Source: Alphaproteobacteria bacterium (lineage in GTDB: Bacteria; Pseudomonadota; Alphaproteobacteria; MPNO01). Taken from it: a stretch of 64,000 bases of DNA. Below are positions 1-64,000 of this stretch, piece after piece. The translations under genes were made by a program, and so were the position numbers. The notes beneath the pieces are model-generated. The model did no database searches. It was given only the letters and a program-made list of their open reading frames with translations, and was not told where the DNA came from. Location of the stretch: the NCBI GenBank assembly GCA_964291675.2, contig OZ219866.1:2144001-2208000 (forward strand), written 5' to 3'. The stretch's first letter is position 1. Every line of letters begins with the position of its first letter.

Positions 1-1
1 C

Positions 2-880
2 GAGCGCGCGCGCATCGCCATGTTCGGCAATCTGGTGCCGCTGCTCAACCCGATCCGCGTGGCCGAGGAATACGCCATGCTCGACGTGATGTCGGGCGGG
101 AGGCTGATCGCGGGCTTCATGCGCGGCATTCCGCACGAATACGTCGCCTACAACGTCGCGCCCGGCGAGTCCTGGGAACGGCTCGACGAGGCGTCGGAGC
201 TGATCCTCAAGGCCTGGACCGAGCCCGAGCCCTTCGGCTGGGAGGGGAAGCACTACAAGTACCGCGCGGTCTCGATCTGGCCGCGCCCGATCCAGCAGCC
301 CCACCCGCCGATCCTGATGTCGGCGAGCAGCCCGGAATCGGCGCGTTTCGCCGCGCGCCACCGGGCCAAGATGGGCATGGTGATGCTGACCGACGTCGAG
401 GCCGCGAAGGACTGCATCCGGATCTACAGGGAGACCGCGCGGGAGCATGGCTGGGAGCCCGCGCTCGACGACATCCTGATCGGCGCGCATACCTGCGTCG
501 CCGAGGACGACGAGCAGGCAAGGCGCCATCTCGGCGGCGGGCTCGACTACTTCTATCACGTGCTGTTCGGCGGGCCGCGGACGGCGCAGCGCCTGGTGAT
601 CCAGAAGACGCGGTTCTACGAGGACGAAGCCAACCGCAGGAACATCGGCGAACGGCTCGCGGCGTTGCGCGGAACCACCATCGAGGAACGCGTCGACCGC
701 GGGCTGGTACTGTGCGGCACGCCCGACCGGGTGGTCGAGCAGATCCGGCATCTGAAGGCTGAGCTCGGCCACGGCGTGATGAACATCAACATGAAGATCG
801 GCAACATCTCCGATGCCGTGGTGCGCCGCAGCATGAAGCTGTGGGGCGAACATGTCGCGCCCGCGGTGCGCGATCTCTGA
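2..880 (+). CDS. LLM-class (luciferase-like) flavin-dependent monooxygenase, 5'-truncated by window edge
   Basis: NPIRVAEEYAMLDVMSGGRL and PRPIQQPHPPI motifs; the frame is open back to the window start. Confidence 0.9.
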   Translation, partial: ERARIAMFGNLVPLLNPIRVAEEYAMLDVMSGGRLIAGFMRGIPHEYVAYNVAPGESWERLDEASELILKAWTEPEPFGWEGKHYKYRAVSIWPRPIQQPHPPILMSASSPESARFAARHRAKMGMVMLTDVEAAKDCIRIYRETAREHGWEPALDDILIGAHTCVAEDDEQARRHLGGGLDYFYHVLFGGPRTAQRLVIQKTRFYEDEANRRNIGERLAALRGTTIEERVDRGLVLCGTPDRVVEQIRHLKAELGHGVMNINMKIGNISDAVVRRSMKLWGEHVAPAVRDL

Positions 881-909
881 CCGGGTCCCGGGCGGCCAGG
901 AGGGACGAC

Positions 910-1695
910 ATGACGTTCGAGGAACATAGCGTCGACCTGTCGAGCGGCCCTTTGGCCTATCACGTCGCCGGCGACGGCCCGCCGGTGATCCACATGCACG
1001 CCGCGTCGGGGTTTCGCGCGACCGCCGCGCTAAAAGCCCTGGCGCGATCGTTCCGCATCTTCGCGCCGGTGACGCCGGGCTTCGACGGCACCGCAACCCA
1101 TGACGGCGTGGCGTCGATGGAGGCGCTCGCCCGCCTCGACGCCGAGTTCGCCGATACCGTCATCGGCGAGACGACCGATGTCATCGGACACTCCTTCGGC
1201 GGCTGGCGGGCGGCCTGGTACACGGTCCTGCATCCGCAAGAGGTCGGCCAGCTCGTGCTCGAATGCCCCGCCGGGTTCCGGGAAGAGGGGGCCGGCGGGC
1301 TGTCCCCCGACCCCGAGGAATTGCAGCGCCGGCTCTACGCCCACCCGGAGAAGGCGCCGCCGGAGACCAAACCCGAGCCCGTGCTGTCCCGCAACCGGCA
1401 AACGCCCGCCCACTATCACGGCGGCAGGGCGATGGACGAGGCGCTGGTCGAAAGGCTCGGCGACATCGAAGCCTTGACGCTGGTCCTGCACGGCACCAGG
1501 GACGGCGTCGTTCCGGCCTCCGGCGCGCGGCTGCTGAAGAACCGCATCCCGCGTTGCTTCCTGATCTACGTCTACGACGCGGCGCACGCGATCGAGGTGG
1601 ATCAGCCCGAAAACTTCGTCGGCCTGGTCACGGACTTCCTCGCCCGCGGCGAGGCCTTCCTGGTTAATCCAGGGGCCGGCGACCGGGCGGCGTGA
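910..1695 (+). CDS. alpha/beta hydrolase
   Basis: GHSFGG nucleophile elbow, HGTRDGVV and AAHAIE catalytic Asp/His; GGAGGG RBS before ATG 910. Confidence 0.85.
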   Translation: MTFEEHSVDLSSGPLAYHVAGDGPPVIHMHAASGFRATAALKALARSFRIFAPVTPGFDGTATHDGVASMEALARLDAEFADTVIGETTDVIGHSFGGWRAAWYTVLHPQEVGQLVLECPAGFREEGAGGLSPDPEELQRRLYAHPEKAPPETKPEPVLSRNRQTPAHYHGGRAMDEALVERLGDIEALTLVLHGTRDGVVPASGARLLKNRIPRCFLIYVYDAAHAIEVDQPENFVGLVTDFLARGEAFLVNPGAGDRAA

Positions 1696-1732
1696 CGTCC
1701 CGCGCCGGCGCCTGTGCGAAACGGAGACCGTC

Positions 1733-2797
1733 ATGGCACGGGTCCTGAACTACGAGATCGCCTGCTTGCAGACGCGCTCGCGCGCGGTCGCGCTCGACGA
1801 AGCGCAACGCGACCGCGACATCCGCGAGAACATCGCGCGGATCGGCGAGATGATCGACTACGTGACCGCGTTCGGGAATTCGGACGTGCGCCTGGTGGTG
1901 CTTCCCGAATACGCGATCAACGCGCGCTGGCAGAGGCTCGATCTGGAGGACTGGTTCCGGCTCTGCACCACGATTCCCGGACCCTATACCGACCTCTTGG
2001 GCGAGAAGGCGAAGCAGCGGAACGTCTTCATCGCGGCCAATCTGTTCGAGCTGCACCCCGACTTTCCGCGCCGGTTCTTCAACACGTCCTTCCTGATCGA
2101 CCCGTCCGGCGCGGTGATCCTCAAGCACTGGAAGAACAACAACAACGCCTGGGTGTTCCCCTACACCACGCCGTCCGACATCTATACCGAGTTCTGCGCC
2201 AGGTTCGGACGCGAAAGCCTGTTCCCGGTCGCCCGCACCGAGATCGGCAATATCGGCCTGATCACCTGCGGCGAGCTCGGCTTTCCCGAGAACGCGCGCT
2301 GCACGATGATGAACGGCGCCGAGATCCTCGCCCATCTGACATCCGAGCCGCACAACATGAGCCACGGCGACGTGTACAACTGGGAGGCCTACCGCATGAC
2401 CCGGGCCTATGAGAACAAGTGCTATCTCGCGGCGGCCAATATCGGCATGTACGAGGGCGCGACGCGGGGGCTTCACGGCAGCCACGGGGATTCCGGCATC
2501 TATTCCTTCGACGGCGGGTGCATCAACCGGATCCGGGGCGCCGGCGAGGCGACCATCAAGGCGCCGGTCGACATGAACGCCCTGCGCCGCGCCCGCGCCA
2601 GGCCGTTTCATCCCGTGACCATCCGTGCCGAGATGTATGCCAGGGAGTACGCGGCGTCCGTCGGCTGGCCCAATGACGGGTTCGCCGACAAGCCGATAGA
2701 GAGCATCGAGGAGACCAGGGCGCAGTTCCGCCGTCTGGTCGAGGAGCGCCGGGCGAGGGGGATCGACATCGCGCCCCGCGAATGGCCCGACGATTGA
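1733..2797 (+). CDS. carbon-nitrogen hydrolase (nitrilase/amidase superfamily)
   Basis: E-K-C triad: LPEYA, KHWK, ITCGELGFPE; FFNTSFLIDPSG. Confidence 0.88.
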   Translation: MARVLNYEIACLQTRSRAVALDEAQRDRDIRENIARIGEMIDYVTAFGNSDVRLVVLPEYAINARWQRLDLEDWFRLCTTIPGPYTDLLGEKAKQRNVFIAANLFELHPDFPRRFFNTSFLIDPSGAVILKHWKNNNNAWVFPYTTPSDIYTEFCARFGRESLFPVARTEIGNIGLITCGELGFPENARCTMMNGAEILAHLTSEPHNMSHGDVYNWEAYRMTRAYENKCYLAAANIGMYEGATRGLHGSHGDSGIYSFDGGCINRIRGAGEATIKAPVDMNALRRARARPFHPVTIRAEMYAREYAASVGWPNDGFADKPIESIEETRAQFRRLVEERRARGIDIAPREWPDD

Positions 2798-2890
2798 TCC
2801 CGCCGCCCGCCGCCGCACCGGTTCGGAAAACGCGAAAGACCTGTATCATTCCCGCCGGATCGCGAGTCGAGACGGCGCCAGGGAGGAGCC

Positions 2891-4075
2891 ATGCGGGCCG
2901 GATACCGGGTCATCGACGTCGACAGCCACGTGACGCCGTCCCTCGAGGTGCTGCACCGCCACGCCGACGCGGGGCTGAAAGCGCGCTGGGACGAGCTCGC
3001 GCCGTTCATGCGGACCATGAATTCTCCGCCGGGCCGCGGCCATCCCGACGAGCCCTGGACGACGCTCAAGATCAACCCGATCCCCTACGACCGCGTGGCG
3101 GGCCGCAAGGGCGATGCCGGGGAGGCGCGGAAGGGCGGTGCCGGTGCGCTCGCCGGCCGCGTGCAGAACATTGCCAAGGAAACCTGCAGCCCGCGGATAC
3201 AGCACGACAACAGCACCGGCCGGCTGGCGGACATGGACCGGGAGGGGGTCGACGTCAACTGCCTGATCCCCGGCACCTGGGCGTCGGCCGCGACCGCGCT
3301 CGACCCGTCCCTCGCCGTCGGTCTCTACGGCGCCTATCACGAGTACATGGCCGCGTTCTGCGCCGCCGATCCCGATCGCCTAAAGGGCCTGCTGCTGGCC
3401 CCGGCCGCCGACGTGGACTGGGCGGCGGCCGAGATCCGGCGCCGCGGCGGCGAGAAATGGGTGTCCTGCGTGTGGCCCGTGCTGCCCGAGGGCACCCCGA
3501 TCGACGACCCCGACCACGAGCCGATCTGGCAGGCGATGAACGATTTCCACCTGCCGATCATGCATCACAGCTTCTTCTACGAGCCGCCCTACTTCCCCGG
3601 CTATCGCGACATCTGGGGCAACGCGGCGGTCGCCCGCGTGGCGGCCCATCCCTGGGGCGCGCAGCGGCTTCTGGCCTATGTGATCTGCGGCGGCATCCTC
3701 GACCGCTACCCCGACATCAAGGTCGGGTTCTCGGAGACCGGGCACGGCTGGCTGCCCTACTGGGTGCTGCGCCTGGACAGCCAGGTGGAGTACGTCACGG
3801 GAGCCGTGCCCGCGCTCGCGATGAAGCCCTCCGACTACGTCCGCGCCGGGCGCGTCTTCTGCGCGATCGAGACCCACGAGGGACCCGACATGACCAGGGC
3901 GGTGATCGACGTGCTGGGCGACGGCTGCCTGATGTACGCGTCCGACTTCCCGCACCCGGAATGCGACTGGCCGCGCTCGGTCGACAATGTGCTCGCCTGG
4001 TCGAACGCGATCGGCCCCGCGGCCATGCAAAAGCTGCTTGCCGGCAATGCCGACCGGTTTCTCAGGATGCTCTGA
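2891..4075 (+). CDS. amidohydrolase_2 family protein (hydrolase/decarboxylase/hydratase)
   Basis: IDVDSHV, RLADMDREGVD, SETGHGWLP, YASDFPHPE; GGAGG RBS. Confidence 0.88.
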   Translation: MRAGYRVIDVDSHVTPSLEVLHRHADAGLKARWDELAPFMRTMNSPPGRGHPDEPWTTLKINPIPYDRVAGRKGDAGEARKGGAGALAGRVQNIAKETCSPRIQHDNSTGRLADMDREGVDVNCLIPGTWASAATALDPSLAVGLYGAYHEYMAAFCAADPDRLKGLLLAPAADVDWAAAEIRRRGGEKWVSCVWPVLPEGTPIDDPDHEPIWQAMNDFHLPIMHHSFFYEPPYFPGYRDIWGNAAVARVAAHPWGAQRLLAYVICGGILDRYPDIKVGFSETGHGWLPYWVLRLDSQVEYVTGAVPALAMKPSDYVRAGRVFCAIETHEGPDMTRAVIDVLGDGCLMYASDFPHPECDWPRSVDNVLAWSNAIGPAAMQKLLAGNADRFLRML

Positions 4076-4086
4076 GGCGGGGCATT

Positions 4087-4500
4087 GTGAACTACGACCG
4101 CGCGCTCGAGATCATGCTGAAGGCCAAGCAGGTGGGCGAGGACCACGGCCTGGAGGTGAGCGTCGCCGTGGTGGATTCCGCCGGCCACCCGGTCGTGGTC
4201 GCGCGCGGCCGGGAGACCGCCTGGCACGGCCCCTATATGGCGACCGGCAAGGCGCGGCTGTCGGCGGCCTTCCGCAAGCCGACCGATGCCCTGATGGAGC
4301 AGTGGAAGGACCGGCCGATGTTCCCGCTCAGCCTGACCGAAGTCATCCCCGGCGGGGTGACGCTGAATGCCGGTGGACACCCCATCTTCGACGGCGAAGA
4401 ATGTATCGGCGCGATCGGCATCGGCGGCGGCTCGCCGGCGAATGACGGCAAGATCGCCCGTCTGACGGTCGAGGCCGTGGGCGGCCTGCCGCCGGTCTGA
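4087..4500 (+). CDS. GlcG/HbpS family heme-binding protein
   Basis: VSVAVVDSAGH, GKARLSAAFRKPT, GGHPI..GAIGIGG; GTG start inferred. Confidence 0.82.
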   Translation: MNYDRALEIMLKAKQVGEDHGLEVSVAVVDSAGHPVVVARGRETAWHGPYMATGKARLSAAFRKPTDALMEQWKDRPMFPLSLTEVIPGGVTLNAGGHPIFDGEECIGAIGIGGGSPANDGKIARLTVEAVGGLPPV

Positions 4501-4513
4501 GCGAGGGAGGCCG

Positions 4514-4828
4514 ATGTCGTCCTACGAGCTCAACAAGGCGATCCACCATATCTATATCGATCGCGACCGGACGATGGCCTTCCGGGACGGCGACTACGCG
4601 ATGCTCGACCGCTTCGGGCTCGACGAGGACGAGCGCGCGGCCCTGGTCGGGCGGGACTTCCCGCTTCTGTGGGCGATGGACGTGCACCCCGTCCTGCTGT
4701 TCCACCTCTCCGCGGTCCTCAACCCGCGCGAGTGGTATGTCAGGGAGGTGGTCCCGAAGATCCGGGACATACCCAATAGCTGGTACGACTACTACAGCCC
4801 GCCGCGGGACGCGGGCCAGGGGGGGTGA
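4514..4828 (+). CDS. LigA-like small subunit of an extradiol ring-cleavage dioxygenase
   Basis: YELNK..LDRFGLDEDERAAL..D..LL....VHPVLL pattern; TGATG overlap with the LigB-like gene. Confidence 0.7.
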   Translation: MSSYELNKAIHHIYIDRDRTMAFRDGDYAMLDRFGLDEDERAALVGRDFPLLWAMDVHPVLLFHLSAVLNPREWYVREVVPKIRDIPNSWYDYYSPPRDAGQGG

Positions 4829-5664
4829 TGGCGAGCACCGTCTGCGTCATCGCATCGACCCACAATCCGCGGATCTTCTGGAACCGCGACAACGCCGACG
4901 AGCAGGACCTCGCGGAGCTCGAAGACGCCTTCGGCGTGCTCCGCCAGGGGCTCGCCGAGGCCGCGCCCGATGCGATCGTCGTGGTGGCCAACGACCATCT
5001 CGACAATTTCTTCTTCGACAACCTGCCGTCCTTCGCGGTCGCCACCGGCCCGGTCGCCGAGGGGCCGTTCTGGTACGAATCCGAGATCATGCACCTGCCG
5101 TCCTATCGCTGCGCGGTGCATCAGGATCTCGCCCAGGACATCCTGCGGCGGGGCGCGGAGAACGGCATCTCGTTCTCCCAGGTCCACGAGTTCACCATCG
5201 ACCACGCCTTCACCCTGCCGCTCTCCTATGTGCGGCCGGAACAGGACATCCCGATCGTCCCGATCATCTCCAACGCCTTCGGCTATCCGATCCCCAACAC
5301 GAGGCGCTGGTATGCGCTGGGCGAGCTGATCGCGGAGGCGATCGACGCCCGCCCGGCCGACGAGCGCATCGCGGTAATCGGCTCGTTCAACCTCACCGTC
5401 GAGGTGGGCGGCCCGAAGATGGGCAACTACAACCAGGACTTCAATCGCTGGGTGATCCGGCAGATGAGCGACGGCGCGAAGGACACGATCCTCGACTCCC
5501 TCTCCGTGCCCCGGCTGATCCGGGAGGGCAACTCGACGGCGGAGTTCCTCAACTATGTTACGGTCCTCGGCGTGGTCGCCGACCGCAAGCCCGACTTCAT
5601 CCGCCACAAGCCGGTGCGCGGCGTCGGTACCTGCCCGGTAGCGCTCTGGAAGGGCGCGGCCTGA
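4828..5664 (+). CDS. LigB-like (class III / Memo-fold) extradiol dioxygenase subunit
   Basis: STHNP, PDAIVVVANDH..NFF, IDHAFTLPL, AEFLN. Confidence 0.85.
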   Translation: MASTVCVIASTHNPRIFWNRDNADEQDLAELEDAFGVLRQGLAEAAPDAIVVVANDHLDNFFFDNLPSFAVATGPVAEGPFWYESEIMHLPSYRCAVHQDLAQDILRRGAENGISFSQVHEFTIDHAFTLPLSYVRPEQDIPIVPIISNAFGYPIPNTRRWYALGELIAEAIDARPADERIAVIGSFNLTVEVGGPKMGNYNQDFNRWVIRQMSDGAKDTILDSLSVPRLIREGNSTAEFLNYVTVLGVVADRKPDFIRHKPVRGVGTCPVALWKGAA

Positions 5665-5680
5665 AACCGAAGAGAGTCGC

Positions 5681-6073
5681 ATGGCGCCCGTCAAGCAACC
5701 GATCCGCACCGATGCCGCGCCGACGCCGACCGGGCCGTTCAACCAGGCCGTCCGCGTCGGCAATCTGGTGTTCACCTCGGGCCAGGCCGGCCGCAACCGC
5801 GAGACCGGCGAGATGGGCGACATCCGCGACCAGGCCAGGCGCTGCATCGGCAATATCGAGGCGATCCTCGGCGCGGCCGGCGCCTCGCTCGCCGACGTGG
5901 TCAAGGTGACCGTCTATCTCCGCGATGCCGGGGATGCGCCGGCCTTCAACGACGAATACCGCAAGCTGATGCCGGAGCCGCTGCCCGCCCGCTCGTCGGC
6001 CTATGTGGGGCTCAAGAACCCCGACATGCTGGTCGAGATGGAGGCCGTCGCGGTTCTGCCCGAGAAACCGTAG
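5681..6073 (+). CDS. RidA/YjgF family enamine/imine deaminase
   Basis: GPFNQAVRVGNLVFTSGQ, VVKVTVYL, PARS, LVEMEAVA. Confidence 0.92.
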   Translation: MAPVKQPIRTDAAPTPTGPFNQAVRVGNLVFTSGQAGRNRETGEMGDIRDQARRCIGNIEAILGAAGASLADVVKVTVYLRDAGDAPAFNDEYRKLMPEPLPARSSAYVGLKNPDMLVEMEAVAVLPEKP

Positions 6074-6087
6074 GGAGACGGATCGCG

Positions 6088-6933
6088 ATGCCGACGGTGG
6101 AGCTGCGCAGCGGACTCAACATGTATTACGAGATCCATGGCGAGGGCGACCCGCTGGTCCTGATCGCCGGCACCGGCTCCCATCTGCACAAGTGGCACCT
6201 CTACCAGGTCCCGTATTTCAGCCGGCACTACCGGACCGTTGTCTTCGATCACCGCGGCACCGGCAAGTCGGACAAGCCCGACATCGAGTATTCGATCCCG
6301 ATGTTCGCCGCGGATCTGTGCGACCTGCTCGATGCGCTCGGTATCGCCCGGGCGCATATCCTGGGGCATTCGATGGGCGGGCAGGTGGCGCAGCAATTCG
6401 CCATCGACTACCCCGACAAGACGCACGGGCTGGTGCTGTCCGAGACCGGGTCCGGGCCGTTCCCGGGCTACGACTTCCCGCGCGGCATCCCGCTCCAGAC
6501 CTGCCTCACCTTCGCCAGGGTCGACGGCTCGGTCGCCGAACGGCTCAAGGACTCCCATCTCGGCGAGTTCTGGTACACGCCGGAATTCCGCAAGAACAAC
6601 CCCGAGATCATGCAGAAGATCCTCGATCTCGCGATGATGGAGCCGCCGCCGCTAAAGCCCTATCTGCGCCACATCGTCGCGCGCCAGAACCACAACGTGA
6701 CCGACAAGCTCGACCGCATCGTCGCGCCCACGCTGATCGTCGTCGGCGACGAGGACCGGTTCGCCGAGGGCACGGGCGATTTCGTCAAGCAGACCCGGCA
6801 CCTGCACGGCAGGATCAGGGGCTCCAGGTTCTTCATGGTGCCGAACGCGCGCCACGGCGTGTTCTGGGAGCATCCGGAGCTGGTGAATTCGACCATCCAC
6901 GCGTTTCTGAGCGAGCTTGAGGAGGACAGGTGA
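6088..6933 (+). CDS. alpha/beta hydrolase (enol-lactonase-like)
   Basis: FDHRGTGKSD, GHSMGG, GDED, ARH. Confidence 0.88.
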   Translation: MPTVELRSGLNMYYEIHGEGDPLVLIAGTGSHLHKWHLYQVPYFSRHYRTVVFDHRGTGKSDKPDIEYSIPMFAADLCDLLDALGIARAHILGHSMGGQVAQQFAIDYPDKTHGLVLSETGSGPFPGYDFPRGIPLQTCLTFARVDGSVAERLKDSHLGEFWYTPEFRKNNPEIMQKILDLAMMEPPPLKPYLRHIVARQNHNVTDKLDRIVAPTLIVVGDEDRFAEGTGDFVKQTRHLHGRIRGSRFFMVPNARHGVFWEHPELVNSTIHAFLSELEEDR

Positions 6934-6979
6934 GACCGGGCTGGCCGGCCAGGCCGCCAACCGATCCAGGGAGGAAACG

Positions 6980-8074
6980 ATGAAATTTCGCCACGCCACG
7001 ACAGCGTTGCTCACCGCCGGAGCCGCCGCGCTCCTCGCCGCGCCGGCCGGCGCCGACATGCTTTCGGAGCTGGTCGCCGGTGCGAAGAAGGAGTCGTCGC
7101 TCCGCGTGACGCTGCACCCGACGATTGCACCCGACACCGCCAGGAAGGTCGCGGCCGCGTTCAACGCGGCCTATGGGCTCTCGATCGACGTGAAGCCCGA
7201 CCTGACCGGGCGCTATTCCGGCAAGGCCGCCAAGGGCGCCATCGAGTACAAGAGCGGCGGCAAGCCCTCCTATGACGTGATGGTGCTGAACGAGAGCGCC
7301 TTCATGACGCTCGCCGCGGCCGATGCGCTGGTCAAGATCGACGGCTGGCAGGACATGCTGCCCAAGGGCACGGATCCCGCCAAGGCGAGCCCGGGGCCGA
7401 TCGCCGGGGTCGGCTTCAAGTGCTGCGACCTCTACTGGGGCTTCTCCTACAACCCGGACAAGTTCGACAGCGCCAGGTTGCCGCTCGCGATGAAGGATCT
7501 GGGCGGCGCCGGCAAGGCCGCCATCACCCTGTTCGCGAGCAACATCACGGCGGCGATCCTGAAATACGACGCGGCCACGCTGGTCGGCTACGCCAAGGCC
7601 TGGGGGGCGGCCAAGGTCAAGCGCCTGCACCCCACCGCGATGGCCCAGCGCGTGGCGCTCGGCGAGTTCGCCCTCGGCGGCTTCCAGTCGACCGAACAGT
7701 TCCTCGACGCCAGGCAGAAGGGCGCCAAGCTGTCGATCGCGATGTTCAAGGATTTCGTGCCCCACGGGGTCCTGCTGCATGCCGTCCGCAAGGGCACCGG
7801 CAGTCCCAACGCGGCCAAGCTGTTCGTGATGTGGACCACCGGGCCGGACGCCATCGAGGCGATGAGCGAGGGCAACAATCTCGGCAACGCCGATTACGGC
7901 GGCAACGAGGCGATAGAGATCGCGCGGCGCGAGTCGGAGAAGGTCGGCGTGGTCCCCGCGTCGTTCTTCGATTCGGCCGAGAACTACGGGAAGCTCCAGT
8001 GGCTGGCGACCAGGGCCGGAAAGAAGTTCACCGGCCAGCTTGTTCGTGCCATCAAGGGCTCCAAGAAGAAATAG
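6980..8074 (+). CDS. ABC transporter substrate-binding protein (Fe3+/thiamine/polyamine-type cluster)
   Basis: Sec signal peptide, AKKE start of mature domain, PNAAKLF motif; followed by permease and ATPase. Confidence 0.8.
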   Translation: MKFRHATTALLTAGAAALLAAPAGADMLSELVAGAKKESSLRVTLHPTIAPDTARKVAAAFNAAYGLSIDVKPDLTGRYSGKAAKGAIEYKSGGKPSYDVMVLNESAFMTLAAADALVKIDGWQDMLPKGTDPAKASPGPIAGVGFKCCDLYWGFSYNPDKFDSARLPLAMKDLGGAGKAAITLFASNITAAILKYDAATLVGYAKAWGAAKVKRLHPTAMAQRVALGEFALGGFQSTEQFLDARQKGAKLSIAMFKDFVPHGVLLHAVRKGTGSPNAAKLFVMWTTGPDAIEAMSEGNNLGNADYGGNEAIEIARRESEKVGVVPASFFDSAENYGKLQWLATRAGKKFTGQLVRAIKGSKKK

Positions 8075-8138
8075 CACGCGCGGCGGCGTGCGGCGCGCAG
8101 CCCGGCAGTCCGCACGCCGCCCCGTCCCCAAGCCGCCA

Positions 8139-9917
8139 ATGGGACGACCCATCGCCGAGGCCGCAGGCGGCCGCGGATTGCGAAGATCGCTGCTGAGGCG
8201 CGGCGTCGGCGCCGTCGACGGCGGAGAATGGGCGCTCGGCGTCGTCGCCGGGACCGTCGCCCTGTTCATCCTGCTCCTGATGGCGATCGTCGTCTGGATG
8301 AGCACGCTGCCGGGCCTGCCCGGCGATCCCGGCTTCACCTTCGAGAACTACGCCGACGTGTTCGAGGACGGGGTGATCTTCGATGCGCTGATCAACAGCT
8401 TCCTGATCGGTATCGGCACGGTCGCCGTCAACATGCTGTTCGCCGTTCCGCTCGCCTGGCTGGTCCACCGCACCGACATGCCCGGCAAGCCCCTGGTCGT
8501 CACCCTGGTCGCGATCAGCGTCCTGATCCCCGGCTTTCTCAAGGCGATGGGCTGGATCCTGGTGCTGAGCCCCGATATCGGCTTGCTCAACAGCCTCTAT
8601 GTCGAGCTCACCGGCGCGGCGGAGGCGCCGTTCACGATCTATGGCATCGGCGGGGTGGTGTTCATCCAGGGGCTGATGCTGACGCCCGCCATGTTCTTCC
8701 TGATCTCGGGCAGCATGATCGCGCTCGACCCCGCGCTGGAAGAGGCCGCCCAGATGTCGGGCGCCGGCCGCTGGACGACCATCGCGCGGGTGAGCTTCCC
8801 GCTGATCCGCCCGGCCGTCATCGCCGGGCTGATCTACAACTTCATGACCGCGGTCACGCTGTACGAGATCGCGGCGTTGCTGCTGGACGAGGGTACGGCG
8901 GTCCTGTCCACCGAGCTCTTCCTCTATGTCCGGTCGGCCGGCGGCTCGATCGAGCTCGGCTATGCCGCGGTGTACGGTGTCATCATGATGGCCTTCGCCG
9001 TCTTCGCGCTCTGGTTCTACGGCCGCGCGATCCGCAAGGCGCACCGCTTCGCCGTGGTCACCGGCAAGGGATACCGCCCCAGGCTGGCGGTCCTCGGACG
9101 CTGGCATTGGGCGGCCATCGGCTTCGTTGCGGTCTATGTCGCGCTGTCGGAGCTGCTGCCGCTGGCGATGCTGGTCTGGATTTCGCTGCTGCCCGCGCTC
9201 ACCCAGTTTTCGGTGGAAGCCCTCGGCCAAGTCTCCTTCGCCACCTATGGCGACATCTGGGGACAGCTCGGCGGGTGGGAGCCGCTGGTGAACACCGTCG
9301 TCATGATCACCGCGACGCCCGCCCTGGTGGTCGGCTGCTCGCTGGTAATGTCCTACGTCACCGTGCGGTCCCGACTCCCGGGAAGGCAGCTGATCGATAC
9401 CGCGGCGATGTTGCCGCATGTCATTCCCGGGATCGCCTTCGCCTTCGCGCTGATCGTGTTCGGGATCGCGCTCAGCCGTTTCGCCGGGATCCAGCTCTCC
9501 GGCACCATGGCGATGATCGTCGCCGCGCTGGTGGTCTACCGCATCCCCTACTGCACGCGGGTGACCAACGCCGCGCTGTTGCAGATTCATGCCGAGATCG
9601 AGGAGGCCGCCCGCATGTGCGGCGCCGGCACGATCCAGATCCTGCTGCGTATCGCGGTGCCCTTGATCAAGTCGTCGCTGGCCTACGCGGCGCTGTGGAT
9701 CGCGCTCCTGGTGCTCCGCGAAGTCACCATCCCGCTGATGCTGGCGAGCCCCGACAACATTGTCCTGTCGGTCCGCATATGGACGCTGTGGGAGACCGGC
9801 CAGTACGGTGCGGCATCCGCGCTCGGCGTGGTGATGTTCGGGGTATCGGGTGCGGTCCTGCTCGGCATCCAGCGGATCTTCCGGGCGCAGGGGCTGTTCG
9901 AGACGCGGGGCAATTGA
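8139..9917 (+). CDS. ABC permease, FbpB-like with two EAA loops
   Basis: About 12 TM segments; LEEAAQMSGA and IEEAARMCGA; start approximate. Confidence 0.88.
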   Translation: MGRPIAEAAGGRGLRRSLLRRGVGAVDGGEWALGVVAGTVALFILLLMAIVVWMSTLPGLPGDPGFTFENYADVFEDGVIFDALINSFLIGIGTVAVNMLFAVPLAWLVHRTDMPGKPLVVTLVAISVLIPGFLKAMGWILVLSPDIGLLNSLYVELTGAAEAPFTIYGIGGVVFIQGLMLTPAMFFLISGSMIALDPALEEAAQMSGAGRWTTIARVSFPLIRPAVIAGLIYNFMTAVTLYEIAALLLDEGTAVLSTELFLYVRSAGGSIELGYAAVYGVIMMAFAVFALWFYGRAIRKAHRFAVVTGKGYRPRLAVLGRWHWAAIGFVAVYVALSELLPLAMLVWISLLPALTQFSVEALGQVSFATYGDIWGQLGGWEPLVNTVVMITATPALVVGCSLVMSYVTVRSRLPGRQLIDTAAMLPHVIPGIAFAFALIVFGIALSRFAGIQLSGTMAMIVAALVVYRIPYCTRVTNAALLQIHAEIEEAARMCGAGTIQILLRIAVPLIKSSLAYAALWIALLVLREVTIPLMLASPDNIVLSVRIWTLWETGQYGAASALGVVMFGVSGAVLLGIQRIFRAQGLFETRGN

Positions 9918-9918
9918 G

Positions 9919-11031
9919 GTGCTGGAAGTCAGCGGCCTCTACAAGAGCTTCGAGACCGCCGGCGGCGGGGTGACCGCGGTGGACGGCGTGACGTTCTCCG
10001 TCGCCGCCGGTCAGGCCTTCACGCTGCTCGGCCCGTCGGGCTGCGGCAAGACGACGGCGCTCAGATGCATCGCGGGTCTCGAACGTCCAGCCGCGGGCAG
10101 CGTGAGGCTCGACGGGGCGGCGCTGTTCGACGCCGATTCCGGCATCTTCGTGCCGCCCGACAGGCGCGGCATCGGCATGGTCTTCCAGTCCTACGCCATC
10201 TGGCCGCATATGAACGTGTTCGACAATGTGGGCTTTCCCCTGCGCATCGGAAGGCGGCCGCGCGCCGAGATCCGCGACCGGGTGGGCTGGGCGCTCGACA
10301 TGGTGCAGCTCGGCGGCTTCGCGGAGCGCGACTCGACGCAGCTCTCGGGCGGCCAGCAGCAACGCCTCGCCGTCGCCCGGGCCCTGGTGCAGGAGCCCAG
10401 GCTGCTGCTGCTCGACGAGCCGCTCTCGAACCTCGACGCCAAGCTGCGCGAGGAGATGCGCGACGAGCTCAAGCGGCTGCAAGCCGCGCTCGAGCTCACC
10501 ATGCTCTACGTCACCCACGACCAGGCCGAGGCGATCGTGCTGTCCGACCGGATCGCGGTGATGAGCGAGGGGCGCATTCTTCAGGAAGGTCCGCCGCGCG
10601 AGATCTACCGGCGGCCCCGGTCCCCGTTCGTCGCCGGCTTCGTCGGCAGCAGCAACCTGCTCGAAGGCGTCGTGACGGAGAGCCTGGGCGAAGGGCGGTT
10701 CCGGGTCGAGACGGCGTGCGGATCGGTATGCGCGATTTCGACCGCCGCGCTGCGCCGCGACGAGGGGGTGCTGGTCTCGCTGAGGCCGGAGCTCATCCAT
10801 CTCACCGCCACGCGCCCGGCCGGCGATGCCGACGGGACGGTGTGGGAGGTCACCGTCGAGGGGAGCAGGTTCTTGGGCGATTCCACCTATTACGACGTGA
10901 CGTGCGGAGGCAGGCCGCTCCGGGTGCGCGCCGGCCCCCATGCCGGCTTCGACCCCGGCGGCCGGGCATTCGCGGCGATCGCCGCGGCCGACTGCGTGTG
11001 CGTCCGAACGGGAGACGGGGATCATGGATGA
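9919..11031 (+). CDS. ABC ATP-binding protein (FbpC/PotA-like, TOBE tail)
   Basis: GPSGCGKT, LSGGQQQR, LLLDEPLSNLDAKLR. Confidence 0.93.
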   Translation: MLEVSGLYKSFETAGGGVTAVDGVTFSVAAGQAFTLLGPSGCGKTTALRCIAGLERPAAGSVRLDGAALFDADSGIFVPPDRRGIGMVFQSYAIWPHMNVFDNVGFPLRIGRRPRAEIRDRVGWALDMVQLGGFAERDSTQLSGGQQQRLAVARALVQEPRLLLLDEPLSNLDAKLREEMRDELKRLQAALELTMLYVTHDQAEAIVLSDRIAVMSEGRILQEGPPREIYRRPRSPFVAGFVGSSNLLEGVVTESLGEGRFRVETACGSVCAISTAALRRDEGVLVSLRPELIHLTATRPAGDADGTVWEVTVEGSRFLGDSTYYDVTCGGRPLRVRAGPHAGFDPGGRAFAAIAAADCVCVRTGDGDHG

Positions 11032-11455
11032 AGACCGGCGGCGCGCGATCGAGTGGGACTGCACGCGGACGCTGACCGGCTTCATCAACGCCCTCGATGC
11101 CGGAGACTACGAGACCATGGCCGGGCTGATGGCCGAGACCGGCGTCTGGGTACGGCCGGGGGGCGATGCTGTCGGACCGTCGGGATTGCTCGAAGCCATG
11201 CGGAACCGGCCGCGCGACCTGATCGTCCGGCATGTCATCTCGAACGTCCTGATCGAGGTGATCGACGAGGACAACGCGACCGGCATCGCCTATCTGACGG
11301 TGTACCGCCACAACGGTGCGCCGCCGGAAAACGGACCGGCACCCCTCGCCGGGGTCCATATGGTCGGCGTCTCGTACAACCGCCTGGTGCGCGAGCCCGG
11401 CGGCTGGAGAATCGCCGAGAAGCGAACCAGCCGGACTTTCGATGCGGAGGTCTGA
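11024..11455 (+). CDS. SnoaL/NTF2-like protein
   Basis: FINALDAGDY, RHVISNVLIEV..D.ATG..Y, GGWRIAEK. Confidence 0.8.
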   Translation: MDEDRRRAIEWDCTRTLTGFINALDAGDYETMAGLMAETGVWVRPGGDAVGPSGLLEAMRNRPRDLIVRHVISNVLIEVIDEDNATGIAYLTVYRHNGAPPENGPAPLAGVHMVGVSYNRLVREPGGWRIAEKRTSRTFDAEV

Positions 11456-11523
11456 AGCCCGCTGGACCGTTTCGGCGGTCGGGGCCGGCCTCGGGCGCAT
11501 CGCGCGGCACGCAGGCCCATCGC

Positions 11524-12525
11524 CTAGTAGGGAAGAACCCTGCCGACGCCCTCGCGGCGGGCCTTTGCCACGAGCATCGCCGCCAGGGCGATATCGGAGA
11601 TCGCCTGGCCGCGGTGCCAGAAGAGAATCGTTTCGGCATCGCTCTCGCGCCCGGGCCGGTCGCCGTTGACGATCTGGCCGATCTCGGCGTGCAGGGTCTC
11701 CCGGGTGAGCGAGCCGCTGTCGACATGGTGGCGCAGCGCGCCGAACGGTCCCGCGTGAGCGTGCGACCAGGTATCGACGACGACCTTGTCGAAGACGTCG
11801 AGGAACCGGTCCTCCAGCGCGCTCTGGGTGCCGTAGGGGATGACCAGCGATCCGGGCTTGACCCATTCCGACCTGAACAGCGGTTCGGGCCGCACAAGCC
11901 GCGTCGCCTCGACGACCACATCGGCGCCGCGGATCGCCTCTTCCCAGCTCGCGCAGGCGACGACCCTGGCCTTGGTCTCTCCCGCCAGGCGCGCGGCCAG
12001 CGCCTCGCGGCTCTCCGCGCGGCGGGAATGGATGCGGATCTCCTCGAAGGCGAACAGGGCGGCGATCAGCCGTACGTTCCAGTAGGAGCTGCCGCGCGCG
12101 CCGATATTGGCGAGAACCCTGGGCGCACGGGGCGCGAGATGCCGGGCGCCGGTCGCCGAGACCGCGCCGGTACGCATGTCGGTGATGTGGGACGCATCGA
12201 CGATTGCCACCGGCACGCCGGACTCCGGGCGCATCAGGAGGATAAACCCGAGCTCCGAGGCCAGACCCGCCTTGTAGTTGGGCACGAAGTCGCCGACCAC
12301 CTTGAAGCCCGCAAGGTCGAGAGGCGCCAGATAGCCGGCCAAAATGTTGAAGTGGCCCTGGTTGGTGGGATCGTGACGCAGATTGGCGCGCGGATTCTGG
12401 ACGTACTCCCCTTTGCCCTGAGCCGCGAAGGCCAGCTCCGCCGCCTCGACGATCTCGGAGTCCTCTATCCCGATCCGGCTGACATCGTCCCGGTCGAGAT
12501 AAAGCACCTCCAGCGCTTCGCTCAT
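11524..12525 (-). CDS. ornithine cyclodeaminase/mu-crystallin family protein
   Basis: GFKVV.DF..N, ITDMRTGAVSA, IGARG, GADVVVEAT, HRGQAISDIA. Confidence 0.9.
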   Translation of the reverse strand: MSEALEVLYLDRDDVSRIGIEDSEIVEAAELAFAAQGKGEYVQNPRANLRHDPTNQGHFNILAGYLAPLDLAGFKVVGDFVPNYKAGLASELGFILLMRPESGVPVAIVDASHITDMRTGAVSATGARHLAPRAPRVLANIGARGSSYWNVRLIAALFAFEEIRIHSRRAESREALAARLAGETKARVVACASWEEAIRGADVVVEATRLVRPEPLFRSEWVKPGSLVIPYGTQSALEDRFLDVFDKVVVDTWSHAHAGPFGALRHHVDSGSLTRETLHAEIGQIVNGDRPGRESDAETILFWHRGQAISDIALAAMLVAKARREGVGRVLPY

Positions 12526-12600
12526 GTGGCAGGCATCTCCGTTCGCGCAAGGTGACGCGGGGCGGGACGGCATGGCCGTTGCGCGGCTCGGGCCGGAGGA

Positions 12601-12615
12601 TGGCACGGCGATTGC
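12601..12615 (+). promoter_or_regulatory. sigma54 -24/-12 promoter upstream of tctC
   Basis: TGGCAC-GGCGA-TTGC matches TGGCAC-N5-TTGC, about 105 nt before ATG 12719. Confidence 0.7.
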
Positions 12616-12718
12616 GCACCGTCCATGCATGCCTAAGATGATGGGGCAAAGGGCCTGTTCCTCGGAAATCGATGGCGGCATGGTCCGCACCCGGACAAAC
12701 AGAGGAGGCTTGCCGACA

Positions 12719-13681
12719 ATGCGCATCGCACCGATTTCGCTCGCCCTTGCCGCCGCCGTTGCGACGGCCGCGGCCGCCGCGCCGGCGCTCGCCGAATACC
12801 CGGAAAAACCCGTTCAGATCGTCGTGCCGTTCGGCGCCGGCGACGCGCTGGATACCAGCGGTCGGGTGATCGCCAAGCGGCTCAAGGACCGGTTCGGCGT
12901 CCCCTTCCTGGTCAAGAACATCCCGGGCGCCGGCGGCGGCAAGGGAACCGCCGAAGCCAACAAGGCCGCGCGCGACGGCTACACGCTGCTGATGGGATCC
13001 ACCGGCGCCCTTACCGCGCGTCCGTTGATCTCCAAGCCCGGCTACGTGACCGCCGATTTCGTGCCCATCGCCCAGCTCGTCGAGGTGCCGATCGGACTGG
13101 CCGTGGCGGCCGACAGCCCGTTCCGCTCGGTCAAGGACATCGTAGCGGCCGCCAAGGCCAAGCCCGGCGGCATCAAGTATGCCACGCCGGGGCCGGGGGC
13201 GACGCAGCACATCAACATGGAGATCTTCGCCAAGAATAACGGGATCGAGATGACCCATATCGGCGGTCGCGGCGGCAAGGGCGCGGTCACCAAGACGCTC
13301 TCGGGCGAGGTCGATTTCGTCTTCGTCGGCGCCCCCAACTACACCGCCCTCGCCAAGGCCGGCAAGCTCAGGGTGATCGGCCTCGCCGCGCCCCGGCGGG
13401 TCGCCTACCTCCCGGATACGCCCACCTTCCGCGAGCAGGGCTACGCGTTCGACGTGGCCGTCTGGTTCGGCCTGTTGACCCATCGGGGCGCGCCCGCCGG
13501 AATCGTCGCCAAGCTGCGCAAGGCGGTGGCCGAAATCGCCGCCGATCCCGAGACCAGGGCGCTCTACAAGAAGGTCAATCTCAACGAGGCCTTTCTCGGC
13601 GGCGACGACTTCCAGAAGCGCATCGACGCCAATGTGGCCAAGCACAAGGTGGTGCTCAAGGATATCGGCCTGATGAAATAG
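12719..13681 (+). CDS. tctC: tripartite tricarboxylate transporter substrate-binding protein (Bug/TctC)
   Basis: Signal peptide, YPEKPVQIVVPFGAG, NIPGAGG, DGYTLL; GGAGG RBS. Confidence 0.92.
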   Translation: MRIAPISLALAAAVATAAAAAPALAEYPEKPVQIVVPFGAGDALDTSGRVIAKRLKDRFGVPFLVKNIPGAGGGKGTAEANKAARDGYTLLMGSTGALTARPLISKPGYVTADFVPIAQLVEVPIGLAVAADSPFRSVKDIVAAAKAKPGGIKYATPGPGATQHINMEIFAKNNGIEMTHIGGRGGKGAVTKTLSGEVDFVFVGAPNYTALAKAGKLRVIGLAAPRRVAYLPDTPTFREQGYAFDVAVWFGLLTHRGAPAGIVAKLRKAVAEIAADPETRALYKKVNLNEAFLGGDDFQKRIDANVAKHKVVLKDIGLMK

Positions 13682-13692
13682 GGCCGCCATCG

Positions 13693-14127
13693 TTGCGGGC
13701 CGACCGCGTCATCGGGCTGGCGGTCGCCGCTTCCGGTCTCGCGCTGGGCTGGGCCGCCTCGGGGGTGGAGACCCTCGCCCAACAGACCACGCTCAGCGCG
13801 CGGTTCTTTCCGATGCTGCTCGCCGCCGTGCTGTTGCTGTCGGGGCTGGGCATCGCCGCGCGCCCGGGCGAACGGGGCCTGATCGACGTCGTGGCGCCGC
13901 TATGCAGCTCCCGGGTGCTGACTTTCGGGGGCGCCTTCCTGCTCTACGCGCTGACTTTCCGCTATGTCGACTTCCGCCTGGGCACGGCGCTCTTCATGGC
14001 TGTCGCGCTGTGGAGCCTGGGCAGCCGCAGGCCGGTGGAGCTGATCGGTTTGCCGATCGCGGTCGCAATCGGCGTCTGGGCCGTTTTCCGCCATGGCTTC
14101 ACCGTTCTGCTGCCGGTCTGGGGCTGA
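13693..14127 (+). CDS. tctB: TTT small membrane subunit
   Basis: 4 TM segments, SARFFP, VLLP end; lies between tctC and tctA. Confidence 0.8.
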   Translation: MRADRVIGLAVAASGLALGWAASGVETLAQQTTLSARFFPMLLAAVLLLSGLGIAARPGERGLIDVVAPLCSSRVLTFGGAFLLYALTFRYVDFRLGTALFMAVALWSLGSRRPVELIGLPIAVAIGVWAVFRHGFTVLLPVWG

Positions 14128-14129
14128 GG

Positions 14130-15620
14130 GTGGATTTTCTCGGCTTCGAGCTTCTGGCCGGCGCGGTCTCGACGGTGCTGCGGCCCGACGTGCTCGCGGT
14201 CGTCCTGCTCGGCGTTCTGGCCGGGCTGCTGTTCGGTGCCGCCCCGGGCCTGACGGCGACCGCCGGCGTTGCCATCGCGACGCCGCTCACCTTCGGCGCC
14301 AGCTTCGAGCTGGCCATGGCGCTGCTGCTCGGGCTCTACTGCGCCGGGTATTTCGCCGGCTCCATCCCGGCGATCCTGATCAACACGCCGGGCGCCCCGG
14401 GCAACGCGGCGACCGCGCTCTCCGGCTACCGGCTGGCGCAGGCGGGCCGGGCCGATGTCGCGCTCTCGCTCGCCATCGTGTGCTCGGTCATCGGCGGCGT
14501 CTTCTCGCTTCTCGTGTTGATGGCGGCGGCACCCTGGCTCGCCGGCTTCGCGCTGGAATTCACCGCCGTCGAGTACTGCGTGCTCGGCCTGTTCGGCCTG
14601 ATGTGCGTCGCCGCGGTCTCGGGCGGCGCATTGACCAAGGGCATCGTCGCCGCGGCTTTCGGAATGACGCTCGGCACGGTCGGCATCGACGAGGTCGGCG
14701 GCATTCCCCGGTTCATGCTCGGCATGCCGGAGCTTCAGGCAGGGGTCGCGCTGATCCCGGCGTTGATCGGCTTTTTCGCCGTGGGCGAGATGCTCTCCCA
14801 GGCCGCCAAGCGAAGCGGCGGCGATGCGGCCGCCGTGCCGCGCCAGGCGAAGTTCCCGTTGATCCAGCTGCCGGGCCTGCTGGGGCGCAATCTGGGGCTG
14901 CTGCTGCGCAGCGCCGGGCTGGGCACGGCAATCGGCGTGCTGCCCGGCACCGGGCCGACGATCGCCTCGTGGATCGCCTATGGCGGCATCGGCGAGAAGG
15001 GCGACCGCGACGTTCGCGGCGTCATCGCGTCCGAATCGGCCAACAACGCCGTCACCGGCGGCGCGCTGGTGCCGTTGCTGACGCTGGGCATACCGGGCGA
15101 CACGGTGACCGCGGTGCTGATCGGCGCGCTGCTGATCCAGGGCATCGAGCCCGGCCCCTTCTTCATCGTGGAACACTCCCACCTGTTCGCCCAGATCCTG
15201 ATGATCCTGCTGGTCTCGGCGGCGATGATCCTGGTCCTCGGGCTGGTTGCCCGGCGGGCGTTGTGGCTGGTGCTGCTCTGTCCGCCGCGCATCCTGCTGC
15301 CGGTCGTCGGGGTGCTCTCGGCGACCGGGACCTTCGCCATCGGCCATGCGCCGTTCGAGGTCGGGCTCGCCGCCGTCCTCGGGCTGATCGGCTTCTGCCT
15401 CGGCCGGTTCGGCTTCCCCGCCGCGCCGATCGTCATCGGCCTTGTGCTCGGCCCGATCGTCGAGGTCAATCTGCGCAATGCGCTGGTCGCCAACGACATG
15501 GATTTCTCCGTCTTCCTCACCCGGCCGATCAGCGCGACGCTGATCGCCGCCCTGCTGGCGCTGCTCGCCTGGCGGGGCTGGCGTGCGTTCGGAGACAGGA
15601 TCGCGCGGCGCGGGCCGTGA
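14130..15620 (+). CDS. tctA: TTT large permease
   Basis: GAAPGL, AILINTPG, ESANNA, LTLGIPGD. Confidence 0.92.
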   Translation: MDFLGFELLAGAVSTVLRPDVLAVVLLGVLAGLLFGAAPGLTATAGVAIATPLTFGASFELAMALLLGLYCAGYFAGSIPAILINTPGAPGNAATALSGYRLAQAGRADVALSLAIVCSVIGGVFSLLVLMAAAPWLAGFALEFTAVEYCVLGLFGLMCVAAVSGGALTKGIVAAAFGMTLGTVGIDEVGGIPRFMLGMPELQAGVALIPALIGFFAVGEMLSQAAKRSGGDAAAVPRQAKFPLIQLPGLLGRNLGLLLRSAGLGTAIGVLPGTGPTIASWIAYGGIGEKGDRDVRGVIASESANNAVTGGALVPLLTLGIPGDTVTAVLIGALLIQGIEPGPFFIVEHSHLFAQILMILLVSAAMILVLGLVARRALWLVLLCPPRILLPVVGVLSATGTFAIGHAPFEVGLAAVLGLIGFCLGRFGFPAAPIVIGLVLGPIVEVNLRNALVANDMDFSVFLTRPISATLIAALLALLAWRGWRAFGDRIARRGP

Positions 15621-15708
15621 CCCTGGCGGGAAATGCGGGTCGGGGCGACGCCCGGCCCACCGCGGCGGAGGCTTTCCCGCGAAGCAGCGGCGCTGCCGCC
15701 GCAACGGA

Positions 15709-15738
15709 TTGACACCGTTGTTCCAATTGCAGTGTCAA
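15709..15738 (+). promoter_or_regulatory. TTGACAC-N16-GTGTCAA inverted repeat containing a -35-like TTGACA, upstream of the urocanase gene
   Basis: Read directly from the sequence; AT-rich patch in an intergenic region. Confidence 0.5.
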
Positions 15739-15818
15739 ACCCGGACAATGGGATCCCGCACGGCCGCCCGTGCCCGGCGCCGGATTGCGGGTGTTGTATG
15801 CCGAGGAGATGCGATCCC

Positions 15819-17477
15819 ATGCGACCTGCGCCCAACGCCCCCGTGCGCGCGCCCCGCGGAACCGAGCTCCACACCAAGGGATGGCCGCAGGAGGCGGCCT
15901 ATCGCCTGCTGATGAACAATCTGGAGGTGGCGGAAGACTGGCGGCGGCTGATCGTCTATGGCGGCCGTGGCAAGGCGGCCCGGGACTGGGAGTCCTACTA
16001 CCGGATCGTCGAGACCCTGGAGGAGCTGGAGAGCGACGAGACGCTGGTCGTACAGTCGGGCAAGCCCGTCGCCGTCTGGAAGACCCATGAGTGGTCGCCC
16101 CGGGTGCTGATCTCCAACGCCATGCTGGTGCCGTACTGGAGCACGCTCGAGCACTTCAACGAGCTCGAGGCCAAGGGCTTGACGATGTACGGGCAGATGA
16201 CCGCCGGGTCGTGGTGCAATATCGGCTCGCAGGGGATCGTCCAGGGCACCTACGAGACCTTCGCGACGGCGGCCAAGATGAGGTTCGGCGGCACGCTCAA
16301 GGGCCGCATCACCATCACCGGCGGTCTCGGCATGTTCAGCGGGATCATGCCGCATTGCATCAGGCTGAACGGCGGGGTGAGCATCGGCGTCGAGATCGAC
16401 CCAGAGCGCATCCAGCGCCGCATCGAGCTCGGCTTCGTCGACGAGATGCTCACCGACCCCGACGAGGCTTACCGGCTGGCCCGGAGCTGCGCGGAGCGGG
16501 GCGAGGCGCGGGCGATCGCGGTGCTCGGCAACATGTCCGACGTGCTCGGCGACTTCCTCGAGAAGGGCACCCATTTCGACATCGTCACCGACCAGACCTC
16601 GGCGCACGACATGCTGGAAGGCTACGTGCCGGGCGGCATGTCGCTGGCGGAGGCGCTCGACCTGCGCAAGTCCGCCCCGGACGAATATATCGGCCTCGCC
16701 CGGGCGAGCGCGGTCAGGCAGGTGCGCGCCATGGTCGAGTACCAGCGCCGCGGCGCGCTGGTGTTCGACTACGGCAACAACATCCGTCAGGAGGCCTACA
16801 ACGCCGGCTACAAGGACGCCTTCGCCTTTCCCGGGTTCGTCGAGGCGTTCATCCGCCCGCTGTTCTGCGTCGGCCGCGGGCCGTTCCGCTGGATCTGCCT
16901 GTCGGGCGAGGAGAGCGATTTGCGCAAGACCGAGGAGGTCGCGCTCGGCGAGTTCGCCGACGACGAGGTGTTCGCCAACTGGGTGCGGATCGCATCGGAG
17001 CACCAGCCGATCGAGGGGCTGCCGGCGCGGCTGGGCTATCTCGGCTTCGGCCAGCGCGCCCGGTTCGGCAAGCTGCTCAACGACATGGTGCGCTCGGGCG
17101 AGCTCGCCGGACCGGTGGCGATGAGCCGCGACCATCTCGATACCGGATCGGTCGCATCGCCCAACCGGGAGACCGAGCGCATGCGGGACGGCAGCGACGC
17201 CGTCGCGGACTGGCCGATCCTCAACGCGATGCTCAACGTCGCCTGCGGCGCGACCTATGTCGCGGTCCATAACGGCGGCGGCGTCGGGGTCGGCTACGCT
17301 ACCCATGCGGGCCTGGTCATGGTGGCCGACGGCACCGACCTCGCCGAACGGAAGATCGAGCGCTGCCTGACCGTCGATCCCGGATCGGGTGTGGTCCGGC
17401 ATGCCGATGCGGGCTACGAGACGGCGATCCAGCTGGCCCGCAGCGCGGGCATCCGCATGCCGATGCTGGGCGCCTGA
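15819..17477 (+). CDS. hutU: urocanate hydratase family protein (divergent)
   Basis: LIVYGG.GKAAR, MYGQMTAGSW, TDQTSAHD, GRGPFRW, RDHLD.GSVASPNRETE. Confidence 0.85.
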   Translation: MRPAPNAPVRAPRGTELHTKGWPQEAAYRLLMNNLEVAEDWRRLIVYGGRGKAARDWESYYRIVETLEELESDETLVVQSGKPVAVWKTHEWSPRVLISNAMLVPYWSTLEHFNELEAKGLTMYGQMTAGSWCNIGSQGIVQGTYETFATAAKMRFGGTLKGRITITGGLGMFSGIMPHCIRLNGGVSIGVEIDPERIQRRIELGFVDEMLTDPDEAYRLARSCAERGEARAIAVLGNMSDVLGDFLEKGTHFDIVTDQTSAHDMLEGYVPGGMSLAEALDLRKSAPDEYIGLARASAVRQVRAMVEYQRRGALVFDYGNNIRQEAYNAGYKDAFAFPGFVEAFIRPLFCVGRGPFRWICLSGEESDLRKTEEVALGEFADDEVFANWVRIASEHQPIEGLPARLGYLGFGQRARFGKLLNDMVRSGELAGPVAMSRDHLDTGSVASPNRETERMRDGSDAVADWPILNAMLNVACGATYVAVHNGGGVGVGYATHAGLVMVADGTDLAERKIERCLTVDPGSGVVRHADAGYETAIQLARSAGIRMPMLGA

Positions 17478-17513
17478 GTCGCCGGCGGAAGCGGGAAGCC
17501 CGACCCGCGCGAC

Positions 17514-18332
17514 TCACAAGCCGGTCAAATCGCCCGCCCCCGCGGCGACGGCCTCGCGCGCCCAGGCGAGGGTCGAGTCGTAGGCGCGCGCCGCCGGCAC
17601 CACGAACTCGCGGACCAGAACGGTGTCCAGAACCGGCTCCAGGGAACGCTGCCGCGGAATGTCGAGGAAGGCGGCGCGCAGCCGTTCCAGCTCGGCCTCG
17701 GCGATGTCCGCATGCGCGACCAGCGGCGGGACCGGCGCCGCCGCGGTGGTCGCGACGACGCGCAGATCCGCGACCGCCCGGGGGTCGTTGTGGCGCAGCA
17801 GGTCGAGATACCAGCCGTCGAGGGGACCGACATCCGCGCGGCCGTCGAGGATGGCGGCGACGACCGCCCGCGGCGCGAACAGGGGCCCCACCGAGTCCGC
17901 GAACAGCCGGGGCCGGGCGCCGGTCCGGTAAGACAGGAGATGGTGGCGGGCCGCGTTGTAGCCCGAATGGGAATGCTCGACCGTCCACGCCAGCCGGCCG
18001 CCGAAGGTATCTTCCAGCGTCGTGGCCGCGCTGTCCGCGCGGACCACGAAATCGGTGACATAGACCGGCTCTCCGCCGTAGCGGGGCGGTCGGGGGACCG
18101 GGGCGCAGACGATCCGTGGCCTGGTGTCGGCCATCGCGAACGGCCAGCCGCACATGAAGACGCAGCCGATGTCGGGGCGTTGCCACAGCGTCTCGATGGG
18201 CGCCGGGGCCGCATGGTCGACGACCTCAAGCGCGGTCCCCGACCGTTCGCCGACGAAGGCGAATATCCGCTCCCACCCCGCCTTGACGCGCGGGGTCGCG
18301 TTGTACATGCGCGAATTGGCGATCAGCGTCAT
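17514..18332 (-). CDS. PhnD/SsuA/transferrin-fold binding protein without an obvious signal peptide
   Basis: FMCGWPF, SHSGYNA, GRADVGPLD, PPLV. Confidence 0.75.
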   Translation of the reverse strand: MTLIANSRMYNATPRVKAGWERIFAFVGERSGTALEVVDHAAPAPIETLWQRPDIGCVFMCGWPFAMADTRPRIVCAPVPRPPRYGGEPVYVTDFVVRADSAATTLEDTFGGRLAWTVEHSHSGYNAARHHLLSYRTGARPRLFADSVGPLFAPRAVVAAILDGRADVGPLDGWYLDLLRHNDPRAVADLRVVATTAAAPVPPLVAHADIAEAELERLRAAFLDIPRQRSLEPVLDTVLVREFVVPAARAYDSTLAWAREAVAAGAGDLTGL

Positions 18333-18402
18333 GACAATGCCCGAGCGCAAGGTACCGGGCGGTCGCACGCGGAATCAACCGGCGCCGGTCCTTTCCGCAA
18401 GC

Positions 18403-19719
18403 CTATCGCACCCCGGTCAGCCACAGGCATAGCCCGGGAAACGCCACCAGCAGGACCAGCCGCGCGGCGTCGCTGACGCAGAAACCGAGCACCCCCTTGT
18501 AGGTCTGGCCCATCGGCACGTCGCGCGCCATGTTGTTGATCACGAAGAGGTTGAGGCCGAAAGGCGGGCTGATCATGCCCACCTCGACGGAAATCAGCAC
18601 CAGGATCCCGAACCAGATCATCGCCTGCGGGTCGCTCATGCCGAGATCCAGCGACAGCACGACGGGGATGAACACGGGCAGGGTGAGCAGCACCATGGCG
18701 AGCGATTCGAGCACGCAGCCGAGCGCCAGATAGATCGCCAGGATGATGGCTACGATCAACAGCGGCGGGGCGTCGAGGGCGGCCACCTGGGCCGACAATT
18801 CGCTGGGCACCCGGGAGAGCGCGAGGGCGGCGCTGAACAGCTCCGCGCCCAGCAGGATCAGGAAGATGAACGCCGTGTTGAGGGCGGTGCGCAGGATCGC
18901 CTCGCAGAAGCCCTGCCAGCGCATGCCGCCCAGGATCACCGCCAGCAGGCCGACGCAGAAGGCGCCGATGGCCGATGCCTCGGTGGGCGAGAACCAGCCG
19001 CCGTAGATGCCTCCGACCACGACGGCGAAGATGATCGCGGTCGGCCACATGTCGCGGCTGTCGCGCAGCCGCCGGACGAGCGCGAAGCGTTCCGCCGCCG
19101 GCGCCTCGCCGGGCCAGATGCGGGCATAGACCCAGATCACCGCCATGTAGCCCGCGACCGCCAGGGCTCCGGGGACGATCGCGGCGATGAACAGGTGGCC
19201 GATGCTCTGCTCGGTATAGATGGCGTAGATGACCAGGATGACCGAAGGCGGAATCAGGATGCCCAGCGTGCCCCCGGCGGCCAGCGTCCCCGTCGCCAGC
19301 GCGCCGGAATAGCCGTGGCGGCGCATCTCCGGCCCGGCGACCTGCGACATCGTGGCCGCGGTCGCGAGCGACGAGCCGCAGAGCGCGCCGAAGGCGGCGC
19401 AGCCGCCGATGGTGGCCATGGCGAGGCCGCCGCGCCGGTGGCCGAGCCAGGCCCGCGCCGCCTGAAACAGCGACCGGTTGAGCCCGCCCTTGGTGGCGAA
19501 CTCGCCCATCAGCAGGAACAGCGGGATGATCGAGAGCGTGTAGCTGGAGAAGCGGCTGAAGGTCAGGGTCTTCAAATTGTTCAGCAACGGCTCGGGGCCG
19601 GTGATGGCGGCATAGCCGATCCCGCCGGCAAGCAGCATCGCGAGCGCGACCGGCACCCGCAGGGCGAGCAGAAGCACCACGCCCACGAACATCGCCACGC
19701 CGATATCGTAAGGGGTCAT
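18403..19719 (-). CDS. dctM: TRAP transporter large permease
   Basis: IPLFLLMGEF, GSSLATAA, GGTLGILIPPS, SPPFGLNLFV. Confidence 0.93.
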   Translation of the reverse strand: MTPYDIGVAMFVGVVLLLALRVPVALAMLLAGGIGYAAITGPEPLLNNLKTLTFSRFSSYTLSIIPLFLLMGEFATKGGLNRSLFQAARAWLGHRRGGLAMATIGGCAAFGALCGSSLATAATMSQVAGPEMRRHGYSGALATGTLAAGGTLGILIPPSVILVIYAIYTEQSIGHLFIAAIVPGALAVAGYMAVIWVYARIWPGEAPAAERFALVRRLRDSRDMWPTAIIFAVVVGGIYGGWFSPTEASAIGAFCVGLLAVILGGMRWQGFCEAILRTALNTAFIFLILLGAELFSAALALSRVPSELSAQVAALDAPPLLIVAIILAIYLALGCVLESLAMVLLTLPVFIPVVLSLDLGMSDPQAMIWFGILVLISVEVGMISPPFGLNLFVINNMARDVPMGQTYKGVLGFCVSDAARLVLLVAFPGLCLWLTGVR

Positions 19720-20234
19720 GGCGCGCCGTCTTCCGCGTCGGGCCCGGCGCCGCCGCCGACCCGTTCGCACACCACGAAGACCGCCGTCGCCATCCACAGG
19801 ACGGCGGGGACGCTCGCAAGCGCGAAACCCCACCACCGCGGCAACTGCAAAAACATGCTGATCCGGCCCCGGTCATAGGCATCGTATCCGCCGACGATGA
19901 GTTGCATGGCGAGGACGATGACGACGAGGGCGAAGACGACGCTGGCCGCGACATCGAGGGTCGCCTTTGCCGCAGGGGGCGCCCAGCCGGTGAAGGCGGT
20001 AATGACGACGTGCCCGTACTGCATCTGGCAATAGGGCATGAAGCTCATCACCGCGACGCCGGCGGCGAACTCGACGATCTCCGTGTCGCCCAGGATCGGG
20101 CGGCCGAGGGCGGCCATGCAGACCGCGACGACGGTGAACAGCATCGCCGCCACCAGCACCAGACCGCCGAACAGGGCGACCGCGCGCGTCGTGCGGTCGA
20201 GCCGGCGACGCCACGCGCGGAGTGGCGGGTTCAA
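19716..20234 (-). CDS. dctQ: TRAP transporter small permease
   Basis: 4 TM segments, PILGDTEIV, GHV. Confidence 0.85.
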   Translation of the reverse strand: MNPPLRAWRRRLDRTTRAVALFGGLVLVAAMLFTVVAVCMAALGRPILGDTEIVEFAAGVAVMSFMPYCQMQYGHVVITAFTGWAPPAAKATLDVAASVVFALVVIVLAMQLIVGGYDAYDRGRISMFLQLPRWWGFALASVPAVLWMATAVFVVCERVGGGAGPDAEDGAP

Positions 20235-20282
20235 GCCCGCGCCTTTCGCTGCCTCACGCGCCAGCTTCCCCGCGACCGCCGG

Positions 20283-20378
20283 CTAGCCCGATGTCCCGCA
20301 TCGCGCCGCGCGCCTCTCCTGCCCTGTCGGCCGGACAGCGCCGCGCAGGCCATGACAGGGGCGAGAAATGCGGGCTAG
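20283..20378. repeat. CTAG-bounded intergenic repeat (MITE/REP-like), copy 1
   Basis: Ends CTAGCCCG..CGGGCTAG; its reverse complement matches 23928-24008. Confidence 0.75.
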
Positions 20379-20388
20379 GCCTTCCCGG

Positions 20389-21405
20389 CTACATGCGTCC
20401 GTGCTTGCCGGTAATGTCCAGCAGGGTCTTGAACAGCGCCGCGCCGTCATAGCCGCGGCCGTTCATCTCGGCGATCCAGGCGTCGTAGGCCGGCTGGACG
20501 GTCTTCTTCCAGCGCGCGATCTCCGCATCCGAGACCCTGAACACGTTGTTGCCGTGATCGACGATCGCCTTGCGCGCCGGGGCGGTCTGCGTGTCCCAAG
20601 CGACCCCCATCTTCTTCACCCACGGCATGCCGGAATTCCTGTCGACCACCGCCTTCAGATCGGCCGGCAGCTTGTCGTAGGAGGCCCGGCGCATCATCGT
20701 CATCAACATGGACTGATAGAGCGCCAGCTCCGAGTGATGGTTGGTCACCTCGTAGAAGCGGAAGGGCTTGGTGATCGCCCAGTTGATCAGCATGCCCTCG
20801 ACCTGGCCGCGCGACAGCGCCTCGTAGACGCCCGGCAACGGAATGCCCACCGGCGTCGCGCCCAGCGCCTTGACGGCCTCGCCGATGAAGCGGCCGGCGA
20901 CCCTGAGCTTCATGCCCTTGAAATCCTCCAGGGTCTTGATGGGCTTCTTGACCGTGTGGATCAGCGCGGCGTCGGTGGCGTGGATCGAGACGAGGTAGAT
21001 GCCCTCGAACTCCTTCTGCAGGTGACCGGTGACGAACTCCATGGCCGCCGGGCTCATGGTCGCCGACTTGCCGGTATTCATGAACGGCAGCTCCAGGCCC
21101 TGGGTGCCGGGGAAGCGGCCGGGGGTGAAGCCGGGCAGCGTCCAGATGATGTCGACCACGCCGTCTTCCATCTGCTGGGGAAGATCGCCGGGCTTCCCGC
21201 CGAGTTGCATGGCCGGGTAGACCTCGATCCTGATCCGGCCCTTGGAGTCCTTCTCGACATTCTCGGCCCAGCGGTCGAGGTGGATGGTGTGGTCGAGCGA
21301 TTTGGGCGAGCCGAACGAATGCAGGCGGAATGTAAAGTCTTGCGCCTTGGCCGGCATGGCGAGGGCGGTGCCGAGCAAAATGGCGGCAACGACCGGCGTC
21401 TTCAT
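20389..21405 (-). CDS. dctP: TRAP substrate-binding protein
   Basis: Signal peptide, YPAMQLGG, PGRFP, DFKGMKLRV, YEALSRG. Confidence 0.93.
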   Translation of the reverse strand: MKTPVVAAILLGTALAMPAKAQDFTFRLHSFGSPKSLDHTIHLDRWAENVEKDSKGRIRIEVYPAMQLGGKPGDLPQQMEDGVVDIIWTLPGFTPGRFPGTQGLELPFMNTGKSATMSPAAMEFVTGHLQKEFEGIYLVSIHATDAALIHTVKKPIKTLEDFKGMKLRVAGRFIGEAVKALGATPVGIPLPGVYEALSRGQVEGMLINWAITKPFRFYEVTNHHSELALYQSMLMTMMRRASYDKLPADLKAVVDRNSGMPWVKKMGVAWDTQTAPARKAIVDHGNNVFRVSDAEIARWKKTVQPAYDAWIAEMNGRGYDGAALFKTLLDITGKHGRM

Positions 21406-21511
21406 GGCTGTCTCCCTAAACCCGTGATCCCGGTTTAGTATGCGACCCGCCGGAGAGCCTGTGAAGCCGGTTCGCCGGCGCCGCGCGTTCGATGGCGGAT
21501 TTGCAGGAGGG

Positions 21512-22876
21512 ATGGCGAACAAACCCAGCCTGAGGCGGTTCCTCGACCGGTTGGAATCCGCGGGCGCGCTGCACCGCGTCACCCGCCGCGTCGATCCCGA
21601 ATTCGAGATCGGCGCGATCCTCGGGCTGCGCGACGCCGGCCCGGCGCAGCTCTTCGAGAATGTCGACGGCCCGGGGCTTGGCGTGGTCGGCAACGTGCTC
21701 AATTCGCGCGCCCGCTTCGCGCTCGCCTTCGGCATCGCGCCCGACGCGCTGGACGACCACTGCGCGGCGGCGGTCGCGAACCCGGTCCCGCCGGCACTCG
21801 TCGATTACGGCCCGGTGCAGGACGAGGTCTTCGACGGCGCGCCCGACCTCGCCGGGCTGCTGCCGGTGCCGCGCTGGTTCGAGCGCGAGACGGCTCCCTA
21901 CATCACCGCGGGCGTCATCGTCGCGCGCGACCCGGAGACCGGCCGCCCCAACCTTTCCATCGCCCGGCTCAGGCTGGAAGGCGGCAACCGGGTGATGGCG
22001 GGGATCGCCGCCAACCATCACCTCAACCTCCTCGCGCGGAAGGCGCAGGCGCGGGGCGAGGCGCTGGAATTCGCGGTCGCGATCGGCAACCACCCCGCGG
22101 TGCTGCTCGCCTCGCAGATGTATGTGGACCTCGGCCGCGACGAGCTCGAGATCGCGGGCGCGCTGCAGGGCGAGCCCGTGGAGCTGGTCCCGTGCCGGAC
22201 GGTCGGGCTCGCGGTTCCCGCCGAGGCCGAGATCGTGCTCGAGGGCGTGTTGCGCCCGGACGAGCCGATCGAGGAGGGTCCGGTATCCGAGTTCCCGGGC
22301 TTCTACGTCCGCTACGGGCCGGGCATCGCCGGCGAGATAAGCTGCGTGACCCGCCGCAAGGACGCCATCTTCCAGGCGATCCTGCCGGGGTTCGCATCCG
22401 AGCACTGCCTGCTGGGCGCCGTCGCCATCGGCGCGACGCTGCGCCACGAATTGTCGCGAACCGTCCCGGCGGTCCGCAACGTCGCGATCACCGAGGGCGG
22501 CATGGGCCGGCTGCACGCGGTCATCGCGATGCACCGCCCGCGGCGCGGCGAAGGCAAGCGGGCGATCCTGCTGGCGATGGGGCTGGTCAACCTGCTGAAG
22601 CTTGTCATCGCGGTCGAGGACGACGTCGACCCGCACGACGGGAAGCAGGTCGAATGGTCGCTCGGCGCGCGCTTTCGCGGCGGCGAAGACCTGATCGTCC
22701 TGCCCGGGGTCAAGGCCGACCGCTGCGATCCGGTGCACGACGACCTCACGGTCACCAAGATCGGCATGGTCGCGACCACGCGGCCGGGCGACGGGGAGCC
22801 CGGCAGCCGCTCCGAATTCGCCCGCCCGCCGGACGAGGTGCTCGCGCGGATTCGCCGCGATCTCGACCTCTATTGA
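21512..22876 (+). CDS. UbiD family prFMN-dependent (de)carboxylase
   Basis: NLSIARL, EIVLEG, EEGPVSEFPGFY, VEDDVDP; AGGAGG RBS. Confidence 0.92.
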   Translation: MANKPSLRRFLDRLESAGALHRVTRRVDPEFEIGAILGLRDAGPAQLFENVDGPGLGVVGNVLNSRARFALAFGIAPDALDDHCAAAVANPVPPALVDYGPVQDEVFDGAPDLAGLLPVPRWFERETAPYITAGVIVARDPETGRPNLSIARLRLEGGNRVMAGIAANHHLNLLARKAQARGEALEFAVAIGNHPAVLLASQMYVDLGRDELEIAGALQGEPVELVPCRTVGLAVPAEAEIVLEGVLRPDEPIEEGPVSEFPGFYVRYGPGIAGEISCVTRRKDAIFQAILPGFASEHCLLGAVAIGATLRHELSRTVPAVRNVAITEGGMGRLHAVIAMHRPRRGEGKRAILLAMGLVNLLKLVIAVEDDVDPHDGKQVEWSLGARFRGGEDLIVLPGVKADRCDPVHDDLTVTKIGMVATTRPGDGEPGSRSEFARPPDEVLARIRRDLDLY

Positions 22877-23190
22877 AGGGGGCTTGCGCCCATACGGAGC
22901 GGTGCTTCTACCTGCACGGTGGAAGCGATCCGACGCAAACCACGTTCCGCAGCTTCATCGGCGCGTTTCCACGTTTCGTTGAGGTCGCGGACCGAGTGCC
23001 GGCACCGTTCGTCTACCGAGTCGGAGGGGGGCGGGCATGGTCCGTGAGAGTCCGAACGACGCGATCCGCATCGCCATCGCTCCCGGGGAGCCGAAGGCAG
23101 ACTCCGGTGCGCGGCGGCGTGACTCTCGCCCCTTGACCCGTCCCACCAACCATTTACGGTTGCGCCGTTGAACCTTACAGGGAGGCCGCC

Positions 23191-23514
23191 ATGACGGGAG
23201 ATGCGCGGCGACCGAACGCTTTGCGGTTCGTGATCTTCGAGGAAGAGGGCGCATGGGTCGCAATGTGCCTGGAACGCTACATCGGTACGCAGGGCCGCAC
23301 GAAGGAAGCGGCCATCGACGGCCTGAAAATCGTCTACCGTGCCGAACTCGACGAGTCCCTGGTCCGCACCGGCGAGCCGTTCGGCGGCATTCGGCGAGCA
23401 CCGAAGAAGTTCTGGGAAATGCACAAGTCGGACGATCCGTCGATCCTTCGCGGTCGCATATGCGACGATGGGCTCGGTGCAGTAATGGGAGAGCGGCTTG
23501 AGATCGCAGCGTAG
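23191..23514 (+). CDS. HicB-like antitoxin fold protein
   Basis: FEEEGAWVAMCLE..IGTQGRTKEAA resembles the HicB N-domain; GGAGG RBS. Confidence 0.6.
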   Translation: MTGDARRPNALRFVIFEEEGAWVAMCLERYIGTQGRTKEAAIDGLKIVYRAELDESLVRTGEPFGGIRRAPKKFWEMHKSDDPSILRGRICDDGLGAVMGERLEIAA

Positions 23515-23516
23515 GC

Positions 23517-23801
23517 ATGATCGCGCAACGCGCTCCCCCAGGCCCTGCCTTTGACGACTACTGCAAATGGCCTACGGAACAGGGCGGCAGCGTTCAGCAT
23601 CGACAGAACCGATGGGGCGGCTACGCTGTGTTGCACTCGCCAGACGGCACCCTGTGCGTTGCGATCCCAGTGACGGCCATGCACGAAATGCTGGTTTCAG
23701 AGTTGATCGAGTATCTCGATACCCGACTCGGATTGGTCTCGCCATGGCGAAGGCATCCACCGATGCCCCAGGGGGATGCCGATGACGACTCCGGAGCCTG
23801 A
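23517..23801 (+). CDS. hypothetical protein, possibly HicA-like
   Basis: Starts 2 nt after the hicB-like stop; HSPDG..VAIPV...H..L..ELI...LGL loosely HicA-like. Confidence 0.35.
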   Translation: MIAQRAPPGPAFDDYCKWPTEQGGSVQHRQNRWGGYAVLHSPDGTLCVAIPVTAMHEMLVSELIEYLDTRLGLVSPWRRHPPMPQGDADDDSGA

Positions 23802-23931
23802 CAAGCCCCAGCGTGACCGCTTCATCGAAACGGCGCACGATCTGGATTGTGACGAGGACGAGAGCCGGTTTGGCGCGACGCTGAAGCGGATCGTGCCGAA
23901 GATGGACGAACCGGCGCGCCCGAAGGGCTAG
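23776..23931 (+). CDS. 51-aa small hypothetical protein (below the ORF-track cutoff)
   Basis: Hand-translated MPMTTPEPDKPQRDRFIETAHDLDCDEDESRFGATLKRIVPKMDEPARPKG; GGGGG RBS-like run. Confidence 0.55.
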   Translation: MPMTTPEPDKPQRDRFIETAHDLDCDEDESRFGATLKRIVPKMDEPARPKG

Positions 23932-24052
23932 CCCGCATTTCCCGCCACTGTCATGGTCTGCCCCGGATCGCAGTCCGGGACCTGCGCGGCGCTGTCCGGC
24001 CGACAGGGTGCGTCGAGATGCTTGCCCGATGTCCCCGCATCGAGCCCGCATC
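23928..24052. repeat. CTAG-bounded intergenic repeat, copy 2, with a 24-nt hairpin insert
   Basis: 27/29 then 28/28 identity to the reverse complement of 20322-20378; 24021-24045 resembles 20283-20306. Confidence 0.75.
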
Positions 24053-24071
24053 TTCCGCATGACTCGACATG

Positions 24072-24089
24072 GTAAGGAAAAATCCTTAC
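24072..24089. promoter_or_regulatory. perfect palindrome GTAAGGA-AAAA-TCCTTAC, likely prlF-yhaV autoregulatory operator
   Basis: About 30 nt upstream of the prlF ATG. Confidence 0.6.
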
Positions 24090-24120
24090 GGTCGCGCGCG
24101 GTACACAGGGAGCGTCGATC

Positions 24121-24441
24121 ATGTCGATCATCCATGAGGTCGCCACGATGACCGCGAAGGGCCAGATCACCCTGCCCAAGTCGATCCGTCAGGCGCTGGG
24201 GGTCGATGTCGGCGCCAGGGTGGCGTTCGAACTCCACGAGGACGGACAGGTCGTCGTCAGCCGCGCCGACGCGGAGCATGAAGATCCGGCGATCGGTTCG
24301 TTCCTGGATCTGCTCGCCGCCGATATCCGGGCCGCCCGGCATGTTCGAGCGATGCCGGACGATCTCGCACGCGACATGCTCGAACAGGCGCGGCGCGAGG
24401 CGGGACCGGACGAGGACATCGACGGCGACGTCGCCCTCTGA
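24121..24441 (+). CDS. prlF: PrlF family antitoxin (AbrB/SpoVT fold)
   Basis: TAKGQITLPKSIRQALG, EDPAIGSFLDLLAADI. Confidence 0.88.
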   Translation: MSIIHEVATMTAKGQITLPKSIRQALGVDVGARVAFELHEDGQVVVSRADAEHEDPAIGSFLDLLAADIRAARHVRAMPDDLARDMLEQARREAGPDEDIDGDVAL

Positions 24442-24899
24442 TGCGGCGCCACGGATGGACGCTGCTGTTCCACGATTGCCTGATCGACCAGCTGCGCAAG
24501 CTCCACAACGCAGTCCAGCGCGCGCAACGAAGCGATCCGTCGGGATTCGCATCCAATGCGAACGTCAAGCTGTTCCATGCGCTGAGCCGGCTGATGCTGG
24601 AGGTCATCCCGCAGGATCCGTCCCGCGACGAGTACCGCCAGGGCAGCACGCTGGGTGCGCGCCACCGCCATTGGCGGCGCGCCAGGATCGGCAGACGGTT
24701 TCGATTGTTCTTCCGCTATGACGCGAGGGCGAAGGTGATCGTCTACGCGTGGGTCAATGACCGATCCACGCTGCGCTCCTCGGGGAGCGGAACCGATCCT
24801 TACGCGGTCTTCGCCAGGATGCTGTCGCGGGGCAATCCGCCCGAGGACTGGGCTTCATTGATGACCGCATCGAGGCGGGACTGGCAGGACGGGAAATAA
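24441..24899 (+). CDS. yhaV: YhaV family toxin (RelE superfamily RNase)
   Basis: HGWTLLFH, YRQGSTLG, WRRA, RLFFRYD, YAWVND..TLR; TGATG coupling to prlF. Confidence 0.9.
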   Translation: MRRHGWTLLFHDCLIDQLRKLHNAVQRAQRSDPSGFASNANVKLFHALSRLMLEVIPQDPSRDEYRQGSTLGARHRHWRRARIGRRFRLFFRYDARAKVIVYAWVNDRSTLRSSGSGTDPYAVFARMLSRGNPPEDWASLMTASRRDWQDGK

Positions 24900-24941
24900 C
24901 CGTCTCCAGACCGTGTCGACCCGCGAAGGGTCCCCAACCCC

Positions 24942-24984
24942 GTCATGGCCGGCCCCCGGACTCGATCCGCGGGCCGGGCATGAC
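24942..24984. repeat. GTCATG..CATGAC REP-like palindrome
   Basis: GTCATGGCCGGCCC..GGGCCGGGCATGAC hairpin. Confidence 0.65.
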
Positions 24985-25138
24985 AAGGGAGGGGGCATGG
25001 CGATGGGGCGGGCGGCGTTCCCGTCGCCGGTCCGCGCCGGCCGAACGCGCGTAAAATTGTCCATAGGAGCCCCGATTGAAGGACCGGAGCCGCAAGAATT
25101 CGTTTGCGCCGAATGCGCCGCTGGGAAATCCTCGCATC

Positions 25139-26509
25139 ATGTCCGATTTCGATCTCGTCCTGAAGGGCGACCTCGTCCTGCCCGACCGCGTCGTCGAGCG
25201 CGGCCATGTCGCGGTGCGCGACGGAAGGATCGCGGCCATCGGCGGCGGTCCGGCGCCTGGCGCCACGACGGTCGAGGACTTCACCGGCGCCCTCATCCTG
25301 CCGGGCGCGATCGACGGGCAGGTCCATTCGCGCTCCCAGGCCGACCAGGAGGATTTTCTCTGGTCGACCCGCTCCGCCGCGGCGGGCGGGGTGACGACGA
25401 TCGTCGACATGCCCTATGACGACGGCGAGCTGATCTGCACCGCTGGGCGGCTGGCCGGAAAGGCGGCGGCGGCCAAGTCCCAGGCGCGGGTCGATTTCGC
25501 GCTCTACGGCACGATCCACCCCGATGACGGGCCGCGCCACATCGCTGCCATGGTCGAGGCGGGCGCCGCCGCCTTCAAGTTCTCCACCTTCGGCACCCAC
25601 CCCGAGCGCTTCCCGCGCATCCCGCCGCAGACCATGCACGACTGCTTCGCCGAGATCGCGCGCTTCGACCTCATGGCCGGCGTGCACAACGAGAACGAGG
25701 AGGTCATCCAGGCCGCGCTGGCGGCGACGCGCGCGAGCGGCCGGACCGACTACCTGGCGCACGGGCTGTCGCGCCCCGCAATCTCGGAGCTGCTCGCGAT
25801 GGCGGAGGTCTACGAGCTCGGCGTCGCCACGGGCTGCGCCGCCCATGTGGTTCACTGCTCGCTCGGCCGCGGCTACGAGATGGCGCGCGCCTATCGCGAC
25901 CAGGGCTACCGGGCGACCGCCGAGGCCTGCATCCATTACCTCACGCTGAGCGAGGAGGACGATGTGAGCCGGCTCGGCGGGGTGGCCAAGATCAACCCGC
26001 CGATCCGCGGGCGGACGCAGCGCGAGGCGCTGTGGCGGCATTTGGCGGAAGGCAATATCGCCATCGTCTCGACCGACCACGTGAGCTGGTCGCTGGAACG
26101 CAAGACCCGCAACGACATGCTGGAGAACGCCTCCGGCGTGCCGGGTCTGGAGGCGCTGGTGCCGCTGCTCGCGACCGGGCTTGCCGAGCGCGGCCTGCCG
26201 CTGACCTGGGCGGCGCGGCTGCTGGCGAAGAACCCGGCCCGGCTGTTCCGCATCGACCGCCGGAAGGGCGCCTTGCGGACCGGCCGCGATGCCGACATCG
26301 CGGTTCTGGTGCCGGACGAGCATGCCTACGACCCCGCGGCGTCGGGCAACAACGTCGTCGACTGGAGCCCCTATGCCGGGCGTCGGCTCGCCTGGCGGGT
26401 GGAGGCCGCCTGGCTGCGCGGGCAGCCGGTCTGGACGCAAGGCGGGAGCGTCGCCGAGCCGGGCACCGGGGAATGGATCAGGCCCGAACCGCGCCGGGGC
26501 GCCGCGTGA
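25139..26509 (+). CDS. cyclic amidohydrolase (allantoinase/dihydroorotase/hydantoinase family)
   Basis: LPGAIDGQVH, AAAGGVTTIVDMP, VHNEN, HVVH, KINPPIR, STDH. Confidence 0.88.
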   Translation: MSDFDLVLKGDLVLPDRVVERGHVAVRDGRIAAIGGGPAPGATTVEDFTGALILPGAIDGQVHSRSQADQEDFLWSTRSAAAGGVTTIVDMPYDDGELICTAGRLAGKAAAAKSQARVDFALYGTIHPDDGPRHIAAMVEAGAAAFKFSTFGTHPERFPRIPPQTMHDCFAEIARFDLMAGVHNENEEVIQAALAATRASGRTDYLAHGLSRPAISELLAMAEVYELGVATGCAAHVVHCSLGRGYEMARAYRDQGYRATAEACIHYLTLSEEDDVSRLGGVAKINPPIRGRTQREALWRHLAEGNIAIVSTDHVSWSLERKTRNDMLENASGVPGLEALVPLLATGLAERGLPLTWAARLLAKNPARLFRIDRRKGALRTGRDADIAVLVPDEHAYDPAASGNNVVDWSPYAGRRLAWRVEAAWLRGQPVWTQGGSVAEPGTGEWIRPEPRRGAA

Positions 26510-27771
26510 GCGGGGCGGGCGTCGACCAAGCGCGCCTGTGGGCGGACCACGAGGCGCTCGCCCGGCTGACCGAGCCCGACCGGCCGTTCACGCGGCGCTC
26601 GTTCTCGCCGGTGTTCTCGGAGGGGCGTGCCTGGCTGGAGCGGCGCTTCCGCGATGCCGGGCTGAAGACGCGGACCGATGCGGGCGGCAATCTGATAGGC
26701 CGGCTGGAGGGAACGGACGCCGATGCCGGGACGCTGATGACCGGCTCGCACAGCGACACCGTGCCCCGGGGCGGACGGTTCGACGGCGTCTCGGGCGTGC
26801 TCGCCGGCATCGAGGTCGCGCGTTGCCTTTCCGCCCGCGGCCGTCCGTTGCGCCACGGCTTCGAGGTGGTCGACTTCCTCGCCGAGGAGGCGAGCGATTG
26901 CGGCGTCTCCTGCGTCGGCTCGCGGGCGATGACGGGGCACCTCGACGCGACCCTGCTGGCCCAGATTTTTCCCGACGGGCGCAGCCTCGCCCAGGCGCTC
27001 GAAGCCGTGGGCGGCGATCCGGCGGGACTCGCGGAGGCGGTGCGCGGCGACATAAGGGCGTTCCTGGAGCTGCATATCGAGCAGGGGCCGGTGCTGGAGA
27101 GCGCCGGCGCCGCGATCGGCGTGGTCGCCGCGATCGTCGGGATCGCGCGGGTCGAGATCGTCTTCGAGGGCAAGGCGGGCCATGCCGGCACGGTACCGAT
27201 GGACGGGCGCCGCGATGCCCTGGCCGCCGCCGCCGCGCTGGTCGGCCGGGTCAAGCGGAGCGCGAGCGAAATCGCCCGCGAGGTTTCGGGCCATTTCGTC
27301 GCCACAACCGGCGTGATCGAGGTCGAGCCCAACGCGCCCAACGTGGTACCGGCCAGGGCGCGGCTGGTGATCGATGCGCGCTCGGACGACAGGGCGCGCG
27401 TCGGGCGCTTCGTCGAGTCCCTGCGCACCGAAGCCGAAGCCGCCGCGGCGCGCCAGGGTGTGCGACTGGCCGCCTGCGGGCTGCTCTCGGAGAGCTTGCC
27501 GGTGACCTGCGACGCGCGTTTGCAGCAGGCGATCGCGCAAGCCGCCGACGGGCTCGGCCTCTCCTCGATGACCATGGCGAGCGGCGCCGGGCACGATACC
27601 TCGTTCCTCGCCCGGATCTGCCCGGCGGCCATGCTGTTCGTGCCCTGCCGCGACGGGCTCAGCCATCACGCCGACGAATGGGCCGAGCCGGCGGCCCTTG
27701 CCGCCGGCGCCCGGGTGCTGCTCGCAACCGTTGAAACGCTCGACCGCGGCGGACCCGATGCCGCGGCTTGA
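26506..27771 (+). CDS. M20 N-carbamoyl-amino-acid / allantoate amidohydrolase
   Basis: GSHSDTV..GGRFDG, AEEAS, ELHIEQGPVLE, HAGTVPM, SGAGHD, GLSH; GTGA overlap with the upstream gene. Confidence 0.9.
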   Translation: MSGAGVDQARLWADHEALARLTEPDRPFTRRSFSPVFSEGRAWLERRFRDAGLKTRTDAGGNLIGRLEGTDADAGTLMTGSHSDTVPRGGRFDGVSGVLAGIEVARCLSARGRPLRHGFEVVDFLAEEASDCGVSCVGSRAMTGHLDATLLAQIFPDGRSLAQALEAVGGDPAGLAEAVRGDIRAFLELHIEQGPVLESAGAAIGVVAAIVGIARVEIVFEGKAGHAGTVPMDGRRDALAAAAALVGRVKRSASEIAREVSGHFVATTGVIEVEPNAPNVVPARARLVIDARSDDRARVGRFVESLRTEAEAAAARQGVRLAACGLLSESLPVTCDARLQQAIAQAADGLGLSSMTMASGAGHDTSFLARICPAAMLFVPCRDGLSHHADEWAEPAALAAGARVLLATVETLDRGGPDAAA

Positions 27772-27845
27772 ACGCCTCGCGTTGACCGGCTTTTCGGTCC
27801 GGCCTATCGTCGATTTCACGCTGCCATAACAGCGGGAAACGATCG

Positions 27846-29552
27846 GTGGAAGAGGGTTTTTCGAGCACCGGTCACGCGAAAGACCCAGAGAGCTACGGGT
27901 TCGACCTCGGCATCTGGAAGAGGGACATCGCGACGGCCTCGCCGGAGGCGCAGGCGTGGTTCGATCTGGGTCTCAACTGGACCTACGCCTACAACCACGA
28001 AGAGGCGGTATCCTGTTTTCGCGAGGCGCTGCGGCACGACCCCGACTGCGCGATGGCCTGGTGGGGCATCGCCTATGCCGGCGGGCCGTTCTACAACCGT
28101 CCCTGGATCCGTTACACCGAGCGGGAGATCGCCGGGACATTGCCTCTGTGCCATGACGCGGCGAGAGAAGCGCGCCGCGCGCTGGACAGGGCGAATAACG
28201 ACAGTCCGGTCGAGCGCGCGCTCGTGGCGGCGATATCGCTTCGCTACCAGTCTCGAAGCGAGACCGGCCATCGCGTGCTGAACCGGTGGCACCGGGAGTT
28301 TGCCGCCGGGATGCGGAGGGTCTACGCCGCCAACCGAACCGACCCGGACGTTGCCGCCCTGTTCGCCGAGGCGGCGATCACCTGCACGCCCCGACAATTG
28401 TGGAACCTCGGGACGGGGCAGCCGAACCCGGATGCCCTGACCGGGGAAGCGATCGCGGTACTGGAGACGGCGATCGGGGAAATCGAGAGAACCGGGATCC
28501 GCCATCCCGGAATTCTGCACATGTATGTCCATGCGATGGAGATGTCGCCGTTTCCGGAACGCGCCCTGCGCGCCGCCGACATGCTGCGCGGGCTGGTGCC
28601 GGACGGCGGCCATATCGAGCATGTGGCGGCGCATATCTATGTGCTGTGCGGCGACTACGCGCAGGCGATGGAGCAGTGCCGCCGCGCCGTCCGCGTGGAC
28701 GACAAGTATCTGGGCGTCGCGGGCCCGTTCAATTTCTACACCACGGCGCGGTGTCACGACCTGCACCTCCATATGTACACCGCCATGTTTCTCGGCCACT
28801 ACGGCACGGCGGTCGGCGCCGCGAACCGCATCTGCGAGACGGCGACGCCAGAGCTGGTTGCCTCGAGCTACCCGTTCATGGCCGGCATCCTCGACGGCTA
28901 TTCGGCCATGCGGACCCATGTCTATGTCCGTTTCGGAAAATGGCGGGAGCTGATCGAGGACGAATTTCCGGAGTGCCCGGACCGGACTCCGATCCGGGTG
29001 GCCATGCATTACTACGGCAAGGGCGTGGCTTATGCGGCCCTGGGCGATATCGAGAACGCGGAGTCCGCCAGGGCCCGGTTCGACAGGCATCTTCAAACGA
29101 TTCCCGAAGACGCCATTTTCCTCAGCAACTCCGTGCGCGACATCCTGCTGGTCGGCCAGGCCATGCTGGAAGGGGAGCTGGAGTATCGAAAGCAAAACCA
29201 CGACCTTGCCTTCGCTGCGTTGCGCCTGGCCGTGGAACGGGACGACAATCTGAACTTTACCGAGCCGTGGGCGTGGATGCATCCGCCGCGCCACGCCCTG
29301 GGCGCATTGCTGCTGCAGCAGGGTCGGCTGGTCGAAGCCGAAGCGGTCTACAGATCGGATCTGGGCTACACCGGCGACATCGCGCGCTGCAGCCAGCATC
29401 CCGACAACGTGTGGGCGATCCACGGGCTGCTGGAGTGCGTGAGAGCAAACGGCGACTTGAACGAGGCGCGGCTGCTCGAACAGAAGCTGAGATTTGCGCA
29501 GGCGAGAACGGATGTTTCCATAGCGTCATCCTGCTACTGCCGAATACATTAG
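27846..29552 (+). CDS. His-rich tetratricopeptide-repeat protein
   Basis: AQAWFDLGL..YAYNHEEA, CAMAWWGIAYA.GP.YN, HPGILHMYVH, PPRHALGALL. Confidence 0.8.
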   Translation: MEEGFSSTGHAKDPESYGFDLGIWKRDIATASPEAQAWFDLGLNWTYAYNHEEAVSCFREALRHDPDCAMAWWGIAYAGGPFYNRPWIRYTEREIAGTLPLCHDAAREARRALDRANNDSPVERALVAAISLRYQSRSETGHRVLNRWHREFAAGMRRVYAANRTDPDVAALFAEAAITCTPRQLWNLGTGQPNPDALTGEAIAVLETAIGEIERTGIRHPGILHMYVHAMEMSPFPERALRAADMLRGLVPDGGHIEHVAAHIYVLCGDYAQAMEQCRRAVRVDDKYLGVAGPFNFYTTARCHDLHLHMYTAMFLGHYGTAVGAANRICETATPELVASSYPFMAGILDGYSAMRTHVYVRFGKWRELIEDEFPECPDRTPIRVAMHYYGKGVAYAALGDIENAESARARFDRHLQTIPEDAIFLSNSVRDILLVGQAMLEGELEYRKQNHDLAFAALRLAVERDDNLNFTEPWAWMHPPRHALGALLLQQGRLVEAEAVYRSDLGYTGDIARCSQHPDNVWAIHGLLECVRANGDLNEARLLEQKLRFAQARTDVSIASSCYCRIH

Positions 29553-29636
29553 GACGGGAGCCGCCAACGAGGCTTGGATCCTGTGACTTGGGCAAAGCCG
29601 CGGCGGCGGATGCAACGGCGAGCTGCGGAACGGACG

Positions 29637-30899
29637 ATGGCGACGCCCCCGCAAACCGATCCGGCGAGCCTGATCGTCCGCAATGCGCGGGTCTTCGGCG
29701 CCGCATCGCCGGCCGACCTGGAGATCGCCGGCGGGCGTTTCGTCGCCGCCGGCACCGCCGACCCGGCGACGGCGGAGGCGATCGACGCGGACGGCCGGCT
29801 CTGCGTACCGGGCTTCGTCGAGCCCCACATCCACCTCGACAAGGCGCTCCTCGCCGGCAGCGTGCCGGCCAACCGCAGCGGATCGCTGGACGAGGCGATC
29901 CGCATTCTGGGCGACCGGAAGAGGAGCTTTTCCAGCGCCGAGATCGCCGACCGGGCCGGGCGCATCGTCCGCGACGCGCTCGCCAACGGCGTCACCCGCA
30001 TGCGCACCCATGTCGACATCGATTCGGGCTGCGGGCTGGTGGGCTTCGAGGCGATGCTGGCCGTGCGCGCGCGTTTCGCGGGTCTTGTCGAGCTGCAGAT
30101 CGTGGCCTTCCCGCAGCGGGGAATCCTCGGCGACCCGGGCACCGAGAGCCTGCTGCGCGCGGCGATGGAACGGGGCGCCGACGCGGTCGGCGGCATGCCG
30201 TTCAACGAGGCCGGTCCCGCGGCGAGCCGGGAGCATATCCGCATCGCCTTCGATATCGCGCGGGACCACGACGCCGACATCGACATGCATGTCGACGAGA
30301 CCGACGATGCGGGCGCGCGCACGCTGGAGATGCTGTGCGAGGCGACGGTGGCGAATGGCTGGCAGGGCCGGGTGACCGCGGGGCACGCCTGCGCGCTCGC
30401 CGGATACCCTGACGACTACGCCGCCCGCGTCATCGAGGCGGTCGCCGCGGCCGGCATCCACGTGATCTGCAACCCGGCGACCAATTTGATGCTGCAGGGC
30501 CGCGGCGACCCCCATCCCCGCCGGCGCGGCATCACGCGGGTCCGGGAGCTGCGCGAAGCGGGGGTCAATGTCGCCTTCGGCCAGGACAATCTGCGCGACA
30601 TGTTCTACCCGTTCGGGCGCGCCGACCCGCTCGAGATCGCGCTCCTGATGGCGCATGCGGCGCATATGGGCCAGCCCGACGAGATCGACGCGGTGCTGTT
30701 CATGGCGACGGAAGGCGCGGCCCGCGTGCTCGGCGCGACCGATTACGGCACCGCGCCGGGCTGCGCCGGCGACCTCGCGATCCTCGACGCGCGGTCCCCC
30801 GTCGAGGCGATCGCCCGCCAGGCGGACCGGCTGCACGTCATCCGCCGCGGCCGCGTCGTCGCCCGCACGGCGCGCACGCAGACCGTCGCCGCGCCGTGA
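29637..30899 (+). CDS. cytosine/creatinine deaminase-like amidohydrolase
   Basis: EPHIHLDKA, RTHVD, DMHVDE, AGHAC, GQDNLRD.FYPFG. Confidence 0.88.
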   Translation: MATPPQTDPASLIVRNARVFGAASPADLEIAGGRFVAAGTADPATAEAIDADGRLCVPGFVEPHIHLDKALLAGSVPANRSGSLDEAIRILGDRKRSFSSAEIADRAGRIVRDALANGVTRMRTHVDIDSGCGLVGFEAMLAVRARFAGLVELQIVAFPQRGILGDPGTESLLRAAMERGADAVGGMPFNEAGPAASREHIRIAFDIARDHDADIDMHVDETDDAGARTLEMLCEATVANGWQGRVTAGHACALAGYPDDYAARVIEAVAAAGIHVICNPATNLMLQGRGDPHPRRRGITRVRELREAGVNVAFGQDNLRDMFYPFGRADPLEIALLMAHAAHMGQPDEIDAVLFMATEGAARVLGATDYGTAPGCAGDLAILDARSPVEAIARQADRLHVIRRGRVVARTARTQTVAAP

Positions 30900-31101
30900 C
30901 CGCGCCGCCGGAATTCAGGCCGAGCATGAGGGAGAAATTTCCGCCGCCGACGTGCTCCACTCCCGGGACGCGGTGACGGGCTGGGAGACGGCCGCACCGA
31001 CCTGCCCCACCCCCGTCCGCCCAACGACGAGGTGCGGTCAGGGCCAAGCACGACAGCGGGCCAATAGACCCACCCGCGACAAGGGCGGTCGCGCCATTCG
31101 C

Positions 31102-31677
31102 CTACTCCGATACGTTCTCCGCCGACAGCTCGACCGCGTGCAGGAAAGAGCGGGCAGAGGAGCGCGGGCTCATCAACAGGAAGCTGTCCGCGCCGTCGCG
31201 CAGGACGATCGCCGCAAGATGCTCCATCGCGGTGCGCGCGACCCGGTCCACCGGAAAGGCCCGGTCGTCCAGATCGAGCGGACAGATCCGTTCGAGCGCG
31301 GCGCGCATGCCGGCGCCGGCGATTCGCAGCATGGCCCAGCTATCCGACTGGTCGGTCACGTAGGCGGCCGGACCGAGGGCGGCCTTGGCGGTGTCCGCCG
31401 CGCGGTCCGGGTCGGGTGGCGCGAACAGGATGAACACCTGGTCCGGCTGCATGCCGAGAATTCGTGCGGCATATTTGTTGCCGAGGCTGGACGCGCCGAT
31501 CTCCGGCCGCGCCGCGCCGAACCCGTCGGCGAGCGCGGCGGAGAAGGCCGCATCCTCGCCCCGGGGCACCGCCGCCGACACCAGGGCGAGCCCGGCGATC
31601 TCGGCGATGGCGACGGTGCCGATCGTCCTCTCGTAGCCGTCGAGCGGCGAACGGGATAGGAGCGAAGTCTCAGCCAC
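31102..31677 (-). CDS. soxG: sarcosine oxidase gamma subunit
   Basis: DQSDSW, CPLDL, ARTAMEHL, RSSARSF; follows soxA. Confidence 0.85.
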   Translation of the reverse strand: MAETSLLSRSPLDGYERTIGTVAIAEIAGLALVSAAVPRGEDAAFSAALADGFGAARPEIGASSLGNKYAARILGMQPDQVFILFAPPDPDRAADTAKAALGPAAYVTDQSDSWAMLRIAGAGMRAALERICPLDLDDRAFPVDRVARTAMEHLAAIVLRDGADSFLLMSPRSSARSFLHAVELSAENVSE

Positions 31678-34618
31678 GGAGCCGTTCCCCGTCCGGATCG
31701 TAGAATTGCGGCGAGACGATCTCGACCGGGAAATCGGTTCCGCGCATGGCGTCCCAGGCCCGGACCGTCTCGCCGATACGGGCCTTGCCGTTCTCGATGA
31801 AGCCGAGGCCGATCGACGTTCCAAGCATGGGCGAATAGGCGACCGACGCCATCCAACCCTGGTCGTTCGCGGCTTCCGGCGCCTCGCCATGCGCCAGGAA
31901 ATGGGCGCCGGCGGTGAGTTCCCGGCCGGGATCGACCGGCTTGAAGCCCATCATCTCCAGCCCGTCTTCGCGGTTCATCTTCGGCCGTTCGGAGAGCACG
32001 TTGCCGATACAGTCCTTGTTCTTCGACACCATGCGCTGCAACCCCAGCATGCGCGCCGTGGAATGGCCGTTCAGCTCGTTGCCGGCCGCGTGTCCCTTCT
32101 CGATCCGCATCACCCCGAGCGCCTCGGTGCCGTAGGCGACCGCATCGAACTCCTCGCCGGCCGCAAACAGCGCTTCCATCAGCGCCTCGCCGTAGCGCGC
32201 CGGCACGGCGATCTCGTAGGCCAGCTCGCCGGAGAACGAGATGCGGAACAGCCGGGCCGGCGTTCCGCCGCGCACGGCGATCTCGCCGCACGCCATGAAG
32301 GGGAAGGTTTCGTCGGAGATGTCGTGCTCGGGATCGACGATCTTCTCCAGCAGCCTTCGCGAGTTGGGGCCGGCGACGGCGAACTGCGCCCACTGCTCGG
32401 TCGCCGAGATCAGATGCACGTCGAGCCCGGGCCACAGGCACTGGCGGGCGAACTCCATGTTGCGGAACACCAGCACCGCGTTCGCCGTGGTCGTCGTCAT
32501 GACGAAATGGTTCTCGCCGAGCCGCGCCGTCGTGCCGTCGTCGTAGACGAAGCCGTCCTCGCGCAGCATCAGGCCGTAGCGCACCTTGCCGACCGCGAGT
32601 CTGGCGAAGCCGTTGGCGTAGATCCGGTTCACGAATTCCTGCGCGTCGCGTCCCTGGATGTCGATCTTGCCGAGCGTCGTCACGTCGCAGATGCCGACCG
32701 AGGAGCGGGTCTGCAACACCTCCCGGTCGACCGACTGCCGCCAATGGGTCTCGCCCGGCAGCGGAAACCATTGCGCGCGCAGCCACATGCCGGTCTCGAC
32801 GAACACGGCGCCCCGCCGTTCCGCCCAGTCGTGGCTCGGGGTCAGCCGGGTCGGTCGGAAGTCGCTGCCGCGCGAGCGCCCGCCGAAGGCCCCGATGGGG
32901 ACCGGCGCATAGGGCGGGCGGAACACGGTCGTCCCGGTCTCGGCGATGCCGCGCCCGGTCAGCCCGGCCATGACCGCGAGCCCCAGCACATTGGCCGTCC
33001 TGCCCTGGTCGGTCGCCATGCCGAGCGTGGTGTAGCGCTTCAGATGCTCGACCGAGCGGAAGCCCTCGCGATGCGACTGTTCGACGTCCTTCACCGTCAC
33101 GTCGTTCTGCAGGTCGAGCCACGCGCGGCCCTTGCTCTCCCGAACGTGCCAGAAGGGGGCGATGTCGCCCGCCTCGTCGCTCGCGCCGGGCGGATCGCCC
33201 GCGGAATGTGGAATGCCGAGCTCTCCGAGCGCCTCGACCGCCGACCGGTGGCCCTCTGCGAGCGCCGCCGCGGTCGTCAGGCTGCCGCCGGCCGCGCCGG
33301 CGACGGCCATGCAAGGGGGCAGGTCGCCGCCCGGCACGAAAGCGGCGATTTCTTCGCGCCAGACCGGCCTGCCCCCGTGATGACAGGTCAGGTGGACGTT
33401 CGGGCTCCAGCCGCCGGAGACCGCGAGGCAATCCAGCGCGATCCGTTCGCCGGTCGCCAGCGTCACGCCCTTCAGGCCGTGGCGGCCCCGGGTCGCGGTC
33501 ACGCGGCCCCCCATCGCGATCCGGGCGCCCGGGACCTCGAACGGGGGCGCGCGATCCCGCACGTCGACGACCGCGGCAACCGATACGCCCCTGGCGGCGA
33601 GATCCGCCGCCGTGCGCCAGCCGTCGTCGTTGTTGACGAACAGCCCCACGTGGCGGCCCGCGCCGACCGCGAACCGGTTGGCGTAGGCCCGCGTTGCCCC
33701 AGCCAGCATGATCCCCGGGCGGTCGTTGCCGGCAAACGCGATCGGCCGCTCGGTAGCGCCCGCGCACAGAATCGCGCGCTTGCTGTAGATCCGCCACAGG
33801 ATCTGGCGCGGTTTTCCGTCCGCCGCGGCCAGATGATCCGTCCGGCGTTCCAGCGCGCCGTAGATACCGTGGTCGTAGGCGCCGAACACCGTGGTCCGCG
33901 GCATCGGGCGGACCCTCTCCATGGACGCCAGCTCGCCTACCGCCTCGGCCGCCCAGGCGGCGCCGGGCCGGCCGTCGACCTCATGGGTCTCGGCATTGAG
34001 CCGCCCGCCCATGACGAAATCCTCGTCGGCCAGGATGACCCGCGCGCCGCTTCGCCCGGCGGCTAGCGCGGCGGCAAGCCCGGCCGGACCCGCGCCGACG
34101 ACCAGCAGGTCGCAATGCAGGAAGCCCTTGTCGTAGCTGTCGGGGTCGGCCTCGCCCGACAGGCGTCCCAGACCGGCGGCCTCGCGGATGGCGGGCTCGT
34201 AGACCCGCTCCCAGAAGCTCTTCGGCCACATGAAGGTCTTGTAGTAGAAGCCGGCCGAGAGAAAGGGCGCGAGCAGGTCGTTGACCGCCATCAGGTCGCA
34301 GCGCAACGAGCCGAGGTGGTTCTGGCTCCTCGCCTCCAGCCCGTCGAACAGCTCGGCGACGGTTGCCCGCGTGTTCGGCTCCCGGTGCGCGCCGCTGCGC
34401 AGCTCGACCAGCGCGTTGGGCTCCTCCGAGCCGGAAGCGAAGACGCCGCGGGGCCGGTGGTACTTGAAGCTCCGCCCGACCAGCCGGATCCCGTTGGCGA
34501 GCAGCGCCGAGGCCAGGGTATCGCCGGGATGGCCGGTCAGCCGCCTTCCGTCGAAGCGGAAGGCGAGGCTGCGGGCGCGGTCGATCGCGCCGCCGTCCAG
34601 CCGGAACGGGCCGCTCAC
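31670..34618 (-). CDS. soxA: sarcosine oxidase alpha subunit
   Basis: GDTLASALLANG, RSFKYHRPRG, GAGPAG, KRYTTLGMATDQG, GcvT-like C-terminus. Confidence 0.93.
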   Translation of the reverse strand: MSGPFRLDGGAIDRARSLAFRFDGRRLTGHPGDTLASALLANGIRLVGRSFKYHRPRGVFASGSEEPNALVELRSGAHREPNTRATVAELFDGLEARSQNHLGSLRCDLMAVNDLLAPFLSAGFYYKTFMWPKSFWERVYEPAIREAAGLGRLSGEADPDSYDKGFLHCDLLVVGAGPAGLAAALAAGRSGARVILADEDFVMGGRLNAETHEVDGRPGAAWAAEAVGELASMERVRPMPRTTVFGAYDHGIYGALERRTDHLAAADGKPRQILWRIYSKRAILCAGATERPIAFAGNDRPGIMLAGATRAYANRFAVGAGRHVGLFVNNDDGWRTAADLAARGVSVAAVVDVRDRAPPFEVPGARIAMGGRVTATRGRHGLKGVTLATGERIALDCLAVSGGWSPNVHLTCHHGGRPVWREEIAAFVPGGDLPPCMAVAGAAGGSLTTAAALAEGHRSAVEALGELGIPHSAGDPPGASDEAGDIAPFWHVRESKGRAWLDLQNDVTVKDVEQSHREGFRSVEHLKRYTTLGMATDQGRTANVLGLAVMAGLTGRGIAETGTTVFRPPYAPVPIGAFGGRSRGSDFRPTRLTPSHDWAERRGAVFVETGMWLRAQWFPLPGETHWRQSVDREVLQTRSSVGICDVTTLGKIDIQGRDAQEFVNRIYANGFARLAVGKVRYGLMLREDGFVYDDGTTARLGENHFVMTTTTANAVLVFRNMEFARQCLWPGLDVHLISATEQWAQFAVAGPNSRRLLEKIVDPEHDISDETFPFMACGEIAVRGGTPARLFRISFSGELAYEIAVPARYGEALMEALFAAGEEFDAVAYGTEALGVMRIEKGHAAGNELNGHSTARMLGLQRMVSKNKDCIGNVLSERPKMNREDGLEMMGFKPVDPGRELTAGAHFLAHGEAPEAANDQGWMASVAYSPMLGTSIGLGFIENGKARIGETVRAWDAMRGTDFPVEIVSPQFYDPDGERLRG

Positions 34619-34902
34619 CGGTCCCGCCCCCTGGCGAGCGCGACATCGCGCGCCAGCTCGACCCGGACGATCTCGTGGGTCAGCGTGTCGCGGGTCACCA
34701 CCAGCCAGGACCGGTCGCCCTGCTCGTGAAACCAGAGCTCGCGGTGCTCGCCGGCCGGGTTGTCGCGCAGATGGAGATAGTCGTGGAACCGCCGCCCCGC
34801 GTCGTCCGCCTGCCAGTCGGGCCGGTCGATCAGCGCGGCATCGCCCAGATAGACGAACTCCGCCGCATCGCGCGGGCCGAGCAGGGGATGGTCGATGATC
34901 AC
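34615..34902 (-). CDS. soxD: sarcosine oxidase delta subunit
   Basis: GPRD..EF.Y.GDA, RDNPAG, ELWFH, RDTLTHEI. Confidence 0.88.
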   Translation of the reverse strand: MIIDHPLLGPRDAAEFVYLGDAALIDRPDWQADDAGRRFHDYLHLRDNPAGEHRELWFHEQGDRSWLVVTRDTLTHEIVRVELARDVALARGRDR

Positions 34903-34911
34903 GCCGTCCCC

Positions 34912-36162
34912 CTAGTGCAGGTTCGGCTGGGCGCCGGCGCCGTTCTCGGCGATCGGGGCGCCGGTGGCGAAACGGTCGAGCCGCATCGCCGCGGCGGCGG
35001 GGTGCGGCGCGCCGGTCGCCACCAGATGGGCCAGGCAATAGCCGCCCGCCGGGATCGCCTTGAAGCCGCCATAGCACCAGCCGCCGGTGAAATAGAGGCC
35101 CTCGACCGGAGTCCTGTCGATGAAGGGCGAGCCGTCCATCGACATGTCGACCACGCCGCCCCACATGCGCAGCACCCGCGCCCGGCCGATCGCCGGCATC
35201 AGCGCCATGCCGCCCTCGCAGACATCCTCCACCGTCGGCAGATTGCCCCGCCGGGCGTATGAGTTGTAGCCGTCGAGATCGCCGCCGAAGACGATTCCGC
35301 CCTTGTCCGACTGGCATACGTAGAAATGCCCGGCCCCGAAGGTGATCGCGCCGTGGATGAGGGGTTTCAGCCCTTCGGTCACGCAGGCCTGCAGGACATG
35401 GCTCTCGATCGGCAGGCGTAGCCCGGCGAGCTCCATCACCCGGCTGGACGAGCCGGCGGCGCAGACCGCCACCCTGTTCGCGCCGATGGCGCCGCGCGTC
35501 GTCTCGACGCCCCGGCAGACCCCGTCCCGGATGTCGAAGCCGGTGACCTCGCAGTTCTGGATCAAATCGACGCCGCGCCGGTCGGCGCCCCTTGCATAGC
35601 CCCAGACCACCGCGTCGTGGCGCGCCGTGCCGGCGCGCGGTTGCCACAGACCGCCCTTGATGGGGAAGCGCTCGTTGTCGAAGTCGAAGAACGGGAACTT
35701 GCGTTGCAGCGCTTCGCGGTCGAGCAGCACCGCATCCACCCCGGCCAGGATCATGGCGTTGCCGCGCCGGGCGGCGGCGTCGCGCTGGGGATCGTTGTGG
35801 AGCAGGTTGACGATCCCGCGCTGCGAGACCATGGCGTTGTAGTTGAGCTCCCGTTCCAGCCCCTCCCACAGCTTCATCGACAGTTCGTAAAAATGCTGGT
35901 TGCCGGGCAGCAGATAGTTGGACCGGACGATGGTCGTGTTGCGTCCGACATTGCCGGAGCCGAGCCAGCCCTTTTCCAGCACCGCGACATCGGTGAGCCC
36001 GTGCCGCTTCGCCAGATAGTAGGCCGTGGCGACGCCGTGCCCGCCGCCGCCCACGACGACGATGTCGTAGCGCCGCCTGGGCTCCGGCTCGCGCCAGAGC
36101 GGCTTCCAGCCGCGATTGCCGGTCAGGCCTTGCCTGAGGATTTGCAGGGCGGAATAGCGCAT
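34912..36162 (-). CDS. soxB: sarcosine oxidase beta subunit
   Basis: GGGGHG, GNVGRNTTIVRSNY, TARHDAV, GGWCYGGFKA. Confidence 0.93.
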   Translation of the reverse strand: MRYSALQILRQGLTGNRGWKPLWREPEPRRRYDIVVVGGGGHGVATAYYLAKRHGLTDVAVLEKGWLGSGNVGRNTTIVRSNYLLPGNQHFYELSMKLWEGLERELNYNAMVSQRGIVNLLHNDPQRDAAARRGNAMILAGVDAVLLDREALQRKFPFFDFDNERFPIKGGLWQPRAGTARHDAVVWGYARGADRRGVDLIQNCEVTGFDIRDGVCRGVETTRGAIGANRVAVCAAGSSSRVMELAGLRLPIESHVLQACVTEGLKPLIHGAITFGAGHFYVCQSDKGGIVFGGDLDGYNSYARRGNLPTVEDVCEGGMALMPAIGRARVLRMWGGVVDMSMDGSPFIDRTPVEGLYFTGGWCYGGFKAIPAGGYCLAHLVATGAPHPAAAAMRLDRFATGAPIAENGAGAQPNLH

Positions 36163-36248
36163 CGCTCGGTCCACTGACCGGTCGATTGATGCGCCGGAGG
36201 GCGCGCCCATGCTTTCCTGAAAAGGACGTTTGTTTTAATATTTCGGAC

Positions 36249-37235
36249 ATGACGAAGCCGAACCCGGCCGCCCGCCGAATCGCCTTCCTGCTGGTCGAGG
36301 GATTCGCCCTGATGTCGTTCGCGGCCGTGACCGAGCCCTTGCGCGCGGCCAATTTGCTGGCCGGCAGGCGCATATACGAGACCTCCTTTTTCGCGGCGGG
36401 ATCGAGGCCCTCGGAGTTCCTCGACAGCTCGTCCGCGGCCTCGGTGGCGGTGGCGGCGCTCGGCGAAGCCACCGGCGAGTTCGACCTCGCCTTCGTCGTG
36501 GCCGGGGGCGATCCGGTCGGCTTCCGCGACGACGGCGCGTTCCAGTGGTTGCGGCGTCAGGCCCGGCACGGCTGCGTGCTTGGCGGGGTTTCCGGCGGTC
36601 CCGCGGTGCTCGCCAATGCCGGCGTCATGCGGAACCGGCGGATGACGCTTCACTGGGAGCATTCGGCCGCGCTGGAGGAGCGTCATCCCGGCCTGCTCCT
36701 GGAACGGACCCTTTACGTGGTGGACCGGGACCGCATGACCTGTGCCGGCGGCACGGCGCCGCTGGACATGATGCATGCCCTGATCGCCGAGCACCACGGT
36801 ACCGACTTCGCCCGCAGGGTCAGCGACTGGTTCATGCATACCGACGTGCGTCCCGCCGGCGGTCCGCAGCGGGCCGGTCTGGCGCAGCGCTACGGCACCA
36901 ACAGCCACACCGTGCTGGCCGCCATCGAGACCATGGAGAACCACATCGCCGACCCGCTCCCCTTGTCGGATCTGGCCCGGCTTGTCGGGGTGAGCGCGCG
37001 TCACCTGAACCGGCAGTTCGGCGCCGATCTGGGGTGCAGCGCCGGCGCGTTCTACCGCGATCTGCGCCTCGGCAAGTCGCGCGAGCTGTTGCGCCAGACC
37101 GCCCTGCCGGTGCTCGAAATTGCCATCGCGTCGGGCTTTTCCAGCGCCGCCCATTTCGCGACCGCCTACAGGAGGCGGTTCGGCGAGGCCCCGTCGCGCC
37201 ATCGCCTGGACGCGCTGCCGGCGAACCAATTCTGA
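36249..37235 (+). CDS. GlxA family AraC regulator
   Basis: EPLRAAN, TCAGGTAPLD, C-terminal AraC HTH (EIAIASGF). Confidence 0.9.
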   Translation: MTKPNPAARRIAFLLVEGFALMSFAAVTEPLRAANLLAGRRIYETSFFAAGSRPSEFLDSSSAASVAVAALGEATGEFDLAFVVAGGDPVGFRDDGAFQWLRRQARHGCVLGGVSGGPAVLANAGVMRNRRMTLHWEHSAALEERHPGLLLERTLYVVDRDRMTCAGGTAPLDMMHALIAEHHGTDFARRVSDWFMHTDVRPAGGPQRAGLAQRYGTNSHTVLAAIETMENHIADPLPLSDLARLVGVSARHLNRQFGADLGCSAGAFYRDLRLGKSRELLRQTALPVLEIAIASGFSSAAHFATAYRRRFGEAPSRHRLDALPANQF

Positions 37236-37260
37236 CCAATGTGGATCGCTTGCAACCAAG
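37225..37260. promoter_or_regulatory. ACCAAT direct repeats upstream of amt
   Basis: ACCAAT at 37225 and 37235, ACCAAG at 37255. Confidence 0.55.
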
Positions 37261-37399
37261 ATTGTTGAAGCATCTTCCGGAAACGGCCATGCTTCACCGG
37301 CGTGGACAGGCGCCGGCCGGCACTCGATCGGATGCAACCGGTTTCCACCTGCGGCCGGGCGCCAAGGACAACCGCTCGAGTATCTGGGGAGCCAAGGCC

Positions 37400-38755
37400 A
37401 TGGAAGGCAATCTCAACGCCATAACGACGGTATTCACCGAGTTCTACTACTGGGCGACCATCCCGCTGATGTTCTTCATCCATATCGGCTTCTGCATGTA
37501 CGAGGTCGGCGCCAGCCGGCGGCGCAACCACATGCACACGCTGATGAAGAACACGATGCTGATCCCGCTGGTGACGATCACGTTCTTCTTCTTCGGCTGG
37601 TGGCTCTACTGGGCCATGCCGAACGGACCATGGATTACCGGCGGTCTCGACCTCGAGGCCGCGGCGGCCAACACGGCCTGGTCGGAGACCATGGGCCCGC
37701 ATGCCGGCGACCGCATCACCGGGGTGTTCTGGGCGGCCTTCCTGCTGTTCTCCTGGACGGCGGCCTCGATCGTCTCGGGATCGGTGATCGAACGGATCAA
37801 TTCCGGCGCGTTCTGGATCCTGGCGGTGGTGATCGGATCGGTCGCCTGGATCATCGATGCCGCCTGGGGCTGGCACTATGGCGGCTGGATGGTGCAGGTG
37901 CTCGGCTATCACGACGCCTACGCATCGGGCGTGATCCACGCGATCGCCGGCGGCTTCGCGCTCGGCATCCTGTTCGTGCTGGGGCCCAGGCTGGGCAAGT
38001 TCGCCAAGGACGGCACGCCGCGGGATATCACGCCGCACAACCCGTGGATGGTGTGCCTCGGGCTGTTCTTCATCTATGCCGGGTTCTGGGGCTTCTACGT
38101 GGCCTGCAACGTGCCGCTCATCGATCCCCCGACCATCGACGGCCAGATCACGGGCGCGACCTGGACGGCGACGACGATCTACCTGACGCCGACCACGCTC
38201 GGCGCGATCACGGTGAACTTCCTGATGTCGCTGTCGGGCGGTCTCCTGGTCGGCTACCTGGTCTCCGGGGGCAACGGCTTCTGGACCTATTCCGGCGGCC
38301 TGGCGGGCATCATCACGGCGTCGGCGGGCAACGACCTCTACCACCCGATCCAGGCCATGATCATCGCCGGCTTCGGCACCTGGTGCGCCTACAAGCTGCA
38401 TCACTGGGTGGAGCGCAAGTACAGGATCGACGATGCGGTCGGCGCCGTGGCGGTGCACGGCTATGCGGGGTTTATCGGCCTGGTGATCTGCGGCTTCGTG
38501 CTGTGGGGCCATCCGAGCTCGCCCTATGAAGGCTACGCCACGATCAACCCGCTCGGCCAGTTCGTCGGCGCGATCATCATGTTCTTCGTGCTCGGTTTCC
38601 TGCCCGGCTGGATCGTCGCCAAGATCCTTGCCGCGGCCGGCATGCTGCGCATCCCCAAGCAGGTCGAGCTGCTGGGGCTGGACTTCCGGACCAACCGGGA
38701 AGAACAGGCGGCCGCGGCCGACGTGCGCGCCACCGAGAAGGAAGCAGCGGCCTGA
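37400..38755 (+). CDS. Amt family (methyl)ammonium transporter
   Basis: GFCMYEVG, SIVSGSVIER, SGVIH, LGPRLGK, IDDAVGAVAVHG. Confidence 0.9.
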   Translation: MEGNLNAITTVFTEFYYWATIPLMFFIHIGFCMYEVGASRRRNHMHTLMKNTMLIPLVTITFFFFGWWLYWAMPNGPWITGGLDLEAAAANTAWSETMGPHAGDRITGVFWAAFLLFSWTAASIVSGSVIERINSGAFWILAVVIGSVAWIIDAAWGWHYGGWMVQVLGYHDAYASGVIHAIAGGFALGILFVLGPRLGKFAKDGTPRDITPHNPWMVCLGLFFIYAGFWGFYVACNVPLIDPPTIDGQITGATWTATTIYLTPTTLGAITVNFLMSLSGGLLVGYLVSGGNGFWTYSGGLAGIITASAGNDLYHPIQAMIIAGFGTWCAYKLHHWVERKYRIDDAVGAVAVHGYAGFIGLVICGFVLWGHPSSPYEGYATINPLGQFVGAIIMFFVLGFLPGWIVAKILAAAGMLRIPKQVELLGLDFRTNREEQAAAADVRATEKEAAA

Positions 38756-38790
38756 CCGGCCCGCCGGAACCGAGACAAGGAGACTGAAGC

Positions 38791-39009
38791 ATGTCTACCA
38801 CAGGCATCGAGAGCTGGGCCGTCGATCTGAAGGATGTCGGCGCCCTCTACCCCTTCCAGGGCGCCGAAGGCCTCTTCGTGATCGTCGGCGTGGCGCTGTG
38901 GATCGGCTGGCACGTGCTGCAGATCCGGGCCGAGAGGCGCGAATACGAGCAGATCGTGCGCGACCACGGCGACAACGCCACGATCGCCGAGGCGCTCGAA
39001 GGCGAGTAG
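38791..39009 (+). CDS. small single-TM hypothetical protein
   Basis: AGGAG RBS, one hydrophobic helix, host-like codon usage. Confidence 0.75.
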   Translation: MSTTGIESWAVDLKDVGALYPFQGAEGLFVIVGVALWIGWHVLQIRAERREYEQIVRDHGDNATIAEALEGE

Positions 39010-39035
39010 TCGCGCCGCGCGGCTCCGCGACGTCG

Positions 39036-39068
39036 GGGGCCGGCAGGGGGTTCGTCCCTGCCGGCCCC
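39036..39068. terminator. 13-bp stem hairpin between convergent genes
   Basis: GGGGCCGGCAGGG / CCCTGCCGGCCCC. Confidence 0.65.
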
Positions 39069-39077
39069 TTGGCGCGA

Positions 39078-40421
39078 TCAGCTCCAGGGGAACGGGCTGT
39101 TGCTCAGCGGGTGCAGCTTGCCCTCGGCGTAGCGGCTGAAGCGGAAGGGTTCGAGCAGGGCCTGCTTCTCGCCCATCATCTCGTCGGCCACCAGGTGGCC
39201 CACGCCGATCATCTTGAAGCCGTGATTGCTGTCGGCGACGACGTGGACGTTCTCGCAGAACGTGTCGAAGACCGGGAAGCTGTCCGGGGTGAAGCAGCCC
39301 AGACCTCCCGAGGGCTCCTTCCTGAACTTGCCGATCTGGCCGGAGAAGCGTTCCTGGCAGAAGGCGAGCGCCGAGCACCACATATGGGCGAAATCGTCGC
39401 CGACGATGAATTCCGGCGATTCCGGGCCGTAGGGATCGATCGCCACCTCGTCCGCCGGCGTCTTGACCTCGTACGGCATGGCGCCGCCCTGGACGCCGCC
39501 GAAATGGAAGTCCGGCTTGTAGTAGATGCCCCACGGCTCCTCGGCGATCAGCGACCCGTCGACGTCGGAGTGGAGCGGTGCGTCGGTGTCGACGTGGATG
39601 ACCGGCGGCATGGAGCCGTCGTTCAGCCTTTGCAGATCCGGGTCGACCCCGATGACGCCCTCCTCGAGGCACCAGTAGCGCCAGGTCGGGATGCCGTCAT
39701 GCATCCTGCCGCCGGCACCCTTGATGGAAACCTCCCGGGGCAACTCCAGCATGTCCCAGATCGTCTTGACCCACGGCCCGACCGCGACCACCACCTGCTC
39801 GCATCTGATGGTTCCCCGGTCGGTCACGACGCCGGTGACCGCATCGGAATTGCTGCCGCGCTCGAAGCCGGTGACCTCGACGCCCGTCATGATGCGCACG
39901 CCGTGCGCCTCGGCCTTGCCGGCCAGGCCGTAGACCGCGGCGGTGTTGTTAGCGTAGCCGCCTCTCTTCTCGTGCAGGACGGAGGTGATGCCCGCCGCGC
40001 GCCAGTCCGACAGCAGGCCCTTCATATAGGCCGTGCAGTCCTTCTCGCCCTCGATGAAATCGGAGTCGTAGCCGATCTCCCTCTGCTGCTCGTAGATGCT
40101 CGCGACATTCTCGCGCATCGCCTCGTGGCTGATCTGCATGTAGCCGACCGGGTGATAGCTGAACCCCCTGGGATCGGTCTCCCAGACGTCGACGCTGTGC
40201 GCCATCAGCTCGCGCATCGCCGGCTGGAAATAGTTGTTGCGCACAACGCCGCAGGCGATGCCGCTGGCGCCGGCGGCAATCGCGGTCTTGTCGAGAACCA
40301 GGATGTCCGTCCCGTTGGCCCGGCCGGACGCCTTGAGCCGTTCGGCCAGCCGCCAGGCGGTCGACAGCCCGTGAACCCCCGCGCCGATCACGACATGGCG
40401 GGCATGGGTCGGGAAAGCCAT
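39078..40421 (-). CDS. DAO-family FAD oxidoreductase (SoxB/MgdA-related, stand-alone)
   Basis: IGAGVHGLS, GASGIACGVVRNNY, TPDSFP, SNHGFKM. Confidence 0.85.
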   Translation of the reverse strand: MAFPTHARHVVIGAGVHGLSTAWRLAERLKASGRANGTDILVLDKTAIAAGASGIACGVVRNNYFQPAMRELMAHSVDVWETDPRGFSYHPVGYMQISHEAMRENVASIYEQQREIGYDSDFIEGEKDCTAYMKGLLSDWRAAGITSVLHEKRGGYANNTAAVYGLAGKAEAHGVRIMTGVEVTGFERGSNSDAVTGVVTDRGTIRCEQVVVAVGPWVKTIWDMLELPREVSIKGAGGRMHDGIPTWRYWCLEEGVIGVDPDLQRLNDGSMPPVIHVDTDAPLHSDVDGSLIAEEPWGIYYKPDFHFGGVQGGAMPYEVKTPADEVAIDPYGPESPEFIVGDDFAHMWCSALAFCQERFSGQIGKFRKEPSGGLGCFTPDSFPVFDTFCENVHVVADSNHGFKMIGVGHLVADEMMGEKQALLEPFRFSRYAEGKLHPLSNSPFPWS

Positions 40422-40559
40422 GGCGATACCCCTTCGGCAATGATGACTGTTGCGAGTGCGGGCGCATCCTGCGCTTTCCGAAACGAAGGAAAAACCATGT
40501 AGCGGACAGAAAACGTCACTATTCTGACGATCGCCGCCCATAATTCGGGAAACGCAACC

Positions 40560-41525
40560 ATGGCGAAGGCGGAGCCGGTCGAGGTCGACTTCTTCCTGGT
40601 GCCGGGCTTTTCGCTGCTCGCGCTCTCCTGCGCGGTCGATGCGCTGCGCGCGGCCAACCTGGTGCTCGACCGCCCGGCCTATCGGTGGCGGCTGTCGGCC
40701 GATGCCGAGGGTGCCGAGGCGGGCGTGGCCTCGTCCAGCCATATCCGCCTCGCCGCGGCGCCGCTTTCCGGCCCGCCCGGTGGCGCCGGCGATCTGATCG
40801 CGGTGGTCGGCGGCGAGCGGTCGCACGATTACGATTCGCCGCCGCTGGCCGCCGCGCTCGGCCGCGCGGCCGGGCGCGGCGCCCGGATCGGCTCGATCTC
40901 CGACGGCGCGTTCCCTGTCGCCGCCGCCGGGCTGTTCGACGGCTACCGCTCGACCATCCACTGGAAATGCCTGGATGCCTATCGCGAGCGCTTCCCCGGT
41001 CTCGACATCCGCACCTCGATATTCGAGATCGACCGCAACCGGTTCAGCTGCGCCGGCGGGACCACCAGCCTCGACCTGATGCTCACATTCGTCATGGAGG
41101 CGCATGGCGCGGAGACCGCCGCCCTGGTGGCCGAGAACTACGTGCACGACCGGATTCGCGAATCGGCGCAGGAGCAGCAGGTTACCGCCGCCATCCGCAT
41201 GGCCGGCCGCAAGCGGCACCTGGCGGAGGCGATCCTGATCATGGAGCGGCACCTGGAAGACCCGCTCCCGGTCGGGCATATCGCCGATTCCGTCGGGCTG
41301 TCGGTCCGCCAGCTCGCCCGGCTGTTCCGCGACCATCTACGGCGCCCGCCGGGCAGGTTCTATCTCGACCTCAGGATCGACCGCGCCGCCAGCCTGCTGC
41401 GCCAGACCGGGCTCAGCGTCTCCGAGATCGCCGTCGGCTGCGGCTTCCAGTCCGCCTCCCATCTCGGCCGCCACCTCAAACGCCGCCACGGCACCACGCC
41501 CGGCCAGTGGCGCCGCGGGCCTTAG
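40560..41525 (+). CDS. GlxA family AraC regulator
   Basis: DALRAAN, TIHW, SCAGGTTSLD, EIAVGCGF. Confidence 0.9.
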   Translation: MAKAEPVEVDFFLVPGFSLLALSCAVDALRAANLVLDRPAYRWRLSADAEGAEAGVASSSHIRLAAAPLSGPPGGAGDLIAVVGGERSHDYDSPPLAAALGRAAGRGARIGSISDGAFPVAAAGLFDGYRSTIHWKCLDAYRERFPGLDIRTSIFEIDRNRFSCAGGTTSLDLMLTFVMEAHGAETAALVAENYVHDRIRESAQEQQVTAAIRMAGRKRHLAEAILIMERHLEDPLPVGHIADSVGLSVRQLARLFRDHLRRPPGRFYLDLRIDRAASLLRQTGLSVSEIAVGCGFQSASHLGRHLKRRHGTTPGQWRRGP

Positions 41526-41567
41526 GGCGTCTCGGTCTCCGCCGGACTCTTGCGGGCGTTCCTCGAT

Positions 41568-41601
41568 GTCATGCTTGGCGTGGGCCGACCATCCACGAGT
41601 T
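41568..41601. repeat. degenerate REP-like palindrome (GTCATG..CATCCACGAGTT)
   Basis: Same GTCATG/CATCCAC family as 24942 and 62871. Confidence 0.45.
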
Positions 41602-41678
41602 CATTCGGCGATCCGAACGGCGCAATAAGAGAAGGGGGCTATAGGCGACAGTATTCCGCTCATCCAGAAACCTGTAAC

Positions 41679-41999
41679 CTAACCGCCACAAAACACTTCG
41701 GACTCGAGCGGCGGAAGTTTCAGGTACTTCCGTTTGCTGTTAACCAAGAGCTCGACTTCCGAACACCACTCCAGGTGTCGAAGTCGGTATTCGGCCGCAA
41801 GTCTAGCCGACTCCTCCTTGGCGGCAATCGCAGCCTCCGCGCGTCGGTCCAGAGAATAGTCGCTCCCAAGGTAGAACGACACGCTGAACAGGATCACGAG
41901 TATCGATACGGCCTTGAGGCTTACGTTCTCGCGGTCCTTCGCAGCCCAAATGACTGCGACACTGAACGACGGGATGACCGCCGGGATAACGGCGCCCAA
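41679..41999 (-). CDS. hypothetical membrane protein in a lower-GC patch, start uncertain
   Basis: Hydrophobic segments; the frame stays open to about 42134 without an ATG. Confidence 0.4.
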   Translation of the reverse strand: MGAVIPAVIPSFSVAVIWAAKDRENVSLKAVSILVILFSVSFYLGSDYSLDRRAEAAIAAKEESARLAAEYRLRHLEWCSEVELLVNSKRKYLKLPPLESEVFCGG

Positions 42000-42097
42000 T
42001 ACCTCCGGATCAGGCCCGCTCTCGCCCGTGAGCGATCCAGAGAGAATGCCAACGGCTATGACGGCCGCGGCCGCAAACGGATAGGCCGCAGGAAGCT

Positions 42098-42433
42098 CTA
42101 GTTCCGTGTCAATTTGGCCGACACCCCGATTATCCTAAGCTGTTCCACCGGAGCCGCGGTCCAGATCCTCGCGCCCTTTGCGCTCTTGGCCGTAAAGAGG
42201 CCCTCCGTTCTCAGCATGGGACGAGGGACGGCCTCTCCATTGCAGGACTTCCAGTCTCCACCCTCCTTGCTGATACATTGCTCGAATTCTCCGATCGAAG
42301 TCGGAGTCGACGACTCCGGTTCGTCGGCCGGAGCGGCCCAGGGAAGGAGCAGAGCCAAGAACCCTGGGAGAATTCCCCTCAACATAGCGGAACTCCGAAG
42401 AAGATCGCGTATATGGCGTGTTTCGCGGGGCAA
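42098..42433 (-). CDS. hypothetical protein with a signal-like segment
   Basis: MLRGILPGFLALLLPWAAPA; lower GC than neighbours. Confidence 0.35.
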   Translation of the reverse strand: MPRETRHIRDLLRSSAMLRGILPGFLALLLPWAAPADEPESSTPTSIGEFEQCISKEGGDWKSCNGEAVPRPMLRTEGLFTAKSAKGARIWTAAPVEQLRIIGVSAKLTRN

Positions 42434-42548
42434 ATCAAGCGATCGCTCCCGAGTCGCGCCCCCCGCGGGTGAGCGTCTTGACTTTCCCCGTCTTCGGAGC
42501 TAGGTCGCCGGCTTGTCAATGGTGCGGGGCGGTACCGAGAATGTGCGC

Positions 42549-43103
42549 ATGACCCCGGAAGCCCTGCGCGAACGGTTTCTCATCTGGCAATGCCGGATCC
42601 GCCAGATCGCCATGCGCGAGGACGGCGGGCGGCCCTCCGAAGGCATGCGGCCGAAAATCCGCTCGTCCGGCGGCGAGATCCTGTCGGACGGCGTGATCGT
42701 ATTGCTGGTGCGCAGCGACCCGGCAGAGAGCACGGATTTCTTCGAATTCCAGGTCCGCAAGAACCACGACCCGAACGAGGTCTACCAGAAGGGGCTGGAA
42801 TTTCTGCAGGCCACCCACTATCACCGCGCCAACCGGTTCTCCGACGAGGTGACGGCGCTGTTCCTGGCGGAATCCCGGCTCGCCGCGGCGCTGGCCGGGC
42901 TGGACGTTTGCCGGCTCGACTTTCATCAGTTCGGGCAGTCCTGGCGCCTGCCCTGCGCGGTGCGCGAGCTGGAGGCCGACGAGCCGGCCCATCGGCACAC
43001 GCTGTGGCACAATCGGCTGTTCAACACCCAGCTCTCGGACGACGTCAGGGTCCTGGGATTCCGGCCGGACTGGACGGCGGCGCTCCTGCTCGCGGCCGAC
43101 TGA
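42549..43103 (+). CDS. hypothetical protein
   Basis: Host-like codon usage; FLIWQCRIRQ, GRPSEGMRP, WHNRLFN; start could be 42519. Confidence 0.75.
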   Translation: MTPEALRERFLIWQCRIRQIAMREDGGRPSEGMRPKIRSSGGEILSDGVIVLLVRSDPAESTDFFEFQVRKNHDPNEVYQKGLEFLQATHYHRANRFSDEVTALFLAESRLAAALAGLDVCRLDFHQFGQSWRLPCAVRELEADEPAHRHTLWHNRLFNTQLSDDVRVLGFRPDWTAALLLAAD

Positions 43104-43144
43104 CTGCCTTCCCCCGAAACCGGCTTGCGGCCCGGGAGGGGACG

Positions 43145-43555
43145 TCAGAACTTCCGATAGGCCTTGTACAGCTCCACCATCGGGTGATCGGGCGACATCT
43201 GGAACTTGATCAGCATCTCCCGGGCGATCATGTCGCGGTCCTGCTGGTTGTCCGGCAGCTCCATGTCCTCGGGGATCGCGACCCAGCCGTTGATGTTGCG
43301 GTCGAACACCGCGGGCTGGCCGTCGTCGTAGCCCATATGGACGTCTTCCAGCCAGTTGAGGTCCTCCCAGCCCATGAATTCCAAATAGTCCTTCAGGAAC
43401 GGGGTCAGCCTGTCGTAGTCGGGCAGAAGATTGACGTCGTAGCGGTAGCCGATGTGCTGCCCGATGTCCTGCTCGCGCTCGGAGTCGATTCCGCCGCCCT
43501 TGAGGAAGTGGTCGACATCCTCGATTGCGGCGCCCTTGTATCCGGATCCGGCCAT
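43145..43555 (-). CDS. acidic hypothetical protein at the end of the mgs operon
   Basis: 13 nt after the mgsC stop, GGAAGG RBS, strong GC3 bias. Confidence 0.8.
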   Translation of the reverse strand: MAGSGYKGAAIEDVDHFLKGGGIDSEREQDIGQHIGYRYDVNLLPDYDRLTPFLKDYLEFMGWEDLNWLEDVHMGYDDGQPAVFDRNINGWVAIPEDMELPDNQQDRDMIAREMLIKFQMSPDHPMVELYKAYRKF

Positions 43556-43568
43556 TCTGCCCTTCCGT

Positions 43569-44945
43569 TCAGATGTGGTGATAGTCCTCGACGCCGACCG
43601 TGTAGTCGGTGCCGGCGAGCGGGACCTGCGCGATGGCGGACGCCTCCATGGTCAGCGCGGCGAGGTCCTCCGGCTCCAGCGAGTGGATGTCGGTCTTGCC
43701 GCAGGCGCGGGCCATCATCTGCGCCTCCATGGTGAGCGTGTGCAGGAAGTTGTAGACCCGCTCGGCCGCCTCGTCGGGGTTGAGCCGCTTGCGCAGCTCC
43801 GGGTCCTGCGTGGCGACGCCGACCGGGCAGCGGCCGGTATGGCAGTGATAGCAGGCACCCGCGGGAACCCCCATCTCCGACGGGAAGTCGGCTTCCGGGA
43901 TGTCCTTGTTGCAGTTGAGCGCCATCATCGCCGAATGGCCGATGGCGATCGCGTCCGCGCCGAGCGCCAGCGCCTTGGCGACGTCGCCGCCGTTGCGGAT
44001 GCCCCCGGCATAGACCAGCGAGATCTCGCCCCGCTTGCCGAGGTCGTCGATGGCGCGCCTTGCCTGCCGGATCGCCGCCATGCCCGGCACGCCGGTCTCC
44101 TCGGTGGCCAGATGCGGGCCGGCGCCGGTGCCGCCCTCCATGCCGTCGATGTAGATCGAATCCGGATCGCATTTCACCGCCATGCGGACGTCGTCATAGA
44201 CCCGCGCGGCGCCGAGCTTGAGCTGGACCGGGATCTGCCAGTCGGTCGCCTCGCGGATCTCCAGGATCTTGAGAGCCAGATCGTCGGGCCCCAGCCAGTC
44301 GGGGTGGCGCGCCGGCGAGCGCTGGTCGATACCGGCCGGCAGCGAGCGCATCTCGGCGACCTGGTCGGTCACCTTCTGGCCCATCAGATGGCCGCCCAGC
44401 CCGACCTTGCAGCCCTGGCCGATGAAGAACTCGCAGCCGTCCGCCAGCAGCAAGTGGTGCGGGTTGAAGCCGTAGCGCGACTGGATGCACTGGTAGAACC
44501 ACTTGGACGAGTAGCGCCGTTCGTCGGGGATCATGCCGCCTTCGCCGGAACAGGTCGCGGTGCCGGCCATGGTGGCGCCGCGGGCGAGCGCCGTCTTGGC
44601 CTCGAACGAGAGCGCGCCGAAGCTCATGCCGGTGATGTAGATCGGGATATCGAGCACCACCGGGCGCTTGGCGCGCGGCCCGATCACCGTCCTGGTCTCG
44701 CATTTCTCGCGATAGCCCTCGATCACGAACCGGGTCAGCGTGCCGGGCAGGAAGGTGAGGTCGTCCCAGTGCGGAATCTTCTTGAACAGCGAGAAGCCGC
44801 GCATCCGGTAGCGGCCGAGCTCCGACTTCACGTGGATGTCGTTGATGACCTCCGGGGTGAAGATCTGGCTCCGGCCGAGGATGTATTTTTCCTCGATTTC
44901 CTGCTTGGCGTGGCGGTTGCCGCCCGGGATCGCATCGTCCGGCAT
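43569..44945 (-). CDS. mgsC: N-methylglutamate synthase subunit C (FMN-binding GltB2-like)
   Basis: GMSFGALS, SGEGG, DGMEGGTGA, GGIRNG, CHTGRCPVGVATQDP. Confidence 0.85.
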   Translation of the reverse strand: MPDDAIPGGNRHAKQEIEEKYILGRSQIFTPEVINDIHVKSELGRYRMRGFSLFKKIPHWDDLTFLPGTLTRFVIEGYREKCETRTVIGPRAKRPVVLDIPIYITGMSFGALSFEAKTALARGATMAGTATCSGEGGMIPDERRYSSKWFYQCIQSRYGFNPHHLLLADGCEFFIGQGCKVGLGGHLMGQKVTDQVAEMRSLPAGIDQRSPARHPDWLGPDDLALKILEIREATDWQIPVQLKLGAARVYDDVRMAVKCDPDSIYIDGMEGGTGAGPHLATEETGVPGMAAIRQARRAIDDLGKRGEISLVYAGGIRNGGDVAKALALGADAIAIGHSAMMALNCNKDIPEADFPSEMGVPAGACYHCHTGRCPVGVATQDPELRKRLNPDEAAERVYNFLHTLTMEAQMMARACGKTDIHSLEPEDLAALTMEASAIAQVPLAGTDYTVGVEDYHHI

Positions 44946-44977
44946 GTCGGTCTGTTCCTGCGCTGCGACGGCGCTGG

Positions 44978-45820
44978 CTAAAGCACCAGCTTCTTCTCCG
45001 TCGGTTCGAGATTGTCGTAGCTCCACAGCTGCTTGCCGGCGACGATCTTGGTGAAGTGGTCGACACCCTGCGGCGGCAGCAATTCGTACATCTTGAGCTT
45101 GCGGGCGAGCCAGGCCCGGTCGAGATCCGTCAGCGCCGCCGGCACCGCATCGACGCCGAGGTCCTGGATCTCGCCGCCGACATAGATCGTGCCGTCATAC
45201 ATCGAGTCGCCGAGATTCTTGCCCGCGTTGCCGCAGACGACGATGCGGCCGCGCTGCATCATGAAGCCGGAGAATGCGCCGGTGTCGCCGCCGACGATGA
45301 TGGTGCCGCCCTTCTGGTCGATGCCGGTGCGCGAGCCCACCGAGCCCTTGCACACCAGGTCGCCGCCGCGCAGCGCGGCGCCGAAGGTGGAGCCGGCATT
45401 CTTCTCGATCACGCAGATTCCGGCCATCATGTTCTCGCCGAACGACCAGCCGACCCGGCCGGAAATCCGCACCACCGGCCCGTCCAGCAGGCCGCAGCCG
45501 AAATACCCCAGGCTGCCTTCGACGATGATGTTCATCCGGTTGAGGATGCCCACGATCAGCGAATGCTTGGCGCCCGGGTTGCGGAGCACGATGGAGCCGT
45601 GGCCCGACTCCATGAGCTCGCGTATCTTCCGGTTGATCTCCGTCGGCTCCAGCGCGGCGCAGTCGATCTCGGCGCGCCGGTTGAAATCGACATCGAGCGC
45701 GAAGTGGTAGGCAAAGCCGCCTTCGTTCTCCAGCCTGAACTTGGTCTTGATGTCCCGGCCCGTCAGGGGCTCGGTATGCATCCCCATCTCGGTGGAGACC
45801 GACCGGTCTACGCCTGCCAT
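44978..45820 (-). CDS. mgsB: N-methylglutamate synthase subunit B (GXGXG GltB3-like)
   Basis: NPGAKHS, repeated GXGXG, LGDSMYDG, KQLWSYD. Confidence 0.85.
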   Translation of the reverse strand: MAGVDRSVSTEMGMHTEPLTGRDIKTKFRLENEGGFAYHFALDVDFNRRAEIDCAALEPTEINRKIRELMESGHGSIVLRNPGAKHSLIVGILNRMNIIVEGSLGYFGCGLLDGPVVRISGRVGWSFGENMMAGICVIEKNAGSTFGAALRGGDLVCKGSVGSRTGIDQKGGTIIVGGDTGAFSGFMMQRGRIVVCGNAGKNLGDSMYDGTIYVGGEIQDLGVDAVPAALTDLDRAWLARKLKMYELLPPQGVDHFTKIVAGKQLWSYDNLEPTEKKLVL

Positions 45821-46743
45821 ACCCGGACCTCCTCGTCATAGGGGTCGGTGGTGTCGATCTCGTGCGGGATGATCGCCCGGATCGCGACCTCCTCGGAAGC
45901 CAGCGCCACGATGTCGTCCGCTTCGTAGAGCACCATCGGCTTGGCGGCCATCGTGTCCTTCGCCATGCCGAGCTCGTTCCGGGTCGTGATCAGATAGGTG
46001 AACACCCCGTCGATCTCCTCGATCGAGGTGCGGAGCGAGTCCTCCAGGGTCATCCCCTTTTCGAGATTGACCGCCGTGTAGACCGCCAGCAGCTCCGAAT
46101 CGCAGTTGCTGACGAAGCGCTGCCCGTCGCGCTCCAACTGCCGGCGCATCAGCCAGTAGTTGGTGACCTGGCCGTTGTGAACGACCGCGATGTCGTTATA
46201 GGGATAGGCCCAGTAGGGATGGGCGGAGCGGATGTCGACATCCGATTCGGTCGCCATCCTGGTATGCCCGATGCCGTGGGTCCCGCGGAAGTCGCCGAGG
46301 TCGTAGTCGCCCGAAACGTCGGCCGCGTCGCCCAGATCCTTGATCAGCTCCAGGGCGTTGCCGATCGACAGGATCTCGGTGCCCTCGATCTCCTCGATCT
46401 GGTCGGCCAAGACCTTCATGTCGCCGTCATGGGCGATCCGGTAGCGGTTCGCGTACTCGGTCGGCCCGTCGCGGTCGAGCACGGCGACGCCGAGCTCCTC
46501 CAGCAGGGTATCGACCGCCGCCTTGCGCTCGGCGATCGCCCGGTGGATCCTGGTCCCGCCGCCCAGATCCTCCTTCTCGGCGACCTTGAAGCGCAGGATG
46601 TACTGGTTCGGCCCGGGCTCGCCGTAGATGGCGAATCCGGTGGAATCCGGGCCGCGATGCTTCAGCGCCTGCAACATGGCGGTCATCTCGCCGCCGATGT
46701 TGCGGGAGCCGTCGCGGTAGATCAGTCCGGCAATGCCGCACAT
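45808..46743 (-). CDS. mgsA: N-methylglutamate synthase subunit A (Ntn amidotransferase)
   Basis: MCGIAG, HRGPDSTG, GHTRMATES, HNGQVTNY, DGVFT. Confidence 0.85.
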   Translation of the reverse strand: MCGIAGLIYRDGSRNIGGEMTAMLQALKHRGPDSTGFAIYGEPGPNQYILRFKVAEKEDLGGGTRIHRAIAERKAAVDTLLEELGVAVLDRDGPTEYANRYRIAHDGDMKVLADQIEEIEGTEILSIGNALELIKDLGDAADVSGDYDLGDFRGTHGIGHTRMATESDVDIRSAHPYWAYPYNDIAVVHNGQVTNYWLMRRQLERDGQRFVSNCDSELLAVYTAVNLEKGMTLEDSLRTSIEEIDGVFTYLITTRNELGMAKDTMAAKPMVLYEADDIVALASEEVAIRAIIPHEIDTTDPYDEEVRVWQA

Positions 46744-46769
46744 GGGCTGTTTCTCCCGTCGAACGCCGG

Positions 46770-48239
46770 TCAGGGCAGGCAGTCGAGATAGGTTTCCATG
46801 TCCCACTCGGTCGTGGTGTGCAGGAAACGCTCCCACTCGTCGCGCTTGTATTCGTCGTACAGGCGGTACATCTCGCCCGGCATCGCCGCCTTGATGACCT
46901 CGTCCCCGGCGAGCGCGTCGAGCGCGTCTCCCAGCGTCATCGGCAGCTTGGTGACCAGCTTGCCCGCCTCCATCGCCTCGTAGATGTTGCGGTCTTCCGG
47001 CGGGCCGGGGTCGATGTCGTTCCTGATGCCGTCATCGGCCGCCTTGAGGATGGCGGCGGCCATCAGATGCGGGTTCACCATCGAGTCCACCGAGCGGTAC
47101 TCGAAGCGTCCCGGCGCGGAGATGCGCAGGCCCGTGGTGCGGTTCTGATAGCCCCAGTCGGCGAATACCGGCGCCCAGAAGCCGGTATCCCACAGCCGGC
47201 GATAGGAGTTCACCGTCGAGGCGCCGATGGCGGTGAGCGCGCCGAGATGCTTCACGATGCCGCCGACCACCTGGAGGCCGGTCTTGCCCGGGAGCTGAAC
47301 GTCGTCGGTATCCGGCAGGAAGGTGTTCTCGCCGCCCTTAAGATACATGAAGTTGCCTTCCATGCCGGGCAGCGGATCGTTGCCGAGCGCATTGAACCGC
47401 TCCTCGCCGCCGCGCCACAGCGAGATGTTGTGATGGCAGCCGGAGGCCGACACGCCCATGAAGGGCTTGGACATGAAGCAGGCGATCAGGTTGTTCTCGC
47501 GGGCGACCTGGGCGCAGATCTGGCGGTAGGTCGTCAGCCGGTCGGCGGTCCTGAGCGCGGTGTCGAAGGTGAAGTTGAGCTCGAGCTGGCCCGGCGCGTC
47601 CTCATGGTCGCCCTGGATCATGTCCAGCCCCATGGCGCGGGAATACTCGATGACCCGCAGGAAGACCGGCCGCAGGCTCTCGAACTGGTCGATGTGATAG
47701 CAGTAGGGGTTGGAGAAGCCGCCATCCGGCTTGCCGTCCTCGCCCCGCTTCAGCCACATCATCTCCGGCTCGGTGCCGTGGCGCAGATGCAGGCCGTCGT
47801 GATCCTCCTGGAACTGGGCGTGGATGCGACGCAGATTGCCGCGGCAGTCCGCGGTGAGGAACGCGCCGGGCTCGTCGCGCTCTTCCCGGTTGCGGAACAG
47901 GGTGCACCAGACCCGCGCGACCCGCTTGTCCCAGGGGAGCTGGCAGAAGGTATCGGGCTCCGGGATGCCGACCAGCTCCTTCTCGTGCGGCCCGTAGCCG
48001 AGATACTCGCCGTGCCGGTTGAGGAACAGGTTCACGGTCGCGCCGTAGACCAGTTGGAAGCCGCGTTCGGCGACGGTTTCCCAATGATCCGACGGGATGC
48101 CCTTGCCGCAGATCCGGCCGGTGATCGACACGAACTGGAGATAGAGATACTCGATGCCGAGCTCGTCGATCCTTGCCCGCACCTGCCTTACCAGATCGTC
48201 GCGTCCGTCCTGTTGCACAAAGGCTTCGATATCCATCAT
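46770..48239 (-). CDS. gmaS: glutamine synthetase family protein, probable gamma-glutamylmethylamide synthetase
   Basis: QLPW, GTEPEM, DHEDAPGQLELN, FMSKPF, NSYRRL, FEYRSVD; first gene before mgsABC. Confidence 0.7.
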   Translation of the reverse strand: MMDIEAFVQQDGRDDLVRQVRARIDELGIEYLYLQFVSITGRICGKGIPSDHWETVAERGFQLVYGATVNLFLNRHGEYLGYGPHEKELVGIPEPDTFCQLPWDKRVARVWCTLFRNREERDEPGAFLTADCRGNLRRIHAQFQEDHDGLHLRHGTEPEMMWLKRGEDGKPDGGFSNPYCYHIDQFESLRPVFLRVIEYSRAMGLDMIQGDHEDAPGQLELNFTFDTALRTADRLTTYRQICAQVARENNLIACFMSKPFMGVSASGCHHNISLWRGGEERFNALGNDPLPGMEGNFMYLKGGENTFLPDTDDVQLPGKTGLQVVGGIVKHLGALTAIGASTVNSYRRLWDTGFWAPVFADWGYQNRTTGLRISAPGRFEYRSVDSMVNPHLMAAAILKAADDGIRNDIDPGPPEDRNIYEAMEAGKLVTKLPMTLGDALDALAGDEVIKAAMPGEMYRLYDEYKRDEWERFLHTTTEWDMETYLDCLP

Positions 48240-48301
48240 GTCGCCGTCCCCTCCTGGCGCGCTTTGCCGACGCTCGTCGCGTCACCCCGGCGGTTGACGC
48301 A

Positions 48302-48493
48302 ACCAATACGAACCATTACATTGGCTCCGATCGAACGATCGCGGGTGACGCGACCGACAGAGAAATATTTAGATATCCTCGGTAGGTCCCGTTTGACAAT
48401 CGGCGTGGCCGGATGACCCGCATTGCTTGAACGGTCGCCAGTCTGCATCGTCGATTGACCAATTGCAAACCAATTTTGCCAATACCAACCAAT
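48302..48493. promoter_or_regulatory. ACCAAT repeat clusters between divergent gmaS and gntR
   Basis: ACCAAT 48302, ACCATT 48312; ACCAAT 48458 and 48469, GCCAAT 48478, ACCAAT 48488. Confidence 0.65.
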
Positions 48494-48537
48494 TAGTGCA
48501 GGGGCGGCGTTGGCGGTGAATCGGGGAGGGTCGGGTT

Positions 48538-49278
48538 GTGGATGACGCGGGCGCGTCCGCGCAGCAGGTTCGACCCGTCGCCGGCCTGCGTCCCGGCGAG
48601 GGCGGCCGCCATGTCGGGCACATCACCGCGCAGCTGCGCGAGGCCATCCGCAGCGGCTTCTACGTGACCGGCGACCAGCTTCCGGCCGAGCGCGAGCTGG
48701 CCGAGCGGTTCGCCACCGCGCGCAGCACCATCCGCAAGGTACTGCTCAATCTGGAGACCGACGGCCTGATCGAGCGGCGGGTCGGCAGCGGCACGTTTGT
48801 GACCTGCGACGACATGGCGATCGATGCCGCGCGCGACATCGTCGGCCGGGTCAGCCCGCTGGAGCTGATCGAAGCCCGTCTGGCGGTCGAGCCGCACATG
48901 ATCCGGCTCGCGGTGCTCAACGCGACGGCCAACGAAATCGGGATGCTGGGATCCATCCTCGACGACCTCGAGCAGTGCCGGAACGACAAGGAGACCTTTT
49001 CCCGGCACGACAGCATGTTCCACGAATGGCTTGCCAGGAGCTCCAAGAACCCGCTGCTGCTCCACCTCTACCAGCAGATCAACGCGGTGCGCGGCCACGG
49101 CCAGTGGGACGCCATGAAGAACAAGATCCTGTCGTCCGAAGTGATCGACGAATACAACCGCCAGCACCGCGCGCTGTACGAAGCGATCAGGCGCCGCGAC
49201 ATCGTCGCCGCCGTGAAGCACATCAACGACCATCTGGAAAAGGCGCGCAAGGACCTGACGGGCGCCGGCGAGATCTGA
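48538..49278 (+). CDS. GntR/FadR family regulator (TmoR-like candidate)
   Basis: LPAERELAERF..ARSTIR, GSGTFV, FCD domain (D..FH, H..LYEAI). Confidence 0.9.
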   Translation: MDDAGASAQQVRPVAGLRPGEGGRHVGHITAQLREAIRSGFYVTGDQLPAERELAERFATARSTIRKVLLNLETDGLIERRVGSGTFVTCDDMAIDAARDIVGRVSPLELIEARLAVEPHMIRLAVLNATANEIGMLGSILDDLEQCRNDKETFSRHDSMFHEWLARSSKNPLLLHLYQQINAVRGHGQWDAMKNKILSSEVIDEYNRQHRALYEAIRRRDIVAAVKHINDHLEKARKDLTGAGEI

Positions 49279-49285
49279 TCGTCCG

Positions 49286-50308
49286 TCAGGCGTCGCAATC
49301 GACCCACACGTCGTCCGACCGCGGCACCGCCTGGCACAGCAGGATGTAGCCCCTCTCCTTGTCGCGCTTCGACAGGATGGTGCTCTTGCGCATCGCGACC
49401 TCGCCGGATTTCCTGATCACCATGCAGGAGCCGCAATGGGCGTCCTTGCAGGAATGCACCGGATCGAGGCCCTGGGCCAGCATGCAATCGAGCAGGGTTT
49501 CTCCGGCTGAATAGGCCACCTCGCGGTCTTCGCCGTCGAGGGTGGCGCGGAAGCCCGCGACGCCGCCGGCTCCGGCGACCGGCTCCGAGTCTCCGGCGCC
49601 GGCATCGTCGTCGGACATGGTGAAACGCTCGATGAACACGTCGCGGTCGTCGACGCCGAGCTCCGCCAGCACGTCCACCGTCAGGTCCATGAACGGTGCC
49701 GGCCCGCAGACGAAGAAGTGGCAATCCGTCGAATCGCCCGCGAACTGCGCGATGCGCTCGGCGTCGGCCAGCCCGGCCTCCGCGTCGAGATGGTGGCGGC
49801 AGCCGAGCCGGCCGGGAAACCGCGCGCCCAGCTCGTCGAGCTCGCGCCGGAAGATGATCTGGTCGTACGCCGTGTTGGCGTAGAACAGTCGCGGCGACAG
49901 CGCGGTCTCGTGGAGCGCCTGCTTGATCAGCGAAATCACCGGGGTGATCCCGCTGCCGCCGGCGAACAGGACCATGGGCCGGTCGGGCCGGCGCATGACG
50001 AAGCGCCCGCTGGGGGGCGCGGCCTCGATGACGTCGCCCGGCCGCGGCACGTCGTTGAACCAGCTGGAGCCGGGCCCGCCCCGGACCCGCTTGACCGTGA
50101 CCTGCATCTCGTCGTCGCAGGCCGGCGCGCTCGACAGCGAGTAGCAGCGCTCGACGGGGCCGCCTGTCGCGGGAATCCGGAAGGTCAGGAACTGCCCGGG
50201 CCGGTAGCCGAACAGCGGCGCGTGTTCGGCTTCCGGCCTGAGCCGGAACGACCGTGCCTGCGGCGTCTCGTCGACGATCCCGCTTATCGTGAGCGGATAG
50301 AACTTCAC
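49286..50308 (-). CDS. FAD/NAD(P)H ferredoxin reductase with C-terminal 2Fe-2S domain
   Basis: RCYSLSS, AGGSGITP, CGPAPFM, CKDAHCGSC..LLC. Confidence 0.9.
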   Translation of the reverse strand: MKFYPLTISGIVDETPQARSFRLRPEAEHAPLFGYRPGQFLTFRIPATGGPVERCYSLSSAPACDDEMQVTVKRVRGGPGSSWFNDVPRPGDVIEAAPPSGRFVMRRPDRPMVLFAGGSGITPVISLIKQALHETALSPRLFYANTAYDQIIFRRELDELGARFPGRLGCRHHLDAEAGLADAERIAQFAGDSTDCHFFVCGPAPFMDLTVDVLAELGVDDRDVFIERFTMSDDDAGAGDSEPVAGAGGVAGFRATLDGEDREVAYSAGETLLDCMLAQGLDPVHSCKDAHCGSCMVIRKSGEVAMRKSTILSKRDKERGYILLCQAVPRSDDVWVDCDA

Positions 50309-50375
50309 CGGTACATCAATGCAACAGGCATTCCACCTCCAAGGGGCGAAGCCACAAACCGCACGCGCCTGCCGG

Positions 50376-51002
50376 CTAGAACGCGGCGGCAGCTTCCCTG
50401 GCTTCCTCGATCACCTTGGCCCGCGTCGCCGCCTGTTCCTCCGGCGATGTCAGCATCGGCTCGACGACCAGCGAACGGACATCCTCGAAGCCGATGAAGC
50501 TGAACAGGAAGTCCAGGTACCGCTTCTGGAAGTCGACCTCGAAGAAATCGGAGGGCGGCATATAGGCGGCGCCGCGCGCAACGATCACCATCGCCGGCTT
50601 GCCCTTGACCAGGCCTTCGTACCCGCCTTCCACCACGGCGAAGGCGAGGTCCGGCTGGACGATGATGTCGATCAGATGCTTCAGCTTGTAGGGAACGTTG
50701 AAGTTCCACATCGGCGTGCTGAGCACGATCTTGTCGGCCGAATTGAACCGGTTGAAGGTTTGCACCACGACCCGCCAGGCATCGGCTTCCCGTTGGTCGA
50801 GCTCGCCGAGATCCAGCAGCCTGTATTTCGCGTCGATCATGGCAATGTTGAGCTCGGGCAGCTCGGTATCCCAGAGATCCATCTTGTCGATCTCGTGATC
50901 GGGATTGGCGGCGCTGTAGGCCTCCAGGAACGCTTCCGCCACGGCGATCGAATGCGACCGCTCCTTGCGGGGCGAGACTTCAATGTAGAGAACCTTGGTC
51001 AT
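50376..51002 (-). CDS. azoR: FMN-dependent NADH azoreductase / quinone reductase
   Basis: SPRKERSHS, PMWNFNVPYKLKHLID, ARG. Confidence 0.85.
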   Translation of the reverse strand: MTKVLYIEVSPRKERSHSIAVAEAFLEAYSAANPDHEIDKMDLWDTELPELNIAMIDAKYRLLDLGELDQREADAWRVVVQTFNRFNSADKIVLSTPMWNFNVPYKLKHLIDIIVQPDLAFAVVEGGYEGLVKGKPAMVIVARGAAYMPPSDFFEVDFQKRYLDFLFSFIGFEDVRSLVVEPMLTSPEEQAATRAKVIEEAREAAAAF

Positions 51003-51050
51003 CTTCAGCCTCCTCTGTTCGTTTTATCGCCCGTCCGGCTCCGACGATCG

Positions 51051-51833
51051 TCAATCGGCCAGAGCGATGGCGTCCCCCTTGCGGACGGGGCCTTCCTTGA
51101 TGACCGCGGCATAGACGCCGGCGAACCCCTCATGCGCCCGGGTCACGTGCCGCAGCAATGCGGGGTCCGTCTCGGCGGTTTCCGGATGGATCGTAATGAA
51201 CTTGCAGCGCGGGTCGCGCTCCACCACCATGACCTCCACCGTGTCGCCGACCTTCACCGTCCTGCCGACGAGCTCGTCTTCGTAGAAGCCGCCCTGCTCG
51301 TTCCAGTCGACATAGAAATTGGCCCGGAACTGCAGCTTGTGGATGTCGCTGCCGGTCTCCTGGCTGAGCTGGTCCACCGTCTGCAGCGAGAACAGCGTCA
51401 CCGGCCGGCAGTCGACGATGTTGCGCTGGGTATGGTGCAGCGCAAGCTCGCCCTCGGACTTGTCCTTGAGGCCTTCCAGGAAGGCCGGGTCCTCGATATC
51501 CACCACCGTGCCGTCGGGGATCTCGACCTCGACCGCGAAGGCGCCCGGGTCCGTCGGGAACGGCGCATGGATGTTGGCGGGATGCCCCATGGCCTCCACC
51601 ATGTTGTCGGGCTTCAGGGTCCCGTCGCGCTGCTTGAAGCGGGCCTGGTAGAGCACATAGTCTTCCTGCTCGCGGGCCGTGTGCCAGGGAAAGGCCTTGT
51701 CGGCTGCGGTCGAAGACACCGCATAGACCCGGTCGCCCATCAAGCCGGTGAAGGCGACGAATATTTCATCGACCTCTTCTCCGCGCATGCTCTTGACGGG
51801 ATAGCGCCAAATGCTCTCCAGCTTTCCCAACAT
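51051..51833 (-). CDS. MOSC domain molybdenum-cofactor protein (mARC/YcbX-like)
   Basis: IWRYPVKSMRGE, GDRVYA, FRANF, PRC (Moco Cys), GVYAAV..G. Confidence 0.88.
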   Translation of the reverse strand: MLGKLESIWRYPVKSMRGEEVDEIFVAFTGLMGDRVYAVSSTAADKAFPWHTAREQEDYVLYQARFKQRDGTLKPDNMVEAMGHPANIHAPFPTDPGAFAVEVEIPDGTVVDIEDPAFLEGLKDKSEGELALHHTQRNIVDCRPVTLFSLQTVDQLSQETGSDIHKLQFRANFYVDWNEQGGFYEDELVGRTVKVGDTVEVMVVERDPRCKFITIHPETAETDPALLRHVTRAHEGFAGVYAAVIKEGPVRKGDAIALAD

Positions 51834-52084
51834 CGATCCCTCCCTCGCGATTATAGGTTGAGTGTCCGCCGCCATCGGTGAAGTCGGTCGCTCTCGCGCG
51901 GCGGCACAAGCGGCGACCCACGGTCCGCAGCCGGTATCGTCATTGCCGAATTCGACCGTGTTCGGCTTGCCGGCAAGCAGGCACACATGGGGTCACCCGC
52001 CTTGGCAGGCATCGTTTCTTCCCACCAGACGCCGACCCCGGGCGATCACCAGCCGAAAATCAGGTCGGCTCTTGCGATTCAACG

Positions 52085-52107
52085 GGGTCGCCGCGCATCG
52101 GCGACCC
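52085..52107 (-). terminator. hairpin downstream of the tdm-nitrilase unit
   Basis: GGGTCGCCG / CGGCGACCC stem; weak U-tract. Confidence 0.4.
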
Positions 52108-52207
52108 GCTCGACTTCGAAGTTGACGCCTTTCGAGGCTATCACCCGGTTTCCGGGGTGTCCAGCCGATGCCCCTGCCCATCGGCGCGCCTGGTTGCCGG
52201 GACACCC

Positions 52208-53053
52208 TCACGCCGCCGCGGTATCCAGCGGCGTCATCGGCGAAATCGGCCGGTCATGGTCGAGCGCCGGTATCCTTCTACGCGCCTCGGCGACACGCCC
52301 GGGGTCGATCTCCGCCAGCACGATGCCCTCGCCCTCGCCGCCGTCGGCGAGCACCGCGCCCCAGGGGTCCACGATCAGCGAATGGGCGAAGCAGGCGCCG
52401 CCCCCTTCGACCTCGCCGTATTGGCATGGCGAGATCATGTAGCAGCCGTGCTCGATCGCCCGGGCGCGGTTCAGCACGTGCCAGTGCGCCTTGCCGGTCT
52501 CCCTGGTGAACGCGGCCGGCGCCGCCAGCATGATCGCCCCGTCCCGGGCGAGCTGGCGGTACAGCGGCGCAAAGCGCAGGTCGTAGCAGATCGACAGGCC
52601 CAGCCCGCCCCACGGCGTCTCCGCGACGACCGAGCGGTCGCCGGGCGCTATCGTCGCGGATTCGGTGACGGGACCGGATTCGAGCTCCACGTCGAACAGG
52701 TGGATCTTGTCGTAGCGGGCAACGATCCCGCCATCGCCGTCGATAACATAGGCCCGGTTGGAGATGCGCCCGTCCGGGTTCACCACGCCGAGCGAGCCGA
52801 GCAGGAACCAGACGTTCCGGTCCCGGGCCGCCCGTGCGAAGGCCGGCAGCACCGGATGCTCGGCTTCGGCAAACGCGGTCGGGAGAAACAGCCCGTTCTC
52901 GGTGCGCAGCCCGGAGAAATACTCGGGCGTGCAGATCAGCCGGGCGCCCGCCTCCGCCGCCTCGCGCGCGAGCCGGAGCGACACGTCGATGTTGAAATCG
53001 ACATCCGGCGTCGCGTTGTTCTGGATACAGGCCGCGACGAATTTCTTGGACAT
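52208..53053 (-). CDS. Nit1/Nit2-like carbon-nitrogen hydrolase (amidase)
   Basis: TPEYF, YDKIHLFDV, SICYDLRF, HWHVLNRARAIE, HSLIVDPWG. Confidence 0.9.
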   Translation of the reverse strand: MSKKFVAACIQNNATPDVDFNIDVSLRLAREAAEAGARLICTPEYFSGLRTENGLFLPTAFAEAEHPVLPAFARAARDRNVWFLLGSLGVVNPDGRISNRAYVIDGDGGIVARYDKIHLFDVELESGPVTESATIAPGDRSVVAETPWGGLGLSICYDLRFAPLYRQLARDGAIMLAAPAAFTRETGKAHWHVLNRARAIEHGCYMISPCQYGEVEGGGACFAHSLIVDPWGAVLADGGEGEGIVLAEIDPGRVAEARRRIPALDHDRPISPMTPLDTAAA

Positions 53054-53088
53054 CCGGTGCTCCCGCCGGCGTCGCGCCGGGTCTTGGC

Positions 53089-55485
53089 TCAGGCCTTCAC
53101 CCGCGACTTGGTCGGGTCGTAGAAGGGGAAGGGCACGACCTTCGCCGGTATGCGCTTCTGGTGGCCGTCCAGCTTGCCCACCTCGACCGCCGTCCCCTCC
53201 GCCGATGCCGTCACGTCCATCCGGCAGAGCGCGATATTCCGGCGCAGGACCGGCGAGCGCATGCCGCTGGTGATGACCCCGACCTGGGCGCGGCCGACAT
53301 GGACGCAATCGCCGTGCGCCGCCGCCTCCTGCCCCTCCAGCTCGAGCCCGACCAGCCTGCGCTGCGGCGTGTCCTTGCGCCGGATCAGCGCCTCCCGGCC
53401 GACGAAATCGTCCTCTTTCGACTTGAGCGGCACGGTAAAGCCGATGCCGGCCTCGAACGGATCGGTCTGGTCGTCGAACTCGTAGCCGGCGAAGATCAGC
53501 CCGGCCTCGATGCGGACCATGTCGAGCGCCTCCAGGCCGAAGGGCGACAGGCCCTCGGACTCGCCGGCCCGCCAGATCGCGTCCCACACCCCGGCGGCGT
53601 GGCGCGGATGGCACCACACTTCGAAGCCCAGCTCGCCGGTATAGCCGGTGCGGGAGACGACGATCGGGATGCCGTCGTGATCGCCGATCCGGCCGATGGC
53701 GAAGCGGAACCAGCCGAGCTCCTCGATGGACGGCTGGACCGGCGGCGTCCACACCACCTGCTTGAGGATGTCCCGGCTGGCGGGCCCCTGCACGGCGACG
53801 TTGTGGAGCTGATCGGTCGACGAGCGGACCCAGACGTTCAGCCCGAGCTTCGCGGCTTGCTCGCGCATCCACTCGCCGCCGTAATCGCAGCCGCCCACCC
53901 AGCGGAAATTGTCGTCGCCCAGCCGGAAGGCGGTGCCGTCGTCGATCATGCCGCCGGTCTCGTAGCACATCGCGGAATAGACCACCTGCCCGGTCGCCAG
54001 GCGCCGGACGTTGCGGGTCAGCACCCATTGCATCAGCCGTTCGGCGTCCGGCCCCAACACCTCGAACTTGCGCAGCGGCGACAGGTCCATGATCGCGGCG
54101 CGCTCGCGGCAGGCCCAATATTCGTCCAGCGCCCCCCGATTGGTGAAATCGCTGGCCAGCCAGTAGCCGTTGTATTCGGTGAAGTTTCTCGTGTGTTCGG
54201 CAAACCGGCCGTGGAACCCGGTCTCCCGGGTCAGCTTGGGATCGGCGTCGGGAGTCATGCGAAAGGCCACCGCTTTGGAAAACACGTTCTCGCGGGGATA
54301 GACCCGCACGTGGATATCGGTCGGGTTCCAGCCATTGGCGGCGTCGATGTCGTCGGGGCAGGCCGAGGAGACGCAGACGAGGTCGGTCATCGCCTGCAGC
54401 AGCACGTAATCCCCCGGCCGCGACCAGGGATCGTCGAACACCGCCCGGTCGGCATCGAAACCGGTGTTGAAGAAGAAGTTGAGCGCCATCCAGCCGCGGC
54501 GCGGTGCGATCCCGAAGGGCGCGAGCGCGCCGTTGAAGTTGTCGGTGCAGTTGACGTGGCCGGGATAGCCCATGTCGTCGTAGTACTTGGCCGTGCAGGC
54601 GTAGAGGAAGCTGTCGTGCCGGCCGCAGGTGTCGCGGATGACCTCGACCATCGGCTGCAGGTTGACGTCGTAGCATTTCGACAGCAGGCCGGGCGCCGGG
54701 TAGGCGCTGCCCATCAGCGTGCGGGTCGCCGTCGCGTCCAGGCAGTACTCCTGCCCCGCGTCGAGGCCGGCGACGGTGAACGCCTGGAAGTCCGAGCATT
54801 CGCGGCCCTGCACGTCGATGATCTGGATGAACTCGCCCGCCTTCACCTCGTAGGCTTCGGCGGTGCGGGCGGCGATCCGCCGGTCGATCCTGGGGTCGGC
54901 CAGGGGTTCGGGCACCGGGTGCTCGTCCGGCGCCACCGGGTTGGCGCGCGTAACGAAGATCTCGACCGGCGTCGGCGGGTCCTGCCGGTCGACGCGCATC
55001 GGGCCGCCCGGCGCGGCGACGAAGCAGACCAGCGGGCGTTCGGCGCAAAGGCTCGCCTCGTCGCCCGGGCGCGACTCGCCGCCCAGCACGTCGATCGAGC
55101 GCGCCGCGGCGATGTCGAGGCCGCGCCGCTGCAGGCTTCCCGCCAGCGACCGGGACCGTTCGCCGCCGGCGCCCAGGATCGACTTGAGGCCCGCGGCGGA
55201 CCCGCTCACGGCGCCACCCAGCGCTTCGGTATCCGGCGAACCGTCGGGCGCGAAGGCGGCGATCTCGGCTTGCTGCCGGCCTTCGCGGTCGCGCAGCGTG
55301 AGCCCGTCGCCCGGCTCCAGCGAGAAGACGGCCGCCGCGCCGCCTTCGGCAACGTAGCGCTCCACCCCGAGCCCCAGCGTCGGCACGCCGGGGACCAGCA
55401 CGGCGCCGGCCCGGGACGGTTGCAGCGACAGCGGCGGTTGCGAATTGCGGCCGTCAGGCATGGCAATGCTCCCCGGCTTGTCCAA
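53089..55485 (-). CDS. tdm: trimethylamine N-oxide demethylase (DUF1989 + GcvT)
   Basis: GRECSDF, DTCGRHD...ACT, HVNC, SACPDD, GWNPTDIHVR, then DLSPLRKFEV and SRTGYTGELG; start may be 55461. Confidence 0.9.
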   Translation of the reverse strand: MDKPGSIAMPDGRNSQPPLSLQPSRAGAVLVPGVPTLGLGVERYVAEGGAAAVFSLEPGDGLTLRDREGRQQAEIAAFAPDGSPDTEALGGAVSGSAAGLKSILGAGGERSRSLAGSLQRRGLDIAAARSIDVLGGESRPGDEASLCAERPLVCFVAAPGGPMRVDRQDPPTPVEIFVTRANPVAPDEHPVPEPLADPRIDRRIAARTAEAYEVKAGEFIQIIDVQGRECSDFQAFTVAGLDAGQEYCLDATATRTLMGSAYPAPGLLSKCYDVNLQPMVEVIRDTCGRHDSFLYACTAKYYDDMGYPGHVNCTDNFNGALAPFGIAPRRGWMALNFFFNTGFDADRAVFDDPWSRPGDYVLLQAMTDLVCVSSACPDDIDAANGWNPTDIHVRVYPRENVFSKAVAFRMTPDADPKLTRETGFHGRFAEHTRNFTEYNGYWLASDFTNRGALDEYWACRERAAIMDLSPLRKFEVLGPDAERLMQWVLTRNVRRLATGQVVYSAMCYETGGMIDDGTAFRLGDDNFRWVGGCDYGGEWMREQAAKLGLNVWVRSSTDQLHNVAVQGPASRDILKQVVWTPPVQPSIEELGWFRFAIGRIGDHDGIPIVVSRTGYTGELGFEVWCHPRHAAGVWDAIWRAGESEGLSPFGLEALDMVRIEAGLIFAGYEFDDQTDPFEAGIGFTVPLKSKEDDFVGREALIRRKDTPQRRLVGLELEGQEAAAHGDCVHVGRAQVGVITSGMRSPVLRRNIALCRMDVTASAEGTAVEVGKLDGHQKRIPAKVVPFPFYDPTKSRVKA

Positions 55486-55514
55486 ACTACCCTACCGGCG
55501 CGACGTTGCCGGCG

Positions 55515-56211
<697 letters not shown>

Positions 56212-56222
<11 letters not shown>

Positions 56223-57009
56223 GGCCCGCCCCGCTGTCGGCGGCCGCCCCGAGATAGGCCTCGATCACCGCCGGATCGTTGCGCACCTCCTCCGGCGCGC
56301 CTTCGACCAGAAGAGCGCCGAAATTCATCACCGTGATGGTGTCGCACAAATTCATGACCGCCTGCATGTCGTGCTCGACCAGCATGACGGTGACGCCGCC
56401 GTCGCGGATGCGCCGGACCAGCGACATCATGCGCCGGGTCTCCTGCGGGTTCATGCCGGTGAACGGCTCGTCCAGCAGCAGCACCTTCGGCTCCGCCGCC
56501 AGGGCGACCGCCATGCCGAGCATGCGCTGGTGCCCGTGCGACAGGTTGGATGCAAGCTCTCCGGCCAGGTCTTCGAGGCCGAAGAAGGCGAGCGTCTCCC
56601 GCGCCCTGGCGTCGGCGGCGCGTTCCGACGGCCGGTCGGTGCCGAGCAGGCGGCTCGCGAACCCGGCTCGGGCGGCGAGGTGGCGGCCGACCCGGACATT
56701 GTCGAGAACCGAGAGCTCCTGGAACAGGGTCGAGCCCTGGAAGGTGCGCACCAGGCCCATCGCGGCCAGCGCGCTGGTCTTGCGGCCGGAAACGTTGCGG
56801 CCGCGATAGAGGACCTGGCCCGCGTTCGGCGCGTAGAAGCCGCTGATCACGTTGAACGTCGTCGTCTTGCCGGCGCCGTTCGGCCCGATCAGCCCGTGGA
56901 TCGCCCCCGCGCGGACGGCGAAGCTGAAATTGTCGACCGCCACGAGGCCGCCGAACCGGCGGATCAGCCCGCGCGCCTCGAGGATCGGCTGCTCGCCCGG
57001 ACCGCTCAT
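56212..57009 (-). CDS. LivG-type ABC ATPase
   Basis: [33 protein letters not shown]. Confidence 0.92.
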
Positions 57010-58037
57010 GCCGCCCCGCTCCCGGCCGCCGCCGGGTCCCGCTCGCGGCGCCGCAGCCGCGCGCGCAGCCTGGGTCCCAGGCTCTCCAGCCCGTCCGGCA
57101 GATAGAGCACCGACAGGATCAGGATGGCGCCGTAGATCAGCGGCCGGACCGTGTCCATGCCGAGCCCGCGCAGCACGATCTCGTTGATCACGGTCAGCAC
57201 CACGACGCCGAGGATCGGGCCGTGCAGGGTCGCGGTGCCGCCGACGATCGCCCAGACCAGGACATAGACCATCTGGTCGACGCCGAACCTTGTGGGGTTC
57301 ACCGCCCCGACATAGTGGCCGTAGAGGCCGCCGGCGATCCCGGCGAAGAAGGACGCGATGACGAAGGCAAGCGTCCGGTAGCGGAAGGTGTCGACGCCGA
57401 CGGACTCGGCGAGCCTGTCCTGCCAGTGGATGGCGTGGAAGGTGAGCCCGATGCGCGACCGCTCGATCCGGTAAAGGACGTAGAGCGATGCCGAGACCAC
57501 GATCAGCGCCAGGAAGTAGTAGTTGACCGGCTCGTAGAAATCGATCTCCAGGAAGCCGATATCGATGTCCGGAAAGGCGTCGATCCGCTTCAGCCCCTTG
57601 GGGCCGCCGAACGGGTCGGTGAAGCGCTTCCAGATCAGGCGGATGATCTCGCCGGCCGCAAACGAGCCGATCAGGAAGTAAAACCCCTTCATGCGGAACA
57701 GCGGGAAGCTCAGGATCGCCGCGCCGGCCGCGGCGACCATGCCGCCCGCCAGCATGGAGACCGGCACCGGCACGCCGAGCCGCTTGGTCAGCAACGCGCT
57801 GGCATAGGCGCCGACCCCCATCATGACGACATGGCCGAGCGACCATTCGCCGGTGAGCGTGAGCAGGCGGTAGCTGCACACCAGCAGGACGTTGATCACC
57901 AGCAGGACGGCGATCTCCTGCTGCGAATAGCTCAGCAGATAGGGCAGCGCGGCGAGCGCCGCAAACAGCAGGAGCAGCCGAAGCCTTACCGCCATGCGCC
58001 ACACCGCGTTGCCCGCCGCTTCCGCCCGCTCAGGCAC
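57006..58037 (-). CDS. LivM-type ABC permease
   Basis: GEWSLGH, FGGPKG, AESVGV, VGG...LHGP; start 58037 or 57995. Confidence 0.88.
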
Positions 58038-58893
58038 GTTCCTTCGCCCCGAACAGGCCGGTCGGCCGCACCACCAGCACGGCAAGCATCAGCGCGAGGC
58101 CGACGATGTTGGCGATCACCCCGTCGAAGAAGGTGGTCACGAAGGTGTGCACGAAGGCGTAGAGCACGGCTGCGATCACCGCGCCTTCGAGGCTGCCGAT
58201 GCCGCCGACGATGATGATTATGAAGGCGGTGACGATGACCGAATGGCCGATATAGGGGGTGGGGCTGACCAGCGGCGCGGTGAGCGCGCCGGCGACGCCG
58301 GCCAGCGCGGCGCCGATGAACATGGCGATGCGCGCGGTCTGGGTCATCGAGATGCCCTGGAGCGCGGCGGCCTCCGAATCCTGGGCGCAGGCGCGCAGCG
58401 CCCAGCCGAATCTGGTGCGCTTGAGGAAGGCCCACAGCGCGACCAGCAGCAGAACGGCGGCGACGATGACGAGCAGCCGCTGATGGGTCAGGACCGCGCC
58501 GAAGATATCGAGCTTCTCCTGGGTCGGCGGCGGAACGTGGCCCATGCGCCGGCCGAAGCCCAGCACGACCAGGGTCTGCAGGATCAGCAGGAAGCCGATC
58601 GATGCGATCAGCCCGCTCAGCGGGTTGTCCCGCAGCGGCCGGAACATCGCGCGTTCCATGAACAGGCCGACGAGACCGACGAACACCAGACCCGCGGCGA
58701 CCGCGGGCAGAAAGGGGAAGCTCTCCTGGGCGTAGAGATACACCACGCAATAGGCGCCCAGCATGTAGAGCTCGCCATGGGCGAAGTTGATCACCCCCAT
58801 GACGCCGAAGATCATCACCAGCCCGACCGCGATCAGCGACATGTAGCTGGCGGCATACATGGCGTTGATGGCGGTCTGCCACAGCAGATCCAT
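58030..58893 (-). CDS. LivH-type ABC permease
   Basis: GVINFAHGE, GWALRA, AALQGI, GGIGSLEGA. Confidence 0.9.
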   Translation of the reverse strand: MDLLWQTAINAMYAASYMSLIAVGLVMIFGVMGVINFAHGELYMLGAYCVVYLYAQESFPFLPAVAAGLVFVGLVGLFMERAMFRPLRDNPLSGLIASIGFLLILQTLVVLGFGRRMGHVPPPTQEKLDIFGAVLTHQRLLVIVAAVLLLVALWAFLKRTRFGWALRACAQDSEAAALQGISMTQTARIAMFIGAALAGVAGALTAPLVSPTPYIGHSVIVTAFIIIIVGGIGSLEGAVIAAVLYAFVHTFVTTFFDGVIANIVGLALMLAVLVVRPTGLFGAKERA

Positions 58894-58928
58894 CGGGCAG
58901 CCTCAAACGCTGTGGCGGAGAAACGGAA

Positions 58929-58955
58929 CCGGGGCCGGGCAGAGCCCGGCCCCGG
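58929..58955 (-). terminator. 12-bp stem hairpin after the binding-protein gene (attenuator/mRNA stabiliser)
   Basis: CCGGGGCCGGGC-AGA-GCCCGGCCCCGG, followed by TTCCGTTT on the minus strand. Confidence 0.65.
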
Positions 58956-59003
58956 CAGCCGATCCAGGCGCGGCGGCGATGCCGCGCGGATTGCGTCGCC
59001 GGA

Positions 59004-60311
59004 TCAGCGCTGGTTCCACATCTGGCCCAGCGCGGTCATGTGCTTGATCATCAGCTTGCTGTGCTTCGCCCACCAGGCGGGGATGGACTTGAAGGCCTTG
59101 ATCCGCGCCTTGCCGTCCTCGATGACCACGACCGGCCAGTTGCCGACCAGGGCGTTGTCGATGCCGAACAGCTCCTTGCCCCACCACTTGGCGTCGCCGA
59201 AGGCGTGCTTGCCGGTGCCGTCGGCCTTCATCGCTTTCAGGACCGGGCCGGGCTCGGCGCTGCCCGCCTTGGTGGCGGCATCGGCCCACAGATCCATGAT
59301 CGAGGCGTATTCCCAGGAGACGGCGCTCCATTCCGCGGCGCCGAAGCGCTTGGCGTATTCGGCGTAGAACTCGTTCGGCTTGACGAAATTCACGTCCTTG
59401 CTGTTCAGCGCCGGGTCGTCGAAATCCGGGAACTGGAAGATGAAGCCTTCCATGAACTCCTTGGACGTCTTCTCGATGATCTTCTGGTAGAAGTCGGCTG
59501 TGCAGGAGATGATCTGCCCCTTGTAGCCCTGCTGGAACGCCTGTTCGCAAAGCGGGTGGACATAGTCGGCGTAGCAGGTGTCCAGGCACAGGATGTCCGG
59601 CTTCTTGGCCAGCAGCTTGGTCATCACCGGCGCGAAATCGGTGGTCGCCGGATCGAAGAACTCCGGCTTGTCGACCATCTCGATCCCGGCCGCCTCGAAG
59701 GCTGCCAGGTAGGTCGCCACCGAAGGCTTGCCGAGCGCGTCGTCCTGCGCGCAGATCGCCGCGGTCTTCAGGTCCTTCTTGTTCTCCGCCAGCCATTCGA
59801 CCCCGGTCACGTTGTAGATCGGATGCACCTCGCACGGCGCGAGCAGGGTCTTGGTCTCCGGCGACAGGTCGCTCGGCAGCAGCGTCGAGAACAGCATGCC
59901 CTCGCGTTCGGCGATCTTCTGCACGCCCGGCCAGGTGTCGCCCCCCAGCATCATGACGAACTTGACGCCGTCCTCCTTGATCAGCTTGGTGGCGCCGGTA
60001 CGCGCCTTGGCGGGGTCGTATTCGTTGTCGTAGCCGACGAATTCGATCTTGTGCGACTTGTCGCCGATCTTGACACCGCCCTTGGCGTTGACCCAGTCGG
60101 CCCAGATCAGGCAGCCATCGAGGCCGGGCTTGCCCCACGCCGCCACCGGCCCGGTGAGCGGCGCGAGGAATCCGATCTTGATGGTCGCGTCCGCGGCGAA
60201 GGACACGCGGGGAAAGCCCGCCCCCATCGCCGCCAGCGCCGCTCCGGAAGCCGCCGAAGTGCCGAGGAATTTCCGCCTGCTGATCTTTCCGTCGAGTGAC
60301 TTGCGAGACAT
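59004..60311 (-). CDS. Liv/HAAT-family ABC substrate-binding protein with Tat signal
   Basis: SRRKFLG Tat motif, IKIGFLAPLTG, VNAKGGV, TTDFAP; GGGAGG RBS. Confidence 0.9.
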   Translation of the reverse strand: MSRKSLDGKISRRKFLGTSAASGAALAAMGAGFPRVSFAADATIKIGFLAPLTGPVAAWGKPGLDGCLIWADWVNAKGGVKIGDKSHKIEFVGYDNEYDPAKARTGATKLIKEDGVKFVMMLGGDTWPGVQKIAEREGMLFSTLLPSDLSPETKTLLAPCEVHPIYNVTGVEWLAENKKDLKTAAICAQDDALGKPSVATYLAAFEAAGIEMVDKPEFFDPATTDFAPVMTKLLAKKPDILCLDTCYADYVHPLCEQAFQQGYKGQIISCTADFYQKIIEKTSKEFMEGFIFQFPDFDDPALNSKDVNFVKPNEFYAEYAKRFGAAEWSAVSWEYASIMDLWADAATKAGSAEPGPVLKAMKADGTGKHAFGDAKWWGKELFGIDNALVGNWPVVVIEDGKARIKAFKSIPAWWAKHSKLMIKHMTALGQMWNQR

Positions 60312-60439
60312 CCGTGCCTCCCTCCATTGATCCGCCGGCGTCCGTCGCCGGGCGGCGTTCCCGAGGGACCGAGCGCCCATCCGGCGGCGCCGCAATAGGC
60401 CCGCGCAACCGGAACCGGGGGTCGACCCATGAGCACCAA

Positions 60440-60659
60440 ACCAATTCGGACCAATTCGCGCGACCGAGAATCTCGATTGGCGCGATTGCGGTCGAACCCC
60501 TACAGCATGCCAAACCGGGGGCAAGATGCAAGGAAAATATGCATTATTGGCGCCATGCAACCGGACTTCGTTCGCCCCGCCGGGGTCGGACAGACGATGG
60601 AAATCCAGACCGCGTTGGGATATAGTGGTATGCGGTGGTGCAGATTGGTGTAGATTGGA
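60440..60659. promoter_or_regulatory. ACCAAT/ATTGGT repeats between the divergent ABC operon and tmm
   Basis: ACCAAT 60440 and 60450; ATTGG 60476 and 60546; ATTGGT 60644, ATTGGA 60654. Confidence 0.65.
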
Positions 60660-60737
60660 TTCCGCCGCCGAAGGGGATTGGACGATGCCGGCGACTCGGA
60701 GCGATGCGGACCGCCGGCCAGGACGGGGAGCGAGAAC

Positions 60738-62081
60738 ATGGCCAAACGGGTTGCGGTGATCGGCGCGGGGCCGTCCGGCCTGGCCCAGCTGCGGGCGTTC
60801 CACTCGGCGGCGGCCGGCGGGGCGGAGATTCCGGAGATCGTCTGCTTTGAGAAACAGGCCGACTGGGGCGGGCTGTGGAACTACACGTGGCGGACAGGGC
60901 TCGACGAATACGGCGAGCCGGTGCATTGCTCGATGTACCGTTACCTGTGGTCGAACGGCCCCAAGGAAGGGCTCGAGTTCGCCGACTATTCCTTCGAGGA
61001 GCATTTCGGCAGGCAGATCGCCTCCTACCCGCCGCGCGAGGTCCTGTTCGACTACATCGCCGGCCGGGCCAGGCAGGCCGGCGTGCGCGACCGGATCCGG
61101 TTCCTCACCCCGGTCCGGCGGGTCTCCTACGATTCCGGCTCCGGGCAATTCCGGGTCATCGCCCACGACCTGGCGAACGACCGGGAATACGGCGAGGATT
61201 TCGACCATGTCATCGTCGCGACGGGTCATTTCTCGACCCCCAACGTGCCGCATTTCGACGGTCTCGACGCGTTCAACGGCCGGGTCATGCACGCCCACGA
61301 TTTTCGCGACGCCGTCGAGTTCAAGGACAAGGACATCCTGATCATCGGCACCAGCTACTCGGCCGAGGATATCGGCTCGCAGTGCTGGAAGTACGGCTGC
61401 AAGTCGGTCACCGCCAGCCACCGCACCGCGCCGATGGGCTATGACTGGCCGGACAACTGGAAGGAGGTGCCGCTGCTGCAGAGGGTCGCGGGCAACACCT
61501 GCACCTTCAAGGACGGCTCGACGGCCGATGTCGACGCCATCATCCTGTGCACCGGCTATCTGCACCACTTTCCCTTCATGGCGCCGGAGCTGTGCCTCAA
61601 GACGGCCAACCGGCTGGCGACCGCGGATCTCTACAAGGGCGTGGTCTGGGTCGACAATCCGCGGCTGTTCTATCTCGGCATGCAGGACCAGTGGTACACC
61701 TTCAGCATGTTCGACGCCCAGGCCTGGTATGTCCGCGACATCGTGCTCGGCCGGATCGCGGTGCCCGACCGCGCGGCCCGCGCCGCCGACGTCGCCGACC
61801 GGGAGGCCCGGGAAGACGCCATCGAGGACGACTATGCCGCGATCCGCTACCAGGGCGACTATATCCGCGAGCTGATCGCGGACACCGATTACCCGAGCTT
61901 CGACGTCGACCGCACCGACGAGGCGTTCTTCGAGTGGAAGAAGTTCAAGAAGCAGGGGATCATGTCGTATCGCGACCACGGCCATCGCTCGGCCATGACC
62001 GGCACCGACGCCCCGGTCCACCATACGTCCTGGGTCGAGGAGATGGACGATTCGATGGAGAGCTATCTGCGGGACGGATAG
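60738..62081 (+). CDS. tmm: trimethylamine monooxygenase (bacterial FMO)
   Basis: [58 protein letters not shown]. Confidence 0.95.
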
Positions 62082-62100
62082 AGGAACCCCTTCCCCGACC

Positions 62101-62835
62101 ATGCGGGCTTCGCCGGCGGAATGGGAGTGGGACGCCCTCTCGGCCGCCGCGCTGGAGGCCTATCGCGCGGCGCGGCGCGAGGAAGCGGTGCATTTGTGGC
62201 GGCGCGCGGGCGCGCTCGCGCAGGATTTTCCGGTCGGCGACCCGCGCCGCGCGGCCAGCGAGAACAACGGCGCGCTGGCCTTGCTGATCGACCACGATCA
62301 CGACGGCGCCGCCCGGGCGCTGTCGTCCGCGCTCGCTTCGTGGGACGGGGCGCTCGCGTGGACGCGCGGCATGTCGGTCGCGGCCGTCGCCCGCAGCTCG
62401 CTCTTTCACCAGCGCCTGGAGCAGCGCCATGTCGAGACCTATGGCGACGTCCGGCGCGCGCGGCACCGCGAATTCCTGAGCGGCGCGGCCGCGCTGACCC
62501 GCTTCAACCTCGCCATCGCCGATCTCTTCCTGGACCGGGACGACACGGCCGACCGCCTGCTCGAAACCGCCCTCGCCGAACGCGAGCGGGCGTTCGGGCC
62601 GAACAACGGGGAGGTCGCCGAGATCGCGCGCGTGCTGTCGGGCCGGGCCGACGCCGCCGGGGACGATGCCCGGATGGAGGCCTACGACGCCAGGGTCCGG
62701 GGCGCCGTCGAGAACCGGGCCGCCGACGTGCTCGACGCCTGGCGCCGGGAACAGCCGCTGGAGATGAACGATACCCGTCGCCTCCTGGCGGCGGCCTATC
62801 TCACGGCGATCGTGCACGAGCGGGATTTTCTCTAG
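62101..62835 (+). CDS. TPR-like helical hypothetical protein
   Basis: DPRRAASENN, ARSSLFHQRLE; 19 nt after the tmm stop. Confidence 0.7.
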   Translation: MRASPAEWEWDALSAAALEAYRAARREEAVHLWRRAGALAQDFPVGDPRRAASENNGALALLIDHDHDGAARALSSALASWDGALAWTRGMSVAAVARSSLFHQRLEQRHVETYGDVRRARHREFLSGAAALTRFNLAIADLFLDRDDTADRLLETALAERERAFGPNNGEVAEIARVLSGRADAAGDDARMEAYDARVRGAVENRAADVLDAWRREQPLEMNDTRRLLAAAYLTAIVHERDFL

Positions 62836-62870
62836 CGTCCCGGCCCCACCCGGCTCTCCCTGCATCGCCC

Positions 62871-62900
62871 GTGGGCGCCCGGAACGAGTCCGGCCATGAC
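62871..62900. repeat. REP-like palindrome (GTGGGCGCCCGGAACGAGTCCGGCCATGAC)
   Basis: Same CATGAC-ended family as 24942. Confidence 0.55.
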
Positions 62901-62988
62901 GACACAGGGGAGAGGCACAAGACCATGTGTCCCTCCCGGTCGGGAAAGCGGCTTGCCTTGCAGCGGCCCGGAGTGACAGGATTCCGGG

Positions 62989-63855
62989 ATGCCAGCAGGA
63001 AGGAGCTTTGCCGTAGTTTCGCGCCGTCGCTTTCTCGCAGCCTCGACCGCGGCCGCGCTGCTGCCCGCGGCCGCGCGCGCCGCCGGCGCGCCGCTGCCGA
63101 TCTTCGACGCCCATATCCATTTCAGCCACGACGCGGCCGAGCGCATTTCCGCCGGCCAGGCCGTCGCCATTCTGAAGCAGGCGGGGCTGAAGCGGGCGCT
63201 GGTGTCCAGCTCGGGCGACGCCGGTACCCGCGCGCTCCACGCCGCGGCGCCGGCTCTCGTCCTGCCCAGCCTGCGCCCCTACCGCCGGCGCGGCGAGATC
63301 GACCTCTGGGTCGACGATCCGTCGGCGATCGACTTCCTCGAGGACCGTCTAAAACGCTTCAAGTGGGTCGCGGTCGGCGAGTTCCACCTTTACGCCGCGC
63401 AGACCGACAAGGCGGTGCCGCGGCGCATGGTCGAGCTGGCACGGCAGCACAACCTTCTCCTGCACGCCCATTCCGACGCCGGCGCGGTCGACGCGATCTT
63501 CGTCCAATGGCCGGAAGCGCGGGTGCTGTGGGCCCATGCCGGCTTCGTCGATCCGGATATCGTCGGCCCGATGCTCGGCAAGCACGCGAATTTGTGGACC
63601 GATCTCGCCTTCCGCAGCGAACACGCCCATGGCGGCAGGGTCGACGACGACTGGCGCAGCCTGTTCGCCGCCTTCCCGGACCGCGTCATGGTCGGCACCG
63701 ACACTTTTACGCCGGAGCGCTGGCACTATGTCGTCGAGCACGCCGAGTGGACCCGGCGTTGGCTGGCCGACCTGCCGCCCGAGCTCGCGGAAAACATCGC
63801 CTGGCGCAACGGCGAGGCGATGATCCGGCCGCATCTCCGAAACCTCCGAAAATAA
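62989..63855 (+). CDS. Tat-exported amidohydrolase-fold metalloprotein
   Basis: SRRRFL, FDAHIH, VGEFH, LHAH, WAHAG, VGTD. Confidence 0.85.
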   Translation: MPAGRSFAVVSRRRFLAASTAAALLPAAARAAGAPLPIFDAHIHFSHDAAERISAGQAVAILKQAGLKRALVSSSGDAGTRALHAAAPALVLPSLRPYRRRGEIDLWVDDPSAIDFLEDRLKRFKWVAVGEFHLYAAQTDKAVPRRMVELARQHNLLLHAHSDAGAVDAIFVQWPEARVLWAHAGFVDPDIVGPMLGKHANLWTDLAFRSEHAHGGRVDDDWRSLFAAFPDRVMVGTDTFTPERWHYVVEHAEWTRRWLADLPPELAENIAWRNGEAMIRPHLRNLRK

Positions 63856-64000
63856 CCGTGGCCAGGCGGCACCTCGGCGGACCGACTCTGGCGGTCGCGC
63901 TCGTGCTCGCGGCCGGCGGGGCGGCGGCCTGCGACCGTCCGGAGGGCTGGACCGGCGGCGCGAGGATCGCCGGCGAGGTCTGGACGGCATGGTGGCGGTC

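Follow-up and report, generated by a model that had tools for sequence, protein, structure and literature searches.

A paralogous GmaS/GOGAT-like module beside tdm as a candidate for the missing dimethylamine step in a sponge-associated alphaproteobacterium

Bacteria that carry tdm but lack dmm genes have been described, for SAR11, as having a "bottleneck" in the breakdown of methylated amines, and the published view is that in SAR11 and other dmm-less bacteria dimethylamine (DMA) accumulates at this point; in the same paper, Lidbury et al. report no evidence of DMA oxidation by SAR11 (PMC5520151). A preliminary description of the DNA analysed here had singled out a missing DMA step; the tdm-positive, dmm-negative state is not unusual and was already in print. 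In R. pomeroyi, the AraC-type regulator TmaR is encoded upstream of mgdABCD (PMC13390433), and the structure 4XZ6 is its TmoX (PMC8918994). For trimethylamine (TMA), a 2024 paper names MttP and TmaT alone as proteins implicated in transport (PMC11708041).

The host of the locus described here is a sponge-associated alphaproteobacterium with a 4.8-Mb genome whose marker completeness is 93.7%, yet which consists of only 2 contigs (C1 and C2). The content of the window (the whole stretch of DNA analysed, 64 kb) is best explained as including a methylated-amine catabolic island of four modules. Its gmaS-like and mgsABC genes are, by sequence comparison, paralogues of the canonical ones, and we name them "type 1". 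The features are:

31102-36210, minus strand: soxG/A/D/B-type operon (soxG 31102-31677, soxA 31670-34651, soxD 34615-34902, soxB 34912-36210), read as mgdDCBA (N-methylglutamate dehydrogenase); SoxB and SoxA models above cut-off
36186-37235, plus strand: AraC/GlxA-type regulator gene, transcribed divergently from the mgd operon (DJ-1_PfpI and HTH_18)
37289-38755, plus strand: amt, Amt-family ammonium/methylammonium channel (PF00909, E 1e-51)
39078-40424, minus strand: DAO39078, 448-aa FAD amine oxidoreductase, predicted SoxB/MSOX fold (Pfam DAO)
40560-41525, plus strand: second AraC/GlxA-type regulator, divergent from DAO39078 (HTH_18, weak DJ-1)
42549-43103, plus strand: u42513, conserved protein of the type-1 module (by synteny)
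43145-43555, minus strand: u43145, 136-aa acidic protein of the type-1 module (by synteny)
43569-46836, minus strand: type-1 GOGAT-like trio, mgsC1 43569-44945, mgsB1 44978-45820 and mgsA1 45808-46836 (Glu_synthase, GXGXG, GATase_6/7)
46770-48239, minus strand: gmaS1, type-1 GS-like ligase, 489 aa (Gln-synt_C)
48538-49278, plus strand: GntR/FCD regulator of the type-1 cluster (GntR and FCD domains)
49268-52237, no strand assigned: 2,970-bp insertion, recognised from domains and from relatives without it, with the MOSC trio, all on the minus strand: [2Fe-2S]/FAD/NAD reductase 49286-50308, Flavodoxin_2 FMN protein 50376-51002, MOSC_N+MOSC protein 51051-51875
52208-53053, minus strand: Nit-family C-N hydrolase (CN_hydrolase, E 1e-50)
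53089-55485, minus strand: tdm, TMAO demethylase (NF053776, 1225 bits vs cut-off 1100; DUF1989, GCV_T and GCV_T_C)
55515-60311, minus strand: HAAT/Liv-type ABC importer of five genes, livF 55515-56222, livG 56212-57009, livM 57006-58085, livH 58030-58893 and, with a Tat signal, the Peripla_BP_6 binding protein (SBP) 59004-60311 (by domains)
60678-62081, plus strand: tmm, trimethylamine monooxygenase (NF058570, 812 bits vs cut-off 675; FMO-like)
62101-62835, plus strand: u62101, conserved protein accessory to the tmm/ABC module (weak TPR_12 only)

Family and domain matches bear out the earlier observation that tmm, tdm, soxBDAG, amt, gmaS-like and mgsABC genes occur together. On the family models SoxB scores 657 against a cut-off of 529 and SoxA 1335 against 1164, Pfam recognises SoxD and SO_alpha_A3/GCV_T in the same operon, and SoxG is recognisable just weakly. 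Candidate starts for amt are ATG 37289 and ATG 37400.

The genes of the Liv-type importer are placed between tdm and tmm. Its orthologues are 73-100% identical, with tmm nearby in 55/80 species loci, tdm in 40/80 and either in 56/80, and in two of the 80 SBP loci a TMADH homologue (E 6e-291 vs 1DJN) follows the ABC operon instead. The importer most likely carries TMA, which would make it an undescribed candidate TMA importer. The preliminary description had inferred undescribed transport without listing these five genes; they give that idea substance, but a canonical system is also encoded. Of the two gene sets that it proposed to look for elsewhere in the genome, dmmDABC and tmoXWV, the latter is absent from the window, as claimed, and present on the other contig (C1 969843-974120; SBP vs TmoX 4XZ6, E 3.3e-117). 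At least five relatives (L121, L122, L126, L130, L131) have a weak ABC-ATPase match at the same spot beside tdm, and in L126 three tmoXWV-type genes beside tdm are confirmed by Pfam. Close homologues of u62101 occur in 22/80 SBP loci, and another 28/80 carry members of a more distant family (38% identity over 120 aa), there mostly between livM and livF; judged from these sequences, u62101 belongs to the tmm/ABC module and not, as first thought, to the DMA step.

No dmm gene is found within the 64-kb window, and the reported lack of dmmDABC and of a DMA/TMA dehydrogenase extends to the whole genome: PF11927 and PF22290 have zero matches in the 2-contig assembly, tblastn with 6 DmmC-like proteins gives nothing below E 0.1, and no TMADH/DMADH-type protein is found in the host genome. 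As a positive control, PF11927 matches in 16/151 genomes of the class, which indicates that the search works; the 93.7% marker completeness of the host genome counts on the other side.

The island's gmaS-like and mgsABC genes are present as first described but are not canonical. GmaS1 scores 303.6 on TIGR03105 (GmaS/GlnT), under the cut-off of 469.6, versus 668 for the canonical copy (C2:1757745-1759049), to which it is 30% identical; mgsC1, mgsB1 and mgsA1 are only 50%, 33% and 32% identical to the host's canonical copies, and the canonical gmaS-mgsABC-sox cluster (C2:1754797-1763517) lies 430 kb from the island. Canonical GmaS is above cut-off in 50/51 genomes searched and canonical mgsC is present in nearly all, including a SAR11-like genome, so that the type-1 set is an extra; most genomes searched have both canonical and type-1 mgsC.

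The type-1 genes travel with DAO39078, u42513 (start 42549), u43145 and Nit as a conserved module, and these four are the unassigned genes that may stand in place of the DMA step. This module adjoins tdm in distant lineages, in the order tdm-DAO-gmaS1-mgsABC1-u43145-amt in SAR11 single-cell genomes and tdm-nit-gntR-gmaS1 in the sponge clade, and the arrangement gntR(-)/DAO/gmaS1 is kept in many lineages. Neither small protein has a Pfam or NCBIfam match: u42513 stands beside the type-1 cluster in 29/80 DAO loci, and u43145 directly follows type-1 mgsC wherever detected (34/80 DAO loci, SAR11 included), with 54 columns invariant in an alignment of 25 sequences. Nit, 36 nt downstream of tdm, has deaminated-glutathione amidase as its nearest NCBIfam model, with a score far under cut-off, and recurs beside tdm or the type-1 cluster in 14/80 SBP loci and 7/80 DAO loci, and also in L209 and L211.

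We sampled 50 of the 80 genomes with the island's SBP, chosen before any result, and counted as a real dmmABC operon only PF22290 at E<=1e-32 beside PF11927. Among the 50, 47 have tdm, 39 the type-1 module and 8 dmmABC. The 47 tdm-positive genomes divide into type-1 only (38), dmmABC only (8), both (0) and neither (1); type-1 is thus present in 38/39 tdm-positive genomes without dmmABC and in 0/8 with it. A second and unbiased set, in which each family is represented by a single genome (150 in total), gave 10 tdm-positive genomes, 8 with type-1, 2 with dmmABC, 0 with both and 0 with neither (Fisher p 0.02), the small dmmABC number being a limit of this sample. Mapped onto a tdm tree with 41 rows, the type-1/dmmABC state requires only 3 changes, with 7/8 dmmABC rows in one clade; the counts therefore rest on about three independent switches, kin not being independent.

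This complementary distribution keeps the earlier suggestion of undescribed DMA handling a live one, and the type-1 module, rather than canonical gmaS-mgsABC, is our best candidate for carrying DMA onward, a proposal to which we give a little under an even chance. TMA would enter via the Liv-type importer and be converted to TMAO by Tmm, TMAO could also enter through the canonical TmoXWV, and Tdm would yield DMA and a C1 unit on tetrahydrofolate. The substrates that we infer for every type-1 enzyme, as for the ABC system, follow from there: the ligase would join DMA to glutamate with ATP, giving gamma-glutamyl-dimethylamide, the GOGAT-like complex would place the dimethylamino group onto the 2-oxoglutarate skeleton, giving N,N-dimethylglutamate, and the SoxB-like flavoenzyme (or Mgd) would take one methyl off to give N-methylglutamate. 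Lastly, mgdABCD would finish N-methylglutamate, with Amt handling ammonium/methylammonium. This appears to be the most economical scheme, with putative chemistry; to our knowledge, neither a ligase of the GS type nor an enzyme of the GOGAT type is known to use a secondary amine, and a full-text literature search for the proposed intermediates returned no bacterial pathway.

That lack of precedent for gamma-glutamylation of a secondary amine would be expected if DMA were a dead end, with one C1 unit taken from TMA/TMAO, DMA excreted to the host or to Dmm-bearing neighbours, type-1 serving merely as an additional means of assimilating methylamine or another primary amine, and the anticorrelation reflecting lineage history. 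The published bottleneck view and the few switches on the tdm tree agree with such a reading, as does the occurrence of type-1 without tdm in 6/14 class-sample genomes, from which its role is not necessarily tied to TMAO breakdown. However, with the canonical methylamine system in nearly all genomes searched, there is no need for another, and a dead end leaves the 38/39 versus 0/8 distribution without a reason; it also sits poorly with the module adjoining tdm in distant lineages and with both states occurring within Rhodobacterales-type and within Hyphomicrobiales-type genomes. We regard it as rather unlikely.

Between nit and the type-1 cluster lies the MOSC trio, whose domains (MOSC_N, MOSC, FMN flavodoxin-like, FAD/NAD, 2Fe-2S) would match those of YcbX-CysJ, an N-hydroxylamine reductase system of E. 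coli. It is best explained as a cassette resembling an N-O bond reductase, and with MoaC encoded in the host genome it could in principle close the gap: Tmm would N-oxygenate DMA, the nitrone would give formaldehyde and N-methylhydroxylamine, and the trio, as a molybdenum-cofactor reductase, would produce methylamine. In relatives with the same island (L120, L038, L136), however, gntR joins nit directly, with ~40-60 bp in place of the insertion; the trio is intact in 12/31 MOSC loci, beside tdm in just 3/31, all close kin, and elsewhere stands among unrelated genes (PhyH, FAD oxidase, UbiD). It is a recent insertion, probably unrelated to the core route and not conserved with the pathway as its earlier listing implied; that it closes the gap is most improbable.

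More attention is due to DAO39078. Pfam DAO covers just its N-terminal half, but its AF2 model (pLDDT 86.8) has heterotetrameric SoxB and monomeric sarcosine oxidase as top Foldseek matches (TMq 0.70, ~20% identity), a predicted fold of secondary-amine N-demethylating flavoenzymes. The gene adjoins type-1 gmaS in 41/80 species loci and soxB in 20/80, and is present in 31/39 type-1 genomes; its absence from the other 8/39 counts against the proposed DMA route. From gene order and position, its counterpart would be SAR11_1304, which under nitrogen limitation is the second most induced protein, rising in HTCC1062 while SAR11_1305 and SAR11_1308 become less abundant (PMC3870248), a point against the type-1 proposal; published work already ties SAR11_1304 to the open DMA question and speculates that it is an amine demethylase (PMC3870248, PMC5520151). 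Might DAO39078 alone then convert DMA to MMA and formaldehyde, with the type-1 GS/GOGAT enzymes merely taking up methylamine? The SAR11 order tdm-DAO-gmaS1 would be pathway order, DAO is found in 30/47 tdm-positive and 0/8 dmmABC genomes, and it is on no plasmid-collection record, tdm being on 141 of those. Yet in 9/47 tdm-positive genomes DAO and dmmABC are both missing, and as 8 of these 9 have type-1, the module explains the pattern better (46/47 vs 38/47). DAO and its AraC regulator form a separable two-gene add-on to the type-1 module, with both genes lacking from the corresponding site of four close relatives, and DAO heads mgd-type operons in at least 6/80 DAO loci (L042, L069, L078, L089, L092, L115), which fits an N-methyl amino-acid substrate equally. 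We therefore consider DAO39078 alone an improbable answer, and continue to favour the type-1 module.

The island's mgd proteins are 68-80% identical to those of the AraC-linked mgd operon in a dmmABC-bearing Roseovarius island, versus 36-46% to the host's other sox copies, and the regulator at 36186, which among NCBIfam models matches GbdR best but under the cut-off, stands where TmaR stands, divergent from the mgd operon. The Roseovarius island has the canonical gmaS/mgs set only, whereas the type-1 module recurs, SAR11 included, where the known DMA enzyme is missing.

The G+C content of the window is 68–70%, which fills raw ORF lists with shadow frames; reading frames were chosen by third-position G+C, and genes were named by Pfam and NCBIfam matches, as listed here.

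Genes of the methylated-amine island (window coordinates, strand, identity).
31102-36210, minus: soxG/A/D/B; SoxB and SoxA pass their family cut-offs
36186-37235, plus: AraC/GlxA regulator
about 37289-38755, plus: amt
39078-40424, minus: DAO39078, 448-aa FAD enzyme
40560-41525, plus: second AraC/GlxA regulator
42549-43103, plus: u42513, without known family
43145-43555, minus: u43145, without known family
43569-46836, minus: mgsC/B/A (type 1), with GATase, GXGXG and FMN Glu_synthase domains
46770-48239, minus: gmaS1, glutamine synthetase (GS)-like gene
48538-49278, plus: GntR/FCD regulator
49286-51875, minus: MOSC trio ([2Fe-2S]/FAD/NAD reductase, Flavodoxin_2 protein, MOSC protein)
52208-53053, minus: Nit hydrolase
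53089-55485, minus: tdm (NF053776, 1225 against an equivalog cut-off of 1100)
55515-60311, minus: livF/G/M/H and a Tat-signal Peripla_BP_6 binding protein
60678-62081, plus: tmm (NF058570, 812.4 bits against an equivalog cut-off of 675)
62101-62835, plus: u62101

Tdm has the DUF1989 plus GcvT architecture (PF09347, PF01571 and PF08669), and the membership of Tmm and Tdm in their curated families indicates that these enzymes convert TMA and TMAO to DMA. A preliminary description of this DNA had named the island's genes correctly at family level, given that Tmm, Tdm, SoxA and SoxB pass curated cut-offs, but had omitted the five-gene ABC transporter. Between the second AraC gene and u42513 lie about 950 bp (41550-42500) with a weak and mixed coding signal, where the ORFs at 41550-42101 (plus), 41679-41999 (minus) and 42098-42433 (minus) have no family match. 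The flanks of the island (25076-30899 and 62989-63855) hold three amidohydrolase-family genes and a TPR protein, with more amidohydrolase paralogues elsewhere in the genome. Further upstream, at 8040-22876, the genes have no connection with methylated amines and encode an ABC permease, TctA, urocanase, the DctM and DctP components of a TRAP transporter, and a decarboxylase of the UbiD family.

The same description had proposed a variant island without a DMA step, having seen neither dmmDABC, the known DMA monooxygenase, nor a DMA/TMA dehydrogenase in the window, and the whole-genome search that it suggested as a check is also negative. PF11927 (DmmC/HODM alpha) and PF22290 (DmmA) have no match anywhere in the genome, and six DmmC-like proteins from other genomes gave nothing below E 0.1 by tblastn. 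The search works, as PF11927 is found in 16 of 151 genomes of the class, and in sets of 50 and 150 other genomes the same searches recovered 8 and 3 genomes with dmm operons, respectively. We take Dmm and HODM to be one enzyme family, in agreement with the Pfam family names. None of the four PF00724 genes has the TMA/DMA-dehydrogenase architecture (an OYE-type FMN domain plus ~350 ADP-binding residues, ~730 aa), and a true TMA dehydrogenase (TMADH, from locus L139) aligned to the genome over the FMN domain alone, at 26% identity. By these negative searches, the DMA step is absent from this genome by every known route. Several large GcvT-domain genes lie within 40–270 kb of the window on the same contig (C2:2103439-2106876, 2274553-2277159 and 2417178-2419736); their open frames of ~820–870 aa are as long as those of DAO-GcvT fusions like dimethylglycine dehydrogenase, and the whole genome has 12 GCV_T matches.

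The reported lack of tmoXWV holds for the window, but not for the genome. On the other contig, C1:969843-974120 encodes a binding protein, a CBS-domain ATPase and a permease that are 86%, 82% and 92% identical, respectively, to tdm-adjacent sets of relatives (L126), in which tdm has as neighbours an OpuAC-type binding protein, an ATPase with CBS domains and a fused permease of 674 aa. The C1 binding protein matches PDB 4XZ6 (E 3.3e-117), which is TmoX of Ruegeria pomeroyi (PMC8918994), and a Mutator-family transposase lies 1 kb from tmoXWV (C1:969843-976400; L203:7837-14356). TMAO uptake is thus canonical, with a relocated transporter, and since the same transporter adjoins tdm in relatives, the genes were probably moved by the insertion element. 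A FolD gene is found about 4.6 kb beyond tmoX.

An important question is then what the GS- and GOGAT-like genes of the island are. On the GmaS/GlnT model TIGR03105, gmaS1 scores 303.6, below the cut-off of 469.6, and its product has 489 residues versus 434 for GmaS. A second cluster 430 kb away (C2:1754797-1763517; L204) carries mgsA', mgsB'C' (fused or adjacent), gmaS', soxB' and soxA', and its gmaS' (C2:1757745-1759049) scores 668. The two gmaS copies are 30% identical, and the type-1 and canonical mgs copies 32%, 33% and, for mgsC, 50%. A Roseovarius island with a real dmmCBA operon has only the canonical type of gmaS-mgsABC: its gmaS shares 59% identity with gmaS' and 30% with gmaS1, and its mgdABCD genes, beside an AraC gene, are 68–80% identical to the soxBDAG genes of the window. 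This comparison identifies the window sox operon, by its sequence, as canonical Mgd, and the window gmaS-mgsABC as a paralogous set, which we call type 1. Both types of mgs are present in most genomes searched. Because canonical GmaS is found in 50 of 51 genomes, and canonical mgsC (identity of 71% or more to its Roseovarius counterpart) in nearly all, including a SAR11-like one, the type-1 set is an extra. A third soxB/soxA pair at C2:1717967-1722439 brings the sox-type operons of the genome to three.

The occurrence of the type-1 set was compared with that of the DMA monooxygenase. From the 80 genomes with an orthologue of the Peripla_BP_6 binding protein (SBP), 50 were chosen ahead of any result, and each was searched for PF11927, DAO, gmaS1, tdm, PF22290, TIGR03105 and mgsC. 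PF11927 was rejected as a sole Dmm marker on account of a stand-alone HODM_asu-like gene in genome G161 (L210:8730-9752), which sits among Sel1, glycosyltransferase and AMP-ligase genes; this Pfam family is clearly wider than Dmm, and for that reason a dmmABC operon was counted only where a strong DmmA match, a DmmB-type match and the PF11927 match lie together, as they do in eight genomes. Among the 47 tdm-positive genomes, 38 have type 1 only, eight dmmABC only, none both and one neither. Scoring DAO instead gives a poorer fit (DAO only 30, dmmABC only 8, both 0, neither 9). A sample of 150 genomes spread evenly over the class, with each family represented once, contains ten tdm-positive genomes, of which eight have gmaS1 and two dmmABC, with none having both or neither. 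In the tdm-positive samples, the distribution of type 1 is therefore the mirror image of that of dmmABC. How many independent events this represents was gauged with a quick maximum-likelihood tree of 41 Tdm proteins, which includes five of the 20 tdm-positive sponge-clade genomes and leaves out G173 and G182 (fragmentary tdm), G184 (no tdm found) and, from the class sample, G028, G079 and G105 (partial or fragmentary tdm). The type-1/dmmABC label changes only three times on this tree; all but one of the eight dmmABC rows group in a single clade, within which a type-1 genome is nested, and G197 sits on a very long branch. As evidence, the distribution is thus worth about three clean replacements rather than 46. 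Type 1 is not confined to tdm carriers, being present without tdm in 6 of 14 class-sample genomes. Our literature search found neither the paralogy of the whole module nor its mirror-image distribution against dmmABC, with supplementary tables (e.g. Table S3 of PMC5520151, genomes with and without dmm) lying outside that search.

DAO39078 was used to fetch loci from 80 species and is flanked there by type-1 gmaS in 41, the GntR gene in 38, u43145 in 34, u42513 in 29 and soxB in 20. Most often, the genes run in the order gntR(-) DAO gmaS1 mgsA1 mgsB1 mgsC1 u43145 u42513(-), SAR11 single-cell genomes have tdm-DAO-gmaS1-mgsABC1-u43145-amt, and Nit recurs next to tdm or the type-1 cluster. The non-canonical parts of the island thus mark a conserved, uncharacterised module, and in this respect the interpretation in the preliminary description stands, as does most of what it observed; its suggestion of undescribed transport fares less well, transport being partly canonical, and the MOSC trio proves a red herring. 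The confident structural model of DAO39078 (pLDDT 86.8) has heterotetrameric SoxB and monomeric sarcosine oxidase as closest folds, and the family is large, with at least 8,000 relatives bearing generic names only. In four close relatives the cluster is intact while DAO and its AraC gene are missing between amt and u42513, making the flavoenzyme a separable add-on. A plasmid collection gave no match to DAO at E 1e-50 (a tdm control matched 141 records), the ESM Atlas gave no usable match to u43145 or u42513, and a complex prediction for mgsC1 with u43145 gave no verdict (score 0.00), telling neither for nor against an interaction. We found no description in the literature of the DAO family in N-methylglutamate clusters.

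The MOSC trio had been counted among the candidate pathway parts. It is kept together in 12 of 31 MOSC homologue loci and lies beside tdm in only three, all close kin; elsewhere it is found among PhyH, FAD-oxidase and UbiD genes, or a lone MOSC gene lies beside a hydantoinase. UbiD-family genes occur both upstream in the window (8040-22876) and around the trio in relatives. At the DNA level, relatives join the gntR and nit ends with ~40–60 bp in place of window 49268-52237, which has 2,970 extra bases. The trio is a recent cassette and is unlikely to take part in DMA conversion. Scans for repeats, promoters and terminators around the insertion gave nothing above chance, and a PDB sequence search with the MOSC protein matched no solved structure. 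This protein has MOSC_N and MOSC domains and an Arg-Cys pair near its C-terminus, presumably a cofactor ligand; MoaC is present in the genome.

The five-gene transporter has the architecture of the HAAT family (a Peripla_BP_6 binding protein, two BPD_transp_2 permeases and two ABC ATPases). In loci with 10-kb flanks around SBP orthologues (73–100% identity) from 80 species genomes, tmm is present in 55, tdm in 40 and either in 56; when only the loci of 15 kb or more are counted, the last figure is 47 of 63. At L139 and L189, which lack tmm, the operon is followed by a 731-aa protein matching trimethylamine dehydrogenase 1DJN over its full length (E 6e-291). That two unrelated TMA-consuming enzymes share this neighbour suggests that the transporter would carry TMA and not TMAO. 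Foldseek with the SBP model retrieved only generic cluster-B binders (Leu/Ile/Val, urea, aromatic-acid) at ~20% identity and so gives no clue to the ligand. According to a 2024 paper, MttP and TmaT are the only proteins implicated in microbial TMA transport (PMC11708041); no description of the Liv-type system, or of SPO1552-1558/1571-1578, was found in the literature. With its link to tmm and its wide occurrence, this ABC system is a candidate TMA importer that can be tested. The tmm/ABC module also includes u62101, with close homologues in 22 of 80 SBP loci and a distant family (~200 aa) in 28 more, mostly between livM and livF there. Neighbours of the Methyloligella ABC operon (aminotransferase, kinase-like) have no homologues of interest in this genome. 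Several roseobacter-type and related loci (L184, L186, L188, L190, L192, L193, L195 and L197) have an orphan SBP paralogue (48–55% identity) between tmm and a GntR gene, upstream of a full ABC operon. Its role may be that of a sensor or of an additional binding protein, and its place agrees with that of a 'gene of unknown function' reported to lie between tmm and tmoR (PMC13390433). A free-standing GcvT-type protein, ~365–420 aa long, adjoins the module in seven of the 80 loci (among them L154:16005-17111, L169:15694-16953 and L139:2423-3520); six resemble DmmD, that of L176 is apparently a split-off C-terminal part of tdm (74% identical), and the set includes Methyloligella genomes without dmmABC.

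How might these parts work together? In the route we propose, the Liv-type ABC system would import TMA, the type-1 ligase would activate DMA as gamma-glutamyl-dimethylamide, and the GOGAT-like complex would transfer the dimethylamino group, yielding N,N-dimethylglutamate. This product could then be demethylated to N-methylglutamate by DAO39078 (or by Mgd), and Mgd would complete the route. Nit may clear 2-oxo-amide by-products, a role we assume by analogy with omega-amidase, and Amt would move what we take to be ammonium or methylammonium. No literature precedent for such type-1 chemistry was found. The idea of a flavoenzyme is not new: Smith et al. 2013 (PMC3870248), where the DMA route is called unknown, ranked SAR11_1304 second among the proteins induced by nitrogen limitation and suggested that it demethylates or deaminates amines, and Lidbury et al. 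2017 (PMC5520151) describe its role in DMA oxidation as unconfirmed, with no SAR11 member known to oxidise DMA. A simpler variant, in which DAO oxidises free DMA, accords with that suggestion and remains a rival explanation; 8 of 39 type-1 genomes have no DAO, which, as stated, fits the dmmABC distribution less well than type 1. Of the candidates at hand for the DMA step, which has long been missing, the type-1 module as a whole is the strongest. Tentatively, and with somewhat less than even confidence, we propose that the ligase, the GOGAT-like trio, the two orphans and usually the SoxB-fold flavoenzyme and Nit constitute an unrecognised DMA-assimilation pathway via a gamma-glutamylated secondary amine, which would replace the DMA monooxygenase in most tdm-bearing bacteria, including SAR11, beside what would be the first ABC importer for TMA.

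The question of how DMA is handled without dmmDABC goes back to 2013 or earlier (PMC3870248), and in 2017 this gap was the basis of a proposed marine methylated-amine bottleneck, with a bearing on DMA-derived aerosols (PMC5520151). The gap is now narrowed to a defined set of six to nine genes, and the type-1 genes are present in SAR11, sponge symbionts and marine methylotrophs. If the proposal is true, the bottleneck is only apparent and metagenomic estimates of the ocean's DMA-degrading capacity are far too low. The source assembly (4.81 Mb, two contigs, marker completeness 93.7%; the window is C2:2144001-2208000) has metagenome-assembled Alphaproteobacteria, many sponge-derived, as closest relatives of its genes, and public sequencing runs containing the window stretch are mainly sponge metagenomes. 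One sponge metatranscriptomic library has short contigs, mostly 90–95% alike, over mgs, MOSC, flavodoxin, tdm, livM and tmm; such contigs report presence, not transcription, and nothing is concluded from depth or gaps.

Among known systems, the MOSC trio resembles the N-reductive systems E. coli YcbX-CysJ and eukaryotic mARC, presumably sharing their set of redox domains, which is apportioned otherwise there and split over three genes here. The Liv-type importer has the five-gene HAAT architecture and cluster-B binding-protein fold of LivJHMGF and UrtABCDE, but the closest solved relative of its SBP is only ~24% identical and its genomic partners are tmm, tdm or TMADH rather than amino-acid or urea genes; it is unrelated to TmaT, a BCCT carrier. 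The step missing here, DMA to MMA and formaldehyde, is the reaction of DmmDABC, here taken as the haem-dependent oxidative N-demethylase, of which no DmmC (PF11927) or DmmA (PF22290) homologue was found in this genome. In R. pomeroyi DSS-3, compared through Roseovarius and three similar genomes as stand-ins, the cluster SPO1548-1588 comprises tmoXWV, tmm, tmoR, tdm, gmaS-mgsABC, dmmDABC, tmaR and mgdABCD. Both organisms have tmm and tdm, place an AraC regulator next to mgdABCD and encode a TMAO transporter of the TmoX type, whereas the island lacks dmmDABC, has its tmoXWV on the other contig by the transposase, carries GS/GOGAT genes that are paralogues ~30–50% identical to the canonical ones, and adds DAO, u43145, u42513, Nit and the MOSC trio. 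Relative to the N-methylglutamate pathway (GmaS, MgsABC, MgdABCD), the type-1 genes have the domain set and order of gmaS-mgsABC, but differ in their extra conserved genes, in the failed GmaS cut-off and in their coexistence with a complete canonical pathway. SAR11 single-cell genomes encode proteins 54–77% identical to those of the window. 'Candidatus Pelagibacter ubique' HTCC1062 (SAR11_1304-1316: sox, glnT, gltB2, amt, glxBCD, glnT) is without dmm, like the island genome, and has the same two-set layout, with a SoxB-like monomer, GS-like ligase, GOGAT-like trio, small protein and amt, and a separate canonical glxBCD-glnT; its locus tags are equated with island genes by gene order, not sequence, in the tables of Smith et al. 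2013 (1304 sox, 1305 glnT, 1308 gltB2, 1310 amt, 1313-1315 glxB/glxD, 1316 glnT; PMC3870248). The SAR11 flavoenzyme directly follows tdm and precedes the ligase, whereas that of the island, with its own AraC regulator, is a separate add-on that lies 2 kb beyond the opposite cluster end.
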